Below, piece after piece: positions 1 through 64,000 of a stretch of 64,000 nt of DNA. A program made the position numbers and the translations under genes. The stretch covers positions 64,275-128,274 of the forward strand of contig CAZPUS010000003.1 of the NCBI GenBank assembly GCA_964589825.1, written 5' to 3'. This stretch comes from an uncultured Fibrobacterota bacterium. Lineage in GTDB: Bacteria > Fibrobacterota > Chitinivibrionia > Chitinivibrionales > WJKA01. The notes beneath the pieces were generated by a model. The model was given only the letters and a program-made list of their open reading frames with translations. It was not told the origin of the DNA and searched no databases. Each line of letters begins with the position of its first letter. Within the stretch, counting starts at the first letter, position 1.

Positions 1-208
1 TTCCCACTCCGTCTACCGACGAGACAAGGACGGGATGACGATAGCTGCACAGCGGGGCGGCATCGAATACACCGCCGAATCCACCGAATGCTCCCAGCAC
101 GCGGGGATTAAAGCTTTCCGCCACATGCTGTGCCATTCCCTTCTTGACGTGCTCCCACCGGGCGACATCCACCCCGGCATCGGTGTATCGAAGCGATTTT
201 TTATTCAT
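1..208 (-). CDS. purM: Phosphoribosylformylglycinamidine cyclo-ligase (AIR synthetase), N-terminal fragment; the gene runs off the left edge
   Basis: Absent from the ORF track because there is no stop in the window. The reverse complement from the ATG at 208 reads MNKKSLRYTDAGVDVARWEHVKKGMAQHVAESFNPRVLGAFGGFGGVFDA...HPVLVSSVDGVG. This matches the conserved PurM N-terminus (Y.DAGVD, GGFGG, LVS..DGVG). Confidence 0.8.
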   Translation of the reverse strand, partial: MNKKSLRYTDAGVDVARWEHVKKGMAQHVAESFNPRVLGAFGGFGGVFDAAPLCSYRHPVLVSSVDGVG

Positions 209-230
209 AATATCCTGTGTCTTTCTGTTA

Positions 231-390
231 TCTGAATTGTACGGTAGTATTAATAAACGCTGCGGTGTACCGTGCTGCGCTTGTATGTACAAAATGTATC
301 GCACAGCCTTGGTGGTTGTCTCATTGCTTCGGAGAATATACACACAGTACGGATGTCAGCAGAATACGCCGGCAAATTAATTCAGTTAGG
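231..390 (+). repeat. Imperfect-palindrome intergenic element (~160 nt, MITE-like), copy 1
   Basis: The termini tctgaattg... and ...aattcagttagg are inverted. Internal blocks aaacgctgcggtgtaccgtgctgc, tggttgtctcat and cagcagaatacgcc align in order with the copies at 9819, 36672, 41045 and 56130. The left half approximates the reverse complement of the right half. Confidence 0.75.
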
Positions 391-471
391 ATAGTAGCAA
401 AAAAACGTATAGTTTGTAAAAAATAGATAATCTCGTACCCCGGTGCAAAGACGGAATTTATTTTTCGCTTT

Positions 472-1680
472 ATGTCACCTGTTACCAAAATCAAAGGCGG
501 TGTCACCACCGCCCGGGGATTCCGTGCACACGGGATATACTGCGGCATTAAACAGCGGCATGAACCCGATGTCGGTATTCTGATAAGCGACACCACATGC
601 GACGCTGCAGGAGTATTTACGCGAAACGAGTTCGGAGCCGCCTGCGTGCAGCGAAACCGCTCCCTTCTTCCCGGCCGCGGAATACGTGCACTCATCTGCA
701 ACTCGGGCAATGCCAATGCGTGCACCGGTACGCAGGGTGAAGCTGACAACCGGGAACTGGCCGAGTCGCTCGCAAAACATCTGAAATGTCGCAGCGACGA
801 GGTGTGTACCGCGTCCACCGGAGTAATCGGCCGTCCGCTTGCGGTAAGCCTTATCACGCGCGCTTTCGGGGAACTCGTTGAAAAAAGTAAAACCCGGCAG
901 GACGACTCGTTCTGTAAAGCGATTCTTACCACCGATACTACTACCAAGACACACGCAGTCACCGTCACCACCTCCCGCGGAAGCTATACCGTCGGAGGAT
1001 GCGCCAAAGGCTCGGGGATGATACATCCGGACATGGCGACCATGCTCGGCTTTATCACTACCGATGCCGGCATAGATCACACAAAACTCTCATCTGCACT
1101 GAAAAAAGCAGTCGATACAACGTTCAACACCATCACCGTGGACGGTGACACCTCCACCAACGATATGGTCCTTGCATTCGCCAACGGTAAAGCGGACATC
1201 ACGATTTCCACCAGATCGGATCTGGCTGTATTCGAACGCGCTCTTTTTACCGTATGTGACGCACTTGCCCGACAGATCGTAGCCGACGGGGAGGGAGCGA
1301 CCAAATTTCTCGAAATTCAGGTATGTGGCGCGGCTTCACAAAAACAGGCGCAACACGCGGCACGTACCGTTGCCTCGTCCACGCTTCTCAAATGTGCGGT
1401 TTACGGCAATGATCCCAACTGGGGACGTATCCTCTCCGCACTGGGAACCGCCGATGTACGTATCAACCATCGGACGCTGCGTATATGTATCTGCGACACA
1501 TGCGTATTCGAACACATGCAGCCGTGCGATTACGAAGAGGATCGGCTTCAGCAGCGCATGGCCGACAGCGCACACATAACGGTTTCGATCGCTCTGGGTG
1601 CGGGATCGGCGAAGGGCAGCGCCCTCACCTGCGACCTCTCACACGAATACGTGACCATCAATGCGGAGTATCATACCTAA
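472..1680 (+). CDS. argJ: Bifunctional glutamate N-acetyltransferase / amino-acid acetyltransferase (ornithine acetyltransferase)
   Basis: 402 aa. ArgJ signature, including the autoproteolytic site HPDMATMLGFITTDA and the C-terminal YVTINAEYHT. Confidence 0.92.
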   Translation: MSPVTKIKGGVTTARGFRAHGIYCGIKQRHEPDVGILISDTTCDAAGVFTRNEFGAACVQRNRSLLPGRGIRALICNSGNANACTGTQGEADNRELAESLAKHLKCRSDEVCTASTGVIGRPLAVSLITRAFGELVEKSKTRQDDSFCKAILTTDTTTKTHAVTVTTSRGSYTVGGCAKGSGMIHPDMATMLGFITTDAGIDHTKLSSALKKAVDTTFNTITVDGDTSTNDMVLAFANGKADITISTRSDLAVFERALFTVCDALARQIVADGEGATKFLEIQVCGAASQKQAQHAARTVASSTLLKCAVYGNDPNWGRILSALGTADVRINHRTLRICICDTCVFEHMQPCDYEEDRLQQRMADSAHITVSIALGAGSAKGSALTCDLSHEYVTINAEYHT

Positions 1681-1720
1681 CAAAATCGACACCCGTTCTG
1701 CCGGGCTGCGATGTGTACCA

Positions 1721-1758
1721 TAAAAAACACTCCGCTGCAGCGCGAAGCTGCAACGGAG
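1721..1758 (-). terminator. Rho-independent terminator downstream of the hsp20 cluster (minus strand)
   Basis: 12-bp stem ctccgctgcagc / gctgcaacggag (one mismatch) with loop gcgaa. An A-run at 1722-1727 on + gives a U-tract after the hairpin on the minus strand. Confidence 0.6.
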
Positions 1759-1801
1759 CGTATAGGGTAAAGAGGGTTTGGGGTCTTAATTACACAGTCG
1801 G

Positions 1802-2230
1802 TTACGCATTGATGGCGATTTTTTTGGGTTTTGCTTCCTCCCGTTTTGGAATATGAATCTTCAGTACCCCGTTATCGAGCGATGCATTGACCTTCTCTTT
1901 ATCGTATTCATCCGCAAGCTGAAATGAACGATAATAATCACCAACATTGAACTGGCGTACCGACGCTTCTTCTCTGGCTTCCTGGCTGCTCTTTCCGCTG
2001 ATCACCAGGGTATCGTTTTCGTTTACCTCGATACTTACGTCACCTTTTTTTACCCCCGGCATATCAGCGATAAGCAACAACTCGTCATCACTCGTATAGA
2101 TATCCACATCCGGAATATAGGCATTCTCTGTGTTTATCAGACTCTCGGCTCCCGAATGTTTCACTTCCCGTTTATCCTGCTTTTCGATATCTCTGGCCAT
2201 AATAACACCTCCTTTTTGTATTTCGCTCAT
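1802..2230 (-). CDS. Small heat-shock protein, Hsp20/alpha-crystallin family (paralogue 3 of 3)
   Basis: 142 aa. Alpha-crystallin domain motifs ADMPGVKKGDVSIEV and NGVLKIHIPKREE. Confidence 0.9.
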   Translation of the reverse strand: MSEIQKGGVIMARDIEKQDKREVKHSGAESLINTENAYIPDVDIYTSDDELLLIADMPGVKKGDVSIEVNENDTLVISGKSSQEAREEASVRQFNVGDYYRSFQLADEYDKEKVNASLDNGVLKIHIPKREEAKPKKIAINA

Positions 2231-2237
2231 CTATTCT

Positions 2238-2654
2238 TTATTCGACATCAACCTTTATCTGTTTGGGTTTGGCTTCCTCCGCTTTGGGCAGCGTGACGAT
2301 CAGCACACCGTTGCTGAATGATGCCTTTAGCGCATCCTGATTGACCCGATACGGAATCCGAAAACTCTTTTCGAAATCCCCTTCCGGTCTCTCTTCACGA
2401 ACCGCAGTATATTTGCTGCGATCCACGGCGCTTTTCCTCGTTCCCGAAAGGGTCAGCACCCCGTCACTGAAGGTAATATCAACCGCATCTTTCTCAACAC
2501 CCGGAAGTTCGGCATGCACCACAACATCGTCTTCTTCATCGTAGATGTTTACCAGTGGAAATGCGCGCCGTCCTCCTCCATACGTGGAAAAAAGTCTGTC
2601 GAGATCCTGCTGCATACGCTCCAGTCTCGCGAACGGATCCTGATACCATAACAT
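2238..2654 (-). CDS. Small heat-shock protein, Hsp20/alpha-crystallin family (paralogue 2 of 3)
   Basis: 138 aa. Motifs AELPGVEKDAVDITF and NGVLIVTLPKAEE. The gap to the next hsp20 is 7 nt. Confidence 0.9.
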   Translation of the reverse strand: MLWYQDPFARLERMQQDLDRLFSTYGGGRRAFPLVNIYDEEDDVVVHAELPGVEKDAVDITFSDGVLTLSGTRKSAVDRSKYTAVREERPEGDFEKSFRIPYRVNQDALKASFSNGVLIVTLPKAEEAKPKQIKVDVE

Positions 2655-2684
2655 AATTACCTCCTTTTTTAATGTACTTTTTTG

Positions 2685-3182
2685 TTATTCAACAGCTACA
2701 TCTATTTTTTTCTGTTTTTTCTCTTCTTCTGTTTTGGGCAGTGTTACAGAAAGTACGCCGTTTCTGTAATGTGCTTTCGCAGCATCCCATTTGACGTTTT
2801 CACCCACCGGGATGGTTCTGCAAAAACTGCCGTAACGACACTCTCGTCTGCGCCATCCTTTTTTCTCCTCTTTCTGTTCGTCGCGTTTTTCACCGCGTAT
2901 GGTCAGAAAGCCGTTCTGATACGTGATATCCAGATCGTCTTTTTTCAGCCCCGGTATTTCGGAACGAACATATACATTTTTCTTGTCTTCATTCACATCG
3001 ACCGTAGGCTGCAGCATTACCTCTTCTTCATCTCCCCACGGCTCACTCAATGCGGTAAACGGATTCTCGAAAAAACGATCGAACCACTCATCCGCACCAC
3101 GACGCTGCACTCCCCGTTCTCCTTTTTTCCATGGTATTATACCTCGCATACTTACCTCCTGGTTAAGGTTTATAAGGTTCAT
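2685..3182 (-). CDS. Small heat-shock protein, Hsp20/alpha-crystallin family (paralogue 1 of 3)
   Basis: 165 aa. Motifs SEIPGLKKDDLDITY and NGVLSVTLPKTEE. Confidence 0.9.
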   Translation of the reverse strand: MNLINLNQEVSMRGIIPWKKGERGVQRRGADEWFDRFFENPFTALSEPWGDEEEVMLQPTVDVNEDKKNVYVRSEIPGLKKDDLDITYQNGFLTIRGEKRDEQKEEKKGWRRRECRYGSFCRTIPVGENVKWDAAKAHYRNGVLSVTLPKTEEEKKQKKIDVAVE

Positions 3183-3369
3183 CTTTTTCTCATTTATTTC
3201 ACCTGTTATTTATGCAAGTTATGTGCCAATCGCTTATACCCGGACGAAAAAAGCGTCCCCTCTACCCCCTCCGCATTATATCTCTTTACACAGCCTGAAG
3301 TTATACACTCCCGAGCACACGCCGCACGAGGACATCGCCTATCCGGTTTCACATCAAGGAATTACGGTT

Positions 3370-3428
3370 GTTTCAACATGAAACATGCATTCGCATAATT
3401 GAACATGTTTTTTTCATTATTGAAAAAA
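3370..3428. promoter_or_regulatory. Cluster of TGAAA/TTTCA-type inverted repeats upstream of the hsp20 operon (possible operator)
   Basis: GTTTCAacaTGAAAC (3370-3384), the palindrome AACATGTT (3402-3409) and TTTTTTCAttatTGAAAAAA (3409-3428). They lie between the kinase stop (3567) and the hsp20 start (3182). Confidence 0.3.
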
Positions 3429-3566
3429 CAGTGCATCACAATACCCGCCAATGAAACTTTTTACCATTCGTGGTACACCATTGCTCCCATGACTGCCGCC
3501 GTGTATTAATATACCCTTACCCCTCTGGATACCCCCTGTCGTGAGTCGAATACCGCCACACCATCT

Positions 3567-6449
3567 TTATGCCTGAAATTCATTCAGCGCCTTTACCACA
3601 ATTTCTTTGCACTTAAGCCATTCACGGTTAAGTCTCTCCGAACAGATGCGTGCCTGCACCATATTACCGGCTTTCCCCGCTGTTTCTATTTGCATCGCAT
3701 CGCAACGCATGGATTCCAGACCTGCAGTTGCGCACGCCCCCTTAATCGTATGTCCCGCACGGGCTACGGCATCGGGATCATTACTCGCGACAGCCTCTTG
3801 CAGAAATTGTAATTTAGTCGGCATATCATCGAGGAATGCGCGCAGGGTCACAGCCGCTATCTCGCGATCTCCGTCAAATCGCTGCAGCAGTCCTTCCCGG
3901 TCAAAAGGCATTCCGGTCTCGTTTTCAGCATTGTGCTGCACCTCATCACCAAACGATCCGGCCTGTGGCTGCGCATCCTGAGATGCGCCACGGCCTGATG
4001 CGCCGGCATCGAAATCACATACCCATTTCGCCAGCAATGATTCGATCTGACAGGTACGAAACGGCTTGGTAATATACTCATCCATTCCCGCCGCAGTACA
4101 CTTATCCCGGTCACCCTGCAATGCATACGCGGTAAGTGCTACAATCGGTATGCGCCTGCTCCCGGAGCGTTCTTCAGCAGCCCGCACTCGACGAGCGGCT
4201 TCGAACCCATCCATTTCGGGCATCTGACAATCCATAAAGATACAATCGTAGGCGTGTTCTTTACACATGCGCAATACCTGCACGCCGTTATGAGCAATTT
4301 CGATGCCGATGTTGTCGTAGCGCTGCAGCATCGATATAAACACTTTCTGATTTGTGGCATCGTCCTCAGCCAGCAGAATACGTCGGGGGCCGCATTCGGA
4401 AAGAATCCGCCGCAGTGTATACCCGGTGCCCTCGTCCATAGAGGTCGTATCATGGCTGATATTACCGGCAATTGTAAGTGCATTATATAACTGACGACGG
4501 AAAATGGGCACGGTAATAACCTGCACACGTTCCAATGCACAGTTACGCGTCTCTTCCCCGGATGAATTCGCTGAGTCGAGGATAATTACCGACGAAGGGT
4601 TATTTGTACAGTATCGCTGCATATATTCGGGCAGTTCTCTACATAGGTGCGCCCAGGCACCAGGATCAACGACCATTGCATCAAAAGCCCCGCCACCACC
4701 CGACTGCTCACGAACAATTTTGTCTATTCGGGCGGGATTCTCAAGGGTGTACACCCCACATCCCCATGCGTTGCACAACGCGCTCACATACATTCTGTTC
4801 ATCTCATGTTTGAGGGCAACGAGTACCGAAAGCCCATCCGCCAGATCTGCTGTTGCGTCTTCGGATTGGGGCGAATGCGCACAGGTGGCAAGCCGGATAC
4901 GACAGGTAAACACAGAGCCTTTCCCTTTTACGCTCTCGACCGAAATATCGCCTCCCATTTGCTCACACAGTTTTTTTGTAATCGAAAGCCCCAATCCCGT
5001 CCCCCCATATTTTTTACGCATCGACGTCTCGAGCTGGCTGAACGAATCGAATATGTGTTCCTTTTCTGATTCCGGAATACCTACCCCGGTATCCGACACG
5101 CTGATACGTAATGTCAGCTCTTGTGAGATTTCATGCTGTTTCATAACGCAGACACCGATTTCACCCTGTTGCGTATATTTAACGGCATTACCCAGCACAT
5201 TGATCACAATCTGTCTGCATCGCTGAGAATCCCCTTTAAGCCATTCGGGTATTGCCGGATCCATATACAGGATCAGCTCGATATCTCTGCCGTGGATCCG
5301 TGGCAGACACATACGCACTGCATCTTCAATGCACTCATACAACACAAACGGCTTTTCTTTGAGTTCGAACTTTCCTGCCTCGATTTTGGACACGTCAAGA
5401 ATATCATTAATAATTTCAAGCAGGTGATCCCCGCTGTACTTGACCGTCTCCGCATACTGACGCTGTCCGGGATCGAGCTCCGAAGCCAGCAACAACTCGG
5501 TCATGCCCAGAATCCCGTTCATGGGAGTTCGTATCTCATGACTCATGTTTGCCAGAAAGATACTTTTGGCGGTATTGGCAGCCTGTGCCTGCTGTGCCAT
5601 ACGGTTTATTCTTGCATTCTGCTGCTGCAGATAGCGATTGAGTACCTCGGTTTCCGCAAGACTCGTTTTCAGCTGCTTCTCGACTTTCCGCTGTCCGGTA
5701 ATATCGATCATAGTGGTAAGAATCAGTGTCTCATTCTCTTGTTGCATAAATTCGGCATACAGTACTCCGGTACGCAACGTACCATCCCTGCTTCGCACCT
5801 TCATAACGAGGTCACGTATATATCCCGTACGTTGCAATTCATCGAATGCCTGTTTTTCGCCCGTTTGATCGTCGAATAAACCCAGTTCGAGGGATGTTTT
5901 CCCGACAACTTCTTTTTCATCATAGCCCAGAACTTTTTCAAAGGCCCGGTTAACCGTTACGATACATTGTGAATCCGCAGTAGAAAGAACGGTCGGTGAC
6001 GGATAAAAATCGAATACTTTGCGGAATTTCTCGAGTTCAGCCCGGCTGTGTGTAAGATCCTTCGAATAGCCGAATATCGCTTTCTCTCCATTCCAGGTAC
6101 CAGGCCACACCCTTGTCTCCATGGGAATAACGCGCCCGTCTTTTGCAGTCATAGGAAGAGAAAAATCATTACATTCCTCATTAAGTACCGATGACATAAC
6201 CTCAGAAGCCCGTACTCTCTCTCCTTCACCATACAAAGCACATATATTCATACCTGCAAGCTGTTCAACGGGATACCCCAGTGTGCGGGTGAACGCGGGA
6301 TTGGCAAAAAGAATCGTCCCTTCACACGAGCATACCGCCACAAGATCGTCTATGGTTTCAAACAATACACGGAAATTATCGTCATTTTGTGACATGGCAT
6401 AGATCGCGTATTTACGCGCTATGCAATTATGCAAAAAACGCGTATACAC
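3567..6449 (-). CDS. Hybrid sensor histidine kinase (PAS x3, HisKA, HATPase_c, receiver, Hpt)
   Basis: 960 aa. H-box FLANMSHEIRTPMNGILGMTELL, G2 box GGTGLGLSITKKLCEQMGG, receiver RILLAEDDATNQ...CIFMDCQMPEMDG...ITKPF and Hpt HTIKGACATAG. An alternative start is M19 (ATG at 6395). Confidence 0.9.
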   Translation of the reverse strand: MYTRFLHNCIARKYAIYAMSQNDDNFRVLFETIDDLVAVCSCEGTILFANPAFTRTLGYPVEQLAGMNICALYGEGERVRASEVMSSVLNEECNDFSLPMTAKDGRVIPMETRVWPGTWNGEKAIFGYSKDLTHSRAELEKFRKVFDFYPSPTVLSTADSQCIVTVNRAFEKVLGYDEKEVVGKTSLELGLFDDQTGEKQAFDELQRTGYIRDLVMKVRSRDGTLRTGVLYAEFMQQENETLILTTMIDITGQRKVEKQLKTSLAETEVLNRYLQQQNARINRMAQQAQAANTAKSIFLANMSHEIRTPMNGILGMTELLLASELDPGQRQYAETVKYSGDHLLEIINDILDVSKIEAGKFELKEKPFVLYECIEDAVRMCLPRIHGRDIELILYMDPAIPEWLKGDSQRCRQIVINVLGNAVKYTQQGEIGVCVMKQHEISQELTLRISVSDTGVGIPESEKEHIFDSFSQLETSMRKKYGGTGLGLSITKKLCEQMGGDISVESVKGKGSVFTCRIRLATCAHSPQSEDATADLADGLSVLVALKHEMNRMYVSALCNAWGCGVYTLENPARIDKIVREQSGGGGAFDAMVVDPGAWAHLCRELPEYMQRYCTNNPSSVIILDSANSSGEETRNCALERVQVITVPIFRRQLYNALTIAGNISHDTTSMDEGTGYTLRRILSECGPRRILLAEDDATNQKVFISMLQRYDNIGIEIAHNGVQVLRMCKEHAYDCIFMDCQMPEMDGFEAARRVRAAEERSGSRRIPIVALTAYALQGDRDKCTAAGMDEYITKPFRTCQIESLLAKWVCDFDAGASGRGASQDAQPQAGSFGDEVQHNAENETGMPFDREGLLQRFDGDREIAAVTLRAFLDDMPTKLQFLQEAVASNDPDAVARAGHTIKGACATAGLESMRCDAMQIETAGKAGNMVQARICSERLNREWLKCKEIVVKALNEFQA

Positions 6450-6470
6450 ATGGTGCTCGATATGCGATGA

Positions 6471-8225
6471 TTATTTATGGGCTGTTACCAGTTTTTCGGT
6501 AATAATCCGCTCCAGCGAACGCGTATCATATACCTGGGACAGCACCGTGCAGTTGGAGGCCGCCTCCCCGCCCAATTGCTCTTTTTGGGATGCAGACATA
6601 AACGCGAATACCGGAAGCTTTCCGTCTCCGTTGGAGCCGACCGCATCGTTGGGCCGTGCGGAAAGCGCCGTAAATGCTGCGATGGCCTCTTTTGCCGCAT
6701 CGCCACCGGGCCAGAGAATAATACCGTCGAGCGTTTTATCAAGGCTTTTCGTTTCGCTGGTAGCAAAAATGTTTTGATACTGAACCTGTTCCTTGTCAAG
6801 AAAAAACCGTGGCCCCACAAACAAATCCCCGGCAAGATTGACAAAACCCAACTGCATCTGCTCACTGATGCTGTCATCAAGTTCTCTCTGAGGGAATACA
6901 CGCTCTTCGAGCCCGAGAAATTTGCGATACATCCCCACTTCATTGTATACATCATCCAGAAACTGTGGGGGTATCCCGTTCTTTCGCCGAATCGCGGAAA
7001 GAAGATGATTCGGCGTCTCTGTAATGATTTGATCACATTCCGCGCCGATACAACTGCTTTTTGCAAGCAGATCGCTGACATAGACGCAGACTTTCATTAA
7101 ATTACCCGGTGATTTCGCTTCTTCCTCGGATAATGACGGGGCATCGTATTTTTCAGTCACGCCCTGCAGAATTTTTTCGGGAAATTTCCATTTATCGAAC
7201 ACATCGGCCATTACCTGATCATGTGTAACCCGCAGGTATTGCTCCTCGGCATCGATAAACCGCATGCTTTTCTGCGTTGCATCGGTATATACTTTGGAAA
7301 AAATGGACGGGAAGAACTCATCCATAACGATTATGCCGAAATCATGCAGCAAACCCGCCAGAAACGCCTCTTCGGAAGAGAGTTGTTCGGAATGAGCCGC
7401 AAGCTTTTCCGCGATAATTCCGCTTGCAAGGCAATGATACCAGAAGTCGACACGGTCAAAGCCCAGATTGCGGCTCTCCTGATTTACCAGTTTCATGACC
7501 GACATGGCGGTCACGATGCGCTTTGTTTCCCTGAAACCGATCCTTACAACCGCATCCCGCAAGGAATTGATACGCTGATTGCGCCCCGCGAAAAAAACCG
7601 TATTTGATACTTTAAGCAAATCGGCCGATATTACCGGATCCGCCTGAATCACCTTGGCAAGGTCCTTGGCTCCTGCATCCTGATCCTCTGCAAGCTTCAT
7701 TACCCGGGCCACGGTAAACGGAAACGCAAGCAGGTTAGAGATATACCCGCTCATAATATCGATTTTGCGGGTCGCCGACGTGTCGGATGCCACGAGAAGT
7801 TCCATATCCCGTTCCTTATCCGACTTCTGTGACTCCTTTGCAAGCTGCAACTCTTTATTGTTATCTTTGGCTACTTTGCTTATACGGGTAAGCATTTTGC
7901 TGAACTTAAGCGGACGCGTATAGTAATGATTGACCCCGTCCTTTTTAATGCCGTTAAGTATGCCGCTATCCCGCTGCCACCCGTATCCCCAGATTGGAAG
8001 TGCTTTGGTATCTTTATTTTTTCTGAGCAATTTTACCAAATGAAGCTGGTCCTGACATCGGGAGGGAAGTTCTATGAGAAGGATATCCGGTTTGTACTGG
8101 CGGATGGAATTATAGGCATTGTAGGAAGGATCGGAGGTTATCACGTTTACCTGTCGCTGTTTGAGCGCCATATTGAGTATCTGGCGCTCCTTTTCGTTAT
8201 TGATAATCAACATCATGGTAAACAT
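6471..8225 (-). CDS. Pseudo-receiver + HDOD domain signalling protein
   Basis: 584 aa. The N-terminal REC-like fold lacks the acidic pocket (IINNEKE) and has Glu at the phospho-acceptor position (DILLIELP). The central HDOD domain reads FTVARVMKLAEDQDAGAKDLAKVIQADPVISADLLKVSN...GLLHDFG. Confidence 0.8.
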   Translation of the reverse strand: MFTMMLIINNEKERQILNMALKQRQVNVITSDPSYNAYNSIRQYKPDILLIELPSRCQDQLHLVKLLRKNKDTKALPIWGYGWQRDSGILNGIKKDGVNHYYTRPLKFSKMLTRISKVAKDNNKELQLAKESQKSDKERDMELLVASDTSATRKIDIMSGYISNLLAFPFTVARVMKLAEDQDAGAKDLAKVIQADPVISADLLKVSNTVFFAGRNQRINSLRDAVVRIGFRETKRIVTAMSVMKLVNQESRNLGFDRVDFWYHCLASGIIAEKLAAHSEQLSSEEAFLAGLLHDFGIIVMDEFFPSIFSKVYTDATQKSMRFIDAEEQYLRVTHDQVMADVFDKWKFPEKILQGVTEKYDAPSLSEEEAKSPGNLMKVCVYVSDLLAKSSCIGAECDQIITETPNHLLSAIRRKNGIPPQFLDDVYNEVGMYRKFLGLEERVFPQRELDDSISEQMQLGFVNLAGDLFVGPRFFLDKEQVQYQNIFATSETKSLDKTLDGIILWPGGDAAKEAIAAFTALSARPNDAVGSNGDGKLPVFAFMSASQKEQLGGEAASNCTVLSQVYDTRSLERIITEKLVTAHK

Positions 8226-8650
8226 ATTTACAGCCTTATCATACAGACGAATTTATATTTTTACACTCGCAACGACCAATGAGCGTTCGACAGAAAATAC
8301 CATTCGTTACTATGTGCTGCAGACTCAGAATGCCCTCTTCGGAGAACCACCCGCATACCATTGCGGTATCTACGTGCATGGCCCCCTCAAAACACCTGGA
8401 TTTTTGTTGGATACAACTACGCGTGCGAATGCGTACGGCGGATATCTTCACAGGATCGGACACGAAAAACTTCTCACAGCTCTCTTGCAGACGACATTTT
8501 TATATATCTCGGGATTGTTCAGTGACATTGTTTTATTTATTGCACTAACCACTACATTATAATCGTCTCTCCGCCTGTAATAACACATTGCGTCATCCGG
8601 CTGTGCAGACGCGTTTCTTAGCAAACTGCATAAAAAAATCGGCGGTACAA

Positions 8651-9007
8651 TTATATGCCGAGTTTTTCTTTGAGCGCATCAGGCTGAAATGGTTTTACCA
8701 GATAATTGTTCGCTCCCGCTTTCATCGCCTCCACCACCCGGGTCTTCTCCGACTCCGACGTACACATAATAATCTTGACATCTTTGTACGTAGCATCCTC
8801 TCGTACGGTTTTCAAAAATGTCAGCCCGTCCATCACTGGCATATTCCAATCCAGAAGAACTACATCGACCGGCATATTCTGCTTTAATGCGCCCAGCGCC
8901 TCATCACCGTTTGATGCTTCGATGATTTCACTGATTCCAAGGTTTGACAGCTGGTTTTTCTGTATACGCCGCATTGTATTGGAATCATCCACGAGTAACA
9001 CTTTCAT
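8651..9007 (-). CDS. cheY: CheY-like single-domain response regulator
   Basis: 118 aa. KVLLVDDS, VLLDWNMPVMDG, TSE and YLVKPF give a complete receiver active site. Confidence 0.9.
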   Translation of the reverse strand: MKVLLVDDSNTMRRIQKNQLSNLGISEIIEASNGDEALGALKQNMPVDVVLLDWNMPVMDGLTFLKTVREDATYKDVKIIMCTSESEKTRVVEAMKAGANNYLVKPFQPDALKEKLGI

Positions 9008-9086
9008 TGCCGTTCCTCCTTAATATGGTAACTATCGATTTCTCATAAAAAACTGACAGATTTATTAAAAAATATAGGATGATCGG

Positions 9087-9545
9087 TTATTTTGTTTTCA
9101 GTGACACCTCCATGGCAAATTCTCCCACGTTACCCTGAATCGGGACAATTATCGTGGGAGTGCCGCTCGGTGCGGTTATGGAGTGGCTCTTTCCCACTAT
9201 TACATTTGGCAGGGAAATGGTCAGTTTGTATTGACTCAACTCTTTTTTTGCATTGCCCGCGATAATATTGGCGATTTCTCCGATTGCATCGGTGACATCC
9301 GCATCAATAGTCTTTATACTCGTGCCCAGCATGGCTGAAACGACTTTGAGCGCGATCGTTTTGGGGAAACTTATCGCAATAGACCCCTGTGCTTCGCCTG
9401 ACAATCCTATAACCCCCGATACGTCATAGGTCGGCTCCTTGTCCTTTTTAATAGCCGGTTTTCCCGGTTTCACCTCCATCTGAATCATGGTCTGGAATGT
9501 TTCGAGGGTAGCTCTGATAAAGGGGTTCACATATGAGACATCCAT
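9087..9545 (-). CDS. cheX: CheX-type CheY-P phosphatase (CheC/CheX/FliY family)
   Basis: 152 aa. ALKVVSAMLG and AIGEIANIIAGNAK match the Thermotoga/spirochaete CheX blocks. Confidence 0.85.
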   Translation of the reverse strand: MDVSYVNPFIRATLETFQTMIQMEVKPGKPAIKKDKEPTYDVSGVIGLSGEAQGSIAISFPKTIALKVVSAMLGTSIKTIDADVTDAIGEIANIIAGNAKKELSQYKLTISLPNVIVGKSHSITAPSGTPTIIVPIQGNVGEFAMEVSLKTK

Positions 9546-9818
9546 AGGGGGGCTCCTTTAAAGCGTAGTAAGACAAATTATTATTTCTCCACACAGCGGA
9601 ATGCATAATCGGCTCCAACACCCGCCAGCGGGGCAGGATACTACCTTATTATAGCGCCCTTGCAGTGAATTGTCAATTTTTTTTCTCTTTACACGCTGAT
9701 GTGATTGAACCGAAATGCGCCAACGCGGCCATTTCATGATATTTTATCCACCTATACAATGACACCTTACTTCCGGGCGCTCATGAAAGATATAATCGGG
9801 CTATACCGTTACTCAATG

Positions 9819-9953
9819 CCCGAACCACACGTGTATTGCATAACGCTGCATTACACCGTGCGGCTGTTGGTACTGTATGTTTTTTTGCTGACCTTAGCCC
9901 GAAGCACTACTTCCGTAACGCAGGCACGTGCCACGAGAACCATGGTGTTTTCG
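9819..9953 (+). repeat. Imperfect-palindrome intergenic element, shorter copy (central deletion)
   Basis: The left arm gtgtattgcataacgctgcattacaccgtgcggctg aligns closely with the 231 copy (gtagtattaataaacgctgcggtgtaccgtgctgcg). The right arm is weaker. It lies in the 667-nt cheX/lepA divergent spacer. Confidence 0.5.
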
Positions 9954-10212
9954 CAGCCAGAACAACCTATCCTGCAGGATATATCCACCATCTTGGCAAT
10001 TATATCGCAGGCTGAACCCGGCCCATCTGTATACAGGCATTTTTTATTTTATAACAGATTAGCTTGCAGACTTCGCTGTAAGAGCTCAGCGACAGCTGAA
10101 CTCCTGTCGACCGCATACCTCCGGTTATACGCAACGAAGATCTGAACACACGATAACCGGTTACCTGGCGCGTCGCGAGTAACCCATTGCAAAGAATCTG
10201 CGCGTTTCCATC

Positions 10213-12015
10213 ATGTACACAGCACATCATATACGCAATTTCAGTATTATCGCCCATATCGATCACGGCAAATCCACTCTTTCCGACCGTCTGATAGAAC
10301 TGACCGGTACAATAGAAAAAGGGAAAATGCAATCCCAGATTCTTGATGATATGGATCTGGAACGCGAGCGTGGTATTACCATTAAATCACATCCTGTCAG
10401 GATGATCTACGACTACCCGGGTGACAATACAAAATATCAGCTCAATTTGATCGATACTCCGGGGCATGTCGATTTTTCCTATGAGGTATCTAAATCGCTC
10501 CATGCGTGTGAAGGTGCGATTCTGGTGGTAGACGCCACCCAGGGAATAGAGGCACAGACTCTTTCAAACATATATCTGGCTCTTGAAAACGAGCTGCCGA
10601 TAATTCCGGTCATTAATAAGACCGATCTGCCCTCGGCACACACCGAAAGCGTTAAAACCCAGATATGCGACCTGTTGGGCTCCAATCCAGATGAGATCCT
10701 CTGCTGCAGCGCCAAAACCGGTGAAGGTGTCCTGGATATCCTCGAGGCGATAATCACCCGGATTCCACCTCCGCAGGGACATCCGGATGCTCCCTTGAAG
10801 GCGCTGGTATTCGATTCGGTTTATGATTCGTATCGCGGAGCCATCGCCTATATTCGGATATTTGACGGATCGCTGAATGTGGGTGACGCTATCTCGCTGT
10901 ATGCGACAGCAACCGATTATGATGTGAGTGAAATCGGTTTTTTTAAGTTACGGCGCAATCCCACACAACGCCTTTGTGTTGGAGAAACCGGCTATCTGGT
11001 AGCGAGTATCAGGGAAGTCTCGGATATAAAAATCGGCGATACCGTCACGTTAAAGAATAATCCCGCCCCCAATCCCCTGCCGGGGTATAAAGAGATCAAG
11101 CCGATGATTTTCAGCGGGATTTACCCTGAAGAAAAAGACGATTATGAAAATGTCCGGCAATCTCTTGACAAACTCCGCCTCAACGATGCCTCGATCGTGT
11201 ATGAACCCGAATCTTCCCTGGCATTGGGGTTCGGATTCAGGGCTGGATTTTCGGGGCTGCTGCATATGCAGGTTGTACAGGAGCGCCTCGCGCGGGAATT
11301 CAATGTCGATATTATCACGACCACACCAAGTGTGCGTTACGAAATCGACCCGGTATCCGGAGAACCGTATTTTATCGACAGCCCGTCGAAAATGCCCGAT
11401 CCCAAAGATATACACGCGATACGCGAACCCGTATCTGCGGTGCAGATAGTAATACCGAGCGAATTTACGGGCGTAGTAATGAAATTATGCGAATCAAAAC
11501 GCGGACAGATGCAGCATATGGACTATCTCGAAACAACGCGGGTATGCCTCCACTACCGCATACCGCTTTCAGAGATGGTAATCGATTTTTTCGACAAACT
11601 CAAAAGCTGCACCAGAGGGTACGGATCGATGGATTACGAACTCGCGGGATACGAGCAACAGGATCTTATTCGTCTGGACGTCAAGATAAACGGCTCCCTC
11701 ATTGACGCTTTTTCAGCCATTGTACATCGTGAAAAGAGTTATGCATACGGCCAATACATCACCTCCAGGTTAAAGGAGCTGATACCCCGCCAGATGACCG
11801 AAGTCGCAATACAGGCTGCGATCGGCTCCCGGGTAATTGCCCGTACTACGGTGAAAGCATTACGTAAAAATGTTACCGCCAAATGTTATGGGGGTGATAT
11901 AACACGTAAGCGCAAGCTGATCGAAAAACAGAAAGAAGGGAAAAAGCGTATGAAGAAAGTAAGCAGCGTCGATATCCCCCAGGAAGCCTTTCTTGCGGTG
12001 CTGAAGGGAGAATAA
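10213..12015 (+). CDS. lepA: Translation elongation factor 4
   Basis: 600 aa. IRNFSIIAHIDHGKSTLSDRL, DTPGHVDF and NKTDL. Full-length LepA architecture. Confidence 0.95.
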   Translation: MYTAHHIRNFSIIAHIDHGKSTLSDRLIELTGTIEKGKMQSQILDDMDLERERGITIKSHPVRMIYDYPGDNTKYQLNLIDTPGHVDFSYEVSKSLHACEGAILVVDATQGIEAQTLSNIYLALENELPIIPVINKTDLPSAHTESVKTQICDLLGSNPDEILCCSAKTGEGVLDILEAIITRIPPPQGHPDAPLKALVFDSVYDSYRGAIAYIRIFDGSLNVGDAISLYATATDYDVSEIGFFKLRRNPTQRLCVGETGYLVASIREVSDIKIGDTVTLKNNPAPNPLPGYKEIKPMIFSGIYPEEKDDYENVRQSLDKLRLNDASIVYEPESSLALGFGFRAGFSGLLHMQVVQERLAREFNVDIITTTPSVRYEIDPVSGEPYFIDSPSKMPDPKDIHAIREPVSAVQIVIPSEFTGVVMKLCESKRGQMQHMDYLETTRVCLHYRIPLSEMVIDFFDKLKSCTRGYGSMDYELAGYEQQDLIRLDVKINGSLIDAFSAIVHREKSYAYGQYITSRLKELIPRQMTEVAIQAAIGSRVIARTTVKALRKNVTAKCYGGDITRKRKLIEKQKEGKKRMKKVSSVDIPQEAFLAVLKGE

Positions 12016-12977
12016 TGGCCACCAACCTTCAAACCAATAGCGGTAAGGTTTTCGAGCGTGACCTAAGAGCAAATATTTTCCGCATTCTTGCTTTTTTCAT
12101 TATTCTTGCAATTGCGCTCATATTTATAAAACGATTCGTTGGGAACACGTTTGTCCTTCAAACCAACCATATGGCACCCAAGCTTCGTTCGGGAGATCGT
12201 ATCCTCGTTCTTCGCCCTCCTCTCCATTCGGTAATTCGTACCATATTTCCGCTTCGATACCGGCAGACGGTCGTGTTCCGATATCCCCATAAAAAAAAGG
12301 ACCCGGACTGCCTTCATATTGCAGCGATACCGGGTGACACCTTTGCAATTCACCGGGGAAAGGGATTTAATATTACACAGGACAGCATGGTCATCGACTC
12401 AATCGACACCGCAGATGTAATCGATTCTCTTTATTCAATACGTGACTACATGCCTCCCTGCATTCTGCCGAAAAAAGGAGATACCATACAGCTGGAGTCT
12501 CTCTCTTTCCGCATGACATTATTTGTGTTCGATATTATTTGCCGCGAAAACGACAATAAGAATTATGCACTTGATATCGAGCTTTTACTCGATTCGACAG
12601 ATTACACAGACTCGGCCTTCAACGATTTCACTTTGTATCAGGGTACATTCGATACCCTCCCCATACACCTGAAAAAAGATGCCACCTTCTGGAAAAGGTT
12701 CAGGGTCTATCTGAGATTCAAGGAATTCACGGATATTTCACTCTCAACCACTATTACCCTCGATAATATGGAAGTTTTCCGCTACATCTTCAGGGATTCA
12801 TATTATTTTTTACTCGGAGAAAACTGGAAAGAGAGTTATGATTCTCGCTATTTCGGCCCAATAGGGTATCGCGATATTAGCGCAAGCGTTGTAGGTGTTC
12901 TTTGGTCACGCCAGAGAAGAGATTCCACTCATCAGGCCCAATGGCGCTTCAACCGGATTTTAAAAGTTATCCACTAA
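12015..12977 (+). CDS. Signal peptidase I (S26) family homologue with both catalytic-dyad positions substituted
   Basis: 320 aa with an N-terminal TM. Box E GENWKESYDSRYFGPI is conserved. Box B reads TNHMAPKL (Ser to His) and box D reads CLHIAAIPGDTF (Lys to Leu), by eye alignment to B. subtilis SipS. The start is coupled to the lepA stop (TAATG). Confidence 0.7.
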   Translation: MATNLQTNSGKVFERDLRANIFRILAFFIILAIALIFIKRFVGNTFVLQTNHMAPKLRSGDRILVLRPPLHSVIRTIFPLRYRQTVVFRYPHKKKDPDCLHIAAIPGDTFAIHRGKGFNITQDSMVIDSIDTADVIDSLYSIRDYMPPCILPKKGDTIQLESLSFRMTLFVFDIICRENDNKNYALDIELLLDSTDYTDSAFNDFTLYQGTFDTLPIHLKKDATFWKRFRVYLRFKEFTDISLSTTITLDNMEVFRYIFRDSYYFLLGENWKESYDSRYFGPIGYRDISASVVGVLWSRQRRDSTHQAQWRFNRILKVIH

Positions 12978-13022
12978 GACGCGATCGCGGGTATTGTTTC
13001 TTCTAACAACGAATAGCCTATC

Positions 13023-14216
13023 ATGAAAAAACGTCACGGATATTTCGGCTCATTCGGAGGGCAATACGCCCCCGAAGTCCTCATGCCTGCACTCAGGCAA
13101 CTGCAGGAGGCATATTCCGCTTTTAAAAAAGATGCCGCCTGGAATACCCGTTATCGATCTCTCTTGTCAACCTATTGCGGGCGTCCTACGCCGCTATACC
13201 ATGCCGAAAACCTCAGCGAAAAGCTCGGGGGTATACGCCTTTACCTCAAACGGGAAGATCTCAATCATACCGGTGCGCATAAAATCAACAACGCAATCGG
13301 GCAGTGTCTGCTTGCCGATTATATGGGTAAAAAGAGAATAATCGCCGAAACCGGGGCTGGCCAGCATGGTGTTGCGGTGGCTACCGCCGCAGCCCTGCTC
13401 AATAAAGAGTGTCATATTTATATGGGTGACGAAGACATGCAGCGTCAGCGTCCAAACGTCTTCAGAATGCAGCTTCTTGGTGCGGAAGTAATCCCGGTAC
13501 ATTCCGGCGGGAAAACGCTCAAGGACGCAGTAAACGAAACCATGCGTGACTGGAGCGGCTCTGTAGAATCGACTCATTATATCGTGGGATCGACCGTTGG
13601 CCCGCACCCGTTCCCTACAATAGTAAAAGAGTTCCAGAGCGTAATCGGCAGAGAGACCAAACGACAGATTAAAAAAGCAGAAGGAAAATCGGCGGACGAA
13701 ATCGTAGCCTGTGTCGGCGGCGGCTCCAACTCGCTGGGAATATTCTCGGCATTCCTCTCCGATGAATCGGTCGTGCTGACCGGGGTAGAGGCCGGAGGAA
13801 AAGGAATCTCGGGCAAAGCGCACGCGGTTCGACTCACTCCGAATTCTCTCTCCTGTCCCGGCATTTTTCACAGTTCCCATTCTTATGTACTTCAGGACCG
13901 CTACGGTCAGATACATAATACGCATTCGGTTTCGGCAGGGCTCGATTACAGCGGTGTCGGCCCGCAACATGCACAATTGTATGAGTGCGGTCGGGTTCAT
14001 TACACATATGCCACCGATAAAAGTGCAGTACATGCATTCAAGACACTGTGCAGCGTAGAAGGAATCATTCCCGCACTCGAGTCGTCGCATGCACTCGCAT
14101 ACGTTTTAGAAAATGCAGCTGCAATGGAAAAGGGGCGTGTCGTAATTGTCAACCTTTCAGGGAGGGGTGACAAGGACATCTTTCATATTGCCGAATATAC
14201 GGGAGAAAAAATATGA
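13023..14216 (+). CDS. trpB: Tryptophan synthase beta chain
   Basis: 397 aa. [16 protein letters not shown] (PLP lysine), GAGQHG and GGGSN. Confidence 0.95.
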
Positions 14217-15022
14217 GCCGGTATGCAAAAACCTTCGAACGCCTCCGGCAGCGCACTGAAGGCGCATTCATCCCTTTTGCCATGGCCGGAGATCCCGATA
14301 TCGGTCTCAGTGAACGCATATTTAAAACGTACATCGACAACGGCGCGGATATCCTCGAGATAGGCTACCCATTCTCCGATCCGATTGCGGACGGAGCGGT
14401 CAACCAGCGCGCGGCACAACGCGCGATTCATTCCGGCATTACACCTGCACGTTTTTTCCAATTGTTATCCCGATTGCGCAACTACGCTCCGGATACCCCT
14501 TTTGGTCTTTTATGTTATGCGAACACCCTGTATCGATACGGATACGATCGATTTTGTCGTGATCTGTCACGCGTTGGCGTAGACAGTGTGCTTATCGCCG
14601 ACTGCCCTCCCCACGAAGCGCCTTCATTGCACACGGCGCTTTCCCGTTACGGGATCGATCGCGTTTTCATAGTATCCGAACTTACCCCGAACATGCGCAT
14701 ACAAACAATTGCAAAAGATGCGGGAGGTTTCATTTATGTTGTCAGCAGGCTTGGTCCTACCGGCACGCATGCCCATATGGACAAAAATTTAAAAAAAACC
14801 CTCGCACGCATCAAGCAATATACTTCTCTTCCCTTGTGCGTTGGTTTCGGAATATCCACTCCCGACGATGTAATGCAGGTGTTGTCGGCCGGTGCAGACG
14901 GAGCTATCGTAGGCAGCGCTCTTGTACAACATATCGACCGTTATGATTCGACCGATCATCTTTGTCGGAAATTCGCATCAAGTATCCGTTCCTTCAAAAA
15001 AGCGACCAGGCAAGCGAAATAA
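14213..15022 (+). CDS. trpA: Tryptophan synthase alpha chain
   Basis: 269 aa. 4-nt overlap with trp[25 protein letters not shown] and GFGIS. Confidence 0.92.
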
Positions 15023-15037
15023 GCATAGGATAGACGG

Positions 15038-15775
15038 ATGAATACATTACAGATAGAAAATATCGCTCTTGTTCTGGAAGGTCTTGAAGAAGAGATTATT
15101 TCCAAACTCATTAACAGGATTCAATTCTGCCGCAACGACATCATATATCAGGAAGGGAAAAGTGGATTCCAACATGAAGAACACAGAAGCCTTTTCGAGT
15201 TACGGCTTTACTACCAGGAACACATGGATGCCCAGTTCGGACGATTCTGTATACCGGAAGAACGCCCTTTTTCTACACAACTGCCGCCACCAAAACGGCA
15301 CGTAAACGTCAATGCGCAGGTGCTGAAAATCGACAATTATAATCATGTCAACCTGTGCAATAAAATCCTTAAAAGCTATTCCCGACTGTGTGAATGGATG
15401 TGCACTCCCGGAGACGATGCACAGCACGGATCGAGTGTTGAACATGACGTATATGCGCTACAGGCGATCGCCCGCCGCATTCATTACGGATCATTCTATG
15501 TCGCGGAAAGCAAATATCGTGTGGATTCGACTGAGTATGACAGGCTTATAGATGAAGGCAACAGGGACGCAATCGAGCAAAAGCTTACGCGGGCGGATGT
15601 GGAGGGAAAAATTCTCAACAGGGTGCACGACAAAGTGAGTGGAATTCAACATGGGGTAAATACAAAAATACGACGAACCATCGATCCCGATATTGTGCTT
15701 GCATACTACCGGGATCACCTTATTCCGATGACTAAAGAGGGTGAAATCCTTTATCTGATGCACCGCATCAGATAA
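15038..15775 (+). CDS. Chorismate mutase, eukaryotic (yeast Aro7-like) AroQ type
   Basis: 245 aa. ARRIHYGSFYVAESKY, VEGKILNRV and IPMTKEGEILYLMHRI parallel yeast Aro7 SRRIHFGKFVAEAKF, VEEKILERL and IPITKEVEVEYLLRRL. It sits between trpA and tyrA. Confidence 0.8.
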   Translation: MNTLQIENIALVLEGLEEEIISKLINRIQFCRNDIIYQEGKSGFQHEEHRSLFELRLYYQEHMDAQFGRFCIPEERPFSTQLPPPKRHVNVNAQVLKIDNYNHVNLCNKILKSYSRLCEWMCTPGDDAQHGSSVEHDVYALQAIARRIHYGSFYVAESKYRVDSTEYDRLIDEGNRDAIEQKLTRADVEGKILNRVHDKVSGIQHGVNTKIRRTIDPDIVLAYYRDHLIPMTKEGEILYLMHRIR

Positions 15776-15791
15776 AGGATTTCGGGATACA

Positions 15792-16949
15792 ATGCCGGTT
15801 CGAGATTTTATCCGAACATACAGTCAAAAGCGAGACCACATGCAGTATTATCCAAATCGTATTCTGATTTACAGTGTGGGGCTTCTTGGTGCCTCATTCG
15901 GAGCTGCACTCAAAGAATCCGGATTCCAGGGCCATATCATCGGTGCGTCATCCTCCGCAAACATCGCGCGTGCACTCGAGTTAGGCTGTATAGACGAAGG
16001 CTGCGGATATGATGACGCCTGGCAGCATGCGATGCACTCAGATCTTATTATTCTTTGCTCACCGATCCGGATTATCCAGAACACGATAGACAAGCTGTCA
16101 TCGATATCTCTAAAATCCGGATGTATAGTGACCGATATCGGCAGCACTAAACATGAAATCATGAAAACCGCGCAACCAATTTTTGAAAACCGGGATGCAC
16201 TGTTTATCGGTGGCCATCCAATGGCGGGATCGGAAAAAAGCGGCCCGGATGCATCCGATCCTTACATCTTCCAGAATGCACTCTATGTACTCACTTCGTC
16301 CTCGAATCCCCCGCGTGATGTGGAAACCGCGTTTGCACGCTTTCTTTCCACTTACCTGGGATGCAACACCATGTTTCTCGAACCACAGGTACACGATCAT
16401 ATCGCAGCGGCGATAAGCCACGTCCCTCACCTGCTTTCTGTCGCTCTTGTCAAGCTTGCTGCAGACATGCAGAAAAAACATCCGGACACCTTTAATCTCG
16501 CTGCGGGAGGCTTCAGGGACATGACGAGAATTGCCTCGTCTCCATATCGCATGTGGCATGATATCCTGACAACCAATACACCTTATATACGGGAATGCCT
16601 GCACAACTATATCTCGTTGCTGCAACAGATGAACACGCAGCTTGAAGCAGGTTCGCTCGAAGATTGTTTTGAATTCGCCCGAAAAACCAAACAGCAGATC
16701 CCCTCCCGTAAAAAAGGCTTCCTTTCCGAGATGAGTGAAGTACTCGTTACCACACAGGACAAGCCCGGAATCATCGCTTCTATCGCGACGATATTGGCTG
16801 AAAATAATATCAATATCAGCGATATGGAAGTAATGAAGGTGCGGGAAGGCGAAGGGGGAACGATCAAACTTGCATTCTCCTCACACGAAGCGGCGGAATC
16901 CGCGATCGAACTTCTCACCAATTCCGGTTTCTCCGCCCGTGAACGATAG
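15792..16949 (+). CDS. tyrA: Prephenate dehydrogenase with C-terminal ACT domain
   Basis: 385 aa. Rossmann motif YSVGLLGASFG, catalytic GGHPMAGSEKSG and a C-terminal ACT-like region (VTTQDKPGIIASIATILAENNINI). An alternative start is at 15840. Confidence 0.88.
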   Translation: MPVRDFIRTYSQKRDHMQYYPNRILIYSVGLLGASFGAALKESGFQGHIIGASSSANIARALELGCIDEGCGYDDAWQHAMHSDLIILCSPIRIIQNTIDKLSSISLKSGCIVTDIGSTKHEIMKTAQPIFENRDALFIGGHPMAGSEKSGPDASDPYIFQNALYVLTSSSNPPRDVETAFARFLSTYLGCNTMFLEPQVHDHIAAAISHVPHLLSVALVKLAADMQKKHPDTFNLAAGGFRDMTRIASSPYRMWHDILTTNTPYIRECLHNYISLLQQMNTQLEAGSLEDCFEFARKTKQQIPSRKKGFLSEMSEVLVTTQDKPGIIASIATILAENNINISDMEVMKVREGEGGTIKLAFSSHEAAESAIELLTNSGFSARER

Positions 16950-16951
16950 GT

Positions 16952-18319
16952 TTGTTAATGTACACCATATATCCAGCAAAATCGATCGAAGGTACGATAC
17001 GAATACCCCCCGATACCGATGCGTTCGTTACAGCCGCTCTCATGGCGATCGCTACTCGTATCCCTGCGAGGCTTTTTCCTGTTCCCGCATCTTCGGACTA
17101 TTTAGAGTTCTGGATGGATCGACTCTCCTCCCGGGTAACGCTACAGGAACAGGAAGATGAAAGTATCCTCTGTTCTCCGATTTCATCCCCGCAACGGCTG
17201 TGGGATCTTTCACCCGAGACGCTGCCTTGCACGGAATTCAGCCTTTTTCTTCTTCTTGCCGCAGGCCACGTATTTCCAATATCCTCTTTGGCCAGACACA
17301 CTTTGGAATCATGGCAGGAAACCGCCCGGCAATGCGGATGCAAAATCATACAATACGAAGAAAACCACGAATCGGCTATCCGTTTTGACAAAAGCGATGG
17401 ATTTCGATCTCCACGTGCTTCTCTGTCGTCAGAGGAGCTCCTCCGTTGCCTTGGCATTGCATGCAGCCTCGGTCAGAATTGCTCGGTGCAATGTCATGTT
17501 TCCCCTCCACCGTTTTTTCGGCATATTCTCGAAGCATTCGGATGCAGGATTACCCTGTACAACAGCAGGGACACAAAAAAAGAGGACCCCATAACACGAC
17601 GTCTTAAATTTTTAAAAAAGGATAGTAGGCCTGCGCTACAACATATCGATGTTAATTGTATCCGCAAACCACCAAAGCAAGCGCATGCCCCGGTTCTCGA
17701 TATCTCCATTCCGGGAGACCGGACATTCAGTGCATTGCTTATTGCTGCACGCACTATAATTCCAAAGGGCTTTCTGGCGCTTGATAACGTGCTGCTGGAG
17801 CCCCAATCACTCCCTGTACTTTCATTCGTCAAGCGGGCAGGTGCGTCCCTGCACTGTACCACTGATACAACCACATCGTTTGGCAACTGCGGTACGATAA
17901 AAATCGAATCCGGCTCTCTCGCGGGAAGAAAGATGGATTGTACACCCGGATCGTACACTATCGAATATGTCCCGGCAATGTCTATTATCGCGGCATACAT
18001 CCGGAAAAAAAATATATTCAAAGGACTCTCGCATGTCCGGGACTATACATCCGATCCGCTTGCCGTATGGAGTGCAGCGATTTCTCACATTGGCGTACGC
18101 CACGGTCTAATGCCGGAAGGAATTGTCATCGAAGGTACGAAACAATACGATGGGTTCGATCTCAATAAAAAATCACCGTGTCTTCTTCCGTCATACATGA
18201 GTGGTGCGTGTGCCGTGGCCGCTTTGCGGTGCATGGGGAAAAGTACCATAGATCAGCCATCCCTTACCGCTCGGTGGCCCGATTTCTTCAATATTATCGA
18301 TACGGTATGTCACAGGTAA
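16952..18319 (+). CDS. EPSP-synthase (AroA) fold homologue lacking the canonical ligand-binding residues
   Basis: 455 aa, probable ATG at 16958. Collinear with E. coli AroA: IEGTIRIPPDTDAF vs VDGTINLPGSKSVS, LSSEELL vs VSSQFLT, IPGDRTFSALLIAA vs VEGDASSASYFLAA, ARWPDFF vs KTFPDYF. K22, R27, N94/G96, D313, K340/E341/R344 and H385/R386 are all substituted. Confidence 0.65.
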   Translation: MLMYTIYPAKSIEGTIRIPPDTDAFVTAALMAIATRIPARLFPVPASSDYLEFWMDRLSSRVTLQEQEDESILCSPISSPQRLWDLSPETLPCTEFSLFLLLAAGHVFPISSLARHTLESWQETARQCGCKIIQYEENHESAIRFDKSDGFRSPRASLSSEELLRCLGIACSLGQNCSVQCHVSPPPFFRHILEAFGCRITLYNSRDTKKEDPITRRLKFLKKDSRPALQHIDVNCIRKPPKQAHAPVLDISIPGDRTFSALLIAARTIIPKGFLALDNVLLEPQSLPVLSFVKRAGASLHCTTDTTTSFGNCGTIKIESGSLAGRKMDCTPGSYTIEYVPAMSIIAAYIRKKNIFKGLSHVRDYTSDPLAVWSAAISHIGVRHGLMPEGIVIEGTKQYDGFDLNKKSPCLLPSYMSGACAVAALRCMGKSTIDQPSLTARWPDFFNIIDTVCHR

Positions 18320-18525
18320 CGAGCAAAAATCTTATCACGCGTATCGTTATATAAACAAACCGGCGCAATGCTGCCCAATTCGATATTTTCCACCCCTGAG
18401 GGATTGTATCCGCGATATCTGGGGTAAACGGCGCCGCTTCTGCACAGAAGAAAATATTACTGTTCCTCTTTACAGTCTGCGTAAGACGTGCCCCGGAGGA
18501 AGGTAAATCACGCGATCCTTATTAC

Positions 18526-18560
18526 CCCGGATTAACCCGTCGGGCTCATCCGGGATTTTT
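18526..18560 (+). terminator. Possible terminator of the aromatic operon
   Basis: Stem cccggat (18526-18532) / atccggg (18548-18554) followed by atttttgt. The loop is long (15 nt), so the call is tentative. Confidence 0.35.
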
Positions 18561-18769
18561 GTACAAATACATCATGTCTGTCTATATCTTCCCGTTGCCG
18601 TTTGCTGTACGATGTATTACTTCGTATTCAGCCGAGTCTGTGCACTATCGTAAAAACCCGCGTAATTGCCTCCCAATCCATCATACAAAAATCCACCCTG
18701 CCCAAAAAACATCTCTGCATGATTACACCGAACCCGACACGGATGTAATGCCCCCGTGTCCATTCCCAA

Positions 18770-20608
18770 TTAAAGAGACTGTTTACGGAGAAAACTTTCC
18801 CGATAAAAGAACAATTTGGGATCGGTAACCCTGTAGACATGCGGACCGAACCATACGTCACCCCCGGTTGGTGCCTGTTTGCCGTATCCGATATGCACAT
18901 GCGGACCCGTTGTCCTGCCGGTCATGCCAATTGTTCCGATCACTTGGTTTTTGGAAACCGAGTCACCGGTTGCGACATACCGTTCATCCATATGCGCAAA
19001 AAAGATAACCGTATTACCACTTACAACACCGACCGTTTTACCGGCAAGTGAATTATATTTCAGATACACCTTACCGGCAACGGGGGTACGTATCTGCGCC
19101 CCCAGATCTGCCGCCACATCGATTCCATAGTGAGGTGTCCCACCACCGGTGCCGCGTTCGCACCAGTCACCGGTAATGTACGAGAACGAATCTGTCACTA
19201 TGGAACAGAAAAATTCATACGCAGGAGACAGTGACTTATAATTGTTATTATCGATAGTTTGCGGTGGGTAAAAGGCCAGTTTGGCCCCCTGCGGAATAAA
19301 CTCGCTTGTTGCTCTGGGCCCGTCGTGCGTATTATTGTATATGTCAAGGGTCTGACGAATATATTCGTTCAATTGCGCATCTCCTGGGACTATCGCACTA
19401 TGTCTGCATATTGCATATTTGGCAAGACGGAATATCGATTCATCTTTTCCGAAGCGATGGTAGAATACGCGCTGCTTTTCCTTCTTTGACAATTGTACCG
19501 GAGCAAGTGGCTCTGGTGCAGAACGATTTGAAATTGGCGGGTTCCATAAAAGCCCCACGAATAAAACGAGCACCGCCGCTATTTTGTACCATACCCTCGG
19601 AATTGAGGCTCTCTTGGCCGATCCGTTTCCATACGCAAGGTTGTGCGAATAATTGTTAAGGGTATACTGTACCATTGTACAAAGTGAATCGAATGCTTTG
19701 GAGGCTTTAGAGTATTTCTTATACTCGAAAATACTCATGCCCTGGTCCTGCGCATCCCGGATAACCGATGTTTCCGGTATTTCTACATCGAATACGATTG
19801 ACTGGGGTAACATGGCAGAACCACGTCCGTTCTGAATCACGACGGTTTCACACAATTTCTGCAGGAACAATCTGTTTTCGTTTATTGTCCGTGTTTTCCC
19901 CTGTGACCGGGATCCTTTTCTTCCGTATACTTCGTTTTTAATAATCCGTATATGTACCTGTCTGTCCTGCTGGGCAAGCTTTTTCACATTAAGCAGATAA
20001 TCCTTGAAACTCCTTGTCGAAAGCGCACTCAGCGTTACCGGAATAAGGTTAAGGTCGCTTTCGCGATAAAGGCGCTTCGTAACGGTATTCCATATTGATG
20101 GAGTATCTATGAGTATGTATTTATAGTACTGGCGCAACAGAGAAAGATTAAAAAGGAAGTTCTGAATCTGGTAGGGACCCGGCGCACTGTGAAGCGCATA
20201 ATTTGCGGGTATTATATCGAATCCCGGAGAAATCGGAACTACCACTTCGGTAATATCGCCCTTGCCGAAGACCCAGGGAAACAGCGCGGATGCCCCTTTT
20301 TCCGTAACGTTCCGTACAGTCTCCAGCCCCGTATGCGCCCCCGTGTGTATACCCCATGGCGCAAAACGTTTTTTGAATAGATTCCAGGTTGTAGATGCAT
20401 ATTCATTAGGGTCCTTCCCGTACGCGTATGTCGCACTGCCCTGCGCATCCATATCTATGATGACGCATCGTCCCCGTTTTGACAAATGATATGCAAGGTT
20501 TGTCGCAATTGTGGACTTGCCTACTCCACCCTTGATATTTGCGACATTAATAATCCCGCCGGAATCGGCATCTTTAAACAGCACACCTTTATCTTTCGTA
20601 TTTGTCAT
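18770..20608 (-). CDS. Fusion protein: ParA/MinD-type ATPase, transmembrane segment, M23 (LytM) metallopeptidase
   Basis: 612 aa. Deviant Walker A NIKGGVGKSTIA, then IIDMDAQGSAT and ILIDTPS. TM segment VWYKIAAVLVLFVGLLW. C-terminal M23 motifs PHYGIDVAA (HxxxD) and TGPHVHIGY (HxH). Confidence 0.85.
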   Translation of the reverse strand: MTNTKDKGVLFKDADSGGIINVANIKGGVGKSTIATNLAYHLSKRGRCVIIDMDAQGSATYAYGKDPNEYASTTWNLFKKRFAPWGIHTGAHTGLETVRNVTEKGASALFPWVFGKGDITEVVVPISPGFDIIPANYALHSAPGPYQIQNFLFNLSLLRQYYKYILIDTPSIWNTVTKRLYRESDLNLIPVTLSALSTRSFKDYLLNVKKLAQQDRQVHIRIIKNEVYGRKGSRSQGKTRTINENRLFLQKLCETVVIQNGRGSAMLPQSIVFDVEIPETSVIRDAQDQGMSIFEYKKYSKASKAFDSLCTMVQYTLNNYSHNLAYGNGSAKRASIPRVWYKIAAVLVLFVGLLWNPPISNRSAPEPLAPVQLSKKEKQRVFYHRFGKDESIFRLAKYAICRHSAIVPGDAQLNEYIRQTLDIYNNTHDGPRATSEFIPQGAKLAFYPPQTIDNNNYKSLSPAYEFFCSIVTDSFSYITGDWCERGTGGGTPHYGIDVAADLGAQIRTPVAGKVYLKYNSLAGKTVGVVSGNTVIFFAHMDERYVATGDSVSKNQVIGTIGMTGRTTGPHVHIGYGKQAPTGGDVWFGPHVYRVTDPKLFFYRESFLRKQSL

Positions 20609-20642
20609 GACATCACCACCTCTGGATGGTTCTCTCTTTATT

Positions 20643-20821
20643 CCTTAACTAATTGTACAGTATTGTGTTGACACTGTCAAGTAAATCTAACGACATTGTT
20701 GTTAGGTTGCAGAAAATCGTGCTCGGCATATATCAAAAATCGGAAATTGGGCCCGTATCAGGTTGTTATCGTATGCAGAAACTGCAGTAGTGAGAAGCTT
20801 TTTCTGATTATGCTACCCCGG
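20643..20821 (+). repeat. Imperfect-palindrome intergenic element, divergent copy with an insertion
   Basis: ccttaactaattg..., gaaaatcgtgctcgg, caggttgttatcgtatgc and agaagctttttctgatt correspond in order to the conserved blocks of the 41045 copy. The termini are poorly paired. Confidence 0.4.
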
Positions 20822-20951
20822 ATTACAATCACATCGTGGACAAAAATATAAAGCGGCAATTACTCGTTCCAGACACCTTCTCAAAAAACTGAATATACAG
20901 ATGAAACAGGTATCTTGCGGCATAACCGTCAGTTACGGACAATACGGCATG

Positions 20952-21632
20952 TCACTTTGACTTTTGCGTAATTTCGGCAACAAGATTCCCGGCATTCTGA
21001 TGGTATTTTGTATGCAAGGTATCCGCTATAATAGATCGGCATAACTGCAGGGCTTCCTGATAGTTGCCGCCATCTGCTTCCAGACACGCCATCTTCCACG
21101 CAACCGCATTTTTACGATGGGCATATGCCTGATACTCTCTGGCCTTTTCAAAAGACCGACGCGCCTGCGGCTGATCATCCATATATTCATAACAGACTCC
21201 TTCAGCCTCAAAAACCGCCCCTTTAATAAACGTATTATCAGGCAGCTTGCCGGAAGCAACCGATAACCACTCCAATGCAGCGCTGTACTCACCATCGCTC
21301 ATTCTGTTTTTTGCAAGCAAAAATGCACTGTAGCCTGCATAGGAAGTATTGCTGTAATTGTTCACGATACTTTCGAGCTCGTATGAGGCACTGTCAACCC
21401 CAAAAGTCCGTGCAACAAACATCGCCGTGCCGAATGATTCCTGCGCATTTTTCATGGTCGTACTTTTAATCGCCCTGTAAGAAAACATGCCGATTCCAAC
21501 CAGCACTATCACCGTAATTACACCAATCACTCCGCTTCGGTGCTCCCGAACGAATTTTTGCAGACGGGAAATGACATCGGCCAGGGGGTCTTTTCGGTAC
21601 TCTTCCTTCTTCTTGTTCGGTGAAATATGCAT
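20952..21632 (-). CDS. Membrane-anchored TPR-like protein (YfgM/UPF0070-like)
   Basis: Start trimmed to M55 (ATG at 21632) of the 280-aa track ORF. One TM (GVIGVITVIVLVGIGMF) followed by helical-repeat sequence (YSAALEWL..., YQEALQLC...). Confidence 0.55.
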   Translation of the reverse strand: MHISPNKKKEEYRKDPLADVISRLQKFVREHRSGVIGVITVIVLVGIGMFSYRAIKSTTMKNAQESFGTAMFVARTFGVDSASYELESIVNNYSNTSYAGYSAFLLAKNRMSDGEYSAALEWLSVASGKLPDNTFIKGAVFEAEGVCYEYMDDQPQARRSFEKAREYQAYAHRKNAVAWKMACLEADGGNYQEALQLCRSIIADTLHTKYHQNAGNLVAEITQKSK

Positions 21633-22013
21633 ATTTTCCTCACTGGTAATCTCGTAAAAAAAAATAAAAAAATACGATCCTAAAAATAACAATTGGCTGC
21701 AGTATATACCTAATAACCCCCGGACTCTGTTAAAAAAGATTTCTTGCACCTCATTTTTGGCTGTAAAACGATATCCCATACATCGCTGCAGCAACAGTGG
21801 GGAAAAAGTGCCTGTATGTCGTTTGCAGGGCTATAGATAATGGATTAAAGTTCAACACTTCTACAATCATATACAATCACAAAGGGTCGTTTAAACCATA
21901 ATCTGCCTGATATCTTTTATGTATTGATTCGACGGCTTCGTTTAAGCTATTTTTACACACCATTGAAATGAGTTCAGTTACAATCCATACATTATAAAAC
22001 AAGGAGTGTTCAC

Positions 22014-23231
22014 GTGGCACAACTAAAAGGAAATGCGGTTATTGCCCAGGGGGGCGGGCCTACCGCAGTTATCAATCAAAGCTTGGTTGGCGCAATTATC
22101 GAGGCACAGAAATATTCGTGCATCGATAAAATTTACGGCGCAAAACACGGCGTTCGCGGGATTATCGATGAAGATCTGGTAGATCTTACCAGTACGACAT
22201 CCTACAACCTCGAATTTGTCGGTATGACACCTTCCTCGGCGTTGCTCTCCACCAGAGACAAACCGGATGAAGAATACTGTGCAAAGATTTTCGAAGTGTT
22301 AAAAGCACACAATGTACGATTCTTTTTCTACATCGGCGGCAACGACTCTGCCGACACATGCCGTATTGTAAATGAGAATGCCAAAGAGGCGGGCTATGAG
22401 CTCTGTGTCGTCCACATCCCAAAGACTATCGACAATGACCTGCGGGTTACCGATCATTGCCCCGGATTCGGCTCCGCCGCCAAATTCGTGGCGCAATCAT
22501 TCGCCGGAGTAAATCTTGACAACCGCAGTATTCCGGGAGTATACATCGGCGTGGTAATGGGCCGTCATGCCGGGTTCCTTACCGCTGCCGGTGCGCTGGC
22601 CAAAAAATATGAAGATGACGGCCCGCACCTGATCTATGTACCTGAAAAGCCGTTTTCTTCTGATAATTTCATCGAAAAAGTCGATGGAGCCTATTCCCGA
22701 TACGGCCGCTGTGTAATCGCTGTTTCGGAAGGTGTGGTTAATGAAAACAACGAACCGATCGTAACCACCTTGACAAAGGACAACGAAAAAGACGCACATG
22801 GCAACGTACAGCTTTCCGGTACGGGGGCGCTCGCCGATGCGCTGTCTTCTCTTATCAAGGAAAAGCTGAAAATAAAACGTGTGCGCGGTGATACATTCGG
22901 CTACCTGCAGCGCAGCTTCCTTGGCGCTATATCCGAAACCGACAGTCGCGAAGCACGCGAGGTCGGTGAAAAGGCTGTCCAGTACACCGTACTCGAAAAC
23001 CGCAGCGGGAGCGTCGCAATCGTCAGAACCGGAAACTATGCAGTAGAATACACGCTTACTGCGCTGGAGAATGTTGCACGTCATACCAAATCCATGCCGG
23101 ACGAATTCATAGACGCGGATAATGCCGGTGTAACACCTCAATTTATCGACTATGCACGTCCGCTGGCCGGAGTGCTTCCGGCGCAGGAACGCCTGCAGGC
23201 GCCAGCAGTTGAAAAAATTCTTAACAGTTAA
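22014..23231 (+). CDS. 6-phosphofructokinase family enzyme (possibly PPi-dependent type)
   Basis: 405 aa. GTG start with an AAGGAG SD 8 nt upstream. AQGGGPTAVINQS, YIGGNDS, PKTIDNDL and MGRHAGFL. Confidence 0.85.
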   Translation: MAQLKGNAVIAQGGGPTAVINQSLVGAIIEAQKYSCIDKIYGAKHGVRGIIDEDLVDLTSTTSYNLEFVGMTPSSALLSTRDKPDEEYCAKIFEVLKAHNVRFFFYIGGNDSADTCRIVNENAKEAGYELCVVHIPKTIDNDLRVTDHCPGFGSAAKFVAQSFAGVNLDNRSIPGVYIGVVMGRHAGFLTAAGALAKKYEDDGPHLIYVPEKPFSSDNFIEKVDGAYSRYGRCVIAVSEGVVNENNEPIVTTLTKDNEKDAHGNVQLSGTGALADALSSLIKEKLKIKRVRGDTFGYLQRSFLGAISETDSREAREVGEKAVQYTVLENRSGSVAIVRTGNYAVEYTLTALENVARHTKSMPDEFIDADNAGVTPQFIDYARPLAGVLPAQERLQAPAVEKILNS

Positions 23232-23290
23232 ACAACGCTTACGTATTTCTCGGACACACGTTATCCGATAATACCGGAGGATCCACGGAT

Positions 23291-24124
23291 ATGCATTTTT
23301 TTTCTTTTTTTCATCGCAGTGTCGTGGATCCCTCTTTTTATTATGAAGCGGTCCGCGCGCCACTTTCCCGCGCGCTCATTTATATAACCATGCTGTGCAT
23401 GCTGTCCATCCTTGCCATGACCACCGCACGCTATGTCTACACGCTGAATCCCCAAGACGGTCTTGCACCCAAACTCGAATCATTGTTTGAGAACATCTAT
23501 ATAAAAGACGGTCGCCTGTATCCGGCTCGTGAAACACCATATGCACTCTCCAGAGAAAAACTCGCGGTAGTAATCAACGAATTGCTCGATGTGCGGGGCA
23601 ACAGCACAGCGATACGGGACTCATTTATCATCCTGGATACCAGCAGCTCCATGACACCACAGCAATACCCGACAGCTCCAATTATTATGGGAGCATCCCG
23701 CATATACATAAACACCCGGGGTACCTCAGCGCAGAATTCAGGTATTCCCTATTCCAATTTGCTTTCACAAAGCAACGATTTTCATTTTTCCAAAGACGCG
23801 ATACTCTCGATTTTACACAACCATGGTGTCCTATTATTTATTTTTTTATTATTGCAGCAATGCATTGTTGCTATTGTTATTGCGGTACTTGTGTGCGTAC
23901 TGCTTTTTATTGCAACATACCTGCTGTCACCATACCGCATCGTGCGTGCAGGAAACCATTGTAAGCTGATATTATTTTCATTGACACCGGTATGTACGGG
24001 AAATGCGCTGGTAGCGGTTTCCGGATTCAGCAGAGTGTCAAGTATATGGATTGTCTTTGCCCTGTTTTCCCTTGTCATTGTCATACGGGGAAAACGGTAT
24101 ATACGGCGGCATATGCAGGAATAA
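23291..24124 (+). CDS. Polytopic membrane protein (DUF1189-like N-terminus)
   Basis: 277 aa with several hydrophobic spans. The N-terminal pattern FF.RSVVDPSFY...AL.Y resembles DUF1189. No search was run. Confidence 0.5.
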   Translation: MHFFSFFHRSVVDPSFYYEAVRAPLSRALIYITMLCMLSILAMTTARYVYTLNPQDGLAPKLESLFENIYIKDGRLYPARETPYALSREKLAVVINELLDVRGNSTAIRDSFIILDTSSSMTPQQYPTAPIIMGASRIYINTRGTSAQNSGIPYSNLLSQSNDFHFSKDAILSILHNHGVLLFIFLLLQQCIVAIVIAVLVCVLLFIATYLLSPYRIVRAGNHCKLILFSLTPVCTGNALVAVSGFSRVSSIWIVFALFSLVIVIRGKRYIRRHMQE

Positions 24125-24142
24125 AAGAAAAGAGGAGAAAAA

Positions 24143-25021
24143 ATGTTTTTAAATACCGTTATGAAAAAGGGGAACGCGCAAGATCTTGATGGACGTGTAA
24201 CGGTATATGCAAAAGTAGATATTGACCCGGAGGAAGTACTCGAATCCAAACACCCGATTATATCGGTAATTCAAAACGGATTGCTGGTCGCCCAGGGCAA
24301 TTTTATCGAACAAAACAGTCTCAAGGATTTTCTAAACTCGGAAATGGGCCTCTCACTCGATGATGATCTTGAGGAGATAATAAACAGGCTGGGAGGTCTC
24401 GAATCCGCACTTGACCCGCAAAAGCTGCGCGATAAAATGAAAAACATGGAGGAATTCGAGGATTTCATTCCCACACCTGCTAAAGTCGTTCCATTTCAAT
24501 CGGAAGAAGAGATTCTCTCACAGGAGGGAGATGTTTTCTTCATGGGTGATTTTACAAACGTGAGTAACGCCAATCTTTGCGTTAATGCCTTCCCCATTAT
24601 TTATCAGTCCCATTACCGGGAACAACAACTGCACGAGGTAAAAAATGAAGTGCAACAGATTATTTCACAAATTGAAAAAGGGGCCTCATCTGCACCCGGA
24701 AGTCTCTACTCCCTCGACTCGGGAGAAGAGGTCGTTGAAAAGATATTAAAAGATTATTTCCCGCATTTGCTCTATTGTCGAAGTATTAACGAAAACTTTG
24801 AGAAAGCCACACAGCGTTTTCGTGAGTTCATGAAGGGGTACCAATTCCCGCAGGATGTAGAGACAATTATCTCAATTATCTCACGCAATCGCACACTTAC
24901 ACAAAAGCAGTATACGCTTCTGGAGCTCTATGCCAAAAAAATCGCCGCATTGAGGGAAGAAAACTATACCGAACTGGATGAAATACAAAAAAAAATAGAT
25001 GATTTCGATGAAAACGAATAA
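24143..25021 (+). CDS. Hypothetical acidic cytoplasmic protein
   Basis: 292 aa. An AGAGGAG SD lies upstream of the ATG. No recognisable motif. The C-terminus is helical and charged. Confidence 0.5.
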   Translation: MFLNTVMKKGNAQDLDGRVTVYAKVDIDPEEVLESKHPIISVIQNGLLVAQGNFIEQNSLKDFLNSEMGLSLDDDLEEIINRLGGLESALDPQKLRDKMKNMEEFEDFIPTPAKVVPFQSEEEILSQEGDVFFMGDFTNVSNANLCVNAFPIIYQSHYREQQLHEVKNEVQQIISQIEKGASSAPGSLYSLDSGEEVVEKILKDYFPHLLYCRSINENFEKATQRFREFMKGYQFPQDVETIISIISRNRTLTQKQYTLLELYAKKIAALREENYTELDEIQKKIDDFDENE

Positions 25022-25050
25022 TTGAGTGCCCCCGGGTTAGCCATACAGAC

Positions 25051-26709
25051 ATGCATATACCATATAAAAAAGTCTTCGATTCCTTTCCGGTCGCCTCATT
25101 TATCACGACCGACAAATGGGAGGTCCTGGCCGTCAATCGCACCGGCAGACAAATGCTTGACATCGCCCGGATGCGCATCCTTCACAGTGACCTGCGAGAA
25201 CATATCGCGTTCAAGGACAAAACGAGCGATACCTGGCAGAATATCGCGGAAATTCTATATACACACCTGCAATACGACACCGAAATGGTCCTCAAAGATC
25301 ATCCGCACCATAGAGAATCTTTCTTTGGACATTTCGCGGCCCTTCTTACCCACAATGAAACCCATTATTTCAGTGTCTCTATAAGCGAACAGGCGAATGC
25401 GGTACAACTCAACCGGACACTGAACAACAAGGATCTGAAAATAGCCCAGGTCCAATCCGAACTCATGCGCTATACCAAAGAGGCCCGTGATTTAAGCAAG
25501 CTCAAATCGAACTTCCTCAGCATTGCCTCCCACGAGCTTAAAACCCCGCTTACATCGATCAAAGGCTATTCGGATCTGCTTATAGAATCGACTCCCGGCA
25601 AAATAGAGGACGGCTTTGTCGCTCAACTGATAAAAAACATAAACCGTTCCTCCACGAGATTGACGAACGTGGTGAATAATATCCTCGATATAAGCAGAGT
25701 TCAGGAAAAACGCATAGAGCTTCATCCCGAGTATTCGGACATCACAGAAATAGTCACAGACTGCATCGAAGAGCTTACGCCCATCAGTGAAACCAGGCAT
25801 ATCGGTTTTCATTGCGATTTCGCGGACAACCTGCCCAGGTTTTACGGCGACAAGTCACGTATATACCGACAATTTTTCAACATTTTGACAAATGCTATTA
25901 AGTTTTCCCCCGACCACTCATGTATAAATATTAAAGTGAGGATGGAAAATCCCGACAATTATCACATTTCGGTTCGCGATGCCGGTATCGGTATACCGAA
26001 AGAAGAGCGGAAACGCATCTTCGAACCTTTTGTAAAGCTGGGAAGCACCAACAAACACACCTCCCAGAATTACAATTTCATGGGCGGCGGCGCCGGCCTT
26101 GGTTTGTCGGTTGTCAAGGGGATACTCGAGTGCCACGGAGGCCATATCTGGGTAGAAAGCTCACATTGCGGTAATAAGGATGAAATGCCCGGCAGCGTGT
26201 TTCATATGATACTACCGCATACACTCCGCGTCAACTCAGATATCTGTAAAAAATCACGAGATGAATCGAATACCGGGGGTAATGATGAATCAAAATTAAA
26301 ACTGCCTCAACAGACTGAAGCAATGCCAGAAATACTTCTTATAGACAACAACCCGGACACTACGGGTATCATTAAAAAAATGCTTCACGATGCGTTTGAG
26401 CTTATTATCGCGACCTCTGCCGAAGAGGCTCTTACCACAGGCTTTTCCTCTTCATCGGAATGCATCCTGATAAACGAAGCGCTGAAGGGGCTTGACGCGA
26501 TTCGGTTAAGCAGGATTTTTCGTACCCAACCGGAGACAAAAGCGACCCCTCTCGGACTCTATTCATCAGTATCGGATGAATCAAGAATCCGGGATGCCTT
26601 TAATGTCGGGGCCGATGAGTATATAGTACTGCCGCTCAGTGACCGGGATTTTGTAGAAAAAATCTGGCATCTGCTGATAAAAAAGAAGGAAAGCTCGTTT
26701 TTTGCCTGA
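25051..26709 (+). CDS. Sensor histidine kinase with C-terminal pseudo-receiver
   Basis: 552 aa. H-box FLSIASHELKTPLTSIKGYSDLL and HATPase GGGAGLGLSVVKGILECHGG. The C-terminal REC-like domain has Asn at the acceptor position (CILINEAL) and Leu for the conserved Lys (YIVLPL). Confidence 0.85.
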   Translation: MHIPYKKVFDSFPVASFITTDKWEVLAVNRTGRQMLDIARMRILHSDLREHIAFKDKTSDTWQNIAEILYTHLQYDTEMVLKDHPHHRESFFGHFAALLTHNETHYFSVSISEQANAVQLNRTLNNKDLKIAQVQSELMRYTKEARDLSKLKSNFLSIASHELKTPLTSIKGYSDLLIESTPGKIEDGFVAQLIKNINRSSTRLTNVVNNILDISRVQEKRIELHPEYSDITEIVTDCIEELTPISETRHIGFHCDFADNLPRFYGDKSRIYRQFFNILTNAIKFSPDHSCINIKVRMENPDNYHISVRDAGIGIPKEERKRIFEPFVKLGSTNKHTSQNYNFMGGGAGLGLSVVKGILECHGGHIWVESSHCGNKDEMPGSVFHMILPHTLRVNSDICKKSRDESNTGGNDESKLKLPQQTEAMPEILLIDNNPDTTGIIKKMLHDAFELIIATSAEEALTTGFSSSSECILINEALKGLDAIRLSRIFRTQPETKATPLGLYSSVSDESRIRDAFNVGADEYIVLPLSDRDFVEKIWHLLIKKKESSFFA

Positions 26710-26841
26710 ACAATACCTTTATCCCTTATCTTATACGACTAGGCTACTTCATACTATACCATTATGCTTGTGTTTGTATAATACCTCTGCCTTCAATCTT
26801 CCACCTGCGCCTCCCCCACATATTAACTCAACCGATCCCTT

Positions 26842-27294
26842 TTATTCCGCCTGACGTTCCACGGTATTGCGGTCTACATTCTCCTTAAGCGCATCTTCGA
26901 ATGAACGATCCAGTTCAATCGATGCATCCGCCCGCTTCGCATCAATAATTGCTATAGGGGTCGGGTTATCGAGATAGCCCATAACTTCCTGTTCCTCGAA
27001 CATAAACTCTTTCCCTTTTGCCGTAGCCGCCACAAGCCGCTTTTCCACCCAGCCTACGGTACCGCCTTCGGGCATTTCAACCTTGTAATGGTTGCGTGTC
27101 GACTGCAGCACCCTTAACCGATCGTTTTTATCCGCTTTCGCAACAGGCTGGGCATACTTTTCACGCACCTGGTTCTCATAGACTCCGACATCATTCTTTT
27201 TCGGCATAACCCACTCGACGTTCTGCGCCATAACGGCACTACCCATACACGAGATGATTATCACAGCCGACAGAATCATATTCTTACGTATCAT
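26842..27294 (-). CDS. Secreted SH3b-like domain protein
   Basis: 150 aa. Signal peptide MIRKNMILSAVIIISCMGSAVMA. SH3-like region RLRVLQSTRNHYKVEMPEGGTVGWVEKRLV. Confidence 0.55.
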   Translation of the reverse strand: MIRKNMILSAVIIISCMGSAVMAQNVEWVMPKKNDVGVYENQVREKYAQPVAKADKNDRLRVLQSTRNHYKVEMPEGGTVGWVEKRLVAATAKGKEFMFEEQEVMGYLDNPTPIAIIDAKRADASIELDRSFEDALKENVDRNTVERQAE

Positions 27295-27470
27295 AATTAA
27301 CTACTCCTTGTTCACGTGTGTATTCATTGTATGCAAATATATATTAAGGTCAATTGTTTATTCAACCTACCGGATCCTATTATTATTTTACAATAAATCA
27401 GGCTGTTTTGCAACTCCTTTTTATTATATTCTGACATATCCACACCTATACGCTCACATGGTACACGCAA

Positions 27471-27716
27471 ATGGATACGCGCCCCCGGTATAACCTTGAA
27501 AAAGAAGTAAAAGAATTACTCCGTACTGAATCCGACACTCCCGCTCCCCAAAAAAACGCTGCGGGAATTCGTACCTCTGCTGCCGATATTTCGTCTCATT
27601 CCCGTAATACACATACGCACCTCTCTTCTTTTATCAGCACGTTTGTTCGAATTGCGGCAACGCTTTTCGTCCTTTTTATGTTATTCGCATTCGTCCGCAC
27701 CATTATTGCTGCATAA
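27471..27716 (+). CDS. Small tail-anchored membrane protein (hypothetical)
   Basis: 81 aa with a C-terminal hydrophobic span FVRIAATLFVLFMLFAFV. No homology recognised; it may not be expressed. Confidence 0.3.
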   Translation: MDTRPRYNLEKEVKELLRTESDTPAPQKNAAGIRTSAADISSHSRNTHTHLSSFISTFVRIAATLFVLFMLFAFVRTIIAA

Positions 27717-27723
27717 AAAGCTA

Positions 27724-30537
27724 CTAAAAACGTGCGGAAAGCAGCTGCTCCATTTGTAAAAATTCCCAGGTATTCTTTTGGAGCACTTTCTGTTGATATG
27801 CACGATAATAGCGGCGGGCATCTTCTTTCAGCGTATCGAGACAGGCCTTATTGCCCATATGATAATAATAGCCGGATTCGTGTTCAAACCACAACGCCCT
27901 GTACATACGGGAAAATTCGTGGTTGTCAACAGAATCGATATAATAACGCGCAATGAGCCGGGGGCCGGGGAACGGGTGTGATGCACGGGCAACCTCGCGA
28001 TATATTCTTTGTGCAACCTGAGCTGAATTGATATGTTCGTCCCGCAGCGAAAGCTCCCCCATCTTCAGCCGCGCACGCCATGCGAGCACTGCACTGTATC
28101 CACACTCGTTAAAAACCTTTTTATAGATAGTATGGGCGGACCGATTATCGGCCGAATAGTCGTATATTTTTGCAAGTCTCATCCACGCCAGCCATTTAGA
28201 CAGAGTATTTTCTTCCGAAACGACGCAATTGTTCAGGATGTTTTTTGCCGTATCCACATTACGCAGCTGCAGGTGCGCATATGCAAGCTCGCTTTTTATC
28301 CCGATCGCCTCGCGCTCTTTTGCCTGAAAATAATGCAAATACGAGCCTGCCCACTTGATAACTTCCTTATAACGCCCCGCATGATTGAACGCCTCAAGTA
28401 CGCGGGGAACCAGATCGCTTATCACCGGATCGAATCTGAATGTCACATTACTGTATTTCAGCACATCGATTAAAAGACGCGCTGCGCTGTCGGGATATTC
28501 AGCATAGAGGTACGAATGAATCCTGGCAGCAAAATCATCATACGCCCCGTCGACCGCGTCGCTGCCGGAATACTTCCGGACAAGCCGGGAAAAAACCGTT
28601 TTTTCTTTTTCATACATGCCCTGCTTTGCATATACGATCTGTTTCATACGAAGCGCGTTCGCAAAATCATCCTTGCCGCTTTTGGGATTACGTGTCACTT
28701 TGTCAAGAACCTGCAATGCGGCATCGTATCGTTGAAGTCGCATATAGCATTCGGCCATTTTAATGAATATTTCCGGTGTTTTCTCATACCCCGGATGGTC
28801 TACGAAAATAGCATTGTATTCTTTGAGAGCCGCATTATATTCTCCCCGTTCCTTAAAGCGGTCAGCCGCGAGCTCGGGTCCCGAAAGTGCCGGGATGGAC
28901 GCACGATACACGCGGAGATTATCAAACATTGCGCCCTCTCCCGCACTAAAAAAGCCTATCCTGCTGTGCTCGCTACCCACCGGTGCATAACAGTCAACGA
29001 TCCGGGCAATTTCTTTTCCATTGAGCCTCATTGTGATTCTCGCACCGCTTTTTCTTATATGCAGGTGATAAAAACTGCTTGTGGGCATCTTCAATCCATT
29101 AACCTGCCCGTACAACAATTCGCTACCCGGGCGGATAATACCACAGCGGGATGAACCATGATGATGTATCACGAAGCGATAGGCGCTGTCAGGTTCATTG
29201 CCATAAAGAAACAATCCCACATCATGAAAATTCTTTTTCGTACTTTTAATATGGCAGGTTATTTGAATATCCCGGGAAAATTGCTGCTGCAGACGAAAAA
29301 AACTTAAAGTCCCCGGTTTGGTTTTCGCGATCAGCTTATTGTCCAGAAATCTCCATTCCGCCCCGCTCTGTGTCTCTTCGCCCTTAAAGCCTCTCCCGGA
29401 AGAATACCATCGGAAAGAAGAATCACCAACAGTGTCACTGGTAAAATCGTTTGAATAAATCAGCCGCCAATACGATTGTTCTTTTTTGCCCCGGGTATAC
29501 ATCATAACTCCCAACGCCAGAACAAACAGTAACACAATTACCGAAGCACTTATTATCACACTATGCCGTTTATATAGATGCGAGGTTTTTTTAATAATGG
29601 ACGGGGGCTTTGCCGTTACCGTCTCCCCCCGCTGATAATGAAGCAGATCGGAACGGAATTCATCCATACTCTGATATCGTTTTTCCTTTTCTCCGTGTAT
29701 GGCGCGCATGATAATCGCTTCTATATCCCTGGGAAGCCACGGAACCAGTTTTCGCGGAGGGATGGGATTTGATTCTATTACATTCACTGCAGTCTGCTGT
29801 ACACTGCGCTGGTCCAGATAGGGATTTTTAAACGTAGCCATCTCATACAACATAATCCCCAGAGAGCAGACATCGCTGCGCTCATCCACCTCCTGGCCAA
29901 GCAGCCGTTCGGGTGCCATATAGGCGGGAGAGCCGATTATTTCTCCCGTTCTTGTAATTGCGCTCTCCTCGTTCTCCATCGCTTTTGCAAGACCGAAATC
30001 GATCAATACCGGCTGAAGCCGATCGATCATAATGACATTGTTCAATTTCAGATCGCGGTGCACAATTTTCATATTGTGTGCATACGCAAGGGCGTCGGTC
30101 AGTTTTATGACGATTTCCACGACTTCAACCAGCTTGGGTTTCTCGAAGTTGAGGTAATAAAAAAGATTCTTACCTCTGAGATAATCCATCGCAAGATAAT
30201 AAATATTATCCTGCATCGATACTTCATGGATACTGACGATATTGGGATGATTGAGCTTGGCGACCGAATGTGCTTCGGATAGGAACCGATCCACAAAGCG
30301 CCTGTGTATCGTTATATTTGCGGGCAAAACCTTTAGCGCGACCTCTCGCTCGAGATCGGTCTGAAAGGCCTTATATACCACCGCCATGCCACCTCTGTCT
30401 ATCTCCTCTATAATGCGATACTTGCCCAGCTGCTTGCCTACCGGCAGAAACGTACGCTCTATTTTTGGTAATATGTTTTTAACCTCGAATTTGTTATCGG
30501 GGCTGGCATCTGGCTGGTTGCCGCTCATAAATTTCAA
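27724..30537 (-). CDS. Transmembrane Ser/Thr protein kinase with extracytoplasmic ConA/LamG-like and TPR domains
   Basis: 937 aa. Hanks kinase motifs VALKVL, HRDLKLNNVI, DFGLAK and GSPAYMAPE. TM VIISASVIVLLFVLALGVMMY. This is followed by a beta-sandwich-like region and many TPR-like repeats. Confidence 0.88.
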   Translation of the reverse strand: MKFMSGNQPDASPDNKFEVKNILPKIERTFLPVGKQLGKYRIIEEIDRGGMAVVYKAFQTDLEREVALKVLPANITIHRRFVDRFLSEAHSVAKLNHPNIVSIHEVSMQDNIYYLAMDYLRGKNLFYYLNFEKPKLVEVVEIVIKLTDALAYAHNMKIVHRDLKLNNVIMIDRLQPVLIDFGLAKAMENEESAITRTGEIIGSPAYMAPERLLGQEVDERSDVCSLGIMLYEMATFKNPYLDQRSVQQTAVNVIESNPIPPRKLVPWLPRDIEAIIMRAIHGEKEKRYQSMDEFRSDLLHYQRGETVTAKPPSIIKKTSHLYKRHSVIISASVIVLLFVLALGVMMYTRGKKEQSYWRLIYSNDFTSDTVGDSSFRWYSSGRGFKGEETQSGAEWRFLDNKLIAKTKPGTLSFFRLQQQFSRDIQITCHIKSTKKNFHDVGLFLYGNEPDSAYRFVIHHHGSSRCGIIRPGSELLYGQVNGLKMPTSSFYHLHIRKSGARITMRLNGKEIARIVDCYAPVGSEHSRIGFFSAGEGAMFDNLRVYRASIPALSGPELAADRFKERGEYNAALKEYNAIFVDHPGYEKTPEIFIKMAECYMRLQRYDAALQVLDKVTRNPKSGKDDFANALRMKQIVYAKQGMYEKEKTVFSRLVRKYSGSDAVDGAYDDFAARIHSYLYAEYPDSAARLLIDVLKYSNVTFRFDPVISDLVPRVLEAFNHAGRYKEVIKWAGSYLHYFQAKEREAIGIKSELAYAHLQLRNVDTAKNILNNCVVSEENTLSKWLAWMRLAKIYDYSADNRSAHTIYKKVFNECGYSAVLAWRARLKMGELSLRDEHINSAQVAQRIYREVARASHPFPGPRLIARYYIDSVDNHEFSRMYRALWFEHESGYYYHMGNKACLDTLKEDARRYYRAYQQKVLQKNTWEFLQMEQLLSARF

Positions 30538-30636
30538 ATCGCTTTTTGAATGAACGCATGAATCATTCTCTCGTGTATCAGGCTACATTGTAATGATATC
30601 ATAGTGTACCCGATTGTGCAACCCGCTGCCATAAAT

Positions 30637-30667
30637 AAAAAAGGAAGCCGAAACGGCTTCCTTTTTT
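30637..30667 (-). terminator. Rho-independent terminator after the flagellin gene (bidirectional in appearance)
   Basis: ggaagccg-aaa-cggcttcc (30643-30661) is flanked by an A-run on one side and a T-run on the other. Confidence 0.75.
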
Positions 30668-30706
30668 GTACTGACTGCAGATACGGTATATCTCTTATCC
30701 GGAGAA

Positions 30707-31555
30707 TTAACCCTGTAACAGACCAAGTACGCTCTGCGGCACCATATTCGCCTGTGACAGCATGGAGGTACCCGACTGCTGCAGGATCTGGTGCTTGGTG
30801 AATCGTGAGCTTTCATTCGCAAAATCAACGTCACGAATGTGAGATTCTGCTGCAGCCTGATTGGTGTTTGACACGTGCAGGTTGTTCACGGTATGCTCGA
30901 GACGGTTTACGAATGCACCAGTGTCGGCACGCATCGAGTTGACACTGTCAATCGCAGAATCGAGAGTCGAAATCGCACTCACTGCATCCGACTGCGTGCT
31001 GATTGTCGCCGCGTCGATTCCAAGTGCACTGGAGCCCAGAGTATCGATGGAAATCGTGATACTGTCGATACCGACCTGGTTATTCGCGTCAACCCAGAGA
31101 ATAGAGCCACTGTCGACCGCACCGAAGCGCCCGCCATTACTCGAAATCAGTTCCATACCGTTGTAGTTGGTTACACGGGAGATACGGGATATTTCACGGT
31201 CCAGAGACTGAAATTCCTGGTCAACATACGCACGCTCCGTAGAGGTAAGCGTATCATTGGAAGACTGGATAGCCAGCTCTCTCATACGCTGCAGTACTGC
31301 GGAAATTTCATTCGCCGCACCCTCGGCGATCTGCAGAGCCGCGATTCCGTCCTGTGCATTACGTTTAGCCTGATTGGTACCATTTACCTGTGTACGCAGG
31401 TTCTCGGACACACCGAGTCCCGCCGCGTCGTCACTTGCACGATTGATACGAAGACCTGTGGAGAGACGTTCGAGCGAAGTTTTCATCGAACGATTTGTTC
31501 TGTACAGCGCCGTCTGGGTAACCATTGAGGAAATATTGTGATTAATGCGCATCAT
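30707..31555 (-). CDS. Flagellin (short, FlaB/FliC family)
   Basis: 282 aa. N-terminus MMRINHNISSM...LERLSTGLRINRASDDAAGL. C-terminus ILQQSGTSMLSQANMVPQSVLGLLQG. Confidence 0.93.
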   Translation of the reverse strand: MMRINHNISSMVTQTALYRTNRSMKTSLERLSTGLRINRASDDAAGLGVSENLRTQVNGTNQAKRNAQDGIAALQIAEGAANEISAVLQRMRELAIQSSNDTLTSTERAYVDQEFQSLDREISRISRVTNYNGMELISSNGGRFGAVDSGSILWVDANNQVGIDSITISIDTLGSSALGIDAATISTQSDAVSAISTLDSAIDSVNSMRADTGAFVNRLEHTVNNLHVSNTNQAAAESHIRDVDFANESSRFTKHQILQQSGTSMLSQANMVPQSVLGLLQG

Positions 31556-31558
31556 CTA

Positions 31559-31610
31559 CCTCCTTGTAAATGTGAAAAATGAATTCCTCTCTGCACGCAT
31601 CCATGCGTGC
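31559..31610 (-). promoter_or_regulatory. Flagellin 5' leader: GGA-loop hairpin plus an SD overlapping AAGGAGG (CsrA-type site arrangement)
   Basis: On the minus strand, gcacgcAUGGAUgcgugc (31593-31610) presents GGA in a loop. The SD caAGGAGGuagAUG lies at 31559-31566. Confidence 0.35.
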
Positions 31611-31734
31611 ATTCCCCCCTTACCTTTTCCCGGTCCCGCCGTTACCTTTTCGCTCGTTTTGTCTGACTCCTCCTTCCGTCCTGTAAAGAGTTTGAATTGA
31701 TTCGTTTTTTTTCTTCTCTCGACTTCATTCATAT

Positions 31735-31762
31735 TTATCGGCCTGGTATATCGGCGACTTTA
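31735..31762 (-). promoter_or_regulatory. Sigma-28 (FliA)-type promoter for the flagellin gene
   Basis: The minus strand reads TAAAGTCGCCGATATACCAGGCCGATAA, i.e. TAAA-N16-GCCGATAA against the consensus TAAA-N15-GCCGATAA. It lies ~180 nt upstream of the ATG. Confidence 0.6.
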
Positions 31763-31763
31763 A

Positions 31764-31815
31764 CCTGAACTGAGCAATTGTGTTGATGCAAGATCACGAT
31801 ACAGTAAATTCCCTG
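31764..31815 (+). repeat. Imperfect-palindrome element, left-arm fragment only
   Basis: cctgaactgagcaattgtgttgatgcaag...cagtaaattccct matches the left terminus and first blocks of the 56130 copy (ccctaactgagcaactgctttgatgaaag...cagtgcatccct). The right arm is absent, and the cysC terminator follows. Confidence 0.35.
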
Positions 31816-31819
31816 CCAC

Positions 31820-31849
31820 AAAAAAAAGCCGGCGCAATAATGCGCCGGC
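31820..31849 (-). terminator. Rho-independent terminator of sat-cysC
   Basis: Perfect 9-bp stem gccggcgca / tgcgccggc with loop ataa. The A8 run on + gives U8 after the hairpin on the minus strand. Confidence 0.8.
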
Positions 31850-31905
31850 CGCATACTCATCATTTACACCTCTACACCCGGAATTACGTATTAAAGATTT
31901 GCCTT

Positions 31906-32517
31906 TTACTTTTTCGCAATCACGCCCTTCTCCTCCAGGTGATGCAGTACCTGCTGCGCGCATTCCTGCACAGGTGCGGCAGCGGTATCGATCACCAGCT
32001 CGGGCGAATTCGGCTCTTCGTAGGGGGCGGAAACACCGGTAAACTCCTTGATTTCTCCTGCAAGCGCTTTTTTGTAAAGCCCTTTGGGGTCGCGCTCCTT
32101 GCAGGTCTCGACATCCGCTTTTACATAAATTTCCATGAAGTCACCCGGATCGAGCAACGCACGTGCGGCATCACGATCTTTACGATACGGCGAAATAAAG
32201 GAGGTGAGTACCACCATGCCGGCATCGGCGAAAAGCCCGGCCACTTCACCGATACGCCGTATATTTTCGGTGCGGTCTTCGGGGGAGAAGCCAAGATTTT
32301 TGTTCAGCCCGTGTCTGATATTATCTCCATCAAGACTGTAGACTTTAACCCCTCTGTCAAACAGCAGATGTTCGACTTCTACGGCTATTGTCGATTTACC
32401 GCTGCCCGAAAGGCCGGTAAACCACAGCACCACACCCTTATGATTGTTTTGTTTTTCCCGTTCCTGCTTGCTTACCCGACTCTGATGCCACGTAATATTG
32501 GTCGCTTTCTGCTCCAT
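31906..32517 (-). CDS. cysC: Adenylylsulfate (APS) kinase
   Basis: 203 aa. FTGLSGSGKSTIA and LDGDNIRHGLN. Confidence 0.92.
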   Translation of the reverse strand: MEQKATNITWHQSRVSKQEREKQNNHKGVVLWFTGLSGSGKSTIAVEVEHLLFDRGVKVYSLDGDNIRHGLNKNLGFSPEDRTENIRRIGEVAGLFADAGMVVLTSFISPYRKDRDAARALLDPGDFMEIYVKADVETCKERDPKGLYKKALAGEIKEFTGVSAPYEEPNSPELVIDTAAAPVQECAQQVLHHLEEKGVIAKK

Positions 32518-33663
32518 TTACTTCTCCTCGTTTTGAATCCAGGTTTTAAGTACGTCGGATACTTCCTTACGTGTAAACTCGTCCGGCAGATCTTCATTGT
32601 TACGCAGTTTTTCACGAACCTTTGTACCACTGAGAAACACATGGCAGCTTTTGTCGTGGGGACACGTCTTTGCAGTAACCATCTGTTCACATCTGGTACA
32701 GAAGAATGCATGTTCGAACTTGAGCGGGGTAATCTCGAGCGCACCGTCTTCGAGCTCGTTGAAAATCAGCTGGGCATCGTAGGTACCGTAGTAATTGCCC
32801 ACACCTGCATGGTCACGTCCGATAATCAAATGCGAAATCCCGTAATTCTGACGAATGATGGCATGATGTATCGCTTCACGGGGACCGGCATAGCGCATTG
32901 CCATAGGAAGGATGTTCAGCAATACCCGTTCGGCATTGTAGTAATGCTCGATGATGGTTTTATAACAATCCATACGGGTCTTTGCCGGTATATCACCCGG
33001 TTTGATCTCCCCTACGATGGGATGAATCATAAGCCCGTCAACCATCTCGAGTGCGACCTTTGTCAGGTATTCGTGCGCACGATGGATCGGATTACGCGTC
33101 TGAAACGCGGCAATGGTATCCCAGCCTTTTTCGTTAAAATAGTCGCGTGTCTGCTTTGGGGTCAGAAAATTCTCGGGGAAGCCGGTATCTATATTTTCCA
33201 GTACGATCGATACATCACCGGCTACCGCGTATTTACCCTCTTCGAAAATCTTTTTCACACCGGCGTGTTCCTGGTCCGAGGTGCGATACACATGCATGGC
33301 TTCTTTTTCCAGATCGCGCTGGAAATGCTCCGTTACGGTGCAGATGCCAACCGTGGTGCCGTCACGTCCGGTAAGACGGATTGTATGTCCCGACTCGATC
33401 TCCTCATACTGCTGCGGGGTCACCGAAAGCACGATCGGTACGGCAAAAAGCGTCCCGTTGTCGAGTTTCATCTCGTTTACCACGCGTTCATAATCGGCCT
33501 GTCCCATAAACCCTTTCAGGGGTGAAAACCCGCCGATACCGATCATGAGTGCATCGAACAACTGACGATCCGAAAGCATCAGGGTATGCTGTACCTGCTG
33601 CGCTTCCGCCTCCGGCGCCTTTATCAGACGCTCCACTACGGTGCCGCCATGGGGTTTGACCAT
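32518..33663 (-). CDS. sat: Sulfate adenylyltransferase (homo-oligomeric ATP sulfurylase)
   Basis: 381 aa. FQTRNPIHRAHEYL and IGRDHAGVGNYYG. Abuts cysC with no gap. Confidence 0.92.
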   Translation of the reverse strand: MVKPHGGTVVERLIKAPEAEAQQVQHTLMLSDRQLFDALMIGIGGFSPLKGFMGQADYERVVNEMKLDNGTLFAVPIVLSVTPQQYEEIESGHTIRLTGRDGTTVGICTVTEHFQRDLEKEAMHVYRTSDQEHAGVKKIFEEGKYAVAGDVSIVLENIDTGFPENFLTPKQTRDYFNEKGWDTIAAFQTRNPIHRAHEYLTKVALEMVDGLMIHPIVGEIKPGDIPAKTRMDCYKTIIEHYYNAERVLLNILPMAMRYAGPREAIHHAIIRQNYGISHLIIGRDHAGVGNYYGTYDAQLIFNELEDGALEITPLKFEHAFFCTRCEQMVTAKTCPHDKSCHVFLSGTKVREKLRNNEDLPDEFTRKEVSDVLKTWIQNEEK

Positions 33664-33859
33664 TACGCCACTCCTTTTTTTAAACTTTTGGAAAAACTAT
33701 AATATGCGAAACGTGCAAAAACTCATAAAATAATTTATAGACACACACGTGCGGGACTAAAGATGATATGGGGAAGACCCTGCAAGGCCAACAACACAAA
33801 TGAGGTGTTTGCCAACTGTACCCTTAGCGCCTGCCGGCAGGCTCTGATGTGTGCTGAGC

Positions 33860-34849
33860 TCAGCATTTTTCAATAATACGGCGTATCAATTCCCGGGAGT
33901 CCACCCGTTCGGTCTCTGCATTAAAAGAGCGTACCAGTCGATGCATGAGAACCGGATACGCGGCACGCTGCACGTCCGCCACATCGGCACTCATGCGTCC
34001 CTGCAAAGATGCATAGGCGCGCGCCGCGCACAAAAGATACTGGGAAGCTCTGGGCCCCGCCCCCCACATCAGATAGCTTTGTACCTCCTGCGGACAGATC
34101 TCTTCGGATGGACGTGTCATCCGAACGAGACGAACCGCGTATTCGACCACGGAATCGGCCAGGGGTATACGCCGGATAAGCTGCTGGTACGTAAGGAGTG
34201 TCCGGGCATCCAGCTGTGCACTGACCTGTTCACTGTTATATTCACCGAACGTACGCGCAATCCTTACTTCTTCTTCCCAGGAAGGATAATCGAGTTCAAT
34301 GGAAAATTCGAATCGGTCCTGCTGCGCTTCGGGAAGCGGATATGTCCCTTCCTGCTCGATCGGATTCTGCGTTGCCAGTATCCAGAACGGGCGTGGCAGC
34401 GGATAGGTAGTGCCGGATGCGGTCACCTCGTACTCCTGCATTGCCTGCAGCAGCGCCGACTGTGTTTTCGGAGGAGCCCTGTTTATCTCATCAGCCAACA
34501 CAATATTCGAAAAAACCGGTCCTTTGATAAACTGAAAGGCGCGCGTACCGCTGTGCTTGTCTTCGTAAAGCACATCCGCACCCGTAATATCTGCCGGCAT
34601 TAAATCGGGCGTAAACTGTATCCGGTTGAAATCGAGATCGAGCGTCCCCGCCAGTGTTCGTACCATCATGGTTTTTGCCAGTCCGGGGACCCCGACAAGA
34701 AGCGCATGGCCACCCGAAAAAAAGCATGCCAGCAGATCATCGAGTACACGGTGCTGTCCCACGATGACTGTAGACAATTCGCGTTTTACCCGGCCAACAC
34801 CTTCCTGCATCTGCTCCAGAAGGGCGACATCATCGGAGGGTCCGTCCAT
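33860..34849 (-). CDS. MoxR-family AAA+ ATPase
   Basis: 329 aa. Walker A GVPGLAKT and Walker B/sensor LADEINRAPPKTQSALLQAMQE. Confidence 0.9.
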   Translation of the reverse strand: MDGPSDDVALLEQMQEGVGRVKRELSTVIVGQHRVLDDLLACFFSGGHALLVGVPGLAKTMMVRTLAGTLDLDFNRIQFTPDLMPADITGADVLYEDKHSGTRAFQFIKGPVFSNIVLADEINRAPPKTQSALLQAMQEYEVTASGTTYPLPRPFWILATQNPIEQEGTYPLPEAQQDRFEFSIELDYPSWEEEVRIARTFGEYNSEQVSAQLDARTLLTYQQLIRRIPLADSVVEYAVRLVRMTRPSEEICPQEVQSYLMWGAGPRASQYLLCAARAYASLQGRMSADVADVQRAAYPVLMHRLVRSFNAETERVDSRELIRRIIEKC

Positions 34850-34986
34850 ACATCCGCCTTGGTTAGTCGTGAATCAGAACAACAGAGACCACCTGCTCAG
34901 CTGAGGTCTCATGCGTCACAAAAATAAAAAAGGGCCACCTCCGCATTCCCGCCCCGAAGACAAACCGCCACACCTGTGCTGATGCA

Positions 34987-35664
34987 TCACTCTTCCGGGG
35001 GCGAGAGAATCCGTTCGCTGTGAAAAATATGCAACGCCCACCTGCAGAAAAGCAGCCCTATCAGTATACACGCTATCTCTATGATCCACAGCGGTATATG
35101 CACCAGGGTAAACAGCATAACAAGTAACGATACAATCCCGAGATTGATAAAATGCATGAGCCGTGGATTGGAAAGAAACGTAGAGAGTGCCGCATCAGCG
35201 CTTGCGGAGAGAAATGCCGCGCTTAAAAAGAGCGTACTCCCGCGGATAACATAGGCCGTTGAATGAGTGTGGCGCATCCCGAGTGCATGCAGCCCGACAT
35301 AGGTAATTAATGAAGAAAAAATACCTGCTGCAGCTACCATAGTGAAAACAAATAGAATCTTTCCTCCAAGAATCTGCCCTCTCGACACTCCGGAAAGAAA
35401 CAGCATCTCGAGCCTTCCACCGATACGTTCGAAAATAAAAACCCTGTTCGCAAAATTCCCGGTAAGCACCACCGAAAAGAGAGTCCACCATATATAGCGA
35501 AGGAAGAACTCATTCGAAAAAAAATTCGTAATACAAACCCCGGAGTAAAGAACCACAACCAGCCCAAAGGCGAAATGAACCGTCACATTGCTGCGGCGAA
35601 ACGCACGCCATTCTTTCGATAGTACTATACCTGTTGCCCTGATTGTTCGATTCCTGTGTTCCAT
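34987..35664 (-). CDS. ABC-2 type transporter permease
   Basis: 225 aa with about 6 hydrophobic spans. The start overlaps the stop of the upstream ABC ATPase by 1 nt. Confidence 0.65.
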   Translation of the reverse strand: MEHRNRTIRATGIVLSKEWRAFRRSNVTVHFAFGLVVVLYSGVCITNFFSNEFFLRYIWWTLFSVVLTGNFANRVFIFERIGGRLEMLFLSGVSRGQILGGKILFVFTMVAAAGIFSSLITYVGLHALGMRHTHSTAYVIRGSTLFLSAAFLSASADAALSTFLSNPRLMHFINLGIVSLLVMLFTLVHIPLWIIEIACILIGLLFCRWALHIFHSERILSPPEE

Positions 35665-36563
35665 TATCGTATCCTCGATGCTATTGCCTGATCAACAGGC
35701 TTGACCTGTGTGATTCCGATGCCGTGCTCCACAAGCACCTTTACGCCATGGGGAATTTGCTGCGCGGGATTGTGTACACGAATACGCCATTCATTATTCG
35801 GATGCCGCACCGGGACATCCTCGCTTATCTGCTGCAGAAACCCGGAAATGTCCGTGTCTGTGGATACACGTATCATCCACTGTTGAGTCTTGTCGGGAAA
35901 AAAAACACGCTCTTCGGCATTGTGCAACAGACCGTTTTCAAGTACCACGATACGATCGCATACTTTTTCAATCACCTCGCTTCGATGAGAACTTATCACT
36001 ATTGTTTTTCCCTGCGTGCGTTTGGTAAGAATCAACTCACGTATCCGTTCGTATTCATTTACATCGAGCGATCGAAACGGTTCGTCGAGTATGCACACCT
36101 GCGGATCGCTCACGAATGCCCTGCACAAACTGCATAGTGTCTTCTGGCCGGCCGAAAGATACTGCGCCTTTTTCTCCATTACCCGGGAAGAAACTCCTTT
36201 CCAGAAGCGGGAAAAATATGCCGCATACGCGTCGTCGGATACCGACTTTGCCTGCGCCCAGAATTCGACATTTTCCCTGAACGTCAAATTACGAATAAGC
36301 CCCGGCTCTTCGAGTACCGCACCGACTTGTTCGTATAAATGCGCACGGTGCTGCCAGGGATTTTCTCCGAAGAGCGATACAGTCCCGTCGTCTGCACGCA
36401 ACAGCCCCAGCATAATACGTATCAGTGTCGACTTGCCTGCGCCATTGAGTCCTGACAACCCGGTGACTTCACCCGGGTGAAGCTGAAGAGAAAGCCCCGC
36501 AAGTACCCGGTGGGATCCAAACGACTTTTGTATGTGTTCCATTGTCACAGGAATCGTACTCAT
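35664..36563 (-). CDS. ABC transporter ATP-binding protein
   Basis: 299 aa. Walker A GLNGAGKST, signature LSAGQK and Walker B ILDEPF. Confidence 0.9.
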   Translation of the reverse strand: MSTIPVTMEHIQKSFGSHRVLAGLSLQLHPGEVTGLSGLNGAGKSTLIRIMLGLLRADDGTVSLFGENPWQHRAHLYEQVGAVLEEPGLIRNLTFRENVEFWAQAKSVSDDAYAAYFSRFWKGVSSRVMEKKAQYLSAGQKTLCSLCRAFVSDPQVCILDEPFRSLDVNEYERIRELILTKRTQGKTIVISSHRSEVIEKVCDRIVVLENGLLHNAEERVFFPDKTQQWMIRVSTDTDISGFLQQISEDVPVRHPNNEWRIRVHNPAQQIPHGVKVLVEHGIGITQVKPVDQAIASRIR

Positions 36564-36671
36564 TACTTCCCTTTTTCAGTTTTTTTTCATTTTCCAAAGG
36601 TGAACAATACCATCGGGACTTGCTGCATCCACTCTCCTATGTCGCATATGCACAGAAAATATACTATTCTC

Positions 36672-36832
36672 TCCTGAACTAAACGATCACTTTGATGAAC
36701 GCCGAAGCAAGCCGTGCTTTTTCGAGTTCCTGATCATGATTAATCGACCTCACATATTGGCATATCATTTCCGGGAATACAAACGCAGTAATAATGGCAG
36801 CGCATTTCGCGAATACGTCATTCAGTACAGGA
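36672..36832 (+). repeat. Imperfect-palindrome intergenic element (161 nt) flanked by a 5-bp direct repeat TTCTC
   Basis: Termini tcctgaact... and ...cagtacagga. Blocks ctttgatgaacgcc, gccgtgc and gcagcgcatttcgcgaat. TTCTC at 36667-36671 and at 36833-36837 abuts both ends. Confidence 0.75.
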
Positions 36833-37069
36833 TTCTCCGTATGCGCAAAAAAATCTTATTTTTATACGTGTCAATGTCCTATTTGCTTTGCTCCATCTTT
36901 ATTCAGTGACACAACGTATTTTTTGACATTCAGCAGTTAAACTGCAAACAGTGCCTGATGCTGTTTCCCCTGACCGGATGGACATGTTGTCAACCCTCTG
37001 CTGCGAGAGAGCAGCAATTGCATACCCCGTCACCCGCTTTTTACATCGAATCGCCACACAAGCACACCC

Positions 37070-38866
37070 ATGAAAGTAATAATCGCACAACATGCAGGGT
37101 TTTGTATGGGGGTAAAGCGTGCAGTCGATCTTGCGATCGATGAATCACGCAAAGCCCGGCGTCCCATCTATACGCTCGGGCCGCTCATCCACAATATACA
37201 GACGCTGGAGCTTTTAACATCAAAAGGTGTATATGATATAAAAGATTGTGATCCTCCGCCTGAACACGCACACATCCTCGTACGCGCACATGGCGTCACC
37301 CCGGAAACGGAAGAGAATTATCGGGAACAGGGCTATACACTTATCGACGGGACATGCCCGAAAGTCAAGACCGTTCACAGGGTGATCGAAAAATACCGGG
37401 AAAAAGGGTATTATATTGTCATTATCGGAGATCGCGGACACGCCGAAGTTGAAGGGCTTCTCGGTTATGCCGGAGGAGAAGGCACGGTTATTTCTCAAGA
37501 AAGCGATATCGAATCGTTACCCGAAAAAGATAAAATATGCGTTGTTTCCCAAACTACCTTCAACAGCTCGGAATTCGATTCGTTAACCGATACACTGCGG
37601 CAACGTCTTCCTGCGGCCGAATTTGTAATAAAAAAAACAATATGTGCCGCTACCAATAAACGACAGGCGGAAATCCGGAACCTCGCCACGCAGGTGGATG
37701 CGCTCGTGGTAGTGGGTGGAAAACACAGTGCGAACACGACGCGTCTGGCCCATATCGGCTGCAAAGCCGGACTGCCGACACAGCACGTAGAGACAGAAAA
37801 AGAACTCGATACAGAAGCCCTCTCTCGCTATTCCACGGTAGGCGTCACGGCCGGTGCCTCGACCCCAAACTGGATGATAAAGCGTGTCGCCGCCACGATC
37901 GGTGCACTCGATACACAATCGCGAAACTACATAAACCGCTTCACACTAAAAGCACTCCATCTGCTTGGCTACTGTAATATATTTATGGCCTTTAGTGCGG
38001 TATGCGCTTCGTTTTTTTCCTGTGTGGTCCAGGACATATTCTTTTTCCAACCCCGCATACTACTAAGTACCGCGGCCATATTCCTCTACTTCTTCTCAAT
38101 GCATTTGTGGAACAGTGTAGCCAATAGTGAAATCACTCAGCATCTTGGTGTCGCGAGATATACTTTTTACAGCAGACATAAACGGCTGCTTCTTTCTTGT
38201 GCAGGCCTAGGTATGGGTCTTTTGCTCCTTCTGAGCAGCATACCGAATCGCGCGGTGTTTTTTCTCATGCTTTTTTCGACAGTAATCGGACTCGCCTATC
38301 ACCTCCCCGTGGTCCCGGCCTTTTTGCGACGAATCATTCCCTATCGCAGCATCAAAGATGTACCTACATCAAAGGATCTTTTTGTGGCACTGGCCTGGGG
38401 TGCAATCATTACATTTATTTTCCAGGCCGGTGCAGATTTTTTCTTCCGTTTCGATATTTACGCAGCATCCGTATTTTTGATCCTGTTTTTCTATTCATAC
38501 ATCCGTTCTTTGCTTATGGACCTGCGGGATATAGAAGGAGACCGGATTATGGGACGTGAAACACTCATTACCCTTATAGGAGAAAAAAGGGCGCTCAGCG
38601 TCATCTATGTAATGCTGTTTTTCATAATTCTCGTATGCTGTCTCCCCGGTCTTTTTTCACTCTTGCACCACGGCAACCTTCGTTCGACCGACTACATATT
38701 GCTTCTGCAACTGCCGGGAGTCGCCTTCATAAAATTGATTATCGATCGAAAGGCCTATCGAACCATCGATGATCCTTCGATATTCAATTTGCTATGCAAT
38801 GCTCAGTTTTTTATTGTCGGTATACTTGCTCTTACAGGGTACATGGTACTACAAAGTATAGCCTGA
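37070..38866 (+). CDS. ispH: Fusion: 4-hydroxy-3-methylbut-2-enyl diphosphate reductase (IspH) + C-terminal 9-TM UbiA-like prenyltransferase domain
   Basis: 598 aa. Residues 1-~285 are IspH (GFCMGVKRA, DGTCPKV, ICAATNKRQ, GGKHSANT). The remainder has ~9 TM helices with a UbiA-type second Asp-rich motif LMDLRDIEGDRIMGRETL. The first NDxxDxxxD motif is not recognisable (WNSVANSEITQH). Confidence 0.85.
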   Translation: MKVIIAQHAGFCMGVKRAVDLAIDESRKARRPIYTLGPLIHNIQTLELLTSKGVYDIKDCDPPPEHAHILVRAHGVTPETEENYREQGYTLIDGTCPKVKTVHRVIEKYREKGYYIVIIGDRGHAEVEGLLGYAGGEGTVISQESDIESLPEKDKICVVSQTTFNSSEFDSLTDTLRQRLPAAEFVIKKTICAATNKRQAEIRNLATQVDALVVVGGKHSANTTRLAHIGCKAGLPTQHVETEKELDTEALSRYSTVGVTAGASTPNWMIKRVAATIGALDTQSRNYINRFTLKALHLLGYCNIFMAFSAVCASFFSCVVQDIFFFQPRILLSTAAIFLYFFSMHLWNSVANSEITQHLGVARYTFYSRHKRLLLSCAGLGMGLLLLLSSIPNRAVFFLMLFSTVIGLAYHLPVVPAFLRRIIPYRSIKDVPTSKDLFVALAWGAIITFIFQAGADFFFRFDIYAASVFLILFFYSYIRSLLMDLRDIEGDRIMGRETLITLIGEKRALSVIYVMLFFIILVCCLPGLFSLLHHGNLRSTDYILLLQLPGVAFIKLIIDRKAYRTIDDPSIFNLLCNAQFFIVGILALTGYMVLQSIA

Positions 38867-39003
38867 TTGACGTATGTTGCGAATATGCAACTCATCATGT
38901 CGCTTTTTGGAAAAACTCTGCCAGAACAGTATATTTTTTCATGATGACATACCGGGCCAAAGTGCGGCCTAAACTGAACGAGCGCCTGGATGTAAACCGG
39001 TGT

Positions 39004-39789
39004 TTACAGCACCACACTCACCACAATAAAGTTTGAGACCAGAATAAGAACCGAAGCCCCGACAACCGCACGGTTGGTCGCTTTTCCCACGCCCGTGGCG
39101 CCACCGGTGGTAATATAGCCGAAATAACATCCGGTAAGAGTAATAATCCCGCCGAATACAAACGCCTTAATCATACACACAATTACATCGTTGATACTGA
39201 ACAGCATCTTTATGCCGTTGTAAAAAGTCGCGTTGCTCACCCCGAGTCCCACATTCGCGATAAGTTGTGATGTTACGATCGCGAGAAACGATGAGTAAAT
39301 AACCAGTACCGGCATCATGATAAATCCGGCAAGTACCCGGGGGGCGAGAAGGTAGAGAAACGGATCCAGATACAGTACCTCCATGGCATCTATCTGATCG
39401 GTTACCCGCATCGATCCAAGCTCGGAGGCGAGCATGGCGCTTACACGACCGGTGATTACCAGACCGGTAAGCACGGGTCCCAGATCGACGAGTATCGCCT
39501 TGCCTACAGCTGCGCCGAGATAGGTGTAGGGTATGATAAAGGAAAAAAAGTACTGCGCCTGCCAGACGGTAATAATGCCGATAAAGACCGAAATGAGGGA
39601 TATAAGCGGCAGGGATCGTACACCGATACGCATGGATTGTTCAAAAAGCAGATAGTACCTCGTTCCATACGAAGGAAGTACTCGCATTACACGAAGGAAG
39701 AAAAGCATGAGACTTCCCACACGTTCCACCGCCTCCCGTATTGTTCGCCCCGTGGATTCCGCGGTCTCATCGATCAGGCGTGCAATCAT
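39004..39789 (-). CDS. mlaE: MlaE-family ABC transporter permease
   Basis: 261 aa. YLGAAVGKAILVDLGPVLTGLVITGRVSAMLASELGSMRVTDQIDAMEV is the MlaE/Ttg2B signature. Confidence 0.88.
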   Translation of the reverse strand: MIARLIDETAESTGRTIREAVERVGSLMLFFLRVMRVLPSYGTRYYLLFEQSMRIGVRSLPLISLISVFIGIITVWQAQYFFSFIIPYTYLGAAVGKAILVDLGPVLTGLVITGRVSAMLASELGSMRVTDQIDAMEVLYLDPFLYLLAPRVLAGFIMMPVLVIYSSFLAIVTSQLIANVGLGVSNATFYNGIKMLFSINDVIVCMIKAFVFGGIITLTGCYFGYITTGGATGVGKATNRAVVGASVLILVSNFIVVSVVL

Positions 39790-41003
39790 TATGTATCGCT
39801 CTCTTCTTCCATACAGGCCTCACGTTTCTCTTCAATAAACTGCAAAATAGTAAAAAACACCAGCCGATACGGAAACTTCCATACCATTACCAGTACGGGT
39901 CGGGTCATTTGAAACAACGATGTAGACAGACTCATGGATGCAGATATCGATATATCCGTTGTTTCGAAATCGGGGATATATTCGATATTGAATCTCCGCA
40001 GGTGATACATCCCGCAGGCATGTTGTAAAGCCCCCATTGCCCCTGCCATCATTCCGGTGGTGTCCGGCCCCCCGCACCGACCACACACCCGCAGATAAAA
40101 ATGACCGAATCCTAAAATACCTATCCCCGAGGCCACCGATGCAATGATCCACCTAAGAAGCTGCGCTCTCGTATCCGGCTGCTGCGCAATAGCCAACAGA
40201 TACTCCCCTGCCGAGCTGTGACGCACTATATACCAGCGTCCGCATTTACTCTTCTTTTTATTGTTACCTTCCCTTTCTTTGTCGTGTAAATGCTCCTGGT
40301 CGGTTTCAACTCCGTGTGCGGCCTCCTCCTGCTGTTGTGCGGTTTCCGCAGAGCCTTCTACGTCATCCGCATCTTTGGAGCCCGAATCCTCCAATGCCGA
40401 CGCATGCTCATGTGGCGGCCGATCAATTCGTTCATCTTCGTTGCTCCCGGAATTGAGAAGGGAATCGTCGCTTTGCTCCCTATCCGGTCCCTGCGGCGGT
40501 CGATGAGCAGAAACTTCATCCTGATTCCTCTCTTCCGGCTCTTCTGCCATATGAGAGGCTTCTTCGCGACCAACGACGCTACCCCTGTTCTCATCCCTGT
40601 TTGTTTTTTCTCCTTCTCCATTGCGCTGCGCTGAAAAATGGGTCGGTATCTTTTGTTCTGTATGCGGGGGCTGCTCTGCGTGGCTTTCGACGTTATGCAT
40701 TGACGGCGAATCCATATGAGCTTCGGTTGTTCTCCGCTCTTGCTTATTTCCCTCTCCATCATCTTCAGCTGTACGGGGGATTGTAAACCGTGACAGAATG
40801 ACGAAACGAAAACCATCACCGCCGGGTGCATATGACCATGACAAGACGACCGGGTGTATCCAGAAACCCTGCAGCGTGTTCCACCGTCCATGCGAATATT
40901 CGACGCATGCCTTAAACGGAGAAAAATAAAGAAGCAGCAGGAACCCGCACACAAGCATTGCCACCACCCCGATAATAAATAGTATCCACATGATAAATGA
41001 CAT
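39789..41003 (-). CDS. Hypothetical membrane protein with a long acidic disordered linker
   Basis: 404 aa. N-terminal TM (WILFIIGVVAMLVCGFLLLLYF), a ~180-aa E/D/Q-rich low-complexity region and a C-terminal globular part (GGPDTTGMMAGAMGAL). Overlaps the mlaE start by 1 nt. Confidence 0.55.
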   Translation of the reverse strand: MSFIMWILFIIGVVAMLVCGFLLLLYFSPFKACVEYSHGRWNTLQGFWIHPVVLSWSYAPGGDGFRFVILSRFTIPRTAEDDGEGNKQERRTTEAHMDSPSMHNVESHAEQPPHTEQKIPTHFSAQRNGEGEKTNRDENRGSVVGREEASHMAEEPEERNQDEVSAHRPPQGPDREQSDDSLLNSGSNEDERIDRPPHEHASALEDSGSKDADDVEGSAETAQQQEEAAHGVETDQEHLHDKEREGNNKKKSKCGRWYIVRHSSAGEYLLAIAQQPDTRAQLLRWIIASVASGIGILGFGHFYLRVCGRCGGPDTTGMMAGAMGALQHACGMYHLRRFNIEYIPDFETTDISISASMSLSTSLFQMTRPVLVMVWKFPYRLVFFTILQFIEEKREACMEEESDT

Positions 41004-41044
41004 GCTACTGACTCCGTTTGGGCAAACGCAGGAAACTCTTTTTA

Positions 41045-41205
41045 CCTAAATTGAACGGTTGTTTTGATGAATGCTGGGGTGAACCGTGCTGCTATCGTGT
41101 TCTCGCACATTATGGAGCACCCTTTTTGGTTGTCTCATGATTTGCGAGAGTACTAGAGTAGCGCGGATTGCAGCAGCTTTCGCGAACAAAACCGCTCAAT
41201 TCAGG
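41045..41205 (+). repeat. Imperfect-palindrome intergenic element (161 nt) flanked by a 5-bp direct repeat TTTTA
   Basis: Termini cctaaattgaacgg... and ...ccgctcaattcagg. The left half matches the reverse complement of the right half across ~75 nt. TTTTA at 41040-41044 and at 41206-41210. Confidence 0.8.
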
Positions 41206-41256
41206 TTTTATTTGAACCTGAATTATTCAATCAGGTAAACGGGCGTTATGATACCG

Positions 41257-42108
41257 CTATCCGGCCGGTAAAGACGCCCGGCTGTCGGCACCCATAATCT
41301 TCCCGTCTTCAGTGATCACCTCATCCATCGTGATATCGGTATAAGGGTCACGGGGCAGCGGTGACCGGGAAATCTGACACCCGAAGGCAACCCCCAGCAG
41401 TGGTATTCTTCCCTTGAGCTCCTCCAGAAAACTGTCATAATAATGTTTGCCCCGTCCAAGACGTCCTCCTTGTGCGTCAAACGCAACACCCGGACACAGC
41501 ACCAGGTCAAGATCGCTCTTGAGAAAATTGCCTTGTAAATGATCGAGCGGCTCCTGTATACCATACGTACATGTATGACAGTCACAGGTGATATCCGCGA
41601 CCTCCGCTATAACCAGCTCACAGCGATCTTCTTTACAGCACGGCAAAATTGTTCGCTTCCCGTCTGCCTTCATCTGTACGATCAACGCAGCGAGATCCAC
41701 CTCGTCCGCAAGCGCCATATAGACCATTATTGCCCGCGCATCACGGTAAAATGAGGTGTGCGCCACATGCCGACATATGGATGCCGACTTTGCCTGACGC
41801 TGGTCGTGAGACAATTCGGCGCGACGTCTGGAATAATACGCCCTCGATGTTTTTTTGCGTGCGGCCAGATCGTTATGGCTGGTGTCACGGACAACGTCAC
41901 GGGTGCTTTCTTTTACGCTGTGTATCGATTCATTTACCGGTTCAGTGATGTTCGACAGCTCCTCCCGCATCTGATCGCTGTAATACCGCGCTTTGGCGAA
42001 AAGCCTTCCGGCGGTTCGGATAAAGCGAGGCAGTTCTTTTGAACCGAAAAACAGAAGAAGAAGAATAAAAACAACGAGAAGTTCCGGAAAACCTACGCCG
42101 GTAATCAT
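41257..42108 (-). CDS. Fusion: TatA/TatB-family N-terminal module + 5-formyltetrahydrofolate cyclo-ligase
   Basis: 283 aa. The N-terminus MITGVGFPELLVVFILLLLFFGSKELPRFIRTAGRLFAKAR is a TatB-like TM plus amphipathic helix. The C-terminal ~190 aa is 5-FCL (VYMALADEVDL, GVAFDAQGGRLGRGKHYYDSFL). There is no internal Met before the 5-FCL part. 4-nt overlap with tatC. Confidence 0.8.
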   Translation of the reverse strand: MITGVGFPELLVVFILLLLFFGSKELPRFIRTAGRLFAKARYYSDQMREELSNITEPVNESIHSVKESTRDVVRDTSHNDLAARKKTSRAYYSRRRAELSHDQRQAKSASICRHVAHTSFYRDARAIMVYMALADEVDLAALIVQMKADGKRTILPCCKEDRCELVIAEVADITCDCHTCTYGIQEPLDHLQGNFLKSDLDLVLCPGVAFDAQGGRLGRGKHYYDSFLEELKGRIPLLGVAFGCQISRSPLPRDPYTDITMDEVITEDGKIMGADSRASLPAG

Positions 42109-42884
42109 TTATGGCCTCCCCCCTCTGTTTCCCGTTCTGGTCTCTTGTCTGATTTTTGGCCTGAGTTTTGCGCCGCAGCCATCGATATGAGAATACTTAC
42201 CCCATACAAGACAAGAAGGGGCGCGGCAAGAAACAGCTGAGATATGACATCGGGCGGCGTAATGAATGCAGCAAGTATAAAGAATATAACAAATGCATAT
42301 TTAAATTTTTTTACCAGAAAACGAGTGGAAATCACTCCCATTCTGGTAAGTACGAACGATATAACCGGCAGCTCGAATACGAGGCCGAACGCGAGTACGA
42401 TCTTGAGTAAAAAACCGATATACTCATTTGCACGAAAATAGGGCTCAAGGGATCCTGACGCATATCCCGCAAGAAATTTCATTACGTATGGCAGCATCAG
42501 ATAGCTGAATGCGGCACCCAGAAGAAAGCACATGGTCGATGCAATCGCAACCGGGGCAACGATTACTTTTTCACGCTTGTACAATCCAGGCCCGATAAAT
42601 TTCCACACCTGCCAGGATATCATCGGTACCGCAATGATGATACCTCCCGCAACCGCGATTTTAATACTGAGAAGCACCCCTTCTGCCGGTGCGGTAAAAA
42701 TGATCCTGGGTCTGGGTTCCGATATCCTGAGGGGATAGATCATCAGCAGATCGAAGATTTTTCGCCACCATATCCCGCATGGAATCGCACCAGCGATTAC
42801 CGCGGCTATCGACGCGATCATGCGCCACCGTAATTCTTCCAGATGCTGTAAAAACGGCATTTCCCTGTCGGCGTCTTCTGCCAT
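42105..42884 (-). CDS. tatC: Twin-arginine translocase subunit TatC
   Basis: 259 aa. MPFLQHLEELRWRMI with a 6-TM pattern. Confidence 0.92.
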   Translation of the reverse strand: MAEDADREMPFLQHLEELRWRMIASIAAVIAGAIPCGIWWRKIFDLLMIYPLRISEPRPRIIFTAPAEGVLLSIKIAVAGGIIIAVPMISWQVWKFIGPGLYKREKVIVAPVAIASTMCFLLGAAFSYLMLPYVMKFLAGYASGSLEPYFRANEYIGFLLKIVLAFGLVFELPVISFVLTRMGVISTRFLVKKFKYAFVIFFILAAFITPPDVISQLFLAAPLLVLYGVSILISMAAAQNSGQKSDKRPERETEGGGHK

Positions 42885-42893
42885 AATATCTCG

Positions 42894-43127
42894 TTACTGC
42901 TGGCGGTGTTGGTTTGTCCCGTTACCCCCGGACTCTTCATTCTGCCCTTTTTTACCATCTTCCGATGAAGCATCCTCGATTTGTGAATCGTTGTCCTCGG
43001 ACTGCGCCTTTTTAAATTCTTTAAGACCTTTGCCAAGCCCACTGGCCAGTTCGGGGATCTTTTTAGCGCCAAACAACAATATTACTACAACCAGAATAAT
43101 GAGCCATTCAGAACCTCCCGGAATCAT
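42894..43127 (-). CDS. tatA: Twin-arginine translocase subunit TatA
   Basis: 77 aa. [38 protein letters not shown]. Confidence 0.9.
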
Positions 43128-43412
43128 AATCCCTCCTTATTATTCAAGCGACTGTCATTATAAAAGATGCCATGCAGTAGCGTCGTATCACGACAACGTG
43201 AATCACCACAGACACATCCCTCTTATTTTGCAGTATGAAATATACATCACTGCGTAGAACCCGGTAAAATCAAATCCGCACGAAGTCGAGTGCACAACGT
43301 ATTTTTTTACATGCATACCGGTCTTCGTATGCCTGTTGCGTACCGTTTGACCGTATTCCTGTTGGATATCCAGACCGGCGGTCTTAACCACACCCTCTGC
43401 CTGTTACCATAA

Positions 43413-44198
43413 ATGTCGAAAAAAAACAAACCTCATACAAATCACACAGATGCGCAGGAGCGTATCGTATACGGTATCCATCCTGTGGAAGAGCTGCTGG
43501 CGGGACATGAACAAATGATCAATCATGTCTACATTGCCAAAGGCAAAACCAACAGCGCGCTATTCGGCCTTGTAAAGCAATGCAGAAAAAAAAAGCTGCC
43601 GTGCAACATGCTCCCGATGCAGAAGCTTAATGCAATATCGGGTACAACACGCCACCAGGGAGCGGTTGCAGCCTGCAGTCCCAGGGCATACCTTTCTGAA
43701 GCTGACTTCCTCGATTTAATCTCTCTGGCGGGCCATCCTCCGTGTGTCGTATGTCCTTCGTCAATGCAGGATCCCCGCAACCTTGGCTCGATTCTGCGCT
43801 CATGCTGGGCTTTCGGTGCAGACGGCATTTTGCTGGAACGGGCCCGGAGTGTGGGCCTTAATTCGACAGTAGCCAAAACATCCGCGGGCGCGAGCGAACA
43901 CCTGGCTATTGCCCGTCCCTATAATCTTGGCAACACAATACGCGAACTCACACAGCGTGGCTTTGCAATACTGGGTGCTCATGCACATGCCGGAGACTCG
44001 GTTCGCGATTTCGACTTTTCAGTACCGGTATGCTGCATTGTCGGCAGCGAAGACAAGGGGATCCCCCCTTACCTGAAAAAACTGTGTACCAGTCTGGTTC
44101 ATATACCCATGCAGCCACGATTCGATTCTCTGAATGCATCGGTTGCGGTAGCCGTAATGCTTTACGAATGCTATATTCAGAGAGCGGGACAAAATTGA
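43413..44198 (+). CDS. rlmB: SpoU/TrmH-family 23S rRNA 2'-O-methyltransferase
   Basis: 261 aa. N-terminal substrate-binding region, then DPRNLGSILRS, GSEDKGI and SLNASVAVAVMLYE. Confidence 0.8.
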   Translation: MSKKNKPHTNHTDAQERIVYGIHPVEELLAGHEQMINHVYIAKGKTNSALFGLVKQCRKKKLPCNMLPMQKLNAISGTTRHQGAVAACSPRAYLSEADFLDLISLAGHPPCVVCPSSMQDPRNLGSILRSCWAFGADGILLERARSVGLNSTVAKTSAGASEHLAIARPYNLGNTIRELTQRGFAILGAHAHAGDSVRDFDFSVPVCCIVGSEDKGIPPYLKKLCTSLVHIPMQPRFDSLNASVAVAVMLYECYIQRAGQN

Positions 44199-44222
44199 CT
44201 GCACGGCCCGAAGCCACCGATC

Positions 44223-45320
44223 ATGGTACGTTGCCATGACTGCCTGAATATTACCTGTGCCACATCATTCGATTTCATGACAACCACTATACAACTGACC
44301 GCCGGCCCTAAAATAAAAAATCCAATACTACGTGTCGCAGTATTGCTCATATGCCTGGTATCGCTCTTCTGTCACAAGTCTGCATCCCATAAGTCAAGAC
44401 ACTTTTTCAGGCTTGACACTATGGTGCGGATCACTCTCGCAGAGAAACCGTCAAACTCCGCGAAACTATGGCATACGATCGATTCAGTCCTTCTTGCATA
44501 CGAAAACCACTATTCATATAGCGACACGAGTTCTTTGCTATGGGATTTGAATCAAAACAAGCTTTCGCGTATCCGGGTCTCTTCAGATCTTTACAGGATG
44601 CTACGCATTTCGTGCGCGTTCGCTGAAACTACCACGGGCTATTTCGATCCAACAATATTACCGCTAAAAAAGGCCTGGGGGCTCACCTCTACCACACACT
44701 CTCCCCAAATAAGACCACCCGACTCCGCATTCGTCGATTCGGTTCTTACGCACATCGGATATGATAGAATCGATTTCGACTCCGCCGAACGAAACATCAT
44801 TTTTACCGACTCTCTTGTTGAGATCGACATGGGAGGAATAGCGAAGGGCTTTGCGATACAGGCTCTCGACAGCGTCATAAAATCATTCGGCATTTACGAT
44901 TTTTTAATCGATGCAGGAGGAGATATACTTGTCAGAGGGAATAAAAGTGACGGATCGAAATGGATAATTGGCATACGCCATCCCCGTGAATCGGGAATTA
45001 TCGCCCGGATAGAACCGGAAGAAGGAACTATCGTGACCAGTGGTGATTACGAACGCTATGTGGTTATTGACAGCATACGGTATTGCCATATTCTGAACCC
45101 TCACACCGGCTATCCCTGCCGTCGTTACCGTTCGGTGTCGGTCTGGTCTCCCAATCCGGTACGAGCGGACGTATTGAGCACGGCCTTTTTCTGCATGCCC
45201 CGAGACTCCGTATTCCGTTTTGTCAACAGACGGGATTCCTTACATTGTATGCTCATCGATTCTCTGGGCACCATCCACATTAGTGACGGTTGGGAAAAAC
45301 AAATGCATGTATATGAATAG
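44223..45320 (+). CDS. apbE: FAD:protein FMN transferase (ApbE family)
   Basis: 365 aa; the start may be M19 at 44277. GYFDPTILPLKKAWG, DMGGIAKGFA, SGDYERY and HILNPHTG. Confidence 0.85.
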   Translation: MVRCHDCLNITCATSFDFMTTTIQLTAGPKIKNPILRVAVLLICLVSLFCHKSASHKSRHFFRLDTMVRITLAEKPSNSAKLWHTIDSVLLAYENHYSYSDTSSLLWDLNQNKLSRIRVSSDLYRMLRISCAFAETTTGYFDPTILPLKKAWGLTSTTHSPQIRPPDSAFVDSVLTHIGYDRIDFDSAERNIIFTDSLVEIDMGGIAKGFAIQALDSVIKSFGIYDFLIDAGGDILVRGNKSDGSKWIIGIRHPRESGIIARIEPEEGTIVTSGDYERYVVIDSIRYCHILNPHTGYPCRRYRSVSVWSPNPVRADVLSTAFFCMPRDSVFRFVNRRDSLHCMLIDSLGTIHISDGWEKQMHVYE

Positions 45321-45322
45321 CA

Positions 45323-45462
45323 TATCTGCACGAATCATGCAAAATCGGCTGCCATCACGCCCGATACCGCTTCCCGCCATGTATCACGAATATACGTAAC
45401 GATTTGTATTTTACCCGAAAACACTTCTCTCCACAATGACTTTGCACGGGTATTCAAACCGT
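45323..45462 (+). repeat. Possible degenerate imperfect-palindrome element
   Basis: atcggctgccatcacgcccg, atgtatcacg and aatgactttgcacgg parallel agctgccatgaaccgtgctg, atggatcacgcg and catgacataaaactttgcgtac of the 56130 copy. The termini are weak. Confidence 0.3.
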
Positions 45463-45688
45463 ATCTCAACCCGGCATCGAAGTCGGTTGACAATTTGGGA
45501 ACATACATCCAGACAAAGTTTGGGGGCATATCCATTAACCGTCCACCCTCACTTCGTTCTGCATATGAAAACCGGTCGTAATACTATATTTCATGATACA
45601 TTGTTTCAGACGTATCCGCAGCGCTTTCGTTTTCATTTGCCTGCAGGATTAATCCCTTGCACTCTTTATGCTAATTCAGGAGGTCGCA

Positions 45689-46786
45689 ATGTTCCGCACA
45701 ATCACCATCGCATTTATACTGGCAGTTATTTCCGCATGCATGTGCCCCGTCTTTACAAAAGAGAACCACGTTCATGGTGTACTACAGCGCAATGAACGAT
45801 GGCGAGCAGAAAACGGTCCCTATATTATCAATGGGGATCTGGTTGTTCCGGAAAATATTAAACTTACGATTACACCCGGAACACAGGTATTCATCGCAGT
45901 CCCCGATGCATATGACATCGATATCACACAACAGGATCGACTCGATTCCTTACTCTCCGCAATTAAGATACGAGGCACATTGAGCTGCATTGGAAAACGC
46001 GATGCGCGTATTCGTATCCTTCCTTTATTCGCCAACCGCAGTCGCGCGGCATGGTACGGTATTATTCTGGACCACAGCTACAGTGAATTGACCGAGATCG
46101 CGTTCACCGATATTGTCGGTGCAGCCTATGGAATCTATGCAACCGGATGCAGACCCGTCATCCGAAACTGCATATTCGAGTACAATAAGGTAGGGATTTT
46201 CAACCACGACAAGGGCAACACCTATGCCTTCAACAATGTGTTTGCACGTAATTTTGTATGCGGTGCACGGATAGAGGCATCAAACCCGACGTATTACAAT
46301 AATATTTTCTATTCCAACTGGAGCAATGGCCTCTGGGGAGACGATGTCTCGAGCCTTACATTCGAATATAACTGTGTGTATGGCAATTCGGACAATGCTC
46401 TCACCGGGTGTAATCCAAAGTACGGACTACTCACCACCGCCAATGAAAACGGTGACTCAACCGACTATGCGCATAATATATACGCTGATCCGTTATTTGG
46501 AGAGACCGCAATCGCTTCAGGTACTCGAAGCAAAGAAGAGCCTGATTCCGCGCCGATAAAGGATACCGCACTCATTCGGTTGTTAAAAGATGACTCGACG
46601 CATCACGCCGGCAATAACCGCACCGCAAAAATCGAATCGCGTCTTTACAACAATGCCCGGTTCAGACTTAAGAATAATTCCCCTTGCATTAACGCCGGCA
46701 ATCCGAAGAAAGCCTTTAAGGACAAAGACGGCAGCAGAAATGACATGGGGATTTACGGCGCCCGCGAATTTGTCGATCTTCCCTGA
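45689..46786 (+). CDS. Lipoprotein with right-handed parallel beta-helix (PbH1) repeats
   Basis: Start moved to the ATG at 45689, preceded by an AGGAGG SD. Signal peptide/lipobox MFRTITIAFILAVISAC. Repeated beta-helix rungs (NCIFEYNKVGIF, NNVFARNFVCGARI, NNIFYSNWSNGLW). Confidence 0.7.
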   Translation: MFRTITIAFILAVISACMCPVFTKENHVHGVLQRNERWRAENGPYIINGDLVVPENIKLTITPGTQVFIAVPDAYDIDITQQDRLDSLLSAIKIRGTLSCIGKRDARIRILPLFANRSRAAWYGIILDHSYSELTEIAFTDIVGAAYGIYATGCRPVIRNCIFEYNKVGIFNHDKGNTYAFNNVFARNFVCGARIEASNPTYYNNIFYSNWSNGLWGDDVSSLTFEYNCVYGNSDNALTGCNPKYGLLTTANENGDSTDYAHNIYADPLFGETAIASGTRSKEEPDSAPIKDTALIRLLKDDSTHHAGNNRTAKIESRLYNNARFRLKNNSPCINAGNPKKAFKDKDGSRNDMGIYGAREFVDLP

Positions 46787-46864
46787 GACACCTCATCGCC
46801 ATGATCCATCACCACAATACCCCCCCCTCTTTACCATAGCGTGCAGACATATACCCGTGGCACC

Positions 46865-47350
46865 TCACTGCTCGTGCAGCTCAAGCCCCTCCATCATCTC
46901 CTTCAGCTGCTTTCTGGTCGCCTCGTCTATCTTCTGTCTGTTATCGTATTCTTCCAATGCCCGTTCAACAAGCAGAAAACGCGCACGATATTCATCGGTT
47001 AATCCATTAAAAAGACCGCACACATCCTGCATCTGGCGTTTTTCACGGAAGAAAAGCCGTGTAAAGAGATCGCCCGTACGCATCGACTGTGCCCATTTTT
47101 CAAAACGGTATATGGGAATCACGTGCTTGCGCGATGTATACATCCCCACAAACGCCGCAATGACGATATTAATGATCACGCTAACCATCAGACTGGGCAA
47201 TAAGATGGTAAATACCGTCTCCTTATTAAGATTTCCAGAGGTATCCATCTGGTAGATCAATACGCTGCGATAGCGAATAAAATAGGCAAGCAAAATAATG
47301 GCCCATGATACAACCGTCGCGATCACCATCCCACCGATGATTTTTTTCAT
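46865..47350 (-). CDS. Small two-TM membrane protein with HAMP-like linker
   Basis: Start trimmed to MKKIIGG (ATG at 47350). Two TM spans, then a helical segment (PIYRFEKWAQSMRTGDLFTRL...). Confidence 0.5.
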   Translation of the reverse strand: MKKIIGGMVIATVVSWAIILLAYFIRYRSVLIYQMDTSGNLNKETVFTILLPSLMVSVIINIVIAAFVGMYTSRKHVIPIYRFEKWAQSMRTGDLFTRLFFREKRQMQDVCGLFNGLTDEYRARFLLVERALEEYDNRQKIDEATRKQLKEMMEGLELHEQ

Positions 47351-47561
47351 TACCCCTATCTGCACATCTCTTTTTACGAAAAAATTGACGAATGGTCTTC
47401 TTCCCGATCTAGGAGCCATGATCTGCCATCTCCCTCTTTAAATGTGTGTAAGAATGCTGCTATACTACGTATTATACCACCTTGGGCTCTGAAGTGTCAA
47501 TAGCATCACACCACACCAATAGTTATACCATACTGATATATCTGCCAACTGCAAAAATAGA

Positions 47562-49436
47562 TTATTCTTTAACGATCTGTTCGTTAAATGCATAATAAAT
47601 GACATTGGTCACCCATTTAAGCGCTGCTTGCTGACGTGAATCCTTTTTGCCCATTTTGGCCAGCCAGGCTTTCTCTTTATATCCTTCGGTATACAGAATG
47701 GCCGCACGCCCTTTAAATGAATACCCGAAGACCCCTTTTTCAAGGTAGGGCAGATCGCGTGCGTCGACAGATCCTGATGAGGGCACGTTATCGATATTGT
47801 AGTATGAAGAAAAAACAGGATGTTTGGGGTTCTTGCGCGGCAACTTTCTCAAGTGACTCACAAAGAAACCGCCCGTCTTTTTACAAAGTCCCGCTTCTAT
47901 CTGATACACATAAAAACCGCTTTCCACCGGATTTCCATTATTATCCACCGCATACCATTTGTAGTGCTTGTTTTTCTTCAGGTAAGGACGTGGTGCCATT
48001 TCGTAAAGTGTATCGGTATATACAACGGCACCTCGTTTATTGTTGACAGTAATCATCACATCAGTATAGGTCGGCAGAATCATGGGGAAAAAAGTCCATG
48101 GATGAAAGACCTCCGGGACCGGATCGCGCAAGACATAACCCGATACTTCGCTGTCGTCCTGCTGCAGTTTCTCGAGCGTGGCCTGACCGGTACTGTCCGG
48201 GGCCCCGGTCTCTTCAATAATATCACGTATCAGCCCTCGCATACGCACGCACACATTCTCATTATGCGTATTGATAAAATAGATAAAACCACCATGATGG
48301 ATATACGTACGCAGAAAACGCATATTCTGCTCCGACAGGCTTTTGGGCACACCGTGTGCCGAACAGAAAAGAATACGCTGACGCATAATTTCGGATATTC
48401 GAAAAAATTCATATATTCCCTCCAGCTCCCTGCCAGTGGGCCTTTGCGTTTCCCACAACAGCATGAACGACTGCTCCGCGCGTGCGACATAGGCTTTGCG
48501 CCAGTCATCGAGCGGAAAACTCTTTTCAATGGTCTCAATCCAGTTTCCCTCTTCCACCGTCATTCTCGTATCGAAACGAATGCGGAAATAATCGCTCATT
48601 ATTTTTCTTATACGACGTTTAAAAACCTGATACTTGCGTGCACTTATAAACGCAAGTGCATCCGCGACAAGATTGAGGCAGTCGATTTCTGGTTTAAGAC
48701 GTGAAACTTCCCTGGTTTCGGTCGACAAGGTTCTGTCGAGTCCGATCTCATACCATGAGGAAAAGCTCTTGTATCTTCCTACCATGGAAACCGCGCGGCT
48801 GCCGAGTTTGATTTTAAGCGTGGTATTGGTCGAAATATAATCGGCTATATTCTCCAGTTCTCCGTCACTCCACTCTTTTTCCGGATCGTCGCCAGCACTT
48901 CCGGGCAGAAGAAGCGTGGTTATCTCCGCTTTCCCCGAAAGACGCTTGCCGCTTCCCACGATATTGCCTTTACGAAACGAAAAATCGTTCATTCCGATGT
49001 CGAAATCCATATTCATCGAAATGTTGACCGTGGCCAGCTGGGACTGTGATACCACGGCCGCCATCTGATCCGATCCCGCCGCATGCATGGATGGCGCAAC
49101 CGATATGGCGTTGGCATTTGAGGAAAAATTGCGAAACATCGAGGCATCGAACGATTGATCCAGATCGGGATTTGCGGCGATATTGTCGACATTTATATCC
49201 ACATCTATTTTCGGCGGGGCCTCTATATCCGCTTTAGGAGGCGGTGGCGGTTCGGGAGGAGGAGGCGGTTCGGTTACCACTTCGACCGCTTTCATTATCT
49301 TGTCCTTAATTATCTTGTCCGCACCTGTCACACGAAGAAGCAGAAACGCGAGTACATGCGCCCCGACAGTCACAAGCAGAGCAATTCGTGTTATTTTTCG
49401 CTGTTTTCGTCTTTTTTCGGTAATTGCTGATGGCAT
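47562..49436 (-). CDS. Membrane-anchored protein: TonB-like Pro-rich N-terminus, large periplasmic region with a DUF4159-like C-terminus
   Basis: 624 aa. TM ALLVTVGAHVLAFLLL, then PPPPPEPPPPPK. C-terminal pattern LRTYIHHGGFIYF...GRAAILYTEGYKEKAW...VTNVIYYAF. The family assignment is from memory only. Confidence 0.55.
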   Translation of the reverse strand: MPSAITEKRRKQRKITRIALLVTVGAHVLAFLLLRVTGADKIIKDKIMKAVEVVTEPPPPPEPPPPPKADIEAPPKIDVDINVDNIAANPDLDQSFDASMFRNFSSNANAISVAPSMHAAGSDQMAAVVSQSQLATVNISMNMDFDIGMNDFSFRKGNIVGSGKRLSGKAEITTLLLPGSAGDDPEKEWSDGELENIADYISTNTTLKIKLGSRAVSMVGRYKSFSSWYEIGLDRTLSTETREVSRLKPEIDCLNLVADALAFISARKYQVFKRRIRKIMSDYFRIRFDTRMTVEEGNWIETIEKSFPLDDWRKAYVARAEQSFMLLWETQRPTGRELEGIYEFFRISEIMRQRILFCSAHGVPKSLSEQNMRFLRTYIHHGGFIYFINTHNENVCVRMRGLIRDIIEETGAPDSTGQATLEKLQQDDSEVSGYVLRDPVPEVFHPWTFFPMILPTYTDVMITVNNKRGAVVYTDTLYEMAPRPYLKKNKHYKWYAVDNNGNPVESGFYVYQIEAGLCKKTGGFFVSHLRKLPRKNPKHPVFSSYYNIDNVPSSGSVDARDLPYLEKGVFGYSFKGRAAILYTEGYKEKAWLAKMGKKDSRQQAALKWVTNVIYYAFNEQIVKE

Positions 49437-49828
49437 ACGACGTTTACCTCTTGAAAAAATGTATTATCTGGGGTAAAATAATAATAATGACACTGAAAAT
49501 GCCATTTCCGTCCCTGTTTTTTTACCTTCTCTACGGTTTTTCAATACCATGTATGGCGCTTTATCTGTATACGGTGATTGAGGTATGCCGTTTTTTTCCG
49601 CATATAGCATCCACCACCGACCTCCTGTGCAGCATCGGCCATACCTGCAATGCAACGACGACCACACCAGCTTTTTTATCCCTGCAGCTTCGAGCTACCA
49701 ATACTACGCGTAACGTTTACCGGAATAGCCTCATTATTCCACTTCAGACGCGTACCTAAAAAGAATTAAAAATTTGCATATGTAATAAGATATTATGTAA
49801 TTTTAGTAGATGAATTATGTTGCATAAA

Positions 49829-49911
49829 GCCGAAGTGGTGGAATTGGTAGACGCGGCGGACTCAAAATCCGCTGGATTTTTTCCGTGCCGGTTCGAGTCC
49901 GGCCTTCGGCA
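49829..49911 (+). tRNA. tRNA-Leu (anticodon CAA), long variable arm, no encoded CCA
   Basis: Cloverleaf by hand. Acceptor GCCGAAG/CTTCGGC, anticodon stem GCGGA/TCCGC with loop CTCAAAA, variable arm tggattttttccgt, T arm GCCGG-TTCGAGT-CCGGC and discriminator A. Confidence 0.93.
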
Positions 49912-49912
49912 A

Positions 49913-49991
49913 TATAGTCGGAAACCTGTACGGCATTGTCCTGTACGGCATTGTATAGGGTGCACCTGTACTGCTGCGCGGTATAGTCGGA
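49913..49991 (+). repeat. Direct repeats immediately 3' of tRNA-Leu
   Basis: TATAGTCGGA occurs at 49913-49922 and 49982-49991. Between them is a tandem duplication of cctgtacggcattgt (49925-49939 and 49940-49954) plus a partial third copy, cctgtac (49965-49971). Confidence 0.7.
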
Positions 49992-50351
49992 GAGAGACTG
50001 CATTACCCGATCAGCCAATGCAGTGGCCTGCACGGAACGCTATTTGCTTGTACGCGGTACGATAGAATAGTAAATGGTTAAGCTTTTCCGTGTAATATGC
50101 CGATAATAACTAATGTGCCGTTTTTTCAGTATATATACCTGTACGCCGCAATAAACCTGCCTCTGCCGGGAATTCCGGTATGCATGGAGAGGGCATACAC
50201 AGGCGCGTTTTGTGATAAAACCGTTCCAATTCATTTAAAAGCGTATACGCATATATACTTCAACCGAGTTATTTATCAGCTACAAATCAACAAGTCACTG
50301 CAGACATCTTTTATACTGCATTTGTATTCAACAGGAAAGATACTCACGGCT

Positions 50352-50984
50352 ATGCCCATACAGAATTTAATCGCGTACGCGTTTATCTGTCTGCTTACGG
50401 TAACTTCGGCCGCATCGGCACAGCAGGAAACCTATAAACTGCAGCCGGGTGATGTTATATCGATAAACGTAGTGGAACATCCCGAATACTCCGCGCGGCA
50501 TAAAATTCGGCCGGATGGTAATATCAATTATCCGGTATTGGGAGAAATCAAGGTTTCTTCACTAAGCTGCGCAGAACTCGCAAAAATGATGGAAGAAAAA
50601 CTCACTTCTTATATCAACAACCCCATGGTATCGGTAGCGGTCGAAAAATACTACGCAAATAAAATCTATATTATCGGGAATGTGCGTAATCCGGGACGCT
50701 TCGAAATATATGAACCGGTCACCATTCTGAATGCACTCGCGATGTGCGGCGGTTTGACAAAAAAGAATGCCAGTCTGGTCAAGATTATAAAAAAAAGCGG
50801 AGAAATGAAAGATGTAAACCTGAAAACGTCATTTACTGCACAAAATTCGGACCTCCCCATGCTCTACCCGGGAGATACGCTCTACGTTCCCTCTCCATTC
50901 AGCGTACCGTGGGGACTCATTGCAACAATTGTCAGCATTATCAGCTCGTCGATCATGATCGTAGTTAATGTGAACAGACTGTAA
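50352..50984 (+). CDS. wza: Polysaccharide export protein (Wza-like: Poly_export + SLBB)
   Basis: Start trimmed to MPIQNLIAYAFICLLTVTSAASA (signal peptide). YKLQPGDVISINV, IRPDGNINYPVLGEIKV, IIGNVRNPGRFE and LYPGDTLYVP. Confidence 0.85.
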   Translation: MPIQNLIAYAFICLLTVTSAASAQQETYKLQPGDVISINVVEHPEYSARHKIRPDGNINYPVLGEIKVSSLSCAELAKMMEEKLTSYINNPMVSVAVEKYYANKIYIIGNVRNPGRFEIYEPVTILNALAMCGGLTKKNASLVKIIKKSGEMKDVNLKTSFTAQNSDLPMLYPGDTLYVPSPFSVPWGLIATIVSIISSSIMIVVNVNRL

Positions 50985-51014
50985 CGAAGCGTGCGAGCGT
51001 AAGGTATTTTTCGC

Positions 51015-51950
51015 ATGAGCGTACCTGTCATTCTATGCATCGGCAGTGGGAAGGGCGGGGTCGGAAAAACCACGACCATTGCACATCTTGGATATACGCT
51101 TACACGCCGGGGTTTTTCAGTGGGGTTTATCGACGCCGACGTCGGTGGCGCCAACCTCCATCTTTTCCTCGGTAGCGATAACTTACAGAAAGGTCTCGGC
51201 ACACTGCTGACGGAGAAGGATACCCCATTGTCGGATGTAATGAACCCGCTTTCCTTTTCGAACGATTCCTGGTTCGTCCCTGCAGGCGCACACAGTGGCG
51301 ATTTCGCGAACATCGGATTCAGTCAAAAGCAAAAACTTATTCGCCGGTTCAGAGAATCTCAGGCAGACTATGTGTTCATCGACCTTGGGGCTGGATCACA
51401 TTCTCATGTAACCGATTTTTTTGCGTCATTTCCGCACAACATCCTTCTTATCGACGGCTCTCCACCTTCGGTGGAAAATGCTTATATTTTTCTTAAAAAC
51501 AGTGTCGTGCGCGGGCTATTGAGATTTTTCCCGGGAAGACAGGACATCAAAAAATTTATTGCCGAATCACTCTCTACCGGCGGGGTCCGGTCGGTGACAA
51601 GCATCGAAGAGATGATCGTGACATTACAGCACAGTTTTTCGGTCGATACGGACGCACTCAAATCATGGCTCTATTCCCGTCGGATCTATCTGGTAATCAA
51701 TATGCTTACCAACAGCATTGATGAACAACGGGCAAACAAATTGACCAATATAGTACGCAAGTACCTTGCACTCAACTGTGTATATATTGGGTATGTTGCC
51801 TATTCCTCTTTTTTCAAAAATGCGTGGAACCGAGGCGGAAGCCGACACAGCGCTCCCTCATTCCTGGCAGAAAAACCTGAGAAGGTTTCCCATTGTTTTG
51901 ACACAATAGCCCACAATCTTATCACCCTTACCAGAGGCACCAGTCAGTGA
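51015..51950 (+). CDS. MinD/ParA-family P-loop ATPase
   Basis: 311 aa. Deviant Walker A GSGKGGVGKTTT, then IDADVGGANLHLFLG and FIDLGAG. Confidence 0.8.
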   Translation: MSVPVILCIGSGKGGVGKTTTIAHLGYTLTRRGFSVGFIDADVGGANLHLFLGSDNLQKGLGTLLTEKDTPLSDVMNPLSFSNDSWFVPAGAHSGDFANIGFSQKQKLIRRFRESQADYVFIDLGAGSHSHVTDFFASFPHNILLIDGSPPSVENAYIFLKNSVVRGLLRFFPGRQDIKKFIAESLSTGGVRSVTSIEEMIVTLQHSFSVDTDALKSWLYSRRIYLVINMLTNSIDEQRANKLTNIVRKYLALNCVYIGYVAYSSFFKNAWNRGGSRHSAPSFLAEKPEKVSHCFDTIAHNLITLTRGTSQ

Positions 51951-52801
51951 GTTATTTAACCTATTGGAATCTGAAAGAAAAGCCGTTTGAAGAAGTGTGC
52001 AACAGCCATTTCTTTTTTGAAAGTGATGATCACCGGGAAGCCTTCGATCGTATGCACTACGTAATAAACGACCGCAATATGAACATATGCCTGCTTACAG
52101 GGGAAATCGGATCCGGAAAAACGATCACAAAAAACATACTTCGCAGTACGCTTTCACCCCAGCATTTTCAGATCATTGATTTTGACAATTCCAATTTTTC
52201 CTTCGAGGACATTGTATACGATATTATCTCGCGATTCAGGTTCAGAGACCCTGCCATAGAAATGCAGCTTGACGAGAGCGTAAGTTCGCCCGGCCGGGGT
52301 GATAAGTATATGCTGATGAAATCATTTACCGCCAAGCTCGAAAAACTCGTGTATACCGAAAAACGGCACCTCGTACTTATATTCGATGAAGCACAGCAAA
52401 TGTCTGAAGAGGTGATTGAAGAGATAAAAAATTTGACCAATATTTCATCTGAAACACAAAACTACATCACCGTGTTTTTCATAGGACAACCGGAGCTTCG
52501 CACAAAGATATCACGGCTAAAGCAAGTGGACCAGCGCATTTTTCTGCGTTTTCACCTTAACAACCTCGGGTATGAAAACACCCGCAAATACATTCAGCAT
52601 CGGTTGCGGGTTGCAGGCTGCGAACACGAAGCGATATTCACCGCCGATGCTTTTTCGCACATCTTTCACAATACTGCCGGAGTGCCACGCGAAATTAACA
52701 GAGTATGCAAGCTTGCACTTACCTACGGGTATGCGCATGGGCTCTCTGAAATAACAAAAGAAGATATTCAGGTAGTAATTAACGATATCACCGCTACATA
52801 A
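51947..52801 (+). CDS. ExeA/GspA/MshM-like AAA ATPase (PEP-CTERM-locus ATPase type)
   Basis: 284 aa. GTG start overlaps the upstream stop (GTGA). Walker A GEIGSGKTIT, LIFDEAQ and FIGQPELR. Confidence 0.8.
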   Translation: MSYLTYWNLKEKPFEEVCNSHFFFESDDHREAFDRMHYVINDRNMNICLLTGEIGSGKTITKNILRSTLSPQHFQIIDFDNSNFSFEDIVYDIISRFRFRDPAIEMQLDESVSSPGRGDKYMLMKSFTAKLEKLVYTEKRHLVLIFDEAQQMSEEVIEEIKNLTNISSETQNYITVFFIGQPELRTKISRLKQVDQRIFLRFHLNNLGYENTRKYIQHRLRVAGCEHEAIFTADAFSHIFHNTAGVPREINRVCKLALTYGYAHGLSEITKEDIQVVINDITAT

Positions 52802-52807
52802 ATACGC

Positions 52808-55800
52808 ATGTCAGACAAAGAAAAAAAACCGTTCAGACTGGGAGACATCCTTTCAAGGCTTAAGAAAGACGGAAGCCTTGACGACGTATCGGAGGGGGCA
52901 ACGGATAACGATGAACACCGTGCCGAGACCGGCCATTCCGGCCTTTTTTCTTCACCCGGATCGATGTCCGCACTGCACAATTCACCAAAAGACGATTCTC
53001 TTCCTGCACAACCGGTATTCGGTACCCCCCGGGCACGAAATGAAGCGCAATCGGTTCCTCGACAGGAAAAAAACGAACCGCCTTCGAGCTTCGCTTCGTC
53101 AGATGACAATAATACCTCCGGAAATGAGAGAGCCTCTTCGGGTACGGTTCCCCCTTCTCCTCCTCCACCACCGGGCGGATCCGGATCGGACGGGGGCAAT
53201 TACTTCCAGGGCGGCGCATCATTTTCCGAAAACGATGATGAAGAAGAATTCGACATATACCGCTACCTGAGCGTCATTCTTCGCCGCAAGTGGCTCATTG
53301 CCGCCTGTGCGATCATCGCCGGGCTTTACAGCCTTTACAACTTCTCAACCGCAGAAAAGCACTATATTGCACGGGCGCGACTTCTTTTTACCCCCGGTTA
53401 CAGACAGCTTATCAATGACGATGCTATGATGTGGCAATTATGGGGCAGCAGAGAAATCCGTCTCAATACCCATCTGGAATTACTGAAAAGCAACAGACAG
53501 GTTCTCGAAAGTGTTTCGGATAAACTTGGCGAAAACGTCTCTCCCACAACCATAAAAGCGGGAATCACTGTCCATCGCGGCGGTGGCAAGGATGATGACA
53601 GCGAAAACAACATCATTGTTCTTACATTACAACACAACCATCCGGATACTGCGCAGCTGATACTCAATACACTGTGCAGAGAATACATGCGCTATATAAG
53701 CGAAGTGAATGCGCGCGATCTCACTTCCACAATTATTAAACTGCAAACCCAGATAAACAAGATAAAAAACGACCTCAGCGATAAAGAAAACAAGCTGCGG
53801 GCATTTAAGGAAAATAATGAACTGGTTGAGCTCAATAGTGCGACAAACACCATTATATCGAAACTCTCCAATATGGAATCGAATCTGCAAAACACGAGGA
53901 TCGATCTGAAATCGAATCGTGATAAGATTAAATCGGTAACGCAGGAAATGACACAAAACGACATGAAGGTAGTAGGAAATATAACATATGAAGATCCCTA
54001 CCGCAATCGTCTTTCCGAACTTGAATTCGATCTCAACAACCTGCTTACCGAATATAGTCCCGACCATTACAAGGTACGTATGGTCAAGGATAAAATCGAA
54101 AAAATGAAGGAGATCATTCGCTCCGATATCGAAACAAAGATCGCACGAAAAAAAACATATGTAAACAACCCTATTCAACAAACGCTTCGTCAGCAATACA
54201 TCGATCTCAATCTGGCGATTACGGCGCTGGAGTCCAAACGCAAGGCCCAGGAACAGATCGTCGAACAGCTGAATCGCAAGCTACAGTCTCTGCCTGCACT
54301 GCAGCAGGAATATGCGCGTCTTCAACGCAATACCAGCTCACTCGAAAAAACACTCCGCAAGCTTCAGGACAAATACGAAACCCTAAAGATCAAGCGGGAT
54401 TCGCAGGAATCCGATCTCAAGATTCTCGAGCTTGCAAAAGTGCCACAAACCGCATATTCCGACATGAGCGTGTCACGGATACCGCTCGGAATTATAATCG
54501 GACTGATTATCGGAATTGCACTCGCATTTGTGTGGGAATACCTCGATCAGACGATCAAGGATCCCCAGGAAGTAGAAAAGTCCACCGGGCTTCCTCTACT
54601 TGGGCTCATTCCCTATTATGAAAACGACGAATCACCGATACTTCATGGCGATCTCACAAAAGATAAGACAAAACTCGAACCCTACCGCGCGCTCAGAACC
54701 AGCCTTAAACACATTTTTTCCACACACCATATCCAGAGTCTCCTGGTCTGCAGTGCAGTAAAAGGCGAAGGGAAAACCACTATCGCGATTAATCTCGCGA
54801 TTTCGTTTGCCCTTGACGGCAGGAAGGTGATTATTGTAGACGGCGATCTGCGTCGTCCGAGTCTGCACGGTTTTTTTCATATTCCCTCTCCGTCAAAAGG
54901 TCTTACGCATTGCCTGCAGGGCAGCGCCACGATTCAGGACGTAATAACCCCTACCAACATACCCAATCTCTACTGCGTAACGGCCGGAGAACGGGTTGCC
55001 GACAGTGCCGAGTTACTCGGCTCCGCTCATCTTTCCACGTTGATATCGAGTCTTAAAGAGCATTCTCAGCTGGTGATTTTTGATTCTCCTGCGCTCGTCC
55101 CAATCAGCGATTCAATTACCATCGCCGCATCAATGGATGCGACTATTTATGTATTACGTGCGCTGTGGACCCCACGAAAAGCAACGCTGCAGTCCAGAAA
55201 TCAGCTTAGTCAGGTCGGAAGCAATATTATTGGAGCGGTGCTCAACGGACTCTCCCCTGCAAGCGGCTACTATCCGTACTACTACGGCTATTATCGCTAC
55301 TATTCTTACAAATACGCCTATGAAGAGGACGAACCCGCACCCCGTCATTCAATCCGCCGGTTCGGATTGGGCCTTGAAAAAAAAGCCAGAGAGGGACTCC
55401 ATATGCTCAAGCTTTCACTCCCCTCTTTTTTCAGCAGAATGGGAACTTTTTTTTCACACCTGGGTCGCAGCACATTATTCTGGATTCTGCTCGTGCTCTT
55501 TGTCGGCCTTGCCGTTGCCTCCGGCCTTATCTCCTCCAGACGTGCTCACAAGCAGAAAACCATCAAGGCGGCCGATATCTCCTACCGTGGTTCTGTCGCA
55601 CAATCGGCCGAATCCGTCTCTGGATCTTCCGCTCGGAGTAACACCCCTCATACACCAATAACAATTGAAAAAGAACAAACCTCATCCTACGGGGTCTCCT
55701 CCTCGGATATAGAGGCACTGCATCGGGCAGTCCAGCAAAGAGACAGTGCATTTTTTTCCGGGGATTTCTCGGAATACCGGCGTTATTACGACCGGGATGA

Positions 55801-56062
55801 ATTCTCTTTTCCGGGAGGAGGATACACCGAATGGCAGGCCAAAATGCGTCACTTTTTTAACAGCCGTCTCCCGGCCTATACAATACCGCAACCGGATTCA
55901 AACAGGATTTCACCCGCATCGTCACAGCGCTATATATCCAGAACCACTCTCGTAGTAACGGGTCCTGACAACGATACGACTCGTGCCGACTTCATCTCCC
56001 TGTGGCACACAACCCCCGCAGGATGGAAGATTATCAAGGAAAAACGCCGCTTTGATCGATAG
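52808..56062 (+). CDS. Wzc-like polysaccharide co-polymerase / BY-tyrosine kinase with an extra C-terminal TM + NTF2-like extension
   Basis: 1084 aa. Disordered N-terminus, Wzz domain, long coiled coil and a second TM. Kinase motifs are Walker A SAVKGEGKTT, A' VIIVDGDLRRP and B VIFDSPA. Tyr cluster GYYPYYYGYYRYYSYKYAY (nt 55264-55323), followed by ~260 further residues including a TM (LFWILLVLFVGLAVASGLI). Confidence 0.85.
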   Translation: MSDKEKKPFRLGDILSRLKKDGSLDDVSEGATDNDEHRAETGHSGLFSSPGSMSALHNSPKDDSLPAQPVFGTPRARNEAQSVPRQEKNEPPSSFASSDDNNTSGNERASSGTVPPSPPPPPGGSGSDGGNYFQGGASFSENDDEEEFDIYRYLSVILRRKWLIAACAIIAGLYSLYNFSTAEKHYIARARLLFTPGYRQLINDDAMMWQLWGSREIRLNTHLELLKSNRQVLESVSDKLGENVSPTTIKAGITVHRGGGKDDDSENNIIVLTLQHNHPDTAQLILNTLCREYMRYISEVNARDLTSTIIKLQTQINKIKNDLSDKENKLRAFKENNELVELNSATNTIISKLSNMESNLQNTRIDLKSNRDKIKSVTQEMTQNDMKVVGNITYEDPYRNRLSELEFDLNNLLTEYSPDHYKVRMVKDKIEKMKEIIRSDIETKIARKKTYVNNPIQQTLRQQYIDLNLAITALESKRKAQEQIVEQLNRKLQSLPALQQEYARLQRNTSSLEKTLRKLQDKYETLKIKRDSQESDLKILELAKVPQTAYSDMSVSRIPLGIIIGLIIGIALAFVWEYLDQTIKDPQEVEKSTGLPLLGLIPYYENDESPILHGDLTKDKTKLEPYRALRTSLKHIFSTHHIQSLLVCSAVKGEGKTTIAINLAISFALDGRKVIIVDGDLRRPSLHGFFHIPSPSKGLTHCLQGSATIQDVITPTNIPNLYCVTAGERVADSAELLGSAHLSTLISSLKEHSQLVIFDSPALVPISDSITIAASMDATIYVLRALWTPRKATLQSRNQLSQVGSNIIGAVLNGLSPASGYYPYYYGYYRYYSYKYAYEEDEPAPRHSIRRFGLGLEKKAREGLHMLKLSLPSFFSRMGTFFSHLGRSTLFWILLVLFVGLAVASGLISSRRAHKQKTIKAADISYRGSVAQSAESVSGSSARSNTPHTPITIEKEQTSSYGVSSSDIEALHRAVQQRDSAFFSGDFSEYRRYYDRDEFSFPGGGYTEWQAKMRHFFNSRLPAYTIPQPDSNRISPASSQRYISRTTLVVTGPDNDTTRADFISLWHTTPAGWKIIKEKRRFDR

Positions 56063-56129
56063 ATCCGATTCGTCATCCGTGCGTTTTTTCATGCGAAAAC
56101 GTGTTACAAATGATATATTTACAGTACAA

Positions 56130-56287
56130 CCCTAACTGAGCAACTGCTTTGATGAAAGCTGCCATGAACCGTGCTGTCAGTGCATCCCTAATGATGGATC
56201 ACGCGTGATGGTTGGCTCACCGTTTCGGGGGGCGCACCGTCAGTGTACATGACATAAAACTTTGCGTACAGAAGCGCTCAGTTGGGG
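56130..56287 (+). repeat. Imperfect-palindrome intergenic element (158 nt) inside the envelope locus
   Basis: Termini ccctaactgagc... and ...gctcagttgggg pair over 12 positions (one G-T). Blocks ctttgatgaaagctgcc, atgaaccgtgctgtcagtgc and tggttggctca. Left arm ctgtcagtgcatccc faces right-arm ggggggcgcaccgtcag. Confidence 0.8.
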
Positions 56288-56394
56288 TACCGTTTACTCG
56301 ATATACACACGGCTATACCTGAGCAGGTTCTGCTGTCCTGCACCCGGCCCGTTTTTCGTACAACGTTTGCTGTGTACTATTCCGCAACCTTTTT

Positions 56395-58014
56395 TTGCCG
56401 GACACGCGCTATATGAACCGATACCTGCGCATTCTGAAAATTGTGATTTTTGCCGCTCTTACTGCCGGTGTACTGTGGAAAGCGATAGAGGTGGCAAACG
56501 GATTGTACCTGCATTCGGTAACCTCCCGTACTCAGGATAATACCGCTGCCGATACGATATATCATGAAGTAAAAATAGTGGGCCATGTTGCAAATCCCGG
56601 AATTTACAAGGTTCGCCACGGAATTTCTTACTTTGAACTGCTTAATAAAGCCGGTATAACGAACTCATCCGATATAAGCGACATTATGCTGGGCAACCGC
56701 ATAGAGTCCAACAGAATAATTCGGGTTGCGGAGACAGAGACACCGGTATCCGCAGCAGTAGCTAATCAAAAGGTACGTCTGGAATTTTTCTGGGGAAGCG
56801 TGGAGCTGGTATCCAGGGACGGCCGCAGCATGCAGCCTCAGCCCGGTACCGCCATCGAAGAGGGAACACGTATTATCACCGATGCAAACGCGCAGACAGA
56901 GATCTCCCTCAACGCGTATTCGCGCGTGGATATCGATGAATTGAGCGAAATAACGGTGGAGAAAATCGGTGAAGAAAAAGAGGGAAACGTTATCACCCGG
57001 CTTTTTCAGCGATCGGGGATGGGGTGGTTCGACATCTCGTACCGCAATGAAAAAGAACGTGTGAAGATAACGACCCGCTATGCCGATATTACCGTTGCCG
57101 AACAGGGAGCGAATTTTACTATCGATGCATCCTACGATAAAATTGTGGTGCATACTATCGACGGACTGCTTCTTGTGGAACGAAAGCGCACTGATGAAGC
57201 AATCAACCTCATATCGGGCCAGCAGGTTACGGTCTATTCGGATGACCGGCCCTTTCAGGTGCGCAGTTCCGCTGTGCAAAAGACACCGGAGGAGATATTC
57301 TCCCCCCTTACACGGAAAAAGACACAGTATTTTCTTAAAAGACGACCTTTTAATTTCATGTTTATCGGGATACCGCACACCTATTATCTCATAAGCGCCG
57401 ATTTCGATAGAAGACGAGCCACTGTGGTCCATGTTGCCCCGAACACATCGGTAGATCGTTTTGCACAGGGTGTTTCGACCGTGGATCAGGCACTGCTCAA
57501 GGCAGGTCCGGCGTTTGTAAACACCCTTATTGAAGAGATAATGAATGTCAGAATCCGCAATTATATCATGCTGAATCGACTCGACATTCTTCAGATTGCG
57601 GAGACACTCGGCTCAGTGCCGGTACGAGTGGATGCCAAAGCAGCGGGTGAGCTCAATATCCGCGCCGGGCGTCAAAAACTGACCTCTCAGCAGCTTTTCA
57701 GATTTCTCGAACCGGGTGTGTCAGGATGGCAGGGCTCGTACGAACGCCAGAAGCGTGTATTGCAGGCACTTTTTAACAGCCTCTCCACGCAGGAAATTGT
57801 GCTTCGCAGTGTTATTATCCGGCAACTGCTTGCAGAGACCGAATCGAACTTCAACTGGAAAGAAGTCGTTGACAAATATTCCAAATTCAAATCGCAGACC
57901 GGATGGAATTTTAAATACGAACAACTCCCCGTATCACACACCACCCGGGATAACCGTACCTATCTCATCCCCGACCTCAAAGATGCACGGAATCTGCTCA
58001 ACCCTGAAGGATGA
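56395..58014 (+). CDS. Membrane-anchored SLBB + FecR + divergent LytR/CpsA/Psr (LCP)-like protein
   Basis: 539 aa; the start may be at 56413. TM IVIFAALTAGVLW. SLBB IVGHVANPGIYKVRHGISYFELLNKAG. FecR-like GSVELVSRDGRSMQPQPGTAIEEGTRIITDANAQTEISL. The LCP-like order of blocks is present, but SIPRD is replaced by HVAPNT. Confidence 0.6.
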   Translation: MPDTRYMNRYLRILKIVIFAALTAGVLWKAIEVANGLYLHSVTSRTQDNTAADTIYHEVKIVGHVANPGIYKVRHGISYFELLNKAGITNSSDISDIMLGNRIESNRIIRVAETETPVSAAVANQKVRLEFFWGSVELVSRDGRSMQPQPGTAIEEGTRIITDANAQTEISLNAYSRVDIDELSEITVEKIGEEKEGNVITRLFQRSGMGWFDISYRNEKERVKITTRYADITVAEQGANFTIDASYDKIVVHTIDGLLLVERKRTDEAINLISGQQVTVYSDDRPFQVRSSAVQKTPEEIFSPLTRKKTQYFLKRRPFNFMFIGIPHTYYLISADFDRRRATVVHVAPNTSVDRFAQGVSTVDQALLKAGPAFVNTLIEEIMNVRIRNYIMLNRLDILQIAETLGSVPVRVDAKAAGELNIRAGRQKLTSQQLFRFLEPGVSGWQGSYERQKRVLQALFNSLSTQEIVLRSVIIRQLLAETESNFNWKEVVDKYSKFKSQTGWNFKYEQLPVSHTTRDNRTYLIPDLKDARNLLNPEG

Positions 58015-58020
58015 TTACTC

Positions 58021-58899
58021 ATGAGATCTATCGTTTTTGGCGCACACGGCCAGCTTGGCTACGATATGGTCGCCGCACTGCGTTCGATCTACCCGGATGT
58101 ACGCGCGTTTTCTCGCCCTGAGGCGGATATTACCGACCGCCACACCGTTGAAACACTCGTGCGGACCATACGTCCCGATGCAGTAATCAACTGCGCCGCC
58201 TATACAAATGTCGACAGGTGCGAAGAACAAAGCCAGACCGCCTACCTGGTCAACAGGGATGGGCCCGCACTTCTTGCCGATGTGTGCGACGCCGCTGGAT
58301 GCCTGCTTGTACACATAAGCACCGATTACGTATTTGACGGGAAAGCCGGCGTCCCCTACACCGAAGAAGATACGCCGGAGCCGCATACCGTGTACGGTAA
58401 ATCCAAACGAGAAGGCGAGCAGGCAATACAGCACAGATGCGTCGATCATGCAATATTTCGTGTCTGCTGGCTCTACGGTCCTCATGGCACAAAAAATTTT
58501 GTCAAGGCAATAGTGAAACAGATCGTCGAAAAAGGGGAAAAAAGACTTAGCGTAGTGAATGACCAGAAGGGAACCCCCACCTGTTCGATCGATGTGAGTG
58601 AACAGATCGTGGAATGCATACGCCACGGTGCACGAGGTATTTTTCACTGCAGTGCACAGGGAGAATGTACCTGGTACGAATTCGCTCGCCATATTGTTGA
58701 TAGATGCGGGCTGGAGGCAGAGATCGTACCGTATTCCAGTGCGGAGTTTGTACAGAAAGCACCACGTCCCGGTTACAGCGTGCTCGAAAACCGCAGGCTC
58801 GCCCAGGCGGGTATTGATCGAATGCCCCACTGGAAAGACGGATTCGGACGTTATATGTCCGTAAGCGGCGGTGTACAAAGTATTCTGCGCAACCATTAA
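58021..58899 (+). CDS. rfbD: dTDP-4-dehydrorhamnose reductase
   Basis: 292 aa. VFGAHGQLG, NCAAYTNVD, STDYVFDG and YGKSK (YxxxK). Confidence 0.88.
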   Translation: MRSIVFGAHGQLGYDMVAALRSIYPDVRAFSRPEADITDRHTVETLVRTIRPDAVINCAAYTNVDRCEEQSQTAYLVNRDGPALLADVCDAAGCLLVHISTDYVFDGKAGVPYTEEDTPEPHTVYGKSKREGEQAIQHRCVDHAIFRVCWLYGPHGTKNFVKAIVKQIVEKGEKRLSVVNDQKGTPTCSIDVSEQIVECIRHGARGIFHCSAQGECTWYEFARHIVDRCGLEAEIVPYSSAEFVQKAPRPGYSVLENRRLAQAGIDRMPHWKDGFGRYMSVSGGVQSILRNH

Positions 58900-58919
58900 C
58901 GCAATTCACCGGAACACCT

Positions 58920-60020
58920 ATGCCACCGAACAGCAAACAGAACAAAACACTGATCTGTCACCTCATGAATTTGCTGGGCTTTCCCGCCCGTTACTCTCTC
59001 GCACGAAGACGTGTGCAATCCGGCAACAGGAGCGAAAATATTTCGCTTCCCCTCGATCCAAAAAATGTGAACGATTACCTGCTCGTTCTGCCGGTTTCCC
59101 CGTTCGATGCCCTCTATCAAATCGCTATAATAGAATCGATACTTCATGCATTGTCGAAAAGGCGGTGTATCACCGTATGCTGCAGCGAGGTGGCCCAGTT
59201 TATCAGGCATATAAAAGGTATCAGTGAAATCGTTGAATACGACCCGGAGCAAATGCACGAATTTTCCCCCTATTATCATGAAATTTGCAAGAAACTTTCC
59301 GGGTTCGATTTCACCGTCGCATTTATGCTTGCTCACAATCCCAGCCTTGCATTGCTGAGTCTTACCGGTCACTGCAAGGCACGTTTTCGTGCGGGGTATG
59401 AAACGTCTCATGCCGAGCCGTTTCTCAACATTCGCATTGGCAGAGATCCCGGTAAAAAACGTATTGGGGAAAACAGCCGGATTCTTGTACCATTCGGATT
59501 CAAGCTACAAAAAGAAACTACCTGGAAAATACCCAGGGATACCGTCAATGAGGTGCGCCACCTTTTTTCCCAATATAACATTCCGCGCACCACGCGTCTC
59601 ATCGCGCTCGACTGCGCCTGCTGTGTGAAACATTTCGGCAGGTCATGGACCTCACAACTCATTTCGCATTTGTCGGGGACCTATGCCCAACGACTGTTTC
59701 TTGTTATTATGGACCGTGAGTTTTACGATTCGAATACCGACTGGCTGCACTCATTTCGTGTACCGATTATGGCTGACACCTCGGTCTCACGGATAGCAGC
59801 GGCGCTTTACCTCTCCGGCGTACTGATTTCAGGCAAATCGTCAATTTTTGAAATTGCCCATCTTCTGCATAAAAAAGCGATCGGTATATTCCACGAAAAA
59901 GAGCGTGACATATTTATCGATAATGCGTTTTATCAGAAGGCACTCACCTTTACCCGTGGAGATGAATGCATCGATTCTCTCAGGGAAGAGATAGAAAAAT
60001 TTGCATTCAGAACACGATAA
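58920..60020 (+). CDS. Glycosyltransferase family 9 (heptosyltransferase)-like protein
   Basis: 366 aa. GT9-like layout: YLLVLPVSPFDALYQIAIIESILHAL, FDFTVAFML...ARFRAGYE and a C-terminal VSRIAAALYLSGVLISGKSSIFEIAHLLHKKAIGIF. Judged by eye only. Confidence 0.5.
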   Translation: MPPNSKQNKTLICHLMNLLGFPARYSLARRRVQSGNRSENISLPLDPKNVNDYLLVLPVSPFDALYQIAIIESILHALSKRRCITVCCSEVAQFIRHIKGISEIVEYDPEQMHEFSPYYHEICKKLSGFDFTVAFMLAHNPSLALLSLTGHCKARFRAGYETSHAEPFLNIRIGRDPGKKRIGENSRILVPFGFKLQKETTWKIPRDTVNEVRHLFSQYNIPRTTRLIALDCACCVKHFGRSWTSQLISHLSGTYAQRLFLVIMDREFYDSNTDWLHSFRVPIMADTSVSRIAAALYLSGVLISGKSSIFEIAHLLHKKAIGIFHEKERDIFIDNAFYQKALTFTRGDECIDSLREEIEKFAFRTR

Positions 60021-60075
60021 TGCTATCATTTATATGTATTTTACCGAGAGACGACATTCACCACATCCGTGACAT

Positions 60076-61341
60076 ATGAAACAATTACTGATATACCTTT
60101 ACAAAACCATACAATTTCGACTGATTACCTGGAAAAACAAGGTTGAAATAAAAAAAGCCTATACCGGTAACCGTCGTCGTTTCGCGTATATCCGGCCCAT
60201 TTGCATGCTCGCCGCAGCATTGCTTGCCGGGATAGGCCTGGTGACCCTTGTCTCGATATTCGTCATTGCTCCGCTGGCATCGGCACTTACAAGCACTACA
60301 GAAAAAAGCCCCACTGCCGATTCCGCAAAAAACGGAAGTGCTTCGCGTTCATCGCAACGCGGTATCATTCACGACAAAGCGGTATCAAGAGTACTCTCTG
60401 AAAAAGTAACCGATTCGATCAAAGGAATTTACTCCGACAGGGGCCGAAGGGGTAATGCTCGCGCGGGGAATCTGACCTATGCGCCCCGGCGGGCAATCTA
60501 TGTGAACAAACGCCTCGGCAAATTGTTCTTACTGCGCTATACCGGCAGCGGATGGGAGACACAAATAACCTGGCCTGCGGCCACCGGAAGATCTCGGGGC
60601 GATAAAGTCAGAGAAGGAGACCAGAAAACACCCGAAGGAACCTATTTTATAATCGGCCGTCGCGAGGACCGCGAACTCTCTGCGATTTACGGACCCGCTG
60701 CCTTTATCCTGAATTATCCCAACAGAGAAGATATTATCAGGGCTAAAACCGGAAACGGTATCTGGATCCACGGAACCGCTCCCGACTCGAGCCCTGTAAA
60801 TACCCGCGGTTGTATAGAGCTTGACAACAACGATCTACGCCAGCTCGCCGACACGCTGGGACTCGGAATCGGTACCCCGGTCATTATAAGAGAAGGCGAG
60901 ACCAGCGGCTCTTCTCTTTCCATACCGTCATACGACATTCTCAGCATTAAACGCGGTTACAGAATTTCTATTTATAAAACTACACAGCGCTATTTTGAGA
61001 ACAAGCTTGCTATGTGGACCGATGCGTGGGAAGCCCAGAATATCGATCTCTACAGTCAGTTCTACGACACCTCCGATTTCCGCGGCGGCGGGCTTGACTG
61101 GAAACGCTGGCGGGACAAAAAAATACGTACGTTTCAAATCTATTCTCACATAACCGTCGATCTTTCGCACATAAGAGTCACTGAATTCTCGAATGATCGT
61201 GTCGTATTGAAATTCATTCAGGACTATTCGTCCGAGTCCTTCAATGCGTATGGCGGAAAAAAAATGGTTTTTCGCAAAAAAAACGATACCTGGAAGATAT
61301 TCAGAGAGAATGTCTTTCCCCGAGAGGAGTTGGTATTATGA
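60076..61341 (+). CDS. L,D-transpeptidase (YkuD) with C-terminal NTF2-like domain
   Basis: 421 aa with an N-terminal TM. Catalytic region GDQKTPEGTYFI...GIWIHGT...NTRGCIELDNNDL (His/Cys). The C-terminal domain resembles the C-terminus of the Wzc-like protein. Confidence 0.85.
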   Translation: MKQLLIYLYKTIQFRLITWKNKVEIKKAYTGNRRRFAYIRPICMLAAALLAGIGLVTLVSIFVIAPLASALTSTTEKSPTADSAKNGSASRSSQRGIIHDKAVSRVLSEKVTDSIKGIYSDRGRRGNARAGNLTYAPRRAIYVNKRLGKLFLLRYTGSGWETQITWPAATGRSRGDKVREGDQKTPEGTYFIIGRREDRELSAIYGPAAFILNYPNREDIIRAKTGNGIWIHGTAPDSSPVNTRGCIELDNNDLRQLADTLGLGIGTPVIIREGETSGSSLSIPSYDILSIKRGYRISIYKTTQRYFENKLAMWTDAWEAQNIDLYSQFYDTSDFRGGGLDWKRWRDKKIRTFQIYSHITVDLSHIRVTEFSNDRVVLKFIQDYSSESFNAYGGKKMVFRKKNDTWKIFRENVFPREELVL

Positions 61342-63947
61342 ATTTCCCTTTCCTGAAAAAAAACGAATATCAGGATCCTGAAAAGCTGGCAGAAGTGCTG
61401 CAGGACAATGTCGAAAATCTTCAAAAAATAATCGACAACGCTGGTTCCGAAAAGGCCGAAATACATTCCCTGCTCGCATCGATGGAAAAGGAACGAAGTC
61501 AGATACGTACCGAACGTCAGTATGCTCAGCAGATACATACCCAGCTTCAGGAATTCGAGAAAAAGTACGAGCAGGTCGACTCGAAAATCGAATACGTACA
61601 GGCGCAGCAGGAAAACCTTGACAAAAGCATTAAAAGCATATCCACGCTCGAGGATAAGATACACAAGTACGAGTCCGTAATCAACAAAATTCTCGACAAT
61701 GAGAATTACCTCGAAAATCTCGACAAAAACGTCGACAACATCATTCAGAAGCTTGACGGCAAGGCGGATGTAGATGTCGTAAAACAGACTTCGCAATCTC
61801 TGAACGAACTGATGCAGCGTCAGGACAAGCATACCGAAGCGCTCTCTTCAATGGAGCAGAAAACCGAAAAACTTTCCAAAGAGATCGGGGCTGTTGAAGA
61901 GAATTTTGCACAGGTCGGCCAACGCTCGGAATCGCTCAACAGCAATATCGATGAGCTGGAAGAACGCATGAATTCGCTCATGCTGACCAGGGAAAAAGTC
62001 GAAAATCTCAACGATCTTTCGGAATATGTAAAGTCGAAAGTCAAGGAACTCGACTATCAGCGTGTAGTGGTGGAAAAGGCGACTGAAGAAGCCGGACGCT
62101 TGAACACCATTACCTGGCGTGTGGACAACGAATTAAAGCATGTCAAACAGAACCTCTCCACACTACAGCGCACCGAAAAAAATATCGAGCAGATAAACGA
62201 AATGCTGGAAAGAAGTCAGAGCTCGATAAATGAAATCCGTCAGTTCCAGAAAATGATGGAGAATGCAACGCATAAAATCACGGAAATAAAACAACTCGAT
62301 TCATATCTTGACGAAAAGCTAGAGAGTTTCAACCAGAAAACCGAGCATGTAAACAAGGTGTACGAACGTGCCCACGAAGTCCATACCATCGCCAAAAACA
62401 CCGAGGCGACGGTCAACACGGTAACCAAACATAAACAGATGGTCGAAGAGACGAGGAATAAAATCATCGAATACGAAAAACACGTCGATAAAATCAATTC
62501 CCGCATAGATGAGATGGACAAGCAGTGGAACACCCTCGACTCAATAAGACAGCAGGTCGAATCACTGCAGGAACAGGCCAATGAGGTGGAACAGAACCAG
62601 GAGAATTTGCAGAATACACAGAACCAAATACAATCTCACCAGAACAAACTCGAAGATCTTCGCTCGCTTATAGACGACACCTGCCAGAAGGAAGAGTATA
62701 TGCTTGAGTACAAATCACAGATCGAGCAGATGGATAAACGCATACAGGACTCCATGAAGCAGGGCGAAGAACTCAACACACGAATACAGGAGCTGAGTAA
62801 CTACGACCAGTATATATCAGGTGTCTCCGATCAGATCGAAGAGCTGCAGTCACTTTCAAATAAGGTCAGTGATAAAATCAACGATGTCAACGACCGTGCG
62901 CGCATTATCCAGGAGGTCGACAACAAAATCGCGAATCTCGGGGATATGGTGGAGGATATCGACGAACGCATCGACGGCCAGCTCAAACGGAAATCGCAAA
63001 TTGACAACGCGGAAAAACGCCTCGACCAGCTCAACTATCTTATCGGCGACATCAACATGAAGATACAGAACCTCTCACGGGACCAGAAAAACGTGGATGA
63101 GGTGAAAAGCAAACTCTCCACCATTTCGGTGCAATCCAACGAAGCGGAAGAGACTATCGAACGACTCTCGAGTGAAAAACGAAAACTCACGGAGACCGAA
63201 AACTACATTCAATCGCTGCAGCACCAATGCGAAGAACTCGTACGCAAAGCGAATAAGGGAATCGACCACTTCGATGAAAAACTCAATGAGTCCGAACAGA
63301 GAATGAATGAGAAAGATGCGCGTTTTCAGCAGCTTCTCCAACAAAATCAGAACGACCTCGATACAATAAACGAATACCGTACCCATATCAATCAGGCGGT
63401 CGATCAGCTGTCTGAAGTACAGAAGGCGTATGAAAACCTCAAAAACGAAATGAATCAGATCAACAGACGATACACCAAAATCGAAGCGATCGACTCACGA
63501 ATTGAAAATATCAACACCGCTATTTCGGATATCGAAATTCGCATTGAGGCGGTCGACAAGCAACGTGATATAATCGATAAGGCGCAAAAGAAAATTGACA
63601 CGCTAATCGATACAAGCCAGAAAACGGATGACAAGATCGATGAAATAAAATCACAGCACACCAAAATCGAAGAAATAGGCAACGAGACCAAAAACATCGA
63701 AAAACTGATGGGTTCACTTGAGCAACGGGCGTCCAAGCTTACGCAGCAGGAAAAACACATAAGCGAAGGAGAACAGAGAATAAAGAATCTCAATCTCCTC
63801 ATGAGTGATATAAAATCACAGATAACCAACCTTACCAAGGAGAGTGAGCGTATACAGCAGGCAACCGAGAAATCCTCCGAGTTGAAATACCTGCTTGGTG
63901 AAGTTGAACAGAAGCTTAAATTACTGCGCAATGAAAGTAACACCTGA
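61338..63947 (+). CDS. 869-aa coiled-coil-rich protein (no enzymatic motif)
   Basis: Almost entirely E/K/Q/N/L/I heptad-like sequence. No Walker or SMC head motifs. 4-nt ATGA overlap with the L,D-transpeptidase gene. Confidence 0.75.
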   Translation: MNFPFLKKNEYQDPEKLAEVLQDNVENLQKIIDNAGSEKAEIHSLLASMEKERSQIRTERQYAQQIHTQLQEFEKKYEQVDSKIEYVQAQQENLDKSIKSISTLEDKIHKYESVINKILDNENYLENLDKNVDNIIQKLDGKADVDVVKQTSQSLNELMQRQDKHTEALSSMEQKTEKLSKEIGAVEENFAQVGQRSESLNSNIDELEERMNSLMLTREKVENLNDLSEYVKSKVKELDYQRVVVEKATEEAGRLNTITWRVDNELKHVKQNLSTLQRTEKNIEQINEMLERSQSSINEIRQFQKMMENATHKITEIKQLDSYLDEKLESFNQKTEHVNKVYERAHEVHTIAKNTEATVNTVTKHKQMVEETRNKIIEYEKHVDKINSRIDEMDKQWNTLDSIRQQVESLQEQANEVEQNQENLQNTQNQIQSHQNKLEDLRSLIDDTCQKEEYMLEYKSQIEQMDKRIQDSMKQGEELNTRIQELSNYDQYISGVSDQIEELQSLSNKVSDKINDVNDRARIIQEVDNKIANLGDMVEDIDERIDGQLKRKSQIDNAEKRLDQLNYLIGDINMKIQNLSRDQKNVDEVKSKLSTISVQSNEAEETIERLSSEKRKLTETENYIQSLQHQCEELVRKANKGIDHFDEKLNESEQRMNEKDARFQQLLQQNQNDLDTINEYRTHINQAVDQLSEVQKAYENLKNEMNQINRRYTKIEAIDSRIENINTAISDIEIRIEAVDKQRDIIDKAQKKIDTLIDTSQKTDDKIDEIKSQHTKIEEIGNETKNIEKLMGSLEQRASKLTQQEKHISEGEQRIKNLNLLMSDIKSQITNLTKESERIQQATEKSSELKYLLGEVEQKLKLLRNESNT

Positions 63948-64000
63948 ACCGACCTATTTAAGGCGTCTGGATTCCACGTATGCAGTGCGGACGGCAGCAG

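Follow-up and report, generated by a model that had tools for sequence, protein, structure and literature searches.

A fusion of IspH with a UbiA-like membrane domain and a degenerate first Asp-rich motif in an uncultured Fibrobacterota bacterium

The enzyme IspH is essential and a target for drugs, and its covalent union with a membrane protein in hundreds of anaerobes has posed a question since 2015, when Rao, O'Dowd, Li, Wang and Oldfield reported 47 IspH-UbiA 'Rosetta stone' fusions in Chem Sci (PMC4746011). These were described as 'all in sulfate-reducing bacteria' and as carrying 'two DXXXD repeats', their UbiA part was placed in the CDD family PT_UbiA_5, and the full-length fusion protein could not be expressed (PMC4746011). 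The membrane half can be compared with UbiA enzymes of solved structure. The equivalent cavity in AfUbiA binds DMAPP and GPP (4TQ3/4TQ4). The Asn and the first Asp of its first Asp-rich motif (motif 1) hold the diphosphate-bridging Mg2+; GPP binding is lost with the exchanges D72A and N68A, and corresponding mutants of MenA are dead (PMC4106721). Here we describe an IspH-UbiA fusion encoded in a stretch of 64,000 nucleotides from an uncultured Fibrobacterota bacterium; this whole stretch is referred to as the window.

The fusion gene and its IspH half

A preliminary description of the locus, made from the sequence, had read the gene as a complete IspH running without a stop into a UbiA-like domain of about nine transmembrane (TM) helices, and had suggested comparing it with PF02401 and PF01040. 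Both halves of the 598-aa open reading frame (LYTB and UbiA) did exceed the Pfam gathering thresholds. The features of the locus are collected in Table 1.

It might be objected that an error of sequencing or assembly, hiding a stop near nt 37930, had merged adjacent ispH and ubiA-like genes, a possibility which the preliminary description itself had raised. Uninterrupted full-length orthologues of the fusion were found, however, in about 70 independently assembled genomes, mostly of Fibrobacterota and altogether from several phyla, always in the same continuous frame and with a conserved linker. The layout was shared by most of the best 150 family representatives, and an IspH-UbiA fusion is already in print (PMC4746011). 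Because the unbroken frame recurs in about 70 independently assembled genomes, the fusion is not an artefact: the probability of such an error is vanishingly small, and we regard it as virtually certain that the gene encodes a genuine single polypeptide belonging to the published IspH-UbiA class. By the same token the novelty implied at first was overstated. The exact 598-aa protein was not found in a collection of 15 billion proteins, and no genome in the species genome collection searched was more than 54% identical to it; the source lineage was placed as a deep branch of the Fibrobacterota.

Table 1. Features of the ispH-ubiA-like locus (nucleotide positions in the window)
Feature	Position	Strand	Basis
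ABC-2-type permease, 225 aa, partner of the ATPase	34987..35664	-	homologues at related loci
ABC ATPase (DrrA/GldA/NodI-like), divergent neighbour	35664..36563	-	PF00005, NCBIfam matches
Divergent intergenic region, 506 bp, between ABC operon and ispH-ubiA	36564..37069	.	no features found
ispH-ubiA-like fusion gene	37070..38866	+	single ATG-to-stop ORF, 598 codons + stop, 598 aa
IspH (LytB) domain, residues 1-282	37070..37915	+	PF02401, TIGR00216, alignment to A. aeolicus/E. coli IspH, fold
IspH cluster cysteines	C12 37103-37105; C96 37355-37357; C192 37643-37645	+	
Linker with amphipathic pre-TM helix, residues 283-303	37916..37978	+	AlphaFold helices, hydropathy, conservation
UbiA-fold membrane domain, residues 304-598, nine TM	37979..38863	+	PF01040, fold, topology, dN/dS
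First Asp-rich motif site, residues 347-363 (W-N-S-V-A-N-S-E-I-T-Q-H-L-G-V-A-R)	38108..38158	+	hhalign, clade alignments
Conserved TM4-TM5 cytoplasmic loop, residues 410-443	38297..38398	+	Fibrobacterota near-invariance
Second Asp-rich motif and cap loop, residues 484-498 (DLRDIEGDRIMGRET)	38519..38563	+	clade alignments

The IspH half was as complete as had been proposed. PF02401 matched residues 3-277 over profile positions 1-266 of 267 (E 2.7e-89, 299.5 bits versus 24.5), and TIGR00216 (NCBIfam) gave 289.4 bits against a cut-off of 187.85. In the alignment C12 (GFCMG), C96 (GTCPKV) and C192 (ICAAT) correspond to C12, C96 and C197 of E. coli IspH, and these three cluster cysteines were kept in all fused homologues in which the region was present. 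Likewise H41, H74, H124, E126, T162/T163, S220/N222 and S264 align with H41, H74, H124, E126, T167/T168, S225/N227 and S269 of the E. coli enzyme. Foldseek recovered the trefoil alpha/beta fold of IspH with TMt values of 0.77-0.86 to 3DNF, 3KE8 and 3F7T. Judged by its residues, the N-terminal part is an IspH with everything needed for HMBPP reduction.

No second ispH was detected in the 64-kb window or in 80 related loci. In the IspH tree fused and stand-alone forms interleave. Complete ispH genes of 283-285 aa without the membrane domain occur in sister lineages, where the domain appears to have been lost. Since the two forms interleave in this way and the gene is surrounded by others of housekeeping function, we infer that the fused IspH is probably active and the housekeeping IspH of the cell. 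Relatives share the antisense open reading frames that lie inside the fusion gene (37220-37918, minus strand); these were dismissed, their recurrence stemming only from the conservation of the sense gene.

Membrane fold, topology and the two Asp-rich motifs

In the AlphaFold model (mean pLDDT 84, pTM 0.71) the IspH fold is followed by nine TM helices, the number first estimated from hydrophobicity. Helices at 267-284 and 287-301 lead into the membrane domain; the linker has a mean hydropathy of 0.37 and ends in a near-invariant N303. With 14 Lys and Arg residues inside and 2 outside, the N-terminus is placed in the cytoplasm. IspH is thus on the cytoplasmic face, which is also that of the three conserved UbiA cap loops, so that the IspH site and the UbiA site lie on one face.

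The model, which the preliminary description had recommended making, matched structures of both IspH and UbiA in the fold search. For the membrane domain Foldseek gave a TMt of 0.76 to ApUbiA (4OD4) and of 0.65-0.71 to AfUbiA (4TQ3/4TQ4/4TQ5); DGGGP synthase and the UBIAD1-HMGCR complex 8DJK were also among the matches. The link to the UbiA structures was made through this fold search only, the family profile of the membrane domain having no sequence-level match among all PDB chains at E <= 1. PF01040 matched residues 374-545 with 46.0 bits (gathering threshold 34.2), a match which spans only profile positions 71-220 of 250 and leaves motif 1 uncovered; in the common type of fusion it extends over positions 8-232. 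The NCBIfam equivalog PRK13591 gave 30.6 bits, below its cut-off of 238. Assignment as a bacterial DGGGP synthase, of the 'archaeal lipid' type of the FCB group, was rejected (PRK12882, 33.6 bits versus a cut-off of 296), and a paper on archaeal-lipid synthesis in the FCB group mentions neither IspH nor the membrane-domain family.

When hhalign was used to align the domain with archaeal relatives whose motif is a canonical N-K-L-T-D-M-D-E-D (99.9%, E 7.6e-32), motif 1 fell at HLWNSVANSEITQH. What is left of it is the Asn, N348, together with the Arg that follows, R363; N352 and T356 occupy the first and second Asp positions. Hhalign and the clade alignments thus agree that NDxxDxxxD is absent from the protein, in line with the early remark that no first motif could be recognised in the TM2-3 loop. 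In Fibrobacterota a clade-specific string, W-N-S-x-x-S-x-E-x-x-Q-H, stands in for it, W347, N348, S349, H358, R363 and Y364 being near-invariant in the clade. The position equivalent to D72 of AfUbiA, Asn (N352) in this protein, is Ser in most of the clade. Neither is the peculiarity confined to Fibrobacterota: about 35% of the fused representatives in other phyla have no acid at the D72-equivalent position, and the full NxxxDxxxD was found in only 3 of 89 fused representatives. By their aligned sequences, then, degeneracy of motif 1 is family-wide among the fused representatives.

The second motif, also noticed at the outset, is exact (D484-L-R-D487-I-E-G-D491-RIMGRET); all 17 aligned sequences carry it unchanged, as do essentially all orthologues from Fibrobacterota. 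Canonical two-metal chemistry is nevertheless unlikely, because the D72 equivalent is replaced and D72A and N68A of AfUbiA abolish GPP binding. For the family as a whole the scarcity of the full motif, together with the third or so of other-phylum representatives without the acid, argues against classical ionisation as the conserved function.

Conservation, family spread and possible functions

Between pairs of orthologues the dN/dS of the membrane domain was 0.02-0.15, compared with 0.04-0.18 for IspH, which means purifying selection as strong as that on IspH. Mean pairwise identity was 51% for the membrane domain and 63.5% for IspH. Positions without variation are concentrated in cytoplasmic loops 2-3, 4-5 and 6-7. 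In the TM4-TM5 loop Y410, H411, K429, D430, P432, S434, K435 and W443 are near-invariant in the Fibrobacterota clade. Of 124 family representatives, 122 have kept Y410; K/R435 and the final Asp of motif 2 are present without exception, and G495, E497 and T498 with hardly any. Because dN/dS equals that of IspH and conservation is concentrated on the cytoplasmic cap loops, the reading of the domain as an anchor derived from a degenerate enzyme, offered in the preliminary description, is disfavoured.

The same data bear on a more general version of this idea, in which the domain does nothing except hold IspH at the membrane, for instance beside membrane-bound ferredoxin- or flavodoxin-reducing complexes or polyprenyl consumers, and its conserved residues serve folding or oligomerisation instead of ligand chemistry. 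The lost aspartates of motif 1 and the dispensability of the domain in sister lineages speak for such a tether, as do the anaerobic life of every host and the sensitivity of IspH, an Fe-S enzyme, to oxygen (PMC4746011). However, a passive anchor would hardly match IspH in dN/dS, the mean frequency of the top residue peaks in the TM6-7 loop (94%) and not in the lipid-facing helices (47-60% for TM3 and TM7-9), and a string of 16 invariant residues, DLRDIEGDRIMGRETL, is hard to reconcile with it. We consider a tether and nothing more improbable. That the domain is functional and binds a ligand we think quite likely from the pattern of conserved residues.

A search with the membrane-domain profile, run exhaustively, gave 454 matches below 1e-10. 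Most of the best 150 representatives are 560-595 aa long, their UbiA part spanning roughly residues 290-575. A survey across taxa had been called for at the outset; it placed the roughly 70 fusion-bearing genomes mostly in Fibrobacterota (Chitinispirillia/Chitinivibrionia), with others in Planctomycetota, Sumerlaeota and Muiribacteriota. No bacterial stand-alone form of the membrane domain was evident among the representatives listed, 'short' ones starting with the tail of IspH and hence being fragments of fusions. As far as these listed sequences indicate, bacterial members of the UbiA subfamily in question occur almost only fused to IspH.

The best reading of these observations is that a domain still able to bind a ligand holds the housekeeping IspH at the inner face of the membrane; this domain would be either an atypical one-metal prenyltransferase or a sensor of isoprenoid diphosphate. 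The explanation we favour, tentatively and at somewhat less than even chances, is the former. N348, R363, Y410, K429/K435 and D484/D487/D491 are kept and probably form a working isoprenoid-diphosphate site, in which motif 2 would hold one Mg2+ through D484, D487 and D491 and conserved Ser, Glu and His would replace the aspartates of motif 1. IspH would release IPP and DMAPP beside the mouth of the UbiA-fold cavity, and the domain might then act on a short prenyl diphosphate and a membrane acceptor. Prenyl transfer as such, taken apart from the rest of the scheme, we also rate as a possibility falling a little short of evens. Substrate may be channelled from IspH to the membrane domain, as the preliminary description suggested; Rao et al. 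(2015) had voiced the same speculation, on channelling and on localisation (PMC4746011).

In Fibrobacterota the product of such a transfer may be handled by a divergently encoded ABC-2 exporter. A divergent homologue of the ATPase was present at 43 of the 49 Fibrobacterota loci with enough upstream DNA, and the permease had a homologue at 35 of 46 loci (10 of 13 members weakly match ABC2_membrane_3); the exporter pair is a conserved neighbour in this phylum. The intergenic region contained no notable repeats or small open reading frames and no more promoter or terminator predictions than shuffled sequences, and neither it nor the fusion gene matched Rfam. No conserved context was found in Planctomycetota, Sumerlaeota and Muiribacteriota, where the neighbours are unrelated housekeeping genes only (glycerate kinase, RelA/SpoT, MutL, AraC regulator). 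Besides the degeneracy of motif 1, other observations go against the prenyltransferase: no acceptor-pathway or isoprenoid genes lie near the fusion gene, and sister lineages have dispensed with the domain, with no bacterial stand-alone copy evident among the representatives listed.

The absence of linked acceptor-pathway genes would be expected if no prenyl transfer were left and the domain bound isoprenoid diphosphate or polyprenyl phosphate in order to signal its occupancy to the fused IspH, so placing the last MEP step under feedback, in a bacterial in-cis counterpart of UBIAD1. A sensor would also fit the degeneracy of motif 1 across the fused family beside an otherwise preserved diphosphate site, the near-restriction of the bacterial subfamily to IspH fusions among the representatives listed, and the gain or loss of the domain with no obvious stand-alone replacement. 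There is a precedent in UBIAD1, a GGPP sensor bound to HMGCR (PMC9579336, PMC9314443), and the archaeal stand-alone relatives adjoin a FilR1-type transcription regulator at three loci. On the other hand, no purely non-catalytic member of the UbiA family is known, UBIAD1 itself still being an enzyme. The invariant aspartates of motif 2 and the G-R-E-T are what catalysis predicts, the AfUbiA data suggest that losing the D72 equivalent would impair not just catalysis but binding too (PMC4106721), and communication between the domains found no support in this analysis. For this protein a sensor is rather unlikely. More doubtful again is the general proposition that IspH-UbiA fusions carry, in place of a prenyltransferase, a UbiA-fold membrane sensor of isoprenoid diphosphate or polyprenyl phosphate that gates IspH. 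If it were true, the fusions would place a feedback valve on the last MEP step as a bacterial in-cis analogue of UBIAD1-HMGCR, and the recurrent loss of the motif-1 Asp would mark a change of role.

The gene in the window opens no new category on its own. Its family shows that the residue serving the diphosphate-bridging Mg2+ in canonical UbiA enzymes is dispensable across much of the fusion family, which narrows the hypotheses to an unusual one-metal prenyl transfer or a sensing or regulatory role and supplies natural motif-1 variants for experiments.

Relation to known systems

The protein shares with the class of Rao et al. (2015) an N-terminal IspH and a C-terminal UbiA-like domain of about nine TM helices in some 575-600 aa, anaerobic hosts, and a homologous membrane domain, the family profile retrieving hundreds of such fusions. 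It differs in that its host belongs to the Fibrobacterota and is not a sulfate reducer, and in possessing motif 2 only, where two DXXXD repeats were stated. The fusions outside sulfate reducers, represented by the roughly 70 orthologues in Fibrobacterota, Planctomycetota and other phyla, the family-wide degeneracy of motif 1 and the ABC-2 pair of Fibrobacterota go beyond that report.

With AfUbiA (4TQ3/4TQ4), ApUbiA (4OD4/4OD5) and DGGGP synthase (6M31/7BPU) the membrane domain has in common the nine-TM fold (TMt 0.62-0.76), the cytoplasmic cap loops, motif 2, the Asn of motif 1, the Arg following it, and the Tyr and Lys of the central loop. Unlike these enzymes it has no D72 equivalent and is fused to a soluble Fe-S enzyme. 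Its closest non-fused relatives are archaeal stand-alone UbiA-like proteins near PRK13591 (Thermococcus, Methanoxibalbensis; 117-124 bits versus the cut-off of 238), which have the same DLRDIEGD string in motif 2 but are unfused, are about 305 aa long and keep the canonical NxxxDxxxD.

Two further systems are related in architecture. The IspH-RPS1 fusions of Clostridia and Fusobacteria (NF000907) are also two-part proteins of anaerobes with IspH at the N-terminus, although the partner consists of ribosomal protein S1 repeats and is not a membrane domain; the IspH half described here matches NF000907 over residues 1-285, the score of the whole protein being 319 against a cut-off of 624. In the complex of UBIAD1 with HMG-CoA reductase (8DJK) a UbiA-fold membrane protein is again physically linked with an enzyme that makes isoprenoid precursors, and it reads an isoprenoid diphosphate (PMC9579336). 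That system, however, is eukaryotic, belongs to the mevalonate pathway, is non-covalent and controls degradation, and UBIAD1 is an active catalyst with both Asp motifs in place; the likeness of the complex to the fusion is one of analogy only.

The fusion gene and its distribution

The ispH-ubiA-like gene is a single ATG-to-stop ORF of 598 codons. The preliminary description saw in its first half a complete IspH with three cluster cysteines, and this was borne out: Pfam LYTB matched residues 3-277 (E 2.7e-89), the NCBIfam IspH equivalog TIGR00216 was passed with 289 bits (cut-off 188), and alignment with the IspH proteins of E. coli and Aquifex identified the cluster cysteines as C12, C96 and C192. 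H41, H74, H124, E126, T162/T163, S220/N222 and S264 align to substrate-site residues of E. coli IspH, and the N-terminal half of the AlphaFold model matched IspH structures in Foldseek (TMt 0.77-0.86). The protein is an IspH member on all testable criteria, and we infer that this half is a working housekeeping enzyme.

It might be suspected that a sequencing error has hidden a stop and joined two genes, as the preliminary description allowed. The recurrence of the same fusion among relatives excludes this, and we give such an artefact practically no credence. The C-terminal domain as query retrieved 47 relatives (36-48% identity); many of them have both Pfam domains and carry names of Chitinispirillaceae, Chitinivibrionales or Fibrobacter MAG proteins. 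Scanning a single genome for each species gave 80 loci: about 65 were Fibrobacterota with full-length fusions (44-54% identity), further fusions came from Planctomycetota, Sumerlaeota and Muiribacteriota, and the rest were stand-alone UbiA-like genes of Thermococcus and other archaea. Exhaustive HMMER comparison of the domain profile with 1.84 billion representatives gave 1116 matches (454 below 1e-10). The best 150 of these were mostly 560-595 aa long with the domain at about 290-575, so most of them are fused proteins. 'Short' bacterial representatives mostly start in the IspH tail (TAGASTPNW..., MI.RVV...) and are pieces of fusion proteins; those relatives inspected that clearly stand alone were of the archaeal type with canonical motif 1. 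The survey across taxa that had been proposed shows the fusion to be frequent in Fibrobacterota and to extend to several further anaerobic phyla, a wider host range than published.

In a neighbour-joining tree of the IspH domain, which carries no support values and whose sampling is biased towards query relatives, fused and stand-alone IspH interleave. The window sequence clusters with the complete stand-alone ispH genes of two loci, L081 and L082, both followed by a HIT-family gene; this grouping implies that the membrane domain was lost or never acquired in close relatives. Taken at face value, the tree indicates that the membrane domain was repeatedly gained or lost and that fused IspH and ordinary housekeeping IspH are orthologues. 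Neither the 64-kb window nor any of the 80 loci contained a second ispH.

The membrane domain and its Asp-rich motifs

As had been expected, the protein matched PF01040 as well as PF02401: UbiA aligned to residues 374-545 with 46 bits (gathering 34.2), covering only profile positions 71-220 of 250. Two NCBIfam archaeal prenyltransferase models, PRK12882 (33.6 bits, cut-off 296) and PRK13591 (30.6 bits, cut-off 238), matched the C-terminal half weakly. Membership of the curated UbiA equivalogs (PRK13591, DGGGP synthase and others) is excluded by scores far below their cut-offs. The AlphaFold model, made from a 17-sequence alignment (mean pLDDT 84, pTM 0.71), predicts an IspH fold, two linker helices and then nine TM helices, the number the preliminary description had estimated from hydrophobicity. 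Its C-terminal half resembled ApUbiA (4OD4, TMt 0.76) and also matched AfUbiA, DGGGP synthase, Rv3806c-type PRTase and UBIAD1 in Foldseek. With IspH set as cytoplasmic, the loops hold 14 K+R inside and 2 outside, which puts the UbiA active-site cap (loops 2-3, 4-5 and 6-7) on the IspH side of the membrane; the two presumed sites both point into the cytoplasm. By profile and fold the domain belongs to the UbiA superfamily, but it lacks an intact first motif.

Motif 2 reads D484-L-R-D487-I-E-G-D491, followed by R-I-M-G-R-E-T, exactly as first recognised. Motif 1 was located by profile-profile comparison of Fibrobacterota C-terminal domains with stand-alone archaeal relatives, which bear the textbook N-K-L-T-D-M-D-E-D (probability 99.9%, E 7.6e-32, 289 columns). 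The earlier failure to recognise it proved correct residue by residue: the motif Asn (N348) and a trailing Arg (R363) are shared with the rest of the clade, the second Asp is Thr throughout (T356), and the first is N352 here and Ser in the others. N352 and a 4-residue insertion in TM2 set apart the window protein, an outlier whose membrane domain is 38.5% identical to those of the other Fibrobacterota, compared with 51% among them. The exact protein is absent from a collection of 15 billion, which places the window in a deep, poorly sampled Fibrobacterota lineage.

In Fibrobacterota the motif-1 replacement is itself conserved (S-M-Y-L-W-N-S-x-x-S-x-E-x-x-Q-H-x-G-x-x-R-Y-x-F-Y). The Asn is found in 81 of 89 fused representatives, an acid at +4 in 58 and at +8 in 20, and complete N..D..D in just 3; degeneracy of motif 1 is family-wide among fusions, which goes beyond Rao et al. 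2015. Y410 (122/124), K/R435 (all) and the last motif-2 Asp (all) are near-invariant across the family, and G495, E497 and T498 essentially invariant among its representatives. In AfUbiA, N68 (the Asn) and D72 (the first Asp) hold the diphosphate-bridging Mg2+; N68A and D72A abolish GPP binding, whereas motif-2 mutants bind GPP only 21- to 45-fold more weakly, and the equivalent MenA mutants of N68A and D72A are inactive (PMC4106721). The residue missing from the window protein is therefore the least dispensable one in canonical enzymes. One polypeptide carries both an intact IspH and a UbiA-fold domain, and its motif-1 aspartates have been lost.

Gene neighbourhood

An ABC pair lies divergent from the fusion gene. 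Among those of the Fibrobacterota loci (L001-L070) that have enough upstream DNA, the ATPase was present in 43 of 49 and the permease in 35 of 46, mostly 10-500 bp from the fusion gene. The pair was absent beside the stand-alone ispH of the close relative L081, and outside Fibrobacterota the fusion neighbours were unrelated housekeeping genes. The window region is ordinary chromosome, encoding LepA, signal peptidase, TrpB/TrpA, prephenate dehydrogenase, an EPSP-synthase-like protein, phosphofructokinase, a hybrid histidine kinase, a Ser/Thr kinase, flagellin, sulfate adenylyltransferase, MoxR, MlaE, TatC, SpoU, ApbE and polysaccharide-export proteins. It held no isoprenoid, quinone or ether-lipid genes, and the 506-bp upstream intergenic region gave no Rfam match and showed nothing notable.

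Features of the window and of compared loci
Feature	Position	Strand	Remarks
ispH-ubiA-like fusion gene	37070..38866	+	
ABC ATPase (DrrA/GldA/NodI-like) and 225-aa ABC-2-type permease	34987-36563	-	
Sulfate adenylyltransferase	32518-33663	-	518 bits
581-aa ORF	31780-33525	+	no family match; probably spurious
5-formyltetrahydrofolate cyclo-ligase ORF region	41257-42884	-	283 aa; overlaps tatC end by 4 bp
ORF	39789-41003	-	404 aa; no Pfam or NCBIfam match
ORF	47562-49436	-	624 aa; no Pfam match
ORF	15038-15775	+	245 aa; no Pfam match
Two large proteins	61338-63947 and 52808-56062	+	one coiled-coil-rich, 869 aa; other 1084 aa with AAA_31 segment
Complete stand-alone ispH	L081 5001-5852, L082 180-1037 (GCA_024449705.1)		283, 285 aa; 52-56% identical to window IspH domain
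Archaeal stand-alone relatives (Thermococcus, Methanoxibalbensis)	L072 4917-6807, L074 4944-6810, L075 3495-6465		canonical motif 1

The sulfate adenylyltransferase gene overlaps the 581-aa ORF. Residues 4-34 of the cyclo-ligase ORF weakly resemble TatA/TatB, below gathering; this could reflect a mis-called start, a merged small tatA or a real fusion. The 404-aa ORF abuts mlaE and could encode an unrecognised Mla or lipid-transport partner. The two large proteins adjoin polysaccharide-export genes (Poly_export/SLBB, ParA-like ATPases, LytR_cpsA_psr, YkuD), together resembling an exopolysaccharide or envelope locus. In the three archaeal loci a FilR1-type HTH regulator (PF08350 and PF25213) directly precedes the UbiA-like gene on the same strand, in L075 as two in tandem, which looks like a conserved pair.

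Possible function and relation to described fusions

For 11 informative orthologue pairs dN/dS was 0.02-0.15 in the membrane domain and 0.04-0.18 in IspH. Mean pairwise identities are 51% for the membrane domain and 63.5% for IspH. Invariant positions cluster in the cytoplasmic loops (loop 6-7 at 94%), and purifying selection on the domain is strong and focused on the cap. Of the two roles first suggested, a decayed anchor is disfavoured by the low dN/dS and this loop conservation, while channelling is possible. That the domain is purely a tether seems improbable, and we rank this third.

The cavity probably still binds a phosphorylated isoprenoid through N348, R363, Y410, K429/K435 and a single motif-2 metal site. 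Ranked first among the readings, though tentatively, is atypical one-metal prenyl transfer to a membrane acceptor; in Fibrobacterota the product may be handled by the ABC-2 exporter. The motif-2 triad and the catalytic Tyr and Lys are all fully conserved, as catalysis would predict, which favours prenyl transfer. Variant metal sites occur among isoprenoid enzymes. The family-wide decay of motif 1, the near-restriction of the bacterial domain to IspH fusions and its repeated loss speak for a non-catalytic sensor or regulator of IspH, for which a precedent is UBIAD1, which senses GGPP while bound to HMG-CoA reductase (PMC9579336, PMC9314443). We rank this second, as less probable than prenyl transfer.

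Rao et al. 2015 described IspH-UbiA proteins, 47 in number and 'all in sulfate-reducing bacteria'. They assigned the UbiA part to CDD PT_UbiA_5, of unknown function, and saw in it 'two DXXXD repeats'; in their proposal the protein is localised to the membrane and supplies IPP/DMAPP there, and expression of the full-length protein failed (PMC4746011). In the literature searched, a single further paper touches on the fusion, with one passing mention. Our finding sharpens, without answering, the 11-year-old question of its role. By architecture and homology the window protein is of the same class, but the stated 'two DXXXD' feature is absent from it; the kind of fusion is already known, and what is new here is the clade-specific replacement of motif 1 and the host range.

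Follow-up and report, generated by a model that had tools for sequence, protein, structure and literature searches.

It is a question of this locus whether nine neighbouring genes of an uncultured Fibrobacterota bacterium (Chitinivibrionia; Chitinivibrionales; WJKA01) constitute one envelope-assembly system or separate systems that lie side by side. The genes are found in a window of 64,000 nt, the whole stretch of DNA analysed here (assembly GCA_964589825.1, contig CAZPUS010000003.1, positions 64,275-128,274). The original prediction treated them as a single module adjacent to a tRNA gene; we consider two separately conserved Fibrobacterota envelope modules the rather probable reading, namely a Wza/Wzc-type exporter (module A, p1-p6) and a cell-curvature module (module B, p7-p9).

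Gene content of the locus

ORF calling revealed nine ORFs on the + strand downstream of tRNA-Leu; where the proposed start differs from that of the longest ORF, the latter is added in parentheses.

49829-49911, + strand: tRNA-Leu(CAA) (ARAGORN, Rfam)
50352-50984, + strand (longest ORF 50097-50984): p1, mini-OPX (Wza-like) protein, 210 aa (Pfam, PDB match)
51015-51950, + strand: p2, MinD/FlhG/ParA-type P-loop ATPase, 311 aa, cytoplasmic (Pfam, structures)
51947-52801, + strand: p3, ExeA/GspA/MshM-like AAA+ ATPase, 284 aa, cytoplasmic (Pfam, NCBIfam)
52808-56062, + strand: p4, extended Wzc (PCP-2a fused to a BY-kinase), 1084 aa (NCBIfam, Pfam, PDB)
56413-58014, + strand (longest ORF 56395-58014): p5, inner-membrane-anchored periplasmic protein, 533 aa (Pfam, AF2 model, Foldseek)
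58021-58899, + strand: p6, RmlD (dTDP-4-dehydrorhamnose reductase), last module A gene in the window (NCBIfam)
58920-60020, + strand: p7, GT9-like protein (GT-B fold), 366 aa, cytoplasmic, first gene of module B (hhalign)
60076-61341, + strand: p8, L,D-carboxypeptidase of the Csd6/Pgp2/Bd1075 family, 421 aa (Pfam, PDB matches)
61338-63947, + strand: p9, all-coiled-coil cytoplasmic protein, 869 aa (coiled-coil-type matches only)

The ORF calls agree with the predicted co-orientation, and coordinates and sequence confirm both 4-nt overlaps: the GTG start of p3 overlaps the p2 stop codon (GTGA, 51947) and the ATG of p9 that of p8 (ATGA, 61338). The domain assignments Poly_export and SLBB, MinD/ParA, AAA_22 with TIGR03015-like similarity, Wzz, GNVR and BY-kinase, SLBB, FecR and LCP, RmlD, YkuD and coiled coil are supported as proposed, and the label GT9-like for p7 is backed by profile-profile comparison but not by a Pfam match. 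No description of either module was found in the searched papers, in line with the claim that the gene set is uncharacterised. The tRNA adjacency is incidental: none of 18 related loci has a tRNA upstream of the p1 homologue, and only in this genome does tRNA-Leu(CAA) form the left boundary, without belonging to the system.

Two separately conserved modules

The synteny analysis covered about 20 genomes of Fibrobacterota and about 15 contigs from metagenomes, the named relatives being Chitinivibrionales, Chitinispirillaceae and related MAGs. Wherever the sequence of a related locus extends far enough, p1-p6 stand in the same order (about 18 genomes), and the order p7-p9 recurs in about 15 loci, in which the trio is always found together. 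Both orders are beyond chance, and the predicted synteny in relatives is thereby borne out, but for two units rather than one: at least 13 genomes carry module A without p7-p9 within 10 kb downstream, and in four loci (L033, L034, L036 and L045) the 10 kb upstream of module B contain no p1-p6. A GGDEF gene and relA/spoT constantly accompany p7-p9. With relA/spoT located after p9 in 10 related loci, p9 is probably the last gene of the locus, which would then not continue past the right edge, as had been suggested.

Module A, a probable polysaccharide exporter

For p1, homologues of 209-244 aa and the signal peptide point to M86 (nt 50352) as the most likely start. The protein consists of an SPase-I-type signal peptide, a Poly_export domain (D1; Pfam, 79.7 bits), one SLBB domain (D2; SLBB_2, 40.4 bits) and a C-terminal hydrophobic/amphipathic helix. 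Its best PDB match is 9N9A, the Class-3 OPX protein WzaB of M. xanthus (E 5e-25); the alignment covers residues 19-183 and stops just before the C-terminal helix, which is kept in 18 of 18 homologues. p1 is an OPX protein, in which a conserved helix is added to a Class-3-like D1-D2 body. Class-3 OPX proteins rely on a lipid anchor or a beta-barrel partner, and the helix may replace these as an outer-membrane anchor or pore.

The ATPase p2 matches CbiA, ParA and AAA_31 in Pfam, and among solved structures it comes closest to FleN/FlhG and MinD (E 5e-11). The deviant Walker A motif (KGGVGKT), DxD and DLGAG are conserved in 19 sequences, and the gene keeps its place in almost all related loci that are sequenced at this point, with no match in L013. 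p3 (AAA_22, 63.5 bits) contains neither a membrane helix nor a peptidoglycan-binding domain; it is encoded by the most conserved gene of module A (56-66% identity across loci), and its Walker A and B motifs are conserved. More than 2,600 homologues are present in the database; the named ones belong to Chitinivibrionales, Chitinispirillaceae or 'Fibrobacter sp.' MAGs, with the exception of one Planctomycetota-labelled MAG contig.

p4 is a full PCP-2a/BY-kinase, which exceeds the cutoff of TIGR01007 (150.9 versus 108 bits), also matches Wzz and GNVR, aligns with the PDB structure 7NHR of Wzc (E 4.5e-37) and has intact, conserved BY-kinase ATP-binding motifs and tyrosine cluster. A disordered region (about 1-145) is followed by TM1 (about 160-180), a periplasmic Wzz/GNVR coiled-coil region, TM2 (552-581), the kinase domain (about 620-830) and the tyrosine cluster YYPYYYGYYRYYSYKYAY (about 821-838); hydrophobic segments were assigned by hydropathy, except that TM1 lies below the threshold and was read by eye. 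p4 further possesses a third membrane helix (881-911), and an NTF2-like domain, probably periplasmic, forms its C-terminus (about 969-1080, nt 55712-56047). This domain is homologous to the NTF2 domain of p8 (hhalign probability 97%, E 1e-10). Cds6_C is a precomputed Pfam match on the p4 homologue of L032 and matches the C-termini of 6 out of 10 p4 homologues; the window protein itself only matches DUF4440 of the NTF2 clan (E 1e-3, 20 bits), below the Pfam thresholds. NTF2-like domains of this type bind peptidoglycan in Pgp2 and target Bd1075, and by extrapolation from Pgp2, the domain of p4 probably also binds peptidoglycan.

For p5, the ATG at 56413 is the most likely start, as in the 533-aa database protein P0001. 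The protein comprises an N-terminal TM, an SLBB domain (28 bits), a FecR-like beta-sandwich (27.1 bits) and an LCP-fold domain. A medium-confidence AF2 model (pLDDT 70, from a 7-sequence alignment) resembles TagT, TagV, TagU and Cps2A in Foldseek searches (E around 1e-11), and further the anti-sigma protein 4M0N, PupR and the SLBB domain of ComEA. The earlier label 'LCP-like' therefore stands for the fold but not for the activity: in the part of the family profile that aligns with TagV, TagU and Cps2A, the RxD, SIPRD and RxR motifs with the catalytic Arg and Asp are missing in all 22 family members, which keep only an 'RQ' motif. Judged by these motifs, p5 appears to be a pseudo-LCP protein that is unlikely to ligate polymers to peptidoglycan, although the loss leaves room for a different chemistry. 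The full-length family amounts to about 45-50 clusters among 1.84 billion representatives.

p6 scores above the cutoff of TIGR01214 (303 versus 224 bits) and follows p5 in all loci. An RmlB-like 4,6-dehydratase gene is located after p6 in most relatives; it is absent from the whole window. Module A is probably a phylum-specific, specialised Wza/Wzc-type trans-envelope exporter of a rhamnose-containing surface polysaccharide. No Wzx, Wzy, glycosyltransferase or exosortase was detected among the scanned window ORFs (those outside about 30.7-36.6 kb) or within 10 kb on either side in L002, L031 and L032, in line with the original prediction for the window. Nor do the window and three well-annotated relatives have an initiating phosphoglycosyl transferase or a Wzb phosphatase linked to module A. 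As glycan-assembly genes are not linked, only the Rml genes and the Wza/Wzc parts point to substrate and pathway type; the genes for the glycosyltransferases, flippase and polymerase would lie elsewhere.

Module B, a probable cell-curvature module

p7, which is always encoded upstream of p8, matches no Pfam or NCBIfam model. Its 14-sequence profile aligns with E. coli WaaF/WaaC/WaaQ/WaaU over 267 columns (hhalign probability 95.4%, E 2e-8), whereas the controls GT4, GT30 and GT8 reached 0.1%; a weak match to PnsB1 was also obtained. The aspartate of the DSG motif is replaced by K/R, and p7 may be an inactive glycosyltransferase or one of non-canonical type.

The original prediction had called p8 an L,D-transpeptidase; it belongs instead to the L,D-carboxypeptidases with an NTF2 domain. 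A conserved cytoplasmic tail (about 1-35), a TM (about 36-74) and a linker precede the YkuD catalytic domain (65.5 bits; H232, G233, C246) and the C-terminal NTF2-like domain (Cds6_C, 63.6 bits). The best PDB match is Bd1075 (7O21, E 1e-36), followed by Csd6 (4XZZ, 2e-21) and Pgp2 (6XJ6, 8e-18). Five sequences show no variation in either the catalytic residues or the N-terminal motif, and p8 has the catalytic triad and two-domain architecture of curvature-generating L,D-carboxypeptidases. Identity and function of Bd1075 have been described (PMC8938487), and a further article addresses the function of p8 homologues (PMC8038945). These relatives are secreted, whereas p8 is membrane-anchored. p9 contains no hydrophobic segment; in about 15 loci its gene comes immediately after p8, in most cases with an overlap at the p8 stop, and the identity is 36-43% over the full length.

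Alternative interpretations

The original proposal of a single integrated envelope-assembly system encoded by all nine genes, in which polymer export by p1-p6 would be combined with peptidoglycan editing or cytoskeletal positioning by p7-p9, for example to deposit polysaccharide on one cell face while the wall is curved, is unlikely, although it is the strongest competitor of the two-module reading. The genes share one orientation and are separated by short gaps, p2 belongs to the site-determining type of ATPases, and both modules are adjacent in at least seven loci (this window, L005, L009, L010, L026, L044 and L047), which is more than a one-off and may exceed mere rearrangement. Moreover, the NTF2-like domain common to p4 and p8 is a real hint of a link, making functional cross-talk possible. 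However, adjacency occurs in only about one third of cases, each module is found without the other, an opposite-strand GGDEF gene and/or RmlB-like gene separates them in L005 and L009, and relA/spoT is a constant partner of module B. Under the two-module reading, the placement side by side in this genome would have arisen through lineage-specific rearrangement.

The remaining alternatives concern module A and are all improbable. The resemblance to PEP-CTERM/exosortase-type loci is real insofar as XrtA-system models are the best or near-best NCBIfam models for p1, p3 and p4, and a divergent XrtA/PEP-CTERM exopolysaccharide locus could have its exosortase and PEP-CTERM substrates encoded elsewhere. 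This reading was rejected since every diagnostic model scores far below its curated cutoff (TIGR03027, 98 versus 180 for p1; TIGR03015, 179 versus 324.5 for p3; TIGR03007, 147 versus 279, and TIGR03018, 130 versus 231, for p4). In addition, exosortases are missing from the regions scanned, p4 unites chain-length and kinase parts, for which the XrtA models describe separate proteins, and the MinD-like, pseudo-LCP and NTF2 parts are outside all XrtA-system models matched here. There is an equally small chance that p5 is an active LCP ligase, which transfers a polyprenyl-pyrophosphate-borne polymer to peptidoglycan and thus generates a wall-anchored glycopolymer in a diderm. The confirmed LCP fold, the LytR_cpsA_psr score (34.1 bits, gathering score 24.6) and the peptidoglycan-related NTF2 domain of the neighbouring p4 would fit; the motif loss throughout the family and a TIGR00350 score of 34.5, below the cutoff of 62.3, argue against it. 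Marginally less probable still is a Wza/Wzc-derived scaffold for a non-glycan envelope process, for instance the formation of a cyst envelope or the secretion of proteins, fibres or vesicles. It would account for the missing glycan-synthesis genes and the two extra assembly ATPases, whose ExeA/MshM-like and MinD/FlhG/TadZ-like types are typical of secretin and pilus systems, and the apparently inactive LCP domain is consistent with it, but RmlD is strictly and the RmlB-like gene usually linked, and the BY-kinase motifs, tyrosine cluster and Poly_export domain are conserved.

Proposed function of the two modules

ExeA/GspA proteins act in the assembly and placement of secretins, and FlhG, MinD, TadZ and BcsQ have the same role for other envelope machines. 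In the exporter proposed for module A, p3 and p2 would accordingly power machine assembly and placement, while p4 would oligomerise and undergo cycles of autophosphorylation as Wzc does. The extra C-terminal TM of p4 would put the NTF2-like domain into the periplasm, where it would dock the machine on peptidoglycan or read peptidoglycan out; by analogy with Pgp2, the exporter is probably peptidoglycan-docked. p5 could serve as a non-catalytic periplasmic adaptor, which bridges p4 and p1 through its SLBB domain, FecR-like sandwich and an LCP-fold shell that binds carrier lipid or glycan.

Module B is probably a cell-curvature module around a cell-wall-trimming enzyme. p8 would trim peptidoglycan tetrapeptides to tripeptides, and its membrane anchor and conserved cytoplasmic tail could allow p9, which is translationally coupled to it, and perhaps p7 to position it from the cytoplasm. 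This reading is supported by the shapes of cultured relatives: Chitinivibrio and Chitinispirillum have the form of a vibrio or spirillum, in contrast to the rod-shaped Fibrobacter (PMC4814513).

Gene organization and synteny

To the right of tRNA-Leu(CAA), nine ORFs (p1 to p9) follow one another on the + strand with short gaps, which bears out the co-oriented run of the original prediction:

49829-49911, tRNA-Leu(CAA), found by ARAGORN and Rfam
50097-50984, + strand, p1, mini-Wza (longest ORF)
51015-51950, + strand, p2, MinD/FlhG-type ATPase
51947-52801, + strand, p3, ExeA-like AAA+ protein
52808-56062, + strand, p4, Wzc
56395-58014, + strand, p5, protein with SLBB, FecR-like and LCP-fold domains
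58021-58899, + strand, p6, RmlD
58920-60020, + strand, p7, GT9-like protein
60076-61341, + strand, p8, putative L,D-carboxypeptidase of the Csd6/Pgp2/Bd1075 type
61338-63947, + strand, p9, coiled-coil protein

The two overlaps reported earlier, GTGA between p2 and p3 and ATGA between p8 and p9, both follow from the ORF coordinates and the local sequence. Searches against Pfam and NCBIfam likewise agree with the domain calls for p1 to p6, p8 (YkuD, with Cds6_C, a name which we take to be a misspelling of Csd6) and p9 (coiled coil). p1 probably starts at M86 (nt 50352), which gives a protein of 210 aa with a signal peptide, comparable to its homologues of 209 to 244 aa, and p5 probably starts at 56413, as does the matching 533-aa database protein P0001. 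For p6 and p9, an exact look-up found no identical database entry. A non-coding spacer of 350 bp (56063-56412) separates p4 from p5, whereas the two genes of the relatives either overlap or have a spacing below about 100 bp. A convincing promoter or terminator was not found in this spacer, and a scan for such elements from 49.4 to 64 kb gave matches no commoner than in shuffled sequence, which makes it uninformative on operon structure.

A database search with p5 retrieved eight relatives only, whose contigs gave a first view of the synteny: genes for an OPX protein, a MinD-like ATPase, an AAA_22 protein, a giant Wzc, an LCP-like protein and RmlD are present in that order. A search of one genome per GTDB species with the p5 family alignment yielded 23 loci, which are found in Fibrobacterota MAGs throughout (Chitinivibrionales, Chitinispirillaceae, 'Fibrobacter sp.' and Fibrobacteria). 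Using tblastn with p1 to p9, p1-p2-p3-p4-p5-p6 were recovered with order and strand unchanged in each of these loci with enough sequence, and the expected synteny of the gene set is thus upheld for these six genes, here called module A. Identities to the window proteins in the related loci are 34-41% for p2, 56-66% for p3, 34-44% for p4 and 34-42% for p5.

Among the 23 loci, the remaining genes, p7-p8-p9 (module B), follow p6 at a distance of 1-4 kb in L005/L012, L009, L010 and L026 only. Further module B loci were collected from metagenomes with a p8 family alignment, followed by tblastn. In these, p9 lies directly downstream of each full-length p8 homologue wherever the contig reaches that far, and a p7 homologue lies upstream of p8 in most cases (L033-L036, L040-L042, L045); none was detected upstream of p8 in L087. 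Tblastn did not find p1 to p6 in the 10 kb upstream of module B in L033, L034, L036 and L045, and a window-like arrangement, with p4-p6 or p6 just upstream of module B, is present in L044 and L047. The proposal that all nine genes form a single module was therefore abandoned, because module B is found without module A within 10 kb upstream and module A is mostly found without module B.

The surroundings of the two modules also differ from those expected. Since relA/spoT is located directly 3' of p9 in ten related loci, synteny predicts this gene just past the right edge of the window and speaks against a continuation of the locus with wzx, wzy or a glycosyltransferase gene. In many loci, a GGDEF gene is present on the opposite strand 5' of p7. 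L048 harbors a distant pair of a p8-like (461 aa) and a p9-like protein (871 aa, with a full-length identity of 29%) at 8087-12093, which is flanked by a GGDEF gene and relA/spoT and has a 183-aa ORF in the p7 position; an L,D-carboxypeptidase gene paired with a coiled-coil gene next to relA may therefore not be confined to the lineage of the window. What flanks module A depends on the lineage: a riboflavin operon in some cases, RNase H in other cases. An RmlB-like 4,6-dehydratase gene is found 3' of module A in nearly all relatives and is absent from the whole window. Homologues of the genes upstream in the window (47562-49436 and others) were not found in the related loci. The adjacency to tRNA-Leu, which had been regarded as a feature of the locus, is not kept: none of 18 relatives has a tRNA next to module A. 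A tRNA-linked genomic island was ruled out by this result together with the uniform GC content of the window (0.44-0.53) and the lack of an integrase in the scanned upstream ORFs.

Additional genes are found next to module A in some relatives. In at least 11 loci, a protein of 270-326 aa with one TM and no Pfam match is encoded directly 5' of the p1 homologue on the same strand (3369-4181 in L002, 7157-8137 in L032). The window lacks this protein, which may serve module A as an additional part or as a regulator that varies among lineages. Two divergently oriented genes precede module A in one sub-lineage (L006, 862-2088 and 2119-2964, - strand; also in L007 and L031). Their products are a protein of 408 aa, whose N-terminus resembles FadL/TodX (at a Pfam E value of only 0.04), and a putative lipoprotein of 281 aa. 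In view of this weak match, the former is a candidate for an outer-membrane beta-barrel that works with the OPX protein.

Module A, a proposed Wza/Wzc-type exporter with additional parts

p1 carries the Poly_export and SLBB domains of OPX proteins (PF02563, 79.7 bits; PF22461, 40.4 bits) and matches PDB structures of Wza and WzaB with E values of 5e-25 to 5e-17. In contrast to E. coli Wza, it consists of D1-D2 and a helix only and has no D3, Tyr-ring loop or lipobox. The body of p1 is closest to WzaB of the M. xanthus WzaB/WzcB/WzpB system (9N9A, E 5e-25), which has the same short D1-D2 periplasmic architecture; the alignment is ungapped through the short beta1-beta2 region and stops at residue 183. 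Class-3 OPX proteins such as WzaB have by definition no outer-membrane-spanning helix and instead use N-terminal lipidation and a beta-barrel porin (PMC12819527). Unlike these lipoproteins, which need the Wzp beta-barrel, p1 possesses a C-terminal helix, PW..(S/T)(I/V)L.I(I/V)S.SL.I, which is kept in all 18 homologues; the lipobox is not consistent among them, and no porin is linked in the window.

p4 combines a PCP-2a protein and a BY-kinase (TIGR01007, 150.9 bits at a cutoff of 108; Wzz and GNVR) and matches the Wzc structure 7NHR with an E value of 4.5e-37. With the E. coli Wza-Wzc systems for group 1 capsule and colanic acid, module A shares an OPX protein with Poly_export and SLBB domains, a PCP-2a with two TMs, a periplasmic coiled-coil region and GNVR, and a fused BY-kinase; the Walker A, A' and B motifs and the C-terminal tyrosine cluster (YYPYYYGYY) of the latter are conserved in 21 sequences. 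Compared to E. coli Wzc, p4 additionally has a disordered N-terminus of 145 aa, a third TM and an NTF2-like domain predicted to be periplasmic. A third hydrophobic helix (881-911) past the kinase is followed by this domain of about 110 residues, which would lie in the periplasm because the third TM comes after the cytoplasmic kinase domain. Comparison of the two family alignments with hhalign relates it to the NTF2-like domain of p8 (probability 97%, E 1e-10). Such profile-profile comparison was needed, since BLASTP of the two C-termini gave a 23-residue match only (E 0.08). Pfam Cds6_C has a precomputed match on the p4 homologue of L032 and matches the C-termini of six of ten p4 homologues, two of them above the gathering score; the C-terminus of the window p4 matches only DUF4440 of the same NTF2 clan (E 1e-3). 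A paper pairing NTF2 with Wzc or a BY-kinase was not found among the literature searched.

Module A has three further conserved genes which are not part of the E. coli systems and encode the MinD-like ATPase p2, the ExeA-like ATPase p3 and the pseudo-LCP p5. In p2, a deviant Walker A motif (KGGVGKT) and the DxD and DLGAG motifs are conserved, and the site-determining ATPases FleN/FlhG and MinD are its nearest solved structures. p3 is a soluble AAA+ ATPase with the AAA_22 ExeA-type domain and conserved Walker A and Walker B motifs. Pfam and hydropathy analysis revealed no hydrophobic segment or TM and no peptidoglycan-binding or other extra domain in p3, which therefore differs in architecture from ExeA/GspA, with their TM and periplasmic peptidoglycan-binding domain. 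Unlike ExeA/MshM, which act in secretin and pilus assembly, and FlhG/FleN/MinD, p2 and p3 are not linked to secretin, pilus or flagellar genes here. More than 2,600 p3 homologues are present in the database; the best 120 are all about 283 aa long and at least 60% identical. Named homologues come from Chitinivibrionales, Chitinispirillaceae or 'Fibrobacter sp.' MAGs and from one MAG contig labelled as Planctomycetota, and JGI annotates p3 homologues as 'general secretion pathway protein A'. p6 is an RmlD protein (TIGR01214, 303 bits).

For p5, an AF2 model of medium confidence (pLDDT 70) was built from a seven-sequence alignment. Using Foldseek, a ComEA-like SLBB domain, a FecR/PupR-like sandwich and an LCP fold were recognized, the last of which matched TagT, TagU, TagV, Cps2A and LcpA with E values of 1e-11 to 1e-8 (about 1e-11 and a target TM of about 0.6 for the first four); PF03816 also matches this domain (34.1 bits, above 24.6), and TIGR00350 scores 34.5, below 62.3. 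The LCP-like call thus stands for the fold but probably not for the enzyme. Profile alignment of the 22-sequence family to TagV, TagU and Cps2A revealed that the catalytic and pyrophosphate-binding motifs RxD, SIPRD and RxR are missing; the alignment has PDS/PHT, HLPAE/HVAPN and RFL.P at these positions, none of which is conserved across the 22 sequences, and 'RQ' is the sole LCP motif kept. Because non-conserved residues replace these motifs, p5 is treated as a pseudo-LCP on the basis of its sequence. p5 also differs from the LCP phosphotransferases TagT, TagU, TagV and Cps2A in that its LCP domain is fused to SLBB and FecR-like domains, in a diderm and inside a Wza/Wzc cluster; no paper combining LCP with FecR or SLBB was found. 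An exhaustive profile search of 1.84 billion representatives yielded about 45-50 full-length p5 clusters (50% identity), beyond which only SLBB repeats or ordinary LCP proteins were matched. The p5 architecture therefore represents a small, lineage-restricted family.

Two known types of locus had to be considered for module A. Module A has the OPX protein and the PCP-2a/BY-kinase of Wza/Wzc-type export machinery. Judged from its gene content, it fails to form a complete Wzy-dependent cluster, since wzx, wzy and the genes for the initiating phosphoglycosyl transferase and Wzb are unlinked. None of them was found among the nine genes or the other scanned ORFs of the window, as had been noted before for Wzx, Wzy and the initiating enzyme, or within +-10 kb of module A in L002, L031 and L032, where other glycosyltransferase genes were not found either. 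In L006 and L007, GT2 and epimerase genes are located about 5 kb downstream of module A; the unannotated 400-aa genes downstream in these loci were ruled out as Wzx or Wzy, as they have no multi-TM profile. The resemblance to XrtA/PEP-CTERM EPS loci holds in part. These loci share an OPX protein, a chain-length determinant with a tyrosine kinase and a soluble ExeA-like AAA+ ATPase with module A, and four XrtA-system models are among its best NCBIfam matches, but all four stay under their curated cutoffs (TIGR03015, 179 versus 324.5; TIGR03027, 98.4 versus 180; TIGR03007, 146.6 versus 278.85; TIGR03018, 129.8 versus 230.65). Unlike in XrtA/PEP-CTERM loci, PCP and kinase are fused in module A, the MinD-like, pseudo-LCP and NTF2 parts are extra and exosortase is unlinked: in accordance with the original prediction, none was found among the scanned ORFs of the window, and exosortase and PEP-CTERM substrates were likewise not found in the related loci. 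The 2006 paper on PEP-CTERM is silent on the ATPase and kinase models.

Module B, a putative cell curvature module

The original prediction regarded p8 as a peptidoglycan L,D-transpeptidase; sequence-level tests instead place it in the Csd6/Pgp2/Bd1075 family of L,D-carboxypeptidases. p8 contains a YkuD domain (PF03734, 65.5 bits) followed by a C-terminal NTF2-like domain (PF24125, 63.6 bits), as do Bd1075 of Bdellovibrio, Csd6 of H. pylori and Pgp2 of C. jejuni. Among the solved structures, Bd1075 (7O21) is matched over both domains with an E value of 1e-36, Csd6 (4XZZ) with 2e-21 and Pgp2 (6XJ6) with 8e-18, and the His/Gly/Cys triad of p8 (H232, G233, C246) is invariant. Bd1075, Csd6 and Pgp2 are secreted, whereas p8 is bitopic, with a TM between a conserved N-terminal segment in the cytoplasm (invariant residues K10, T18, W19, E24, A28 and Y29) and a long, variable linker. 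p8 also differs from these enzymes in that its gene is mostly located between genes for a GT9-like protein and a coiled coil of about 870 aa, near relA/spoT. Bd1075 is an L,D-carboxypeptidase which generates vibrioid curvature and is targeted to the convex face of the cell by its NTF2 domain (PMC8938487), and binding to peptidoglycan is known for the NTF2 domain of Pgp2 (PMC8038945). No description of a Csd6/Pgp2/Bd1075-type system for Fibrobacterota was found in the literature.

p9 is a coiled coil of 869 aa without a hydrophobic segment. p9 and its relatives match the SpiroCoCo models NF047515/NF047514 with 118-174 bits (cutoff 125), but in several stretches at shifting positions and amid SMC/Rad50/ASRP matches, so that the similarity looks like one of coiled-coil composition rather than proven homology. 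The literature search found no papers on SpiroCoCo.

A homology search with p7 retrieved p7 itself only. p7 has no Pfam or NCBIfam match and stays below the gathering score of PF01075, which is matched by one of five p7 relatives (E 0.009). A profile of 14 p7 sequences is, however, similar to the E. coli GT9 proteins WaaF, WaaC, WaaQ and WaaU over both Rossmann-like halves (hhalign probability 95.4%, E 2e-8, 267 columns), while the GT4, GT30 and GT8 controls gave a probability of 0.1%. In line with this call, p7 weakly matches PnsB1, a GT9-like NDH subunit. Compared to GT9, the N-terminal aspartate position is kept in p7, and the donor-binding aspartate of 'DSG' is replaced by K/R.

Other genes in the window

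Four further ORFs of the window have unusual domain combinations:

18770-20608, - strand, 612-aa fusion of an N-terminal ParA/MinD-type ATPase (KGGVGKS) and a C-terminal M23 (LytM-type) peptidase
27724-30537, - strand, Ser/Thr protein kinase of 937 aa with TPR repeats and a domain (383-543) resembling 3-keto-disaccharide hydrolase
37070-38866, + strand, single 598-aa ORF with LytB/IspH (3-277) and a UbiA-type prenyltransferase domain (374-545)
41257-42108, - strand, 283-aa ORF with a weak TatA/B/E-like N-terminus (5-35, E 6e-4) and a 5-formyltetrahydrofolate cyclo-ligase domain

The ParA-M23 protein has one hydrophobic helix (about 335-361) between its two domains and would wire a cytoplasmic positioning ATPase across the membrane to a wall hydrolase. 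It is of note in view of Csd1, Csd2 and Csd3, M23 peptidases which determine the cell shape of Helicobacter. By its domains, the 598-aa ORF seems to unite the synthesis of isoprenoid precursors with prenyl transfer, an unusual fusion. The 283-aa ORF is located directly downstream of tatC (42105-42884) and could be a real fusion or result from a mis-joined start.

Proposed functions and implications

Module A is proposed to be a Wza/Wzc-type exporter of a rhamnose-containing polymer whose synthesis genes would be located elsewhere. By analogy to Wzc, the p4 oligomer would couple polymerization and export to its own phosphorylation cycle, and its NTF2-like domain might dock the machine onto peptidoglycan. 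p1 would form the outer-membrane conduit via its C-terminal helix, p5 could act as a non-catalytic periplasmic adaptor, and p3 and p2 may assemble and position the complex. In ExeA, which assembles a secretin, a single protein crosses the membrane with a TM and has its AAA+ domain on the cytoplasmic side and a peptidoglycan-binding domain on the periplasmic side. These functions might be split here, with p3 as the AAA+ part and the p4 tail as the TM and wall-binding part.

Module B is proposed to be a curvature module, in which p8 would trim peptidoglycan stem peptides and p9, a coiled coil of the cytoplasm, could position this enzyme by way of the p8 tail. By analogy to the characterized family members, p8 would convert tetrapeptides to tripeptides as an L,D-carboxypeptidase and contribute to curvature; the only support from the organisms is indirect, as cultured members of the class Chitinivibrionia are vibrio- or spirillum-shaped, in contrast to the rod-shaped Fibrobacter (PMC4814513). 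Modules A and B might also be two arms of one spatial programme, in which the NTF2-like domains of p4 and p8 recognize the same local peptidoglycan feature, and p2, p3 and p9 (the last via the p8 tail) steer export and trimming to one cell face; we consider this unlikely. If true, it would mean cytoskeleton-guided asymmetric wall editing together with face-specific secretion of an adhesive polymer, e.g., for attachment to chitin.

With two separate modules as the preferred reading, module A is classified as a phylum-specific elaboration of the Wza/Wzc exporter and module B as a form of the curvature L,D-carboxypeptidase system in which the enzyme is tethered to the membrane and coupled to a coiled coil. 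Fibrobacterota are a phylum of polymer degraders whose envelope biology is, to our knowledge, almost undescribed, and module A is a strictly ordered, strongly conserved envelope machine across its environmental members. It breaks from the Wza/Wzc paradigm in a Class-3-like OPX protein with a membrane helix, an NTF2-bearing Wzc, a catalytically stripped LCP-fold protein and two dedicated assembly ATPases, and each of these four departures leads to a testable hypothesis on exporter assembly and on the anchoring of exporters to peptidoglycan. Module B carries the Csd6/Pgp2/Bd1075 curvature enzymes into another phylum. The Bd1075 study left open how such enzymes reach one side of the cell (PMC8938487), and the form which they take here, a membrane-tethered enzyme translationally coupled to a giant coiled coil, bears on this question of one-sided targeting.
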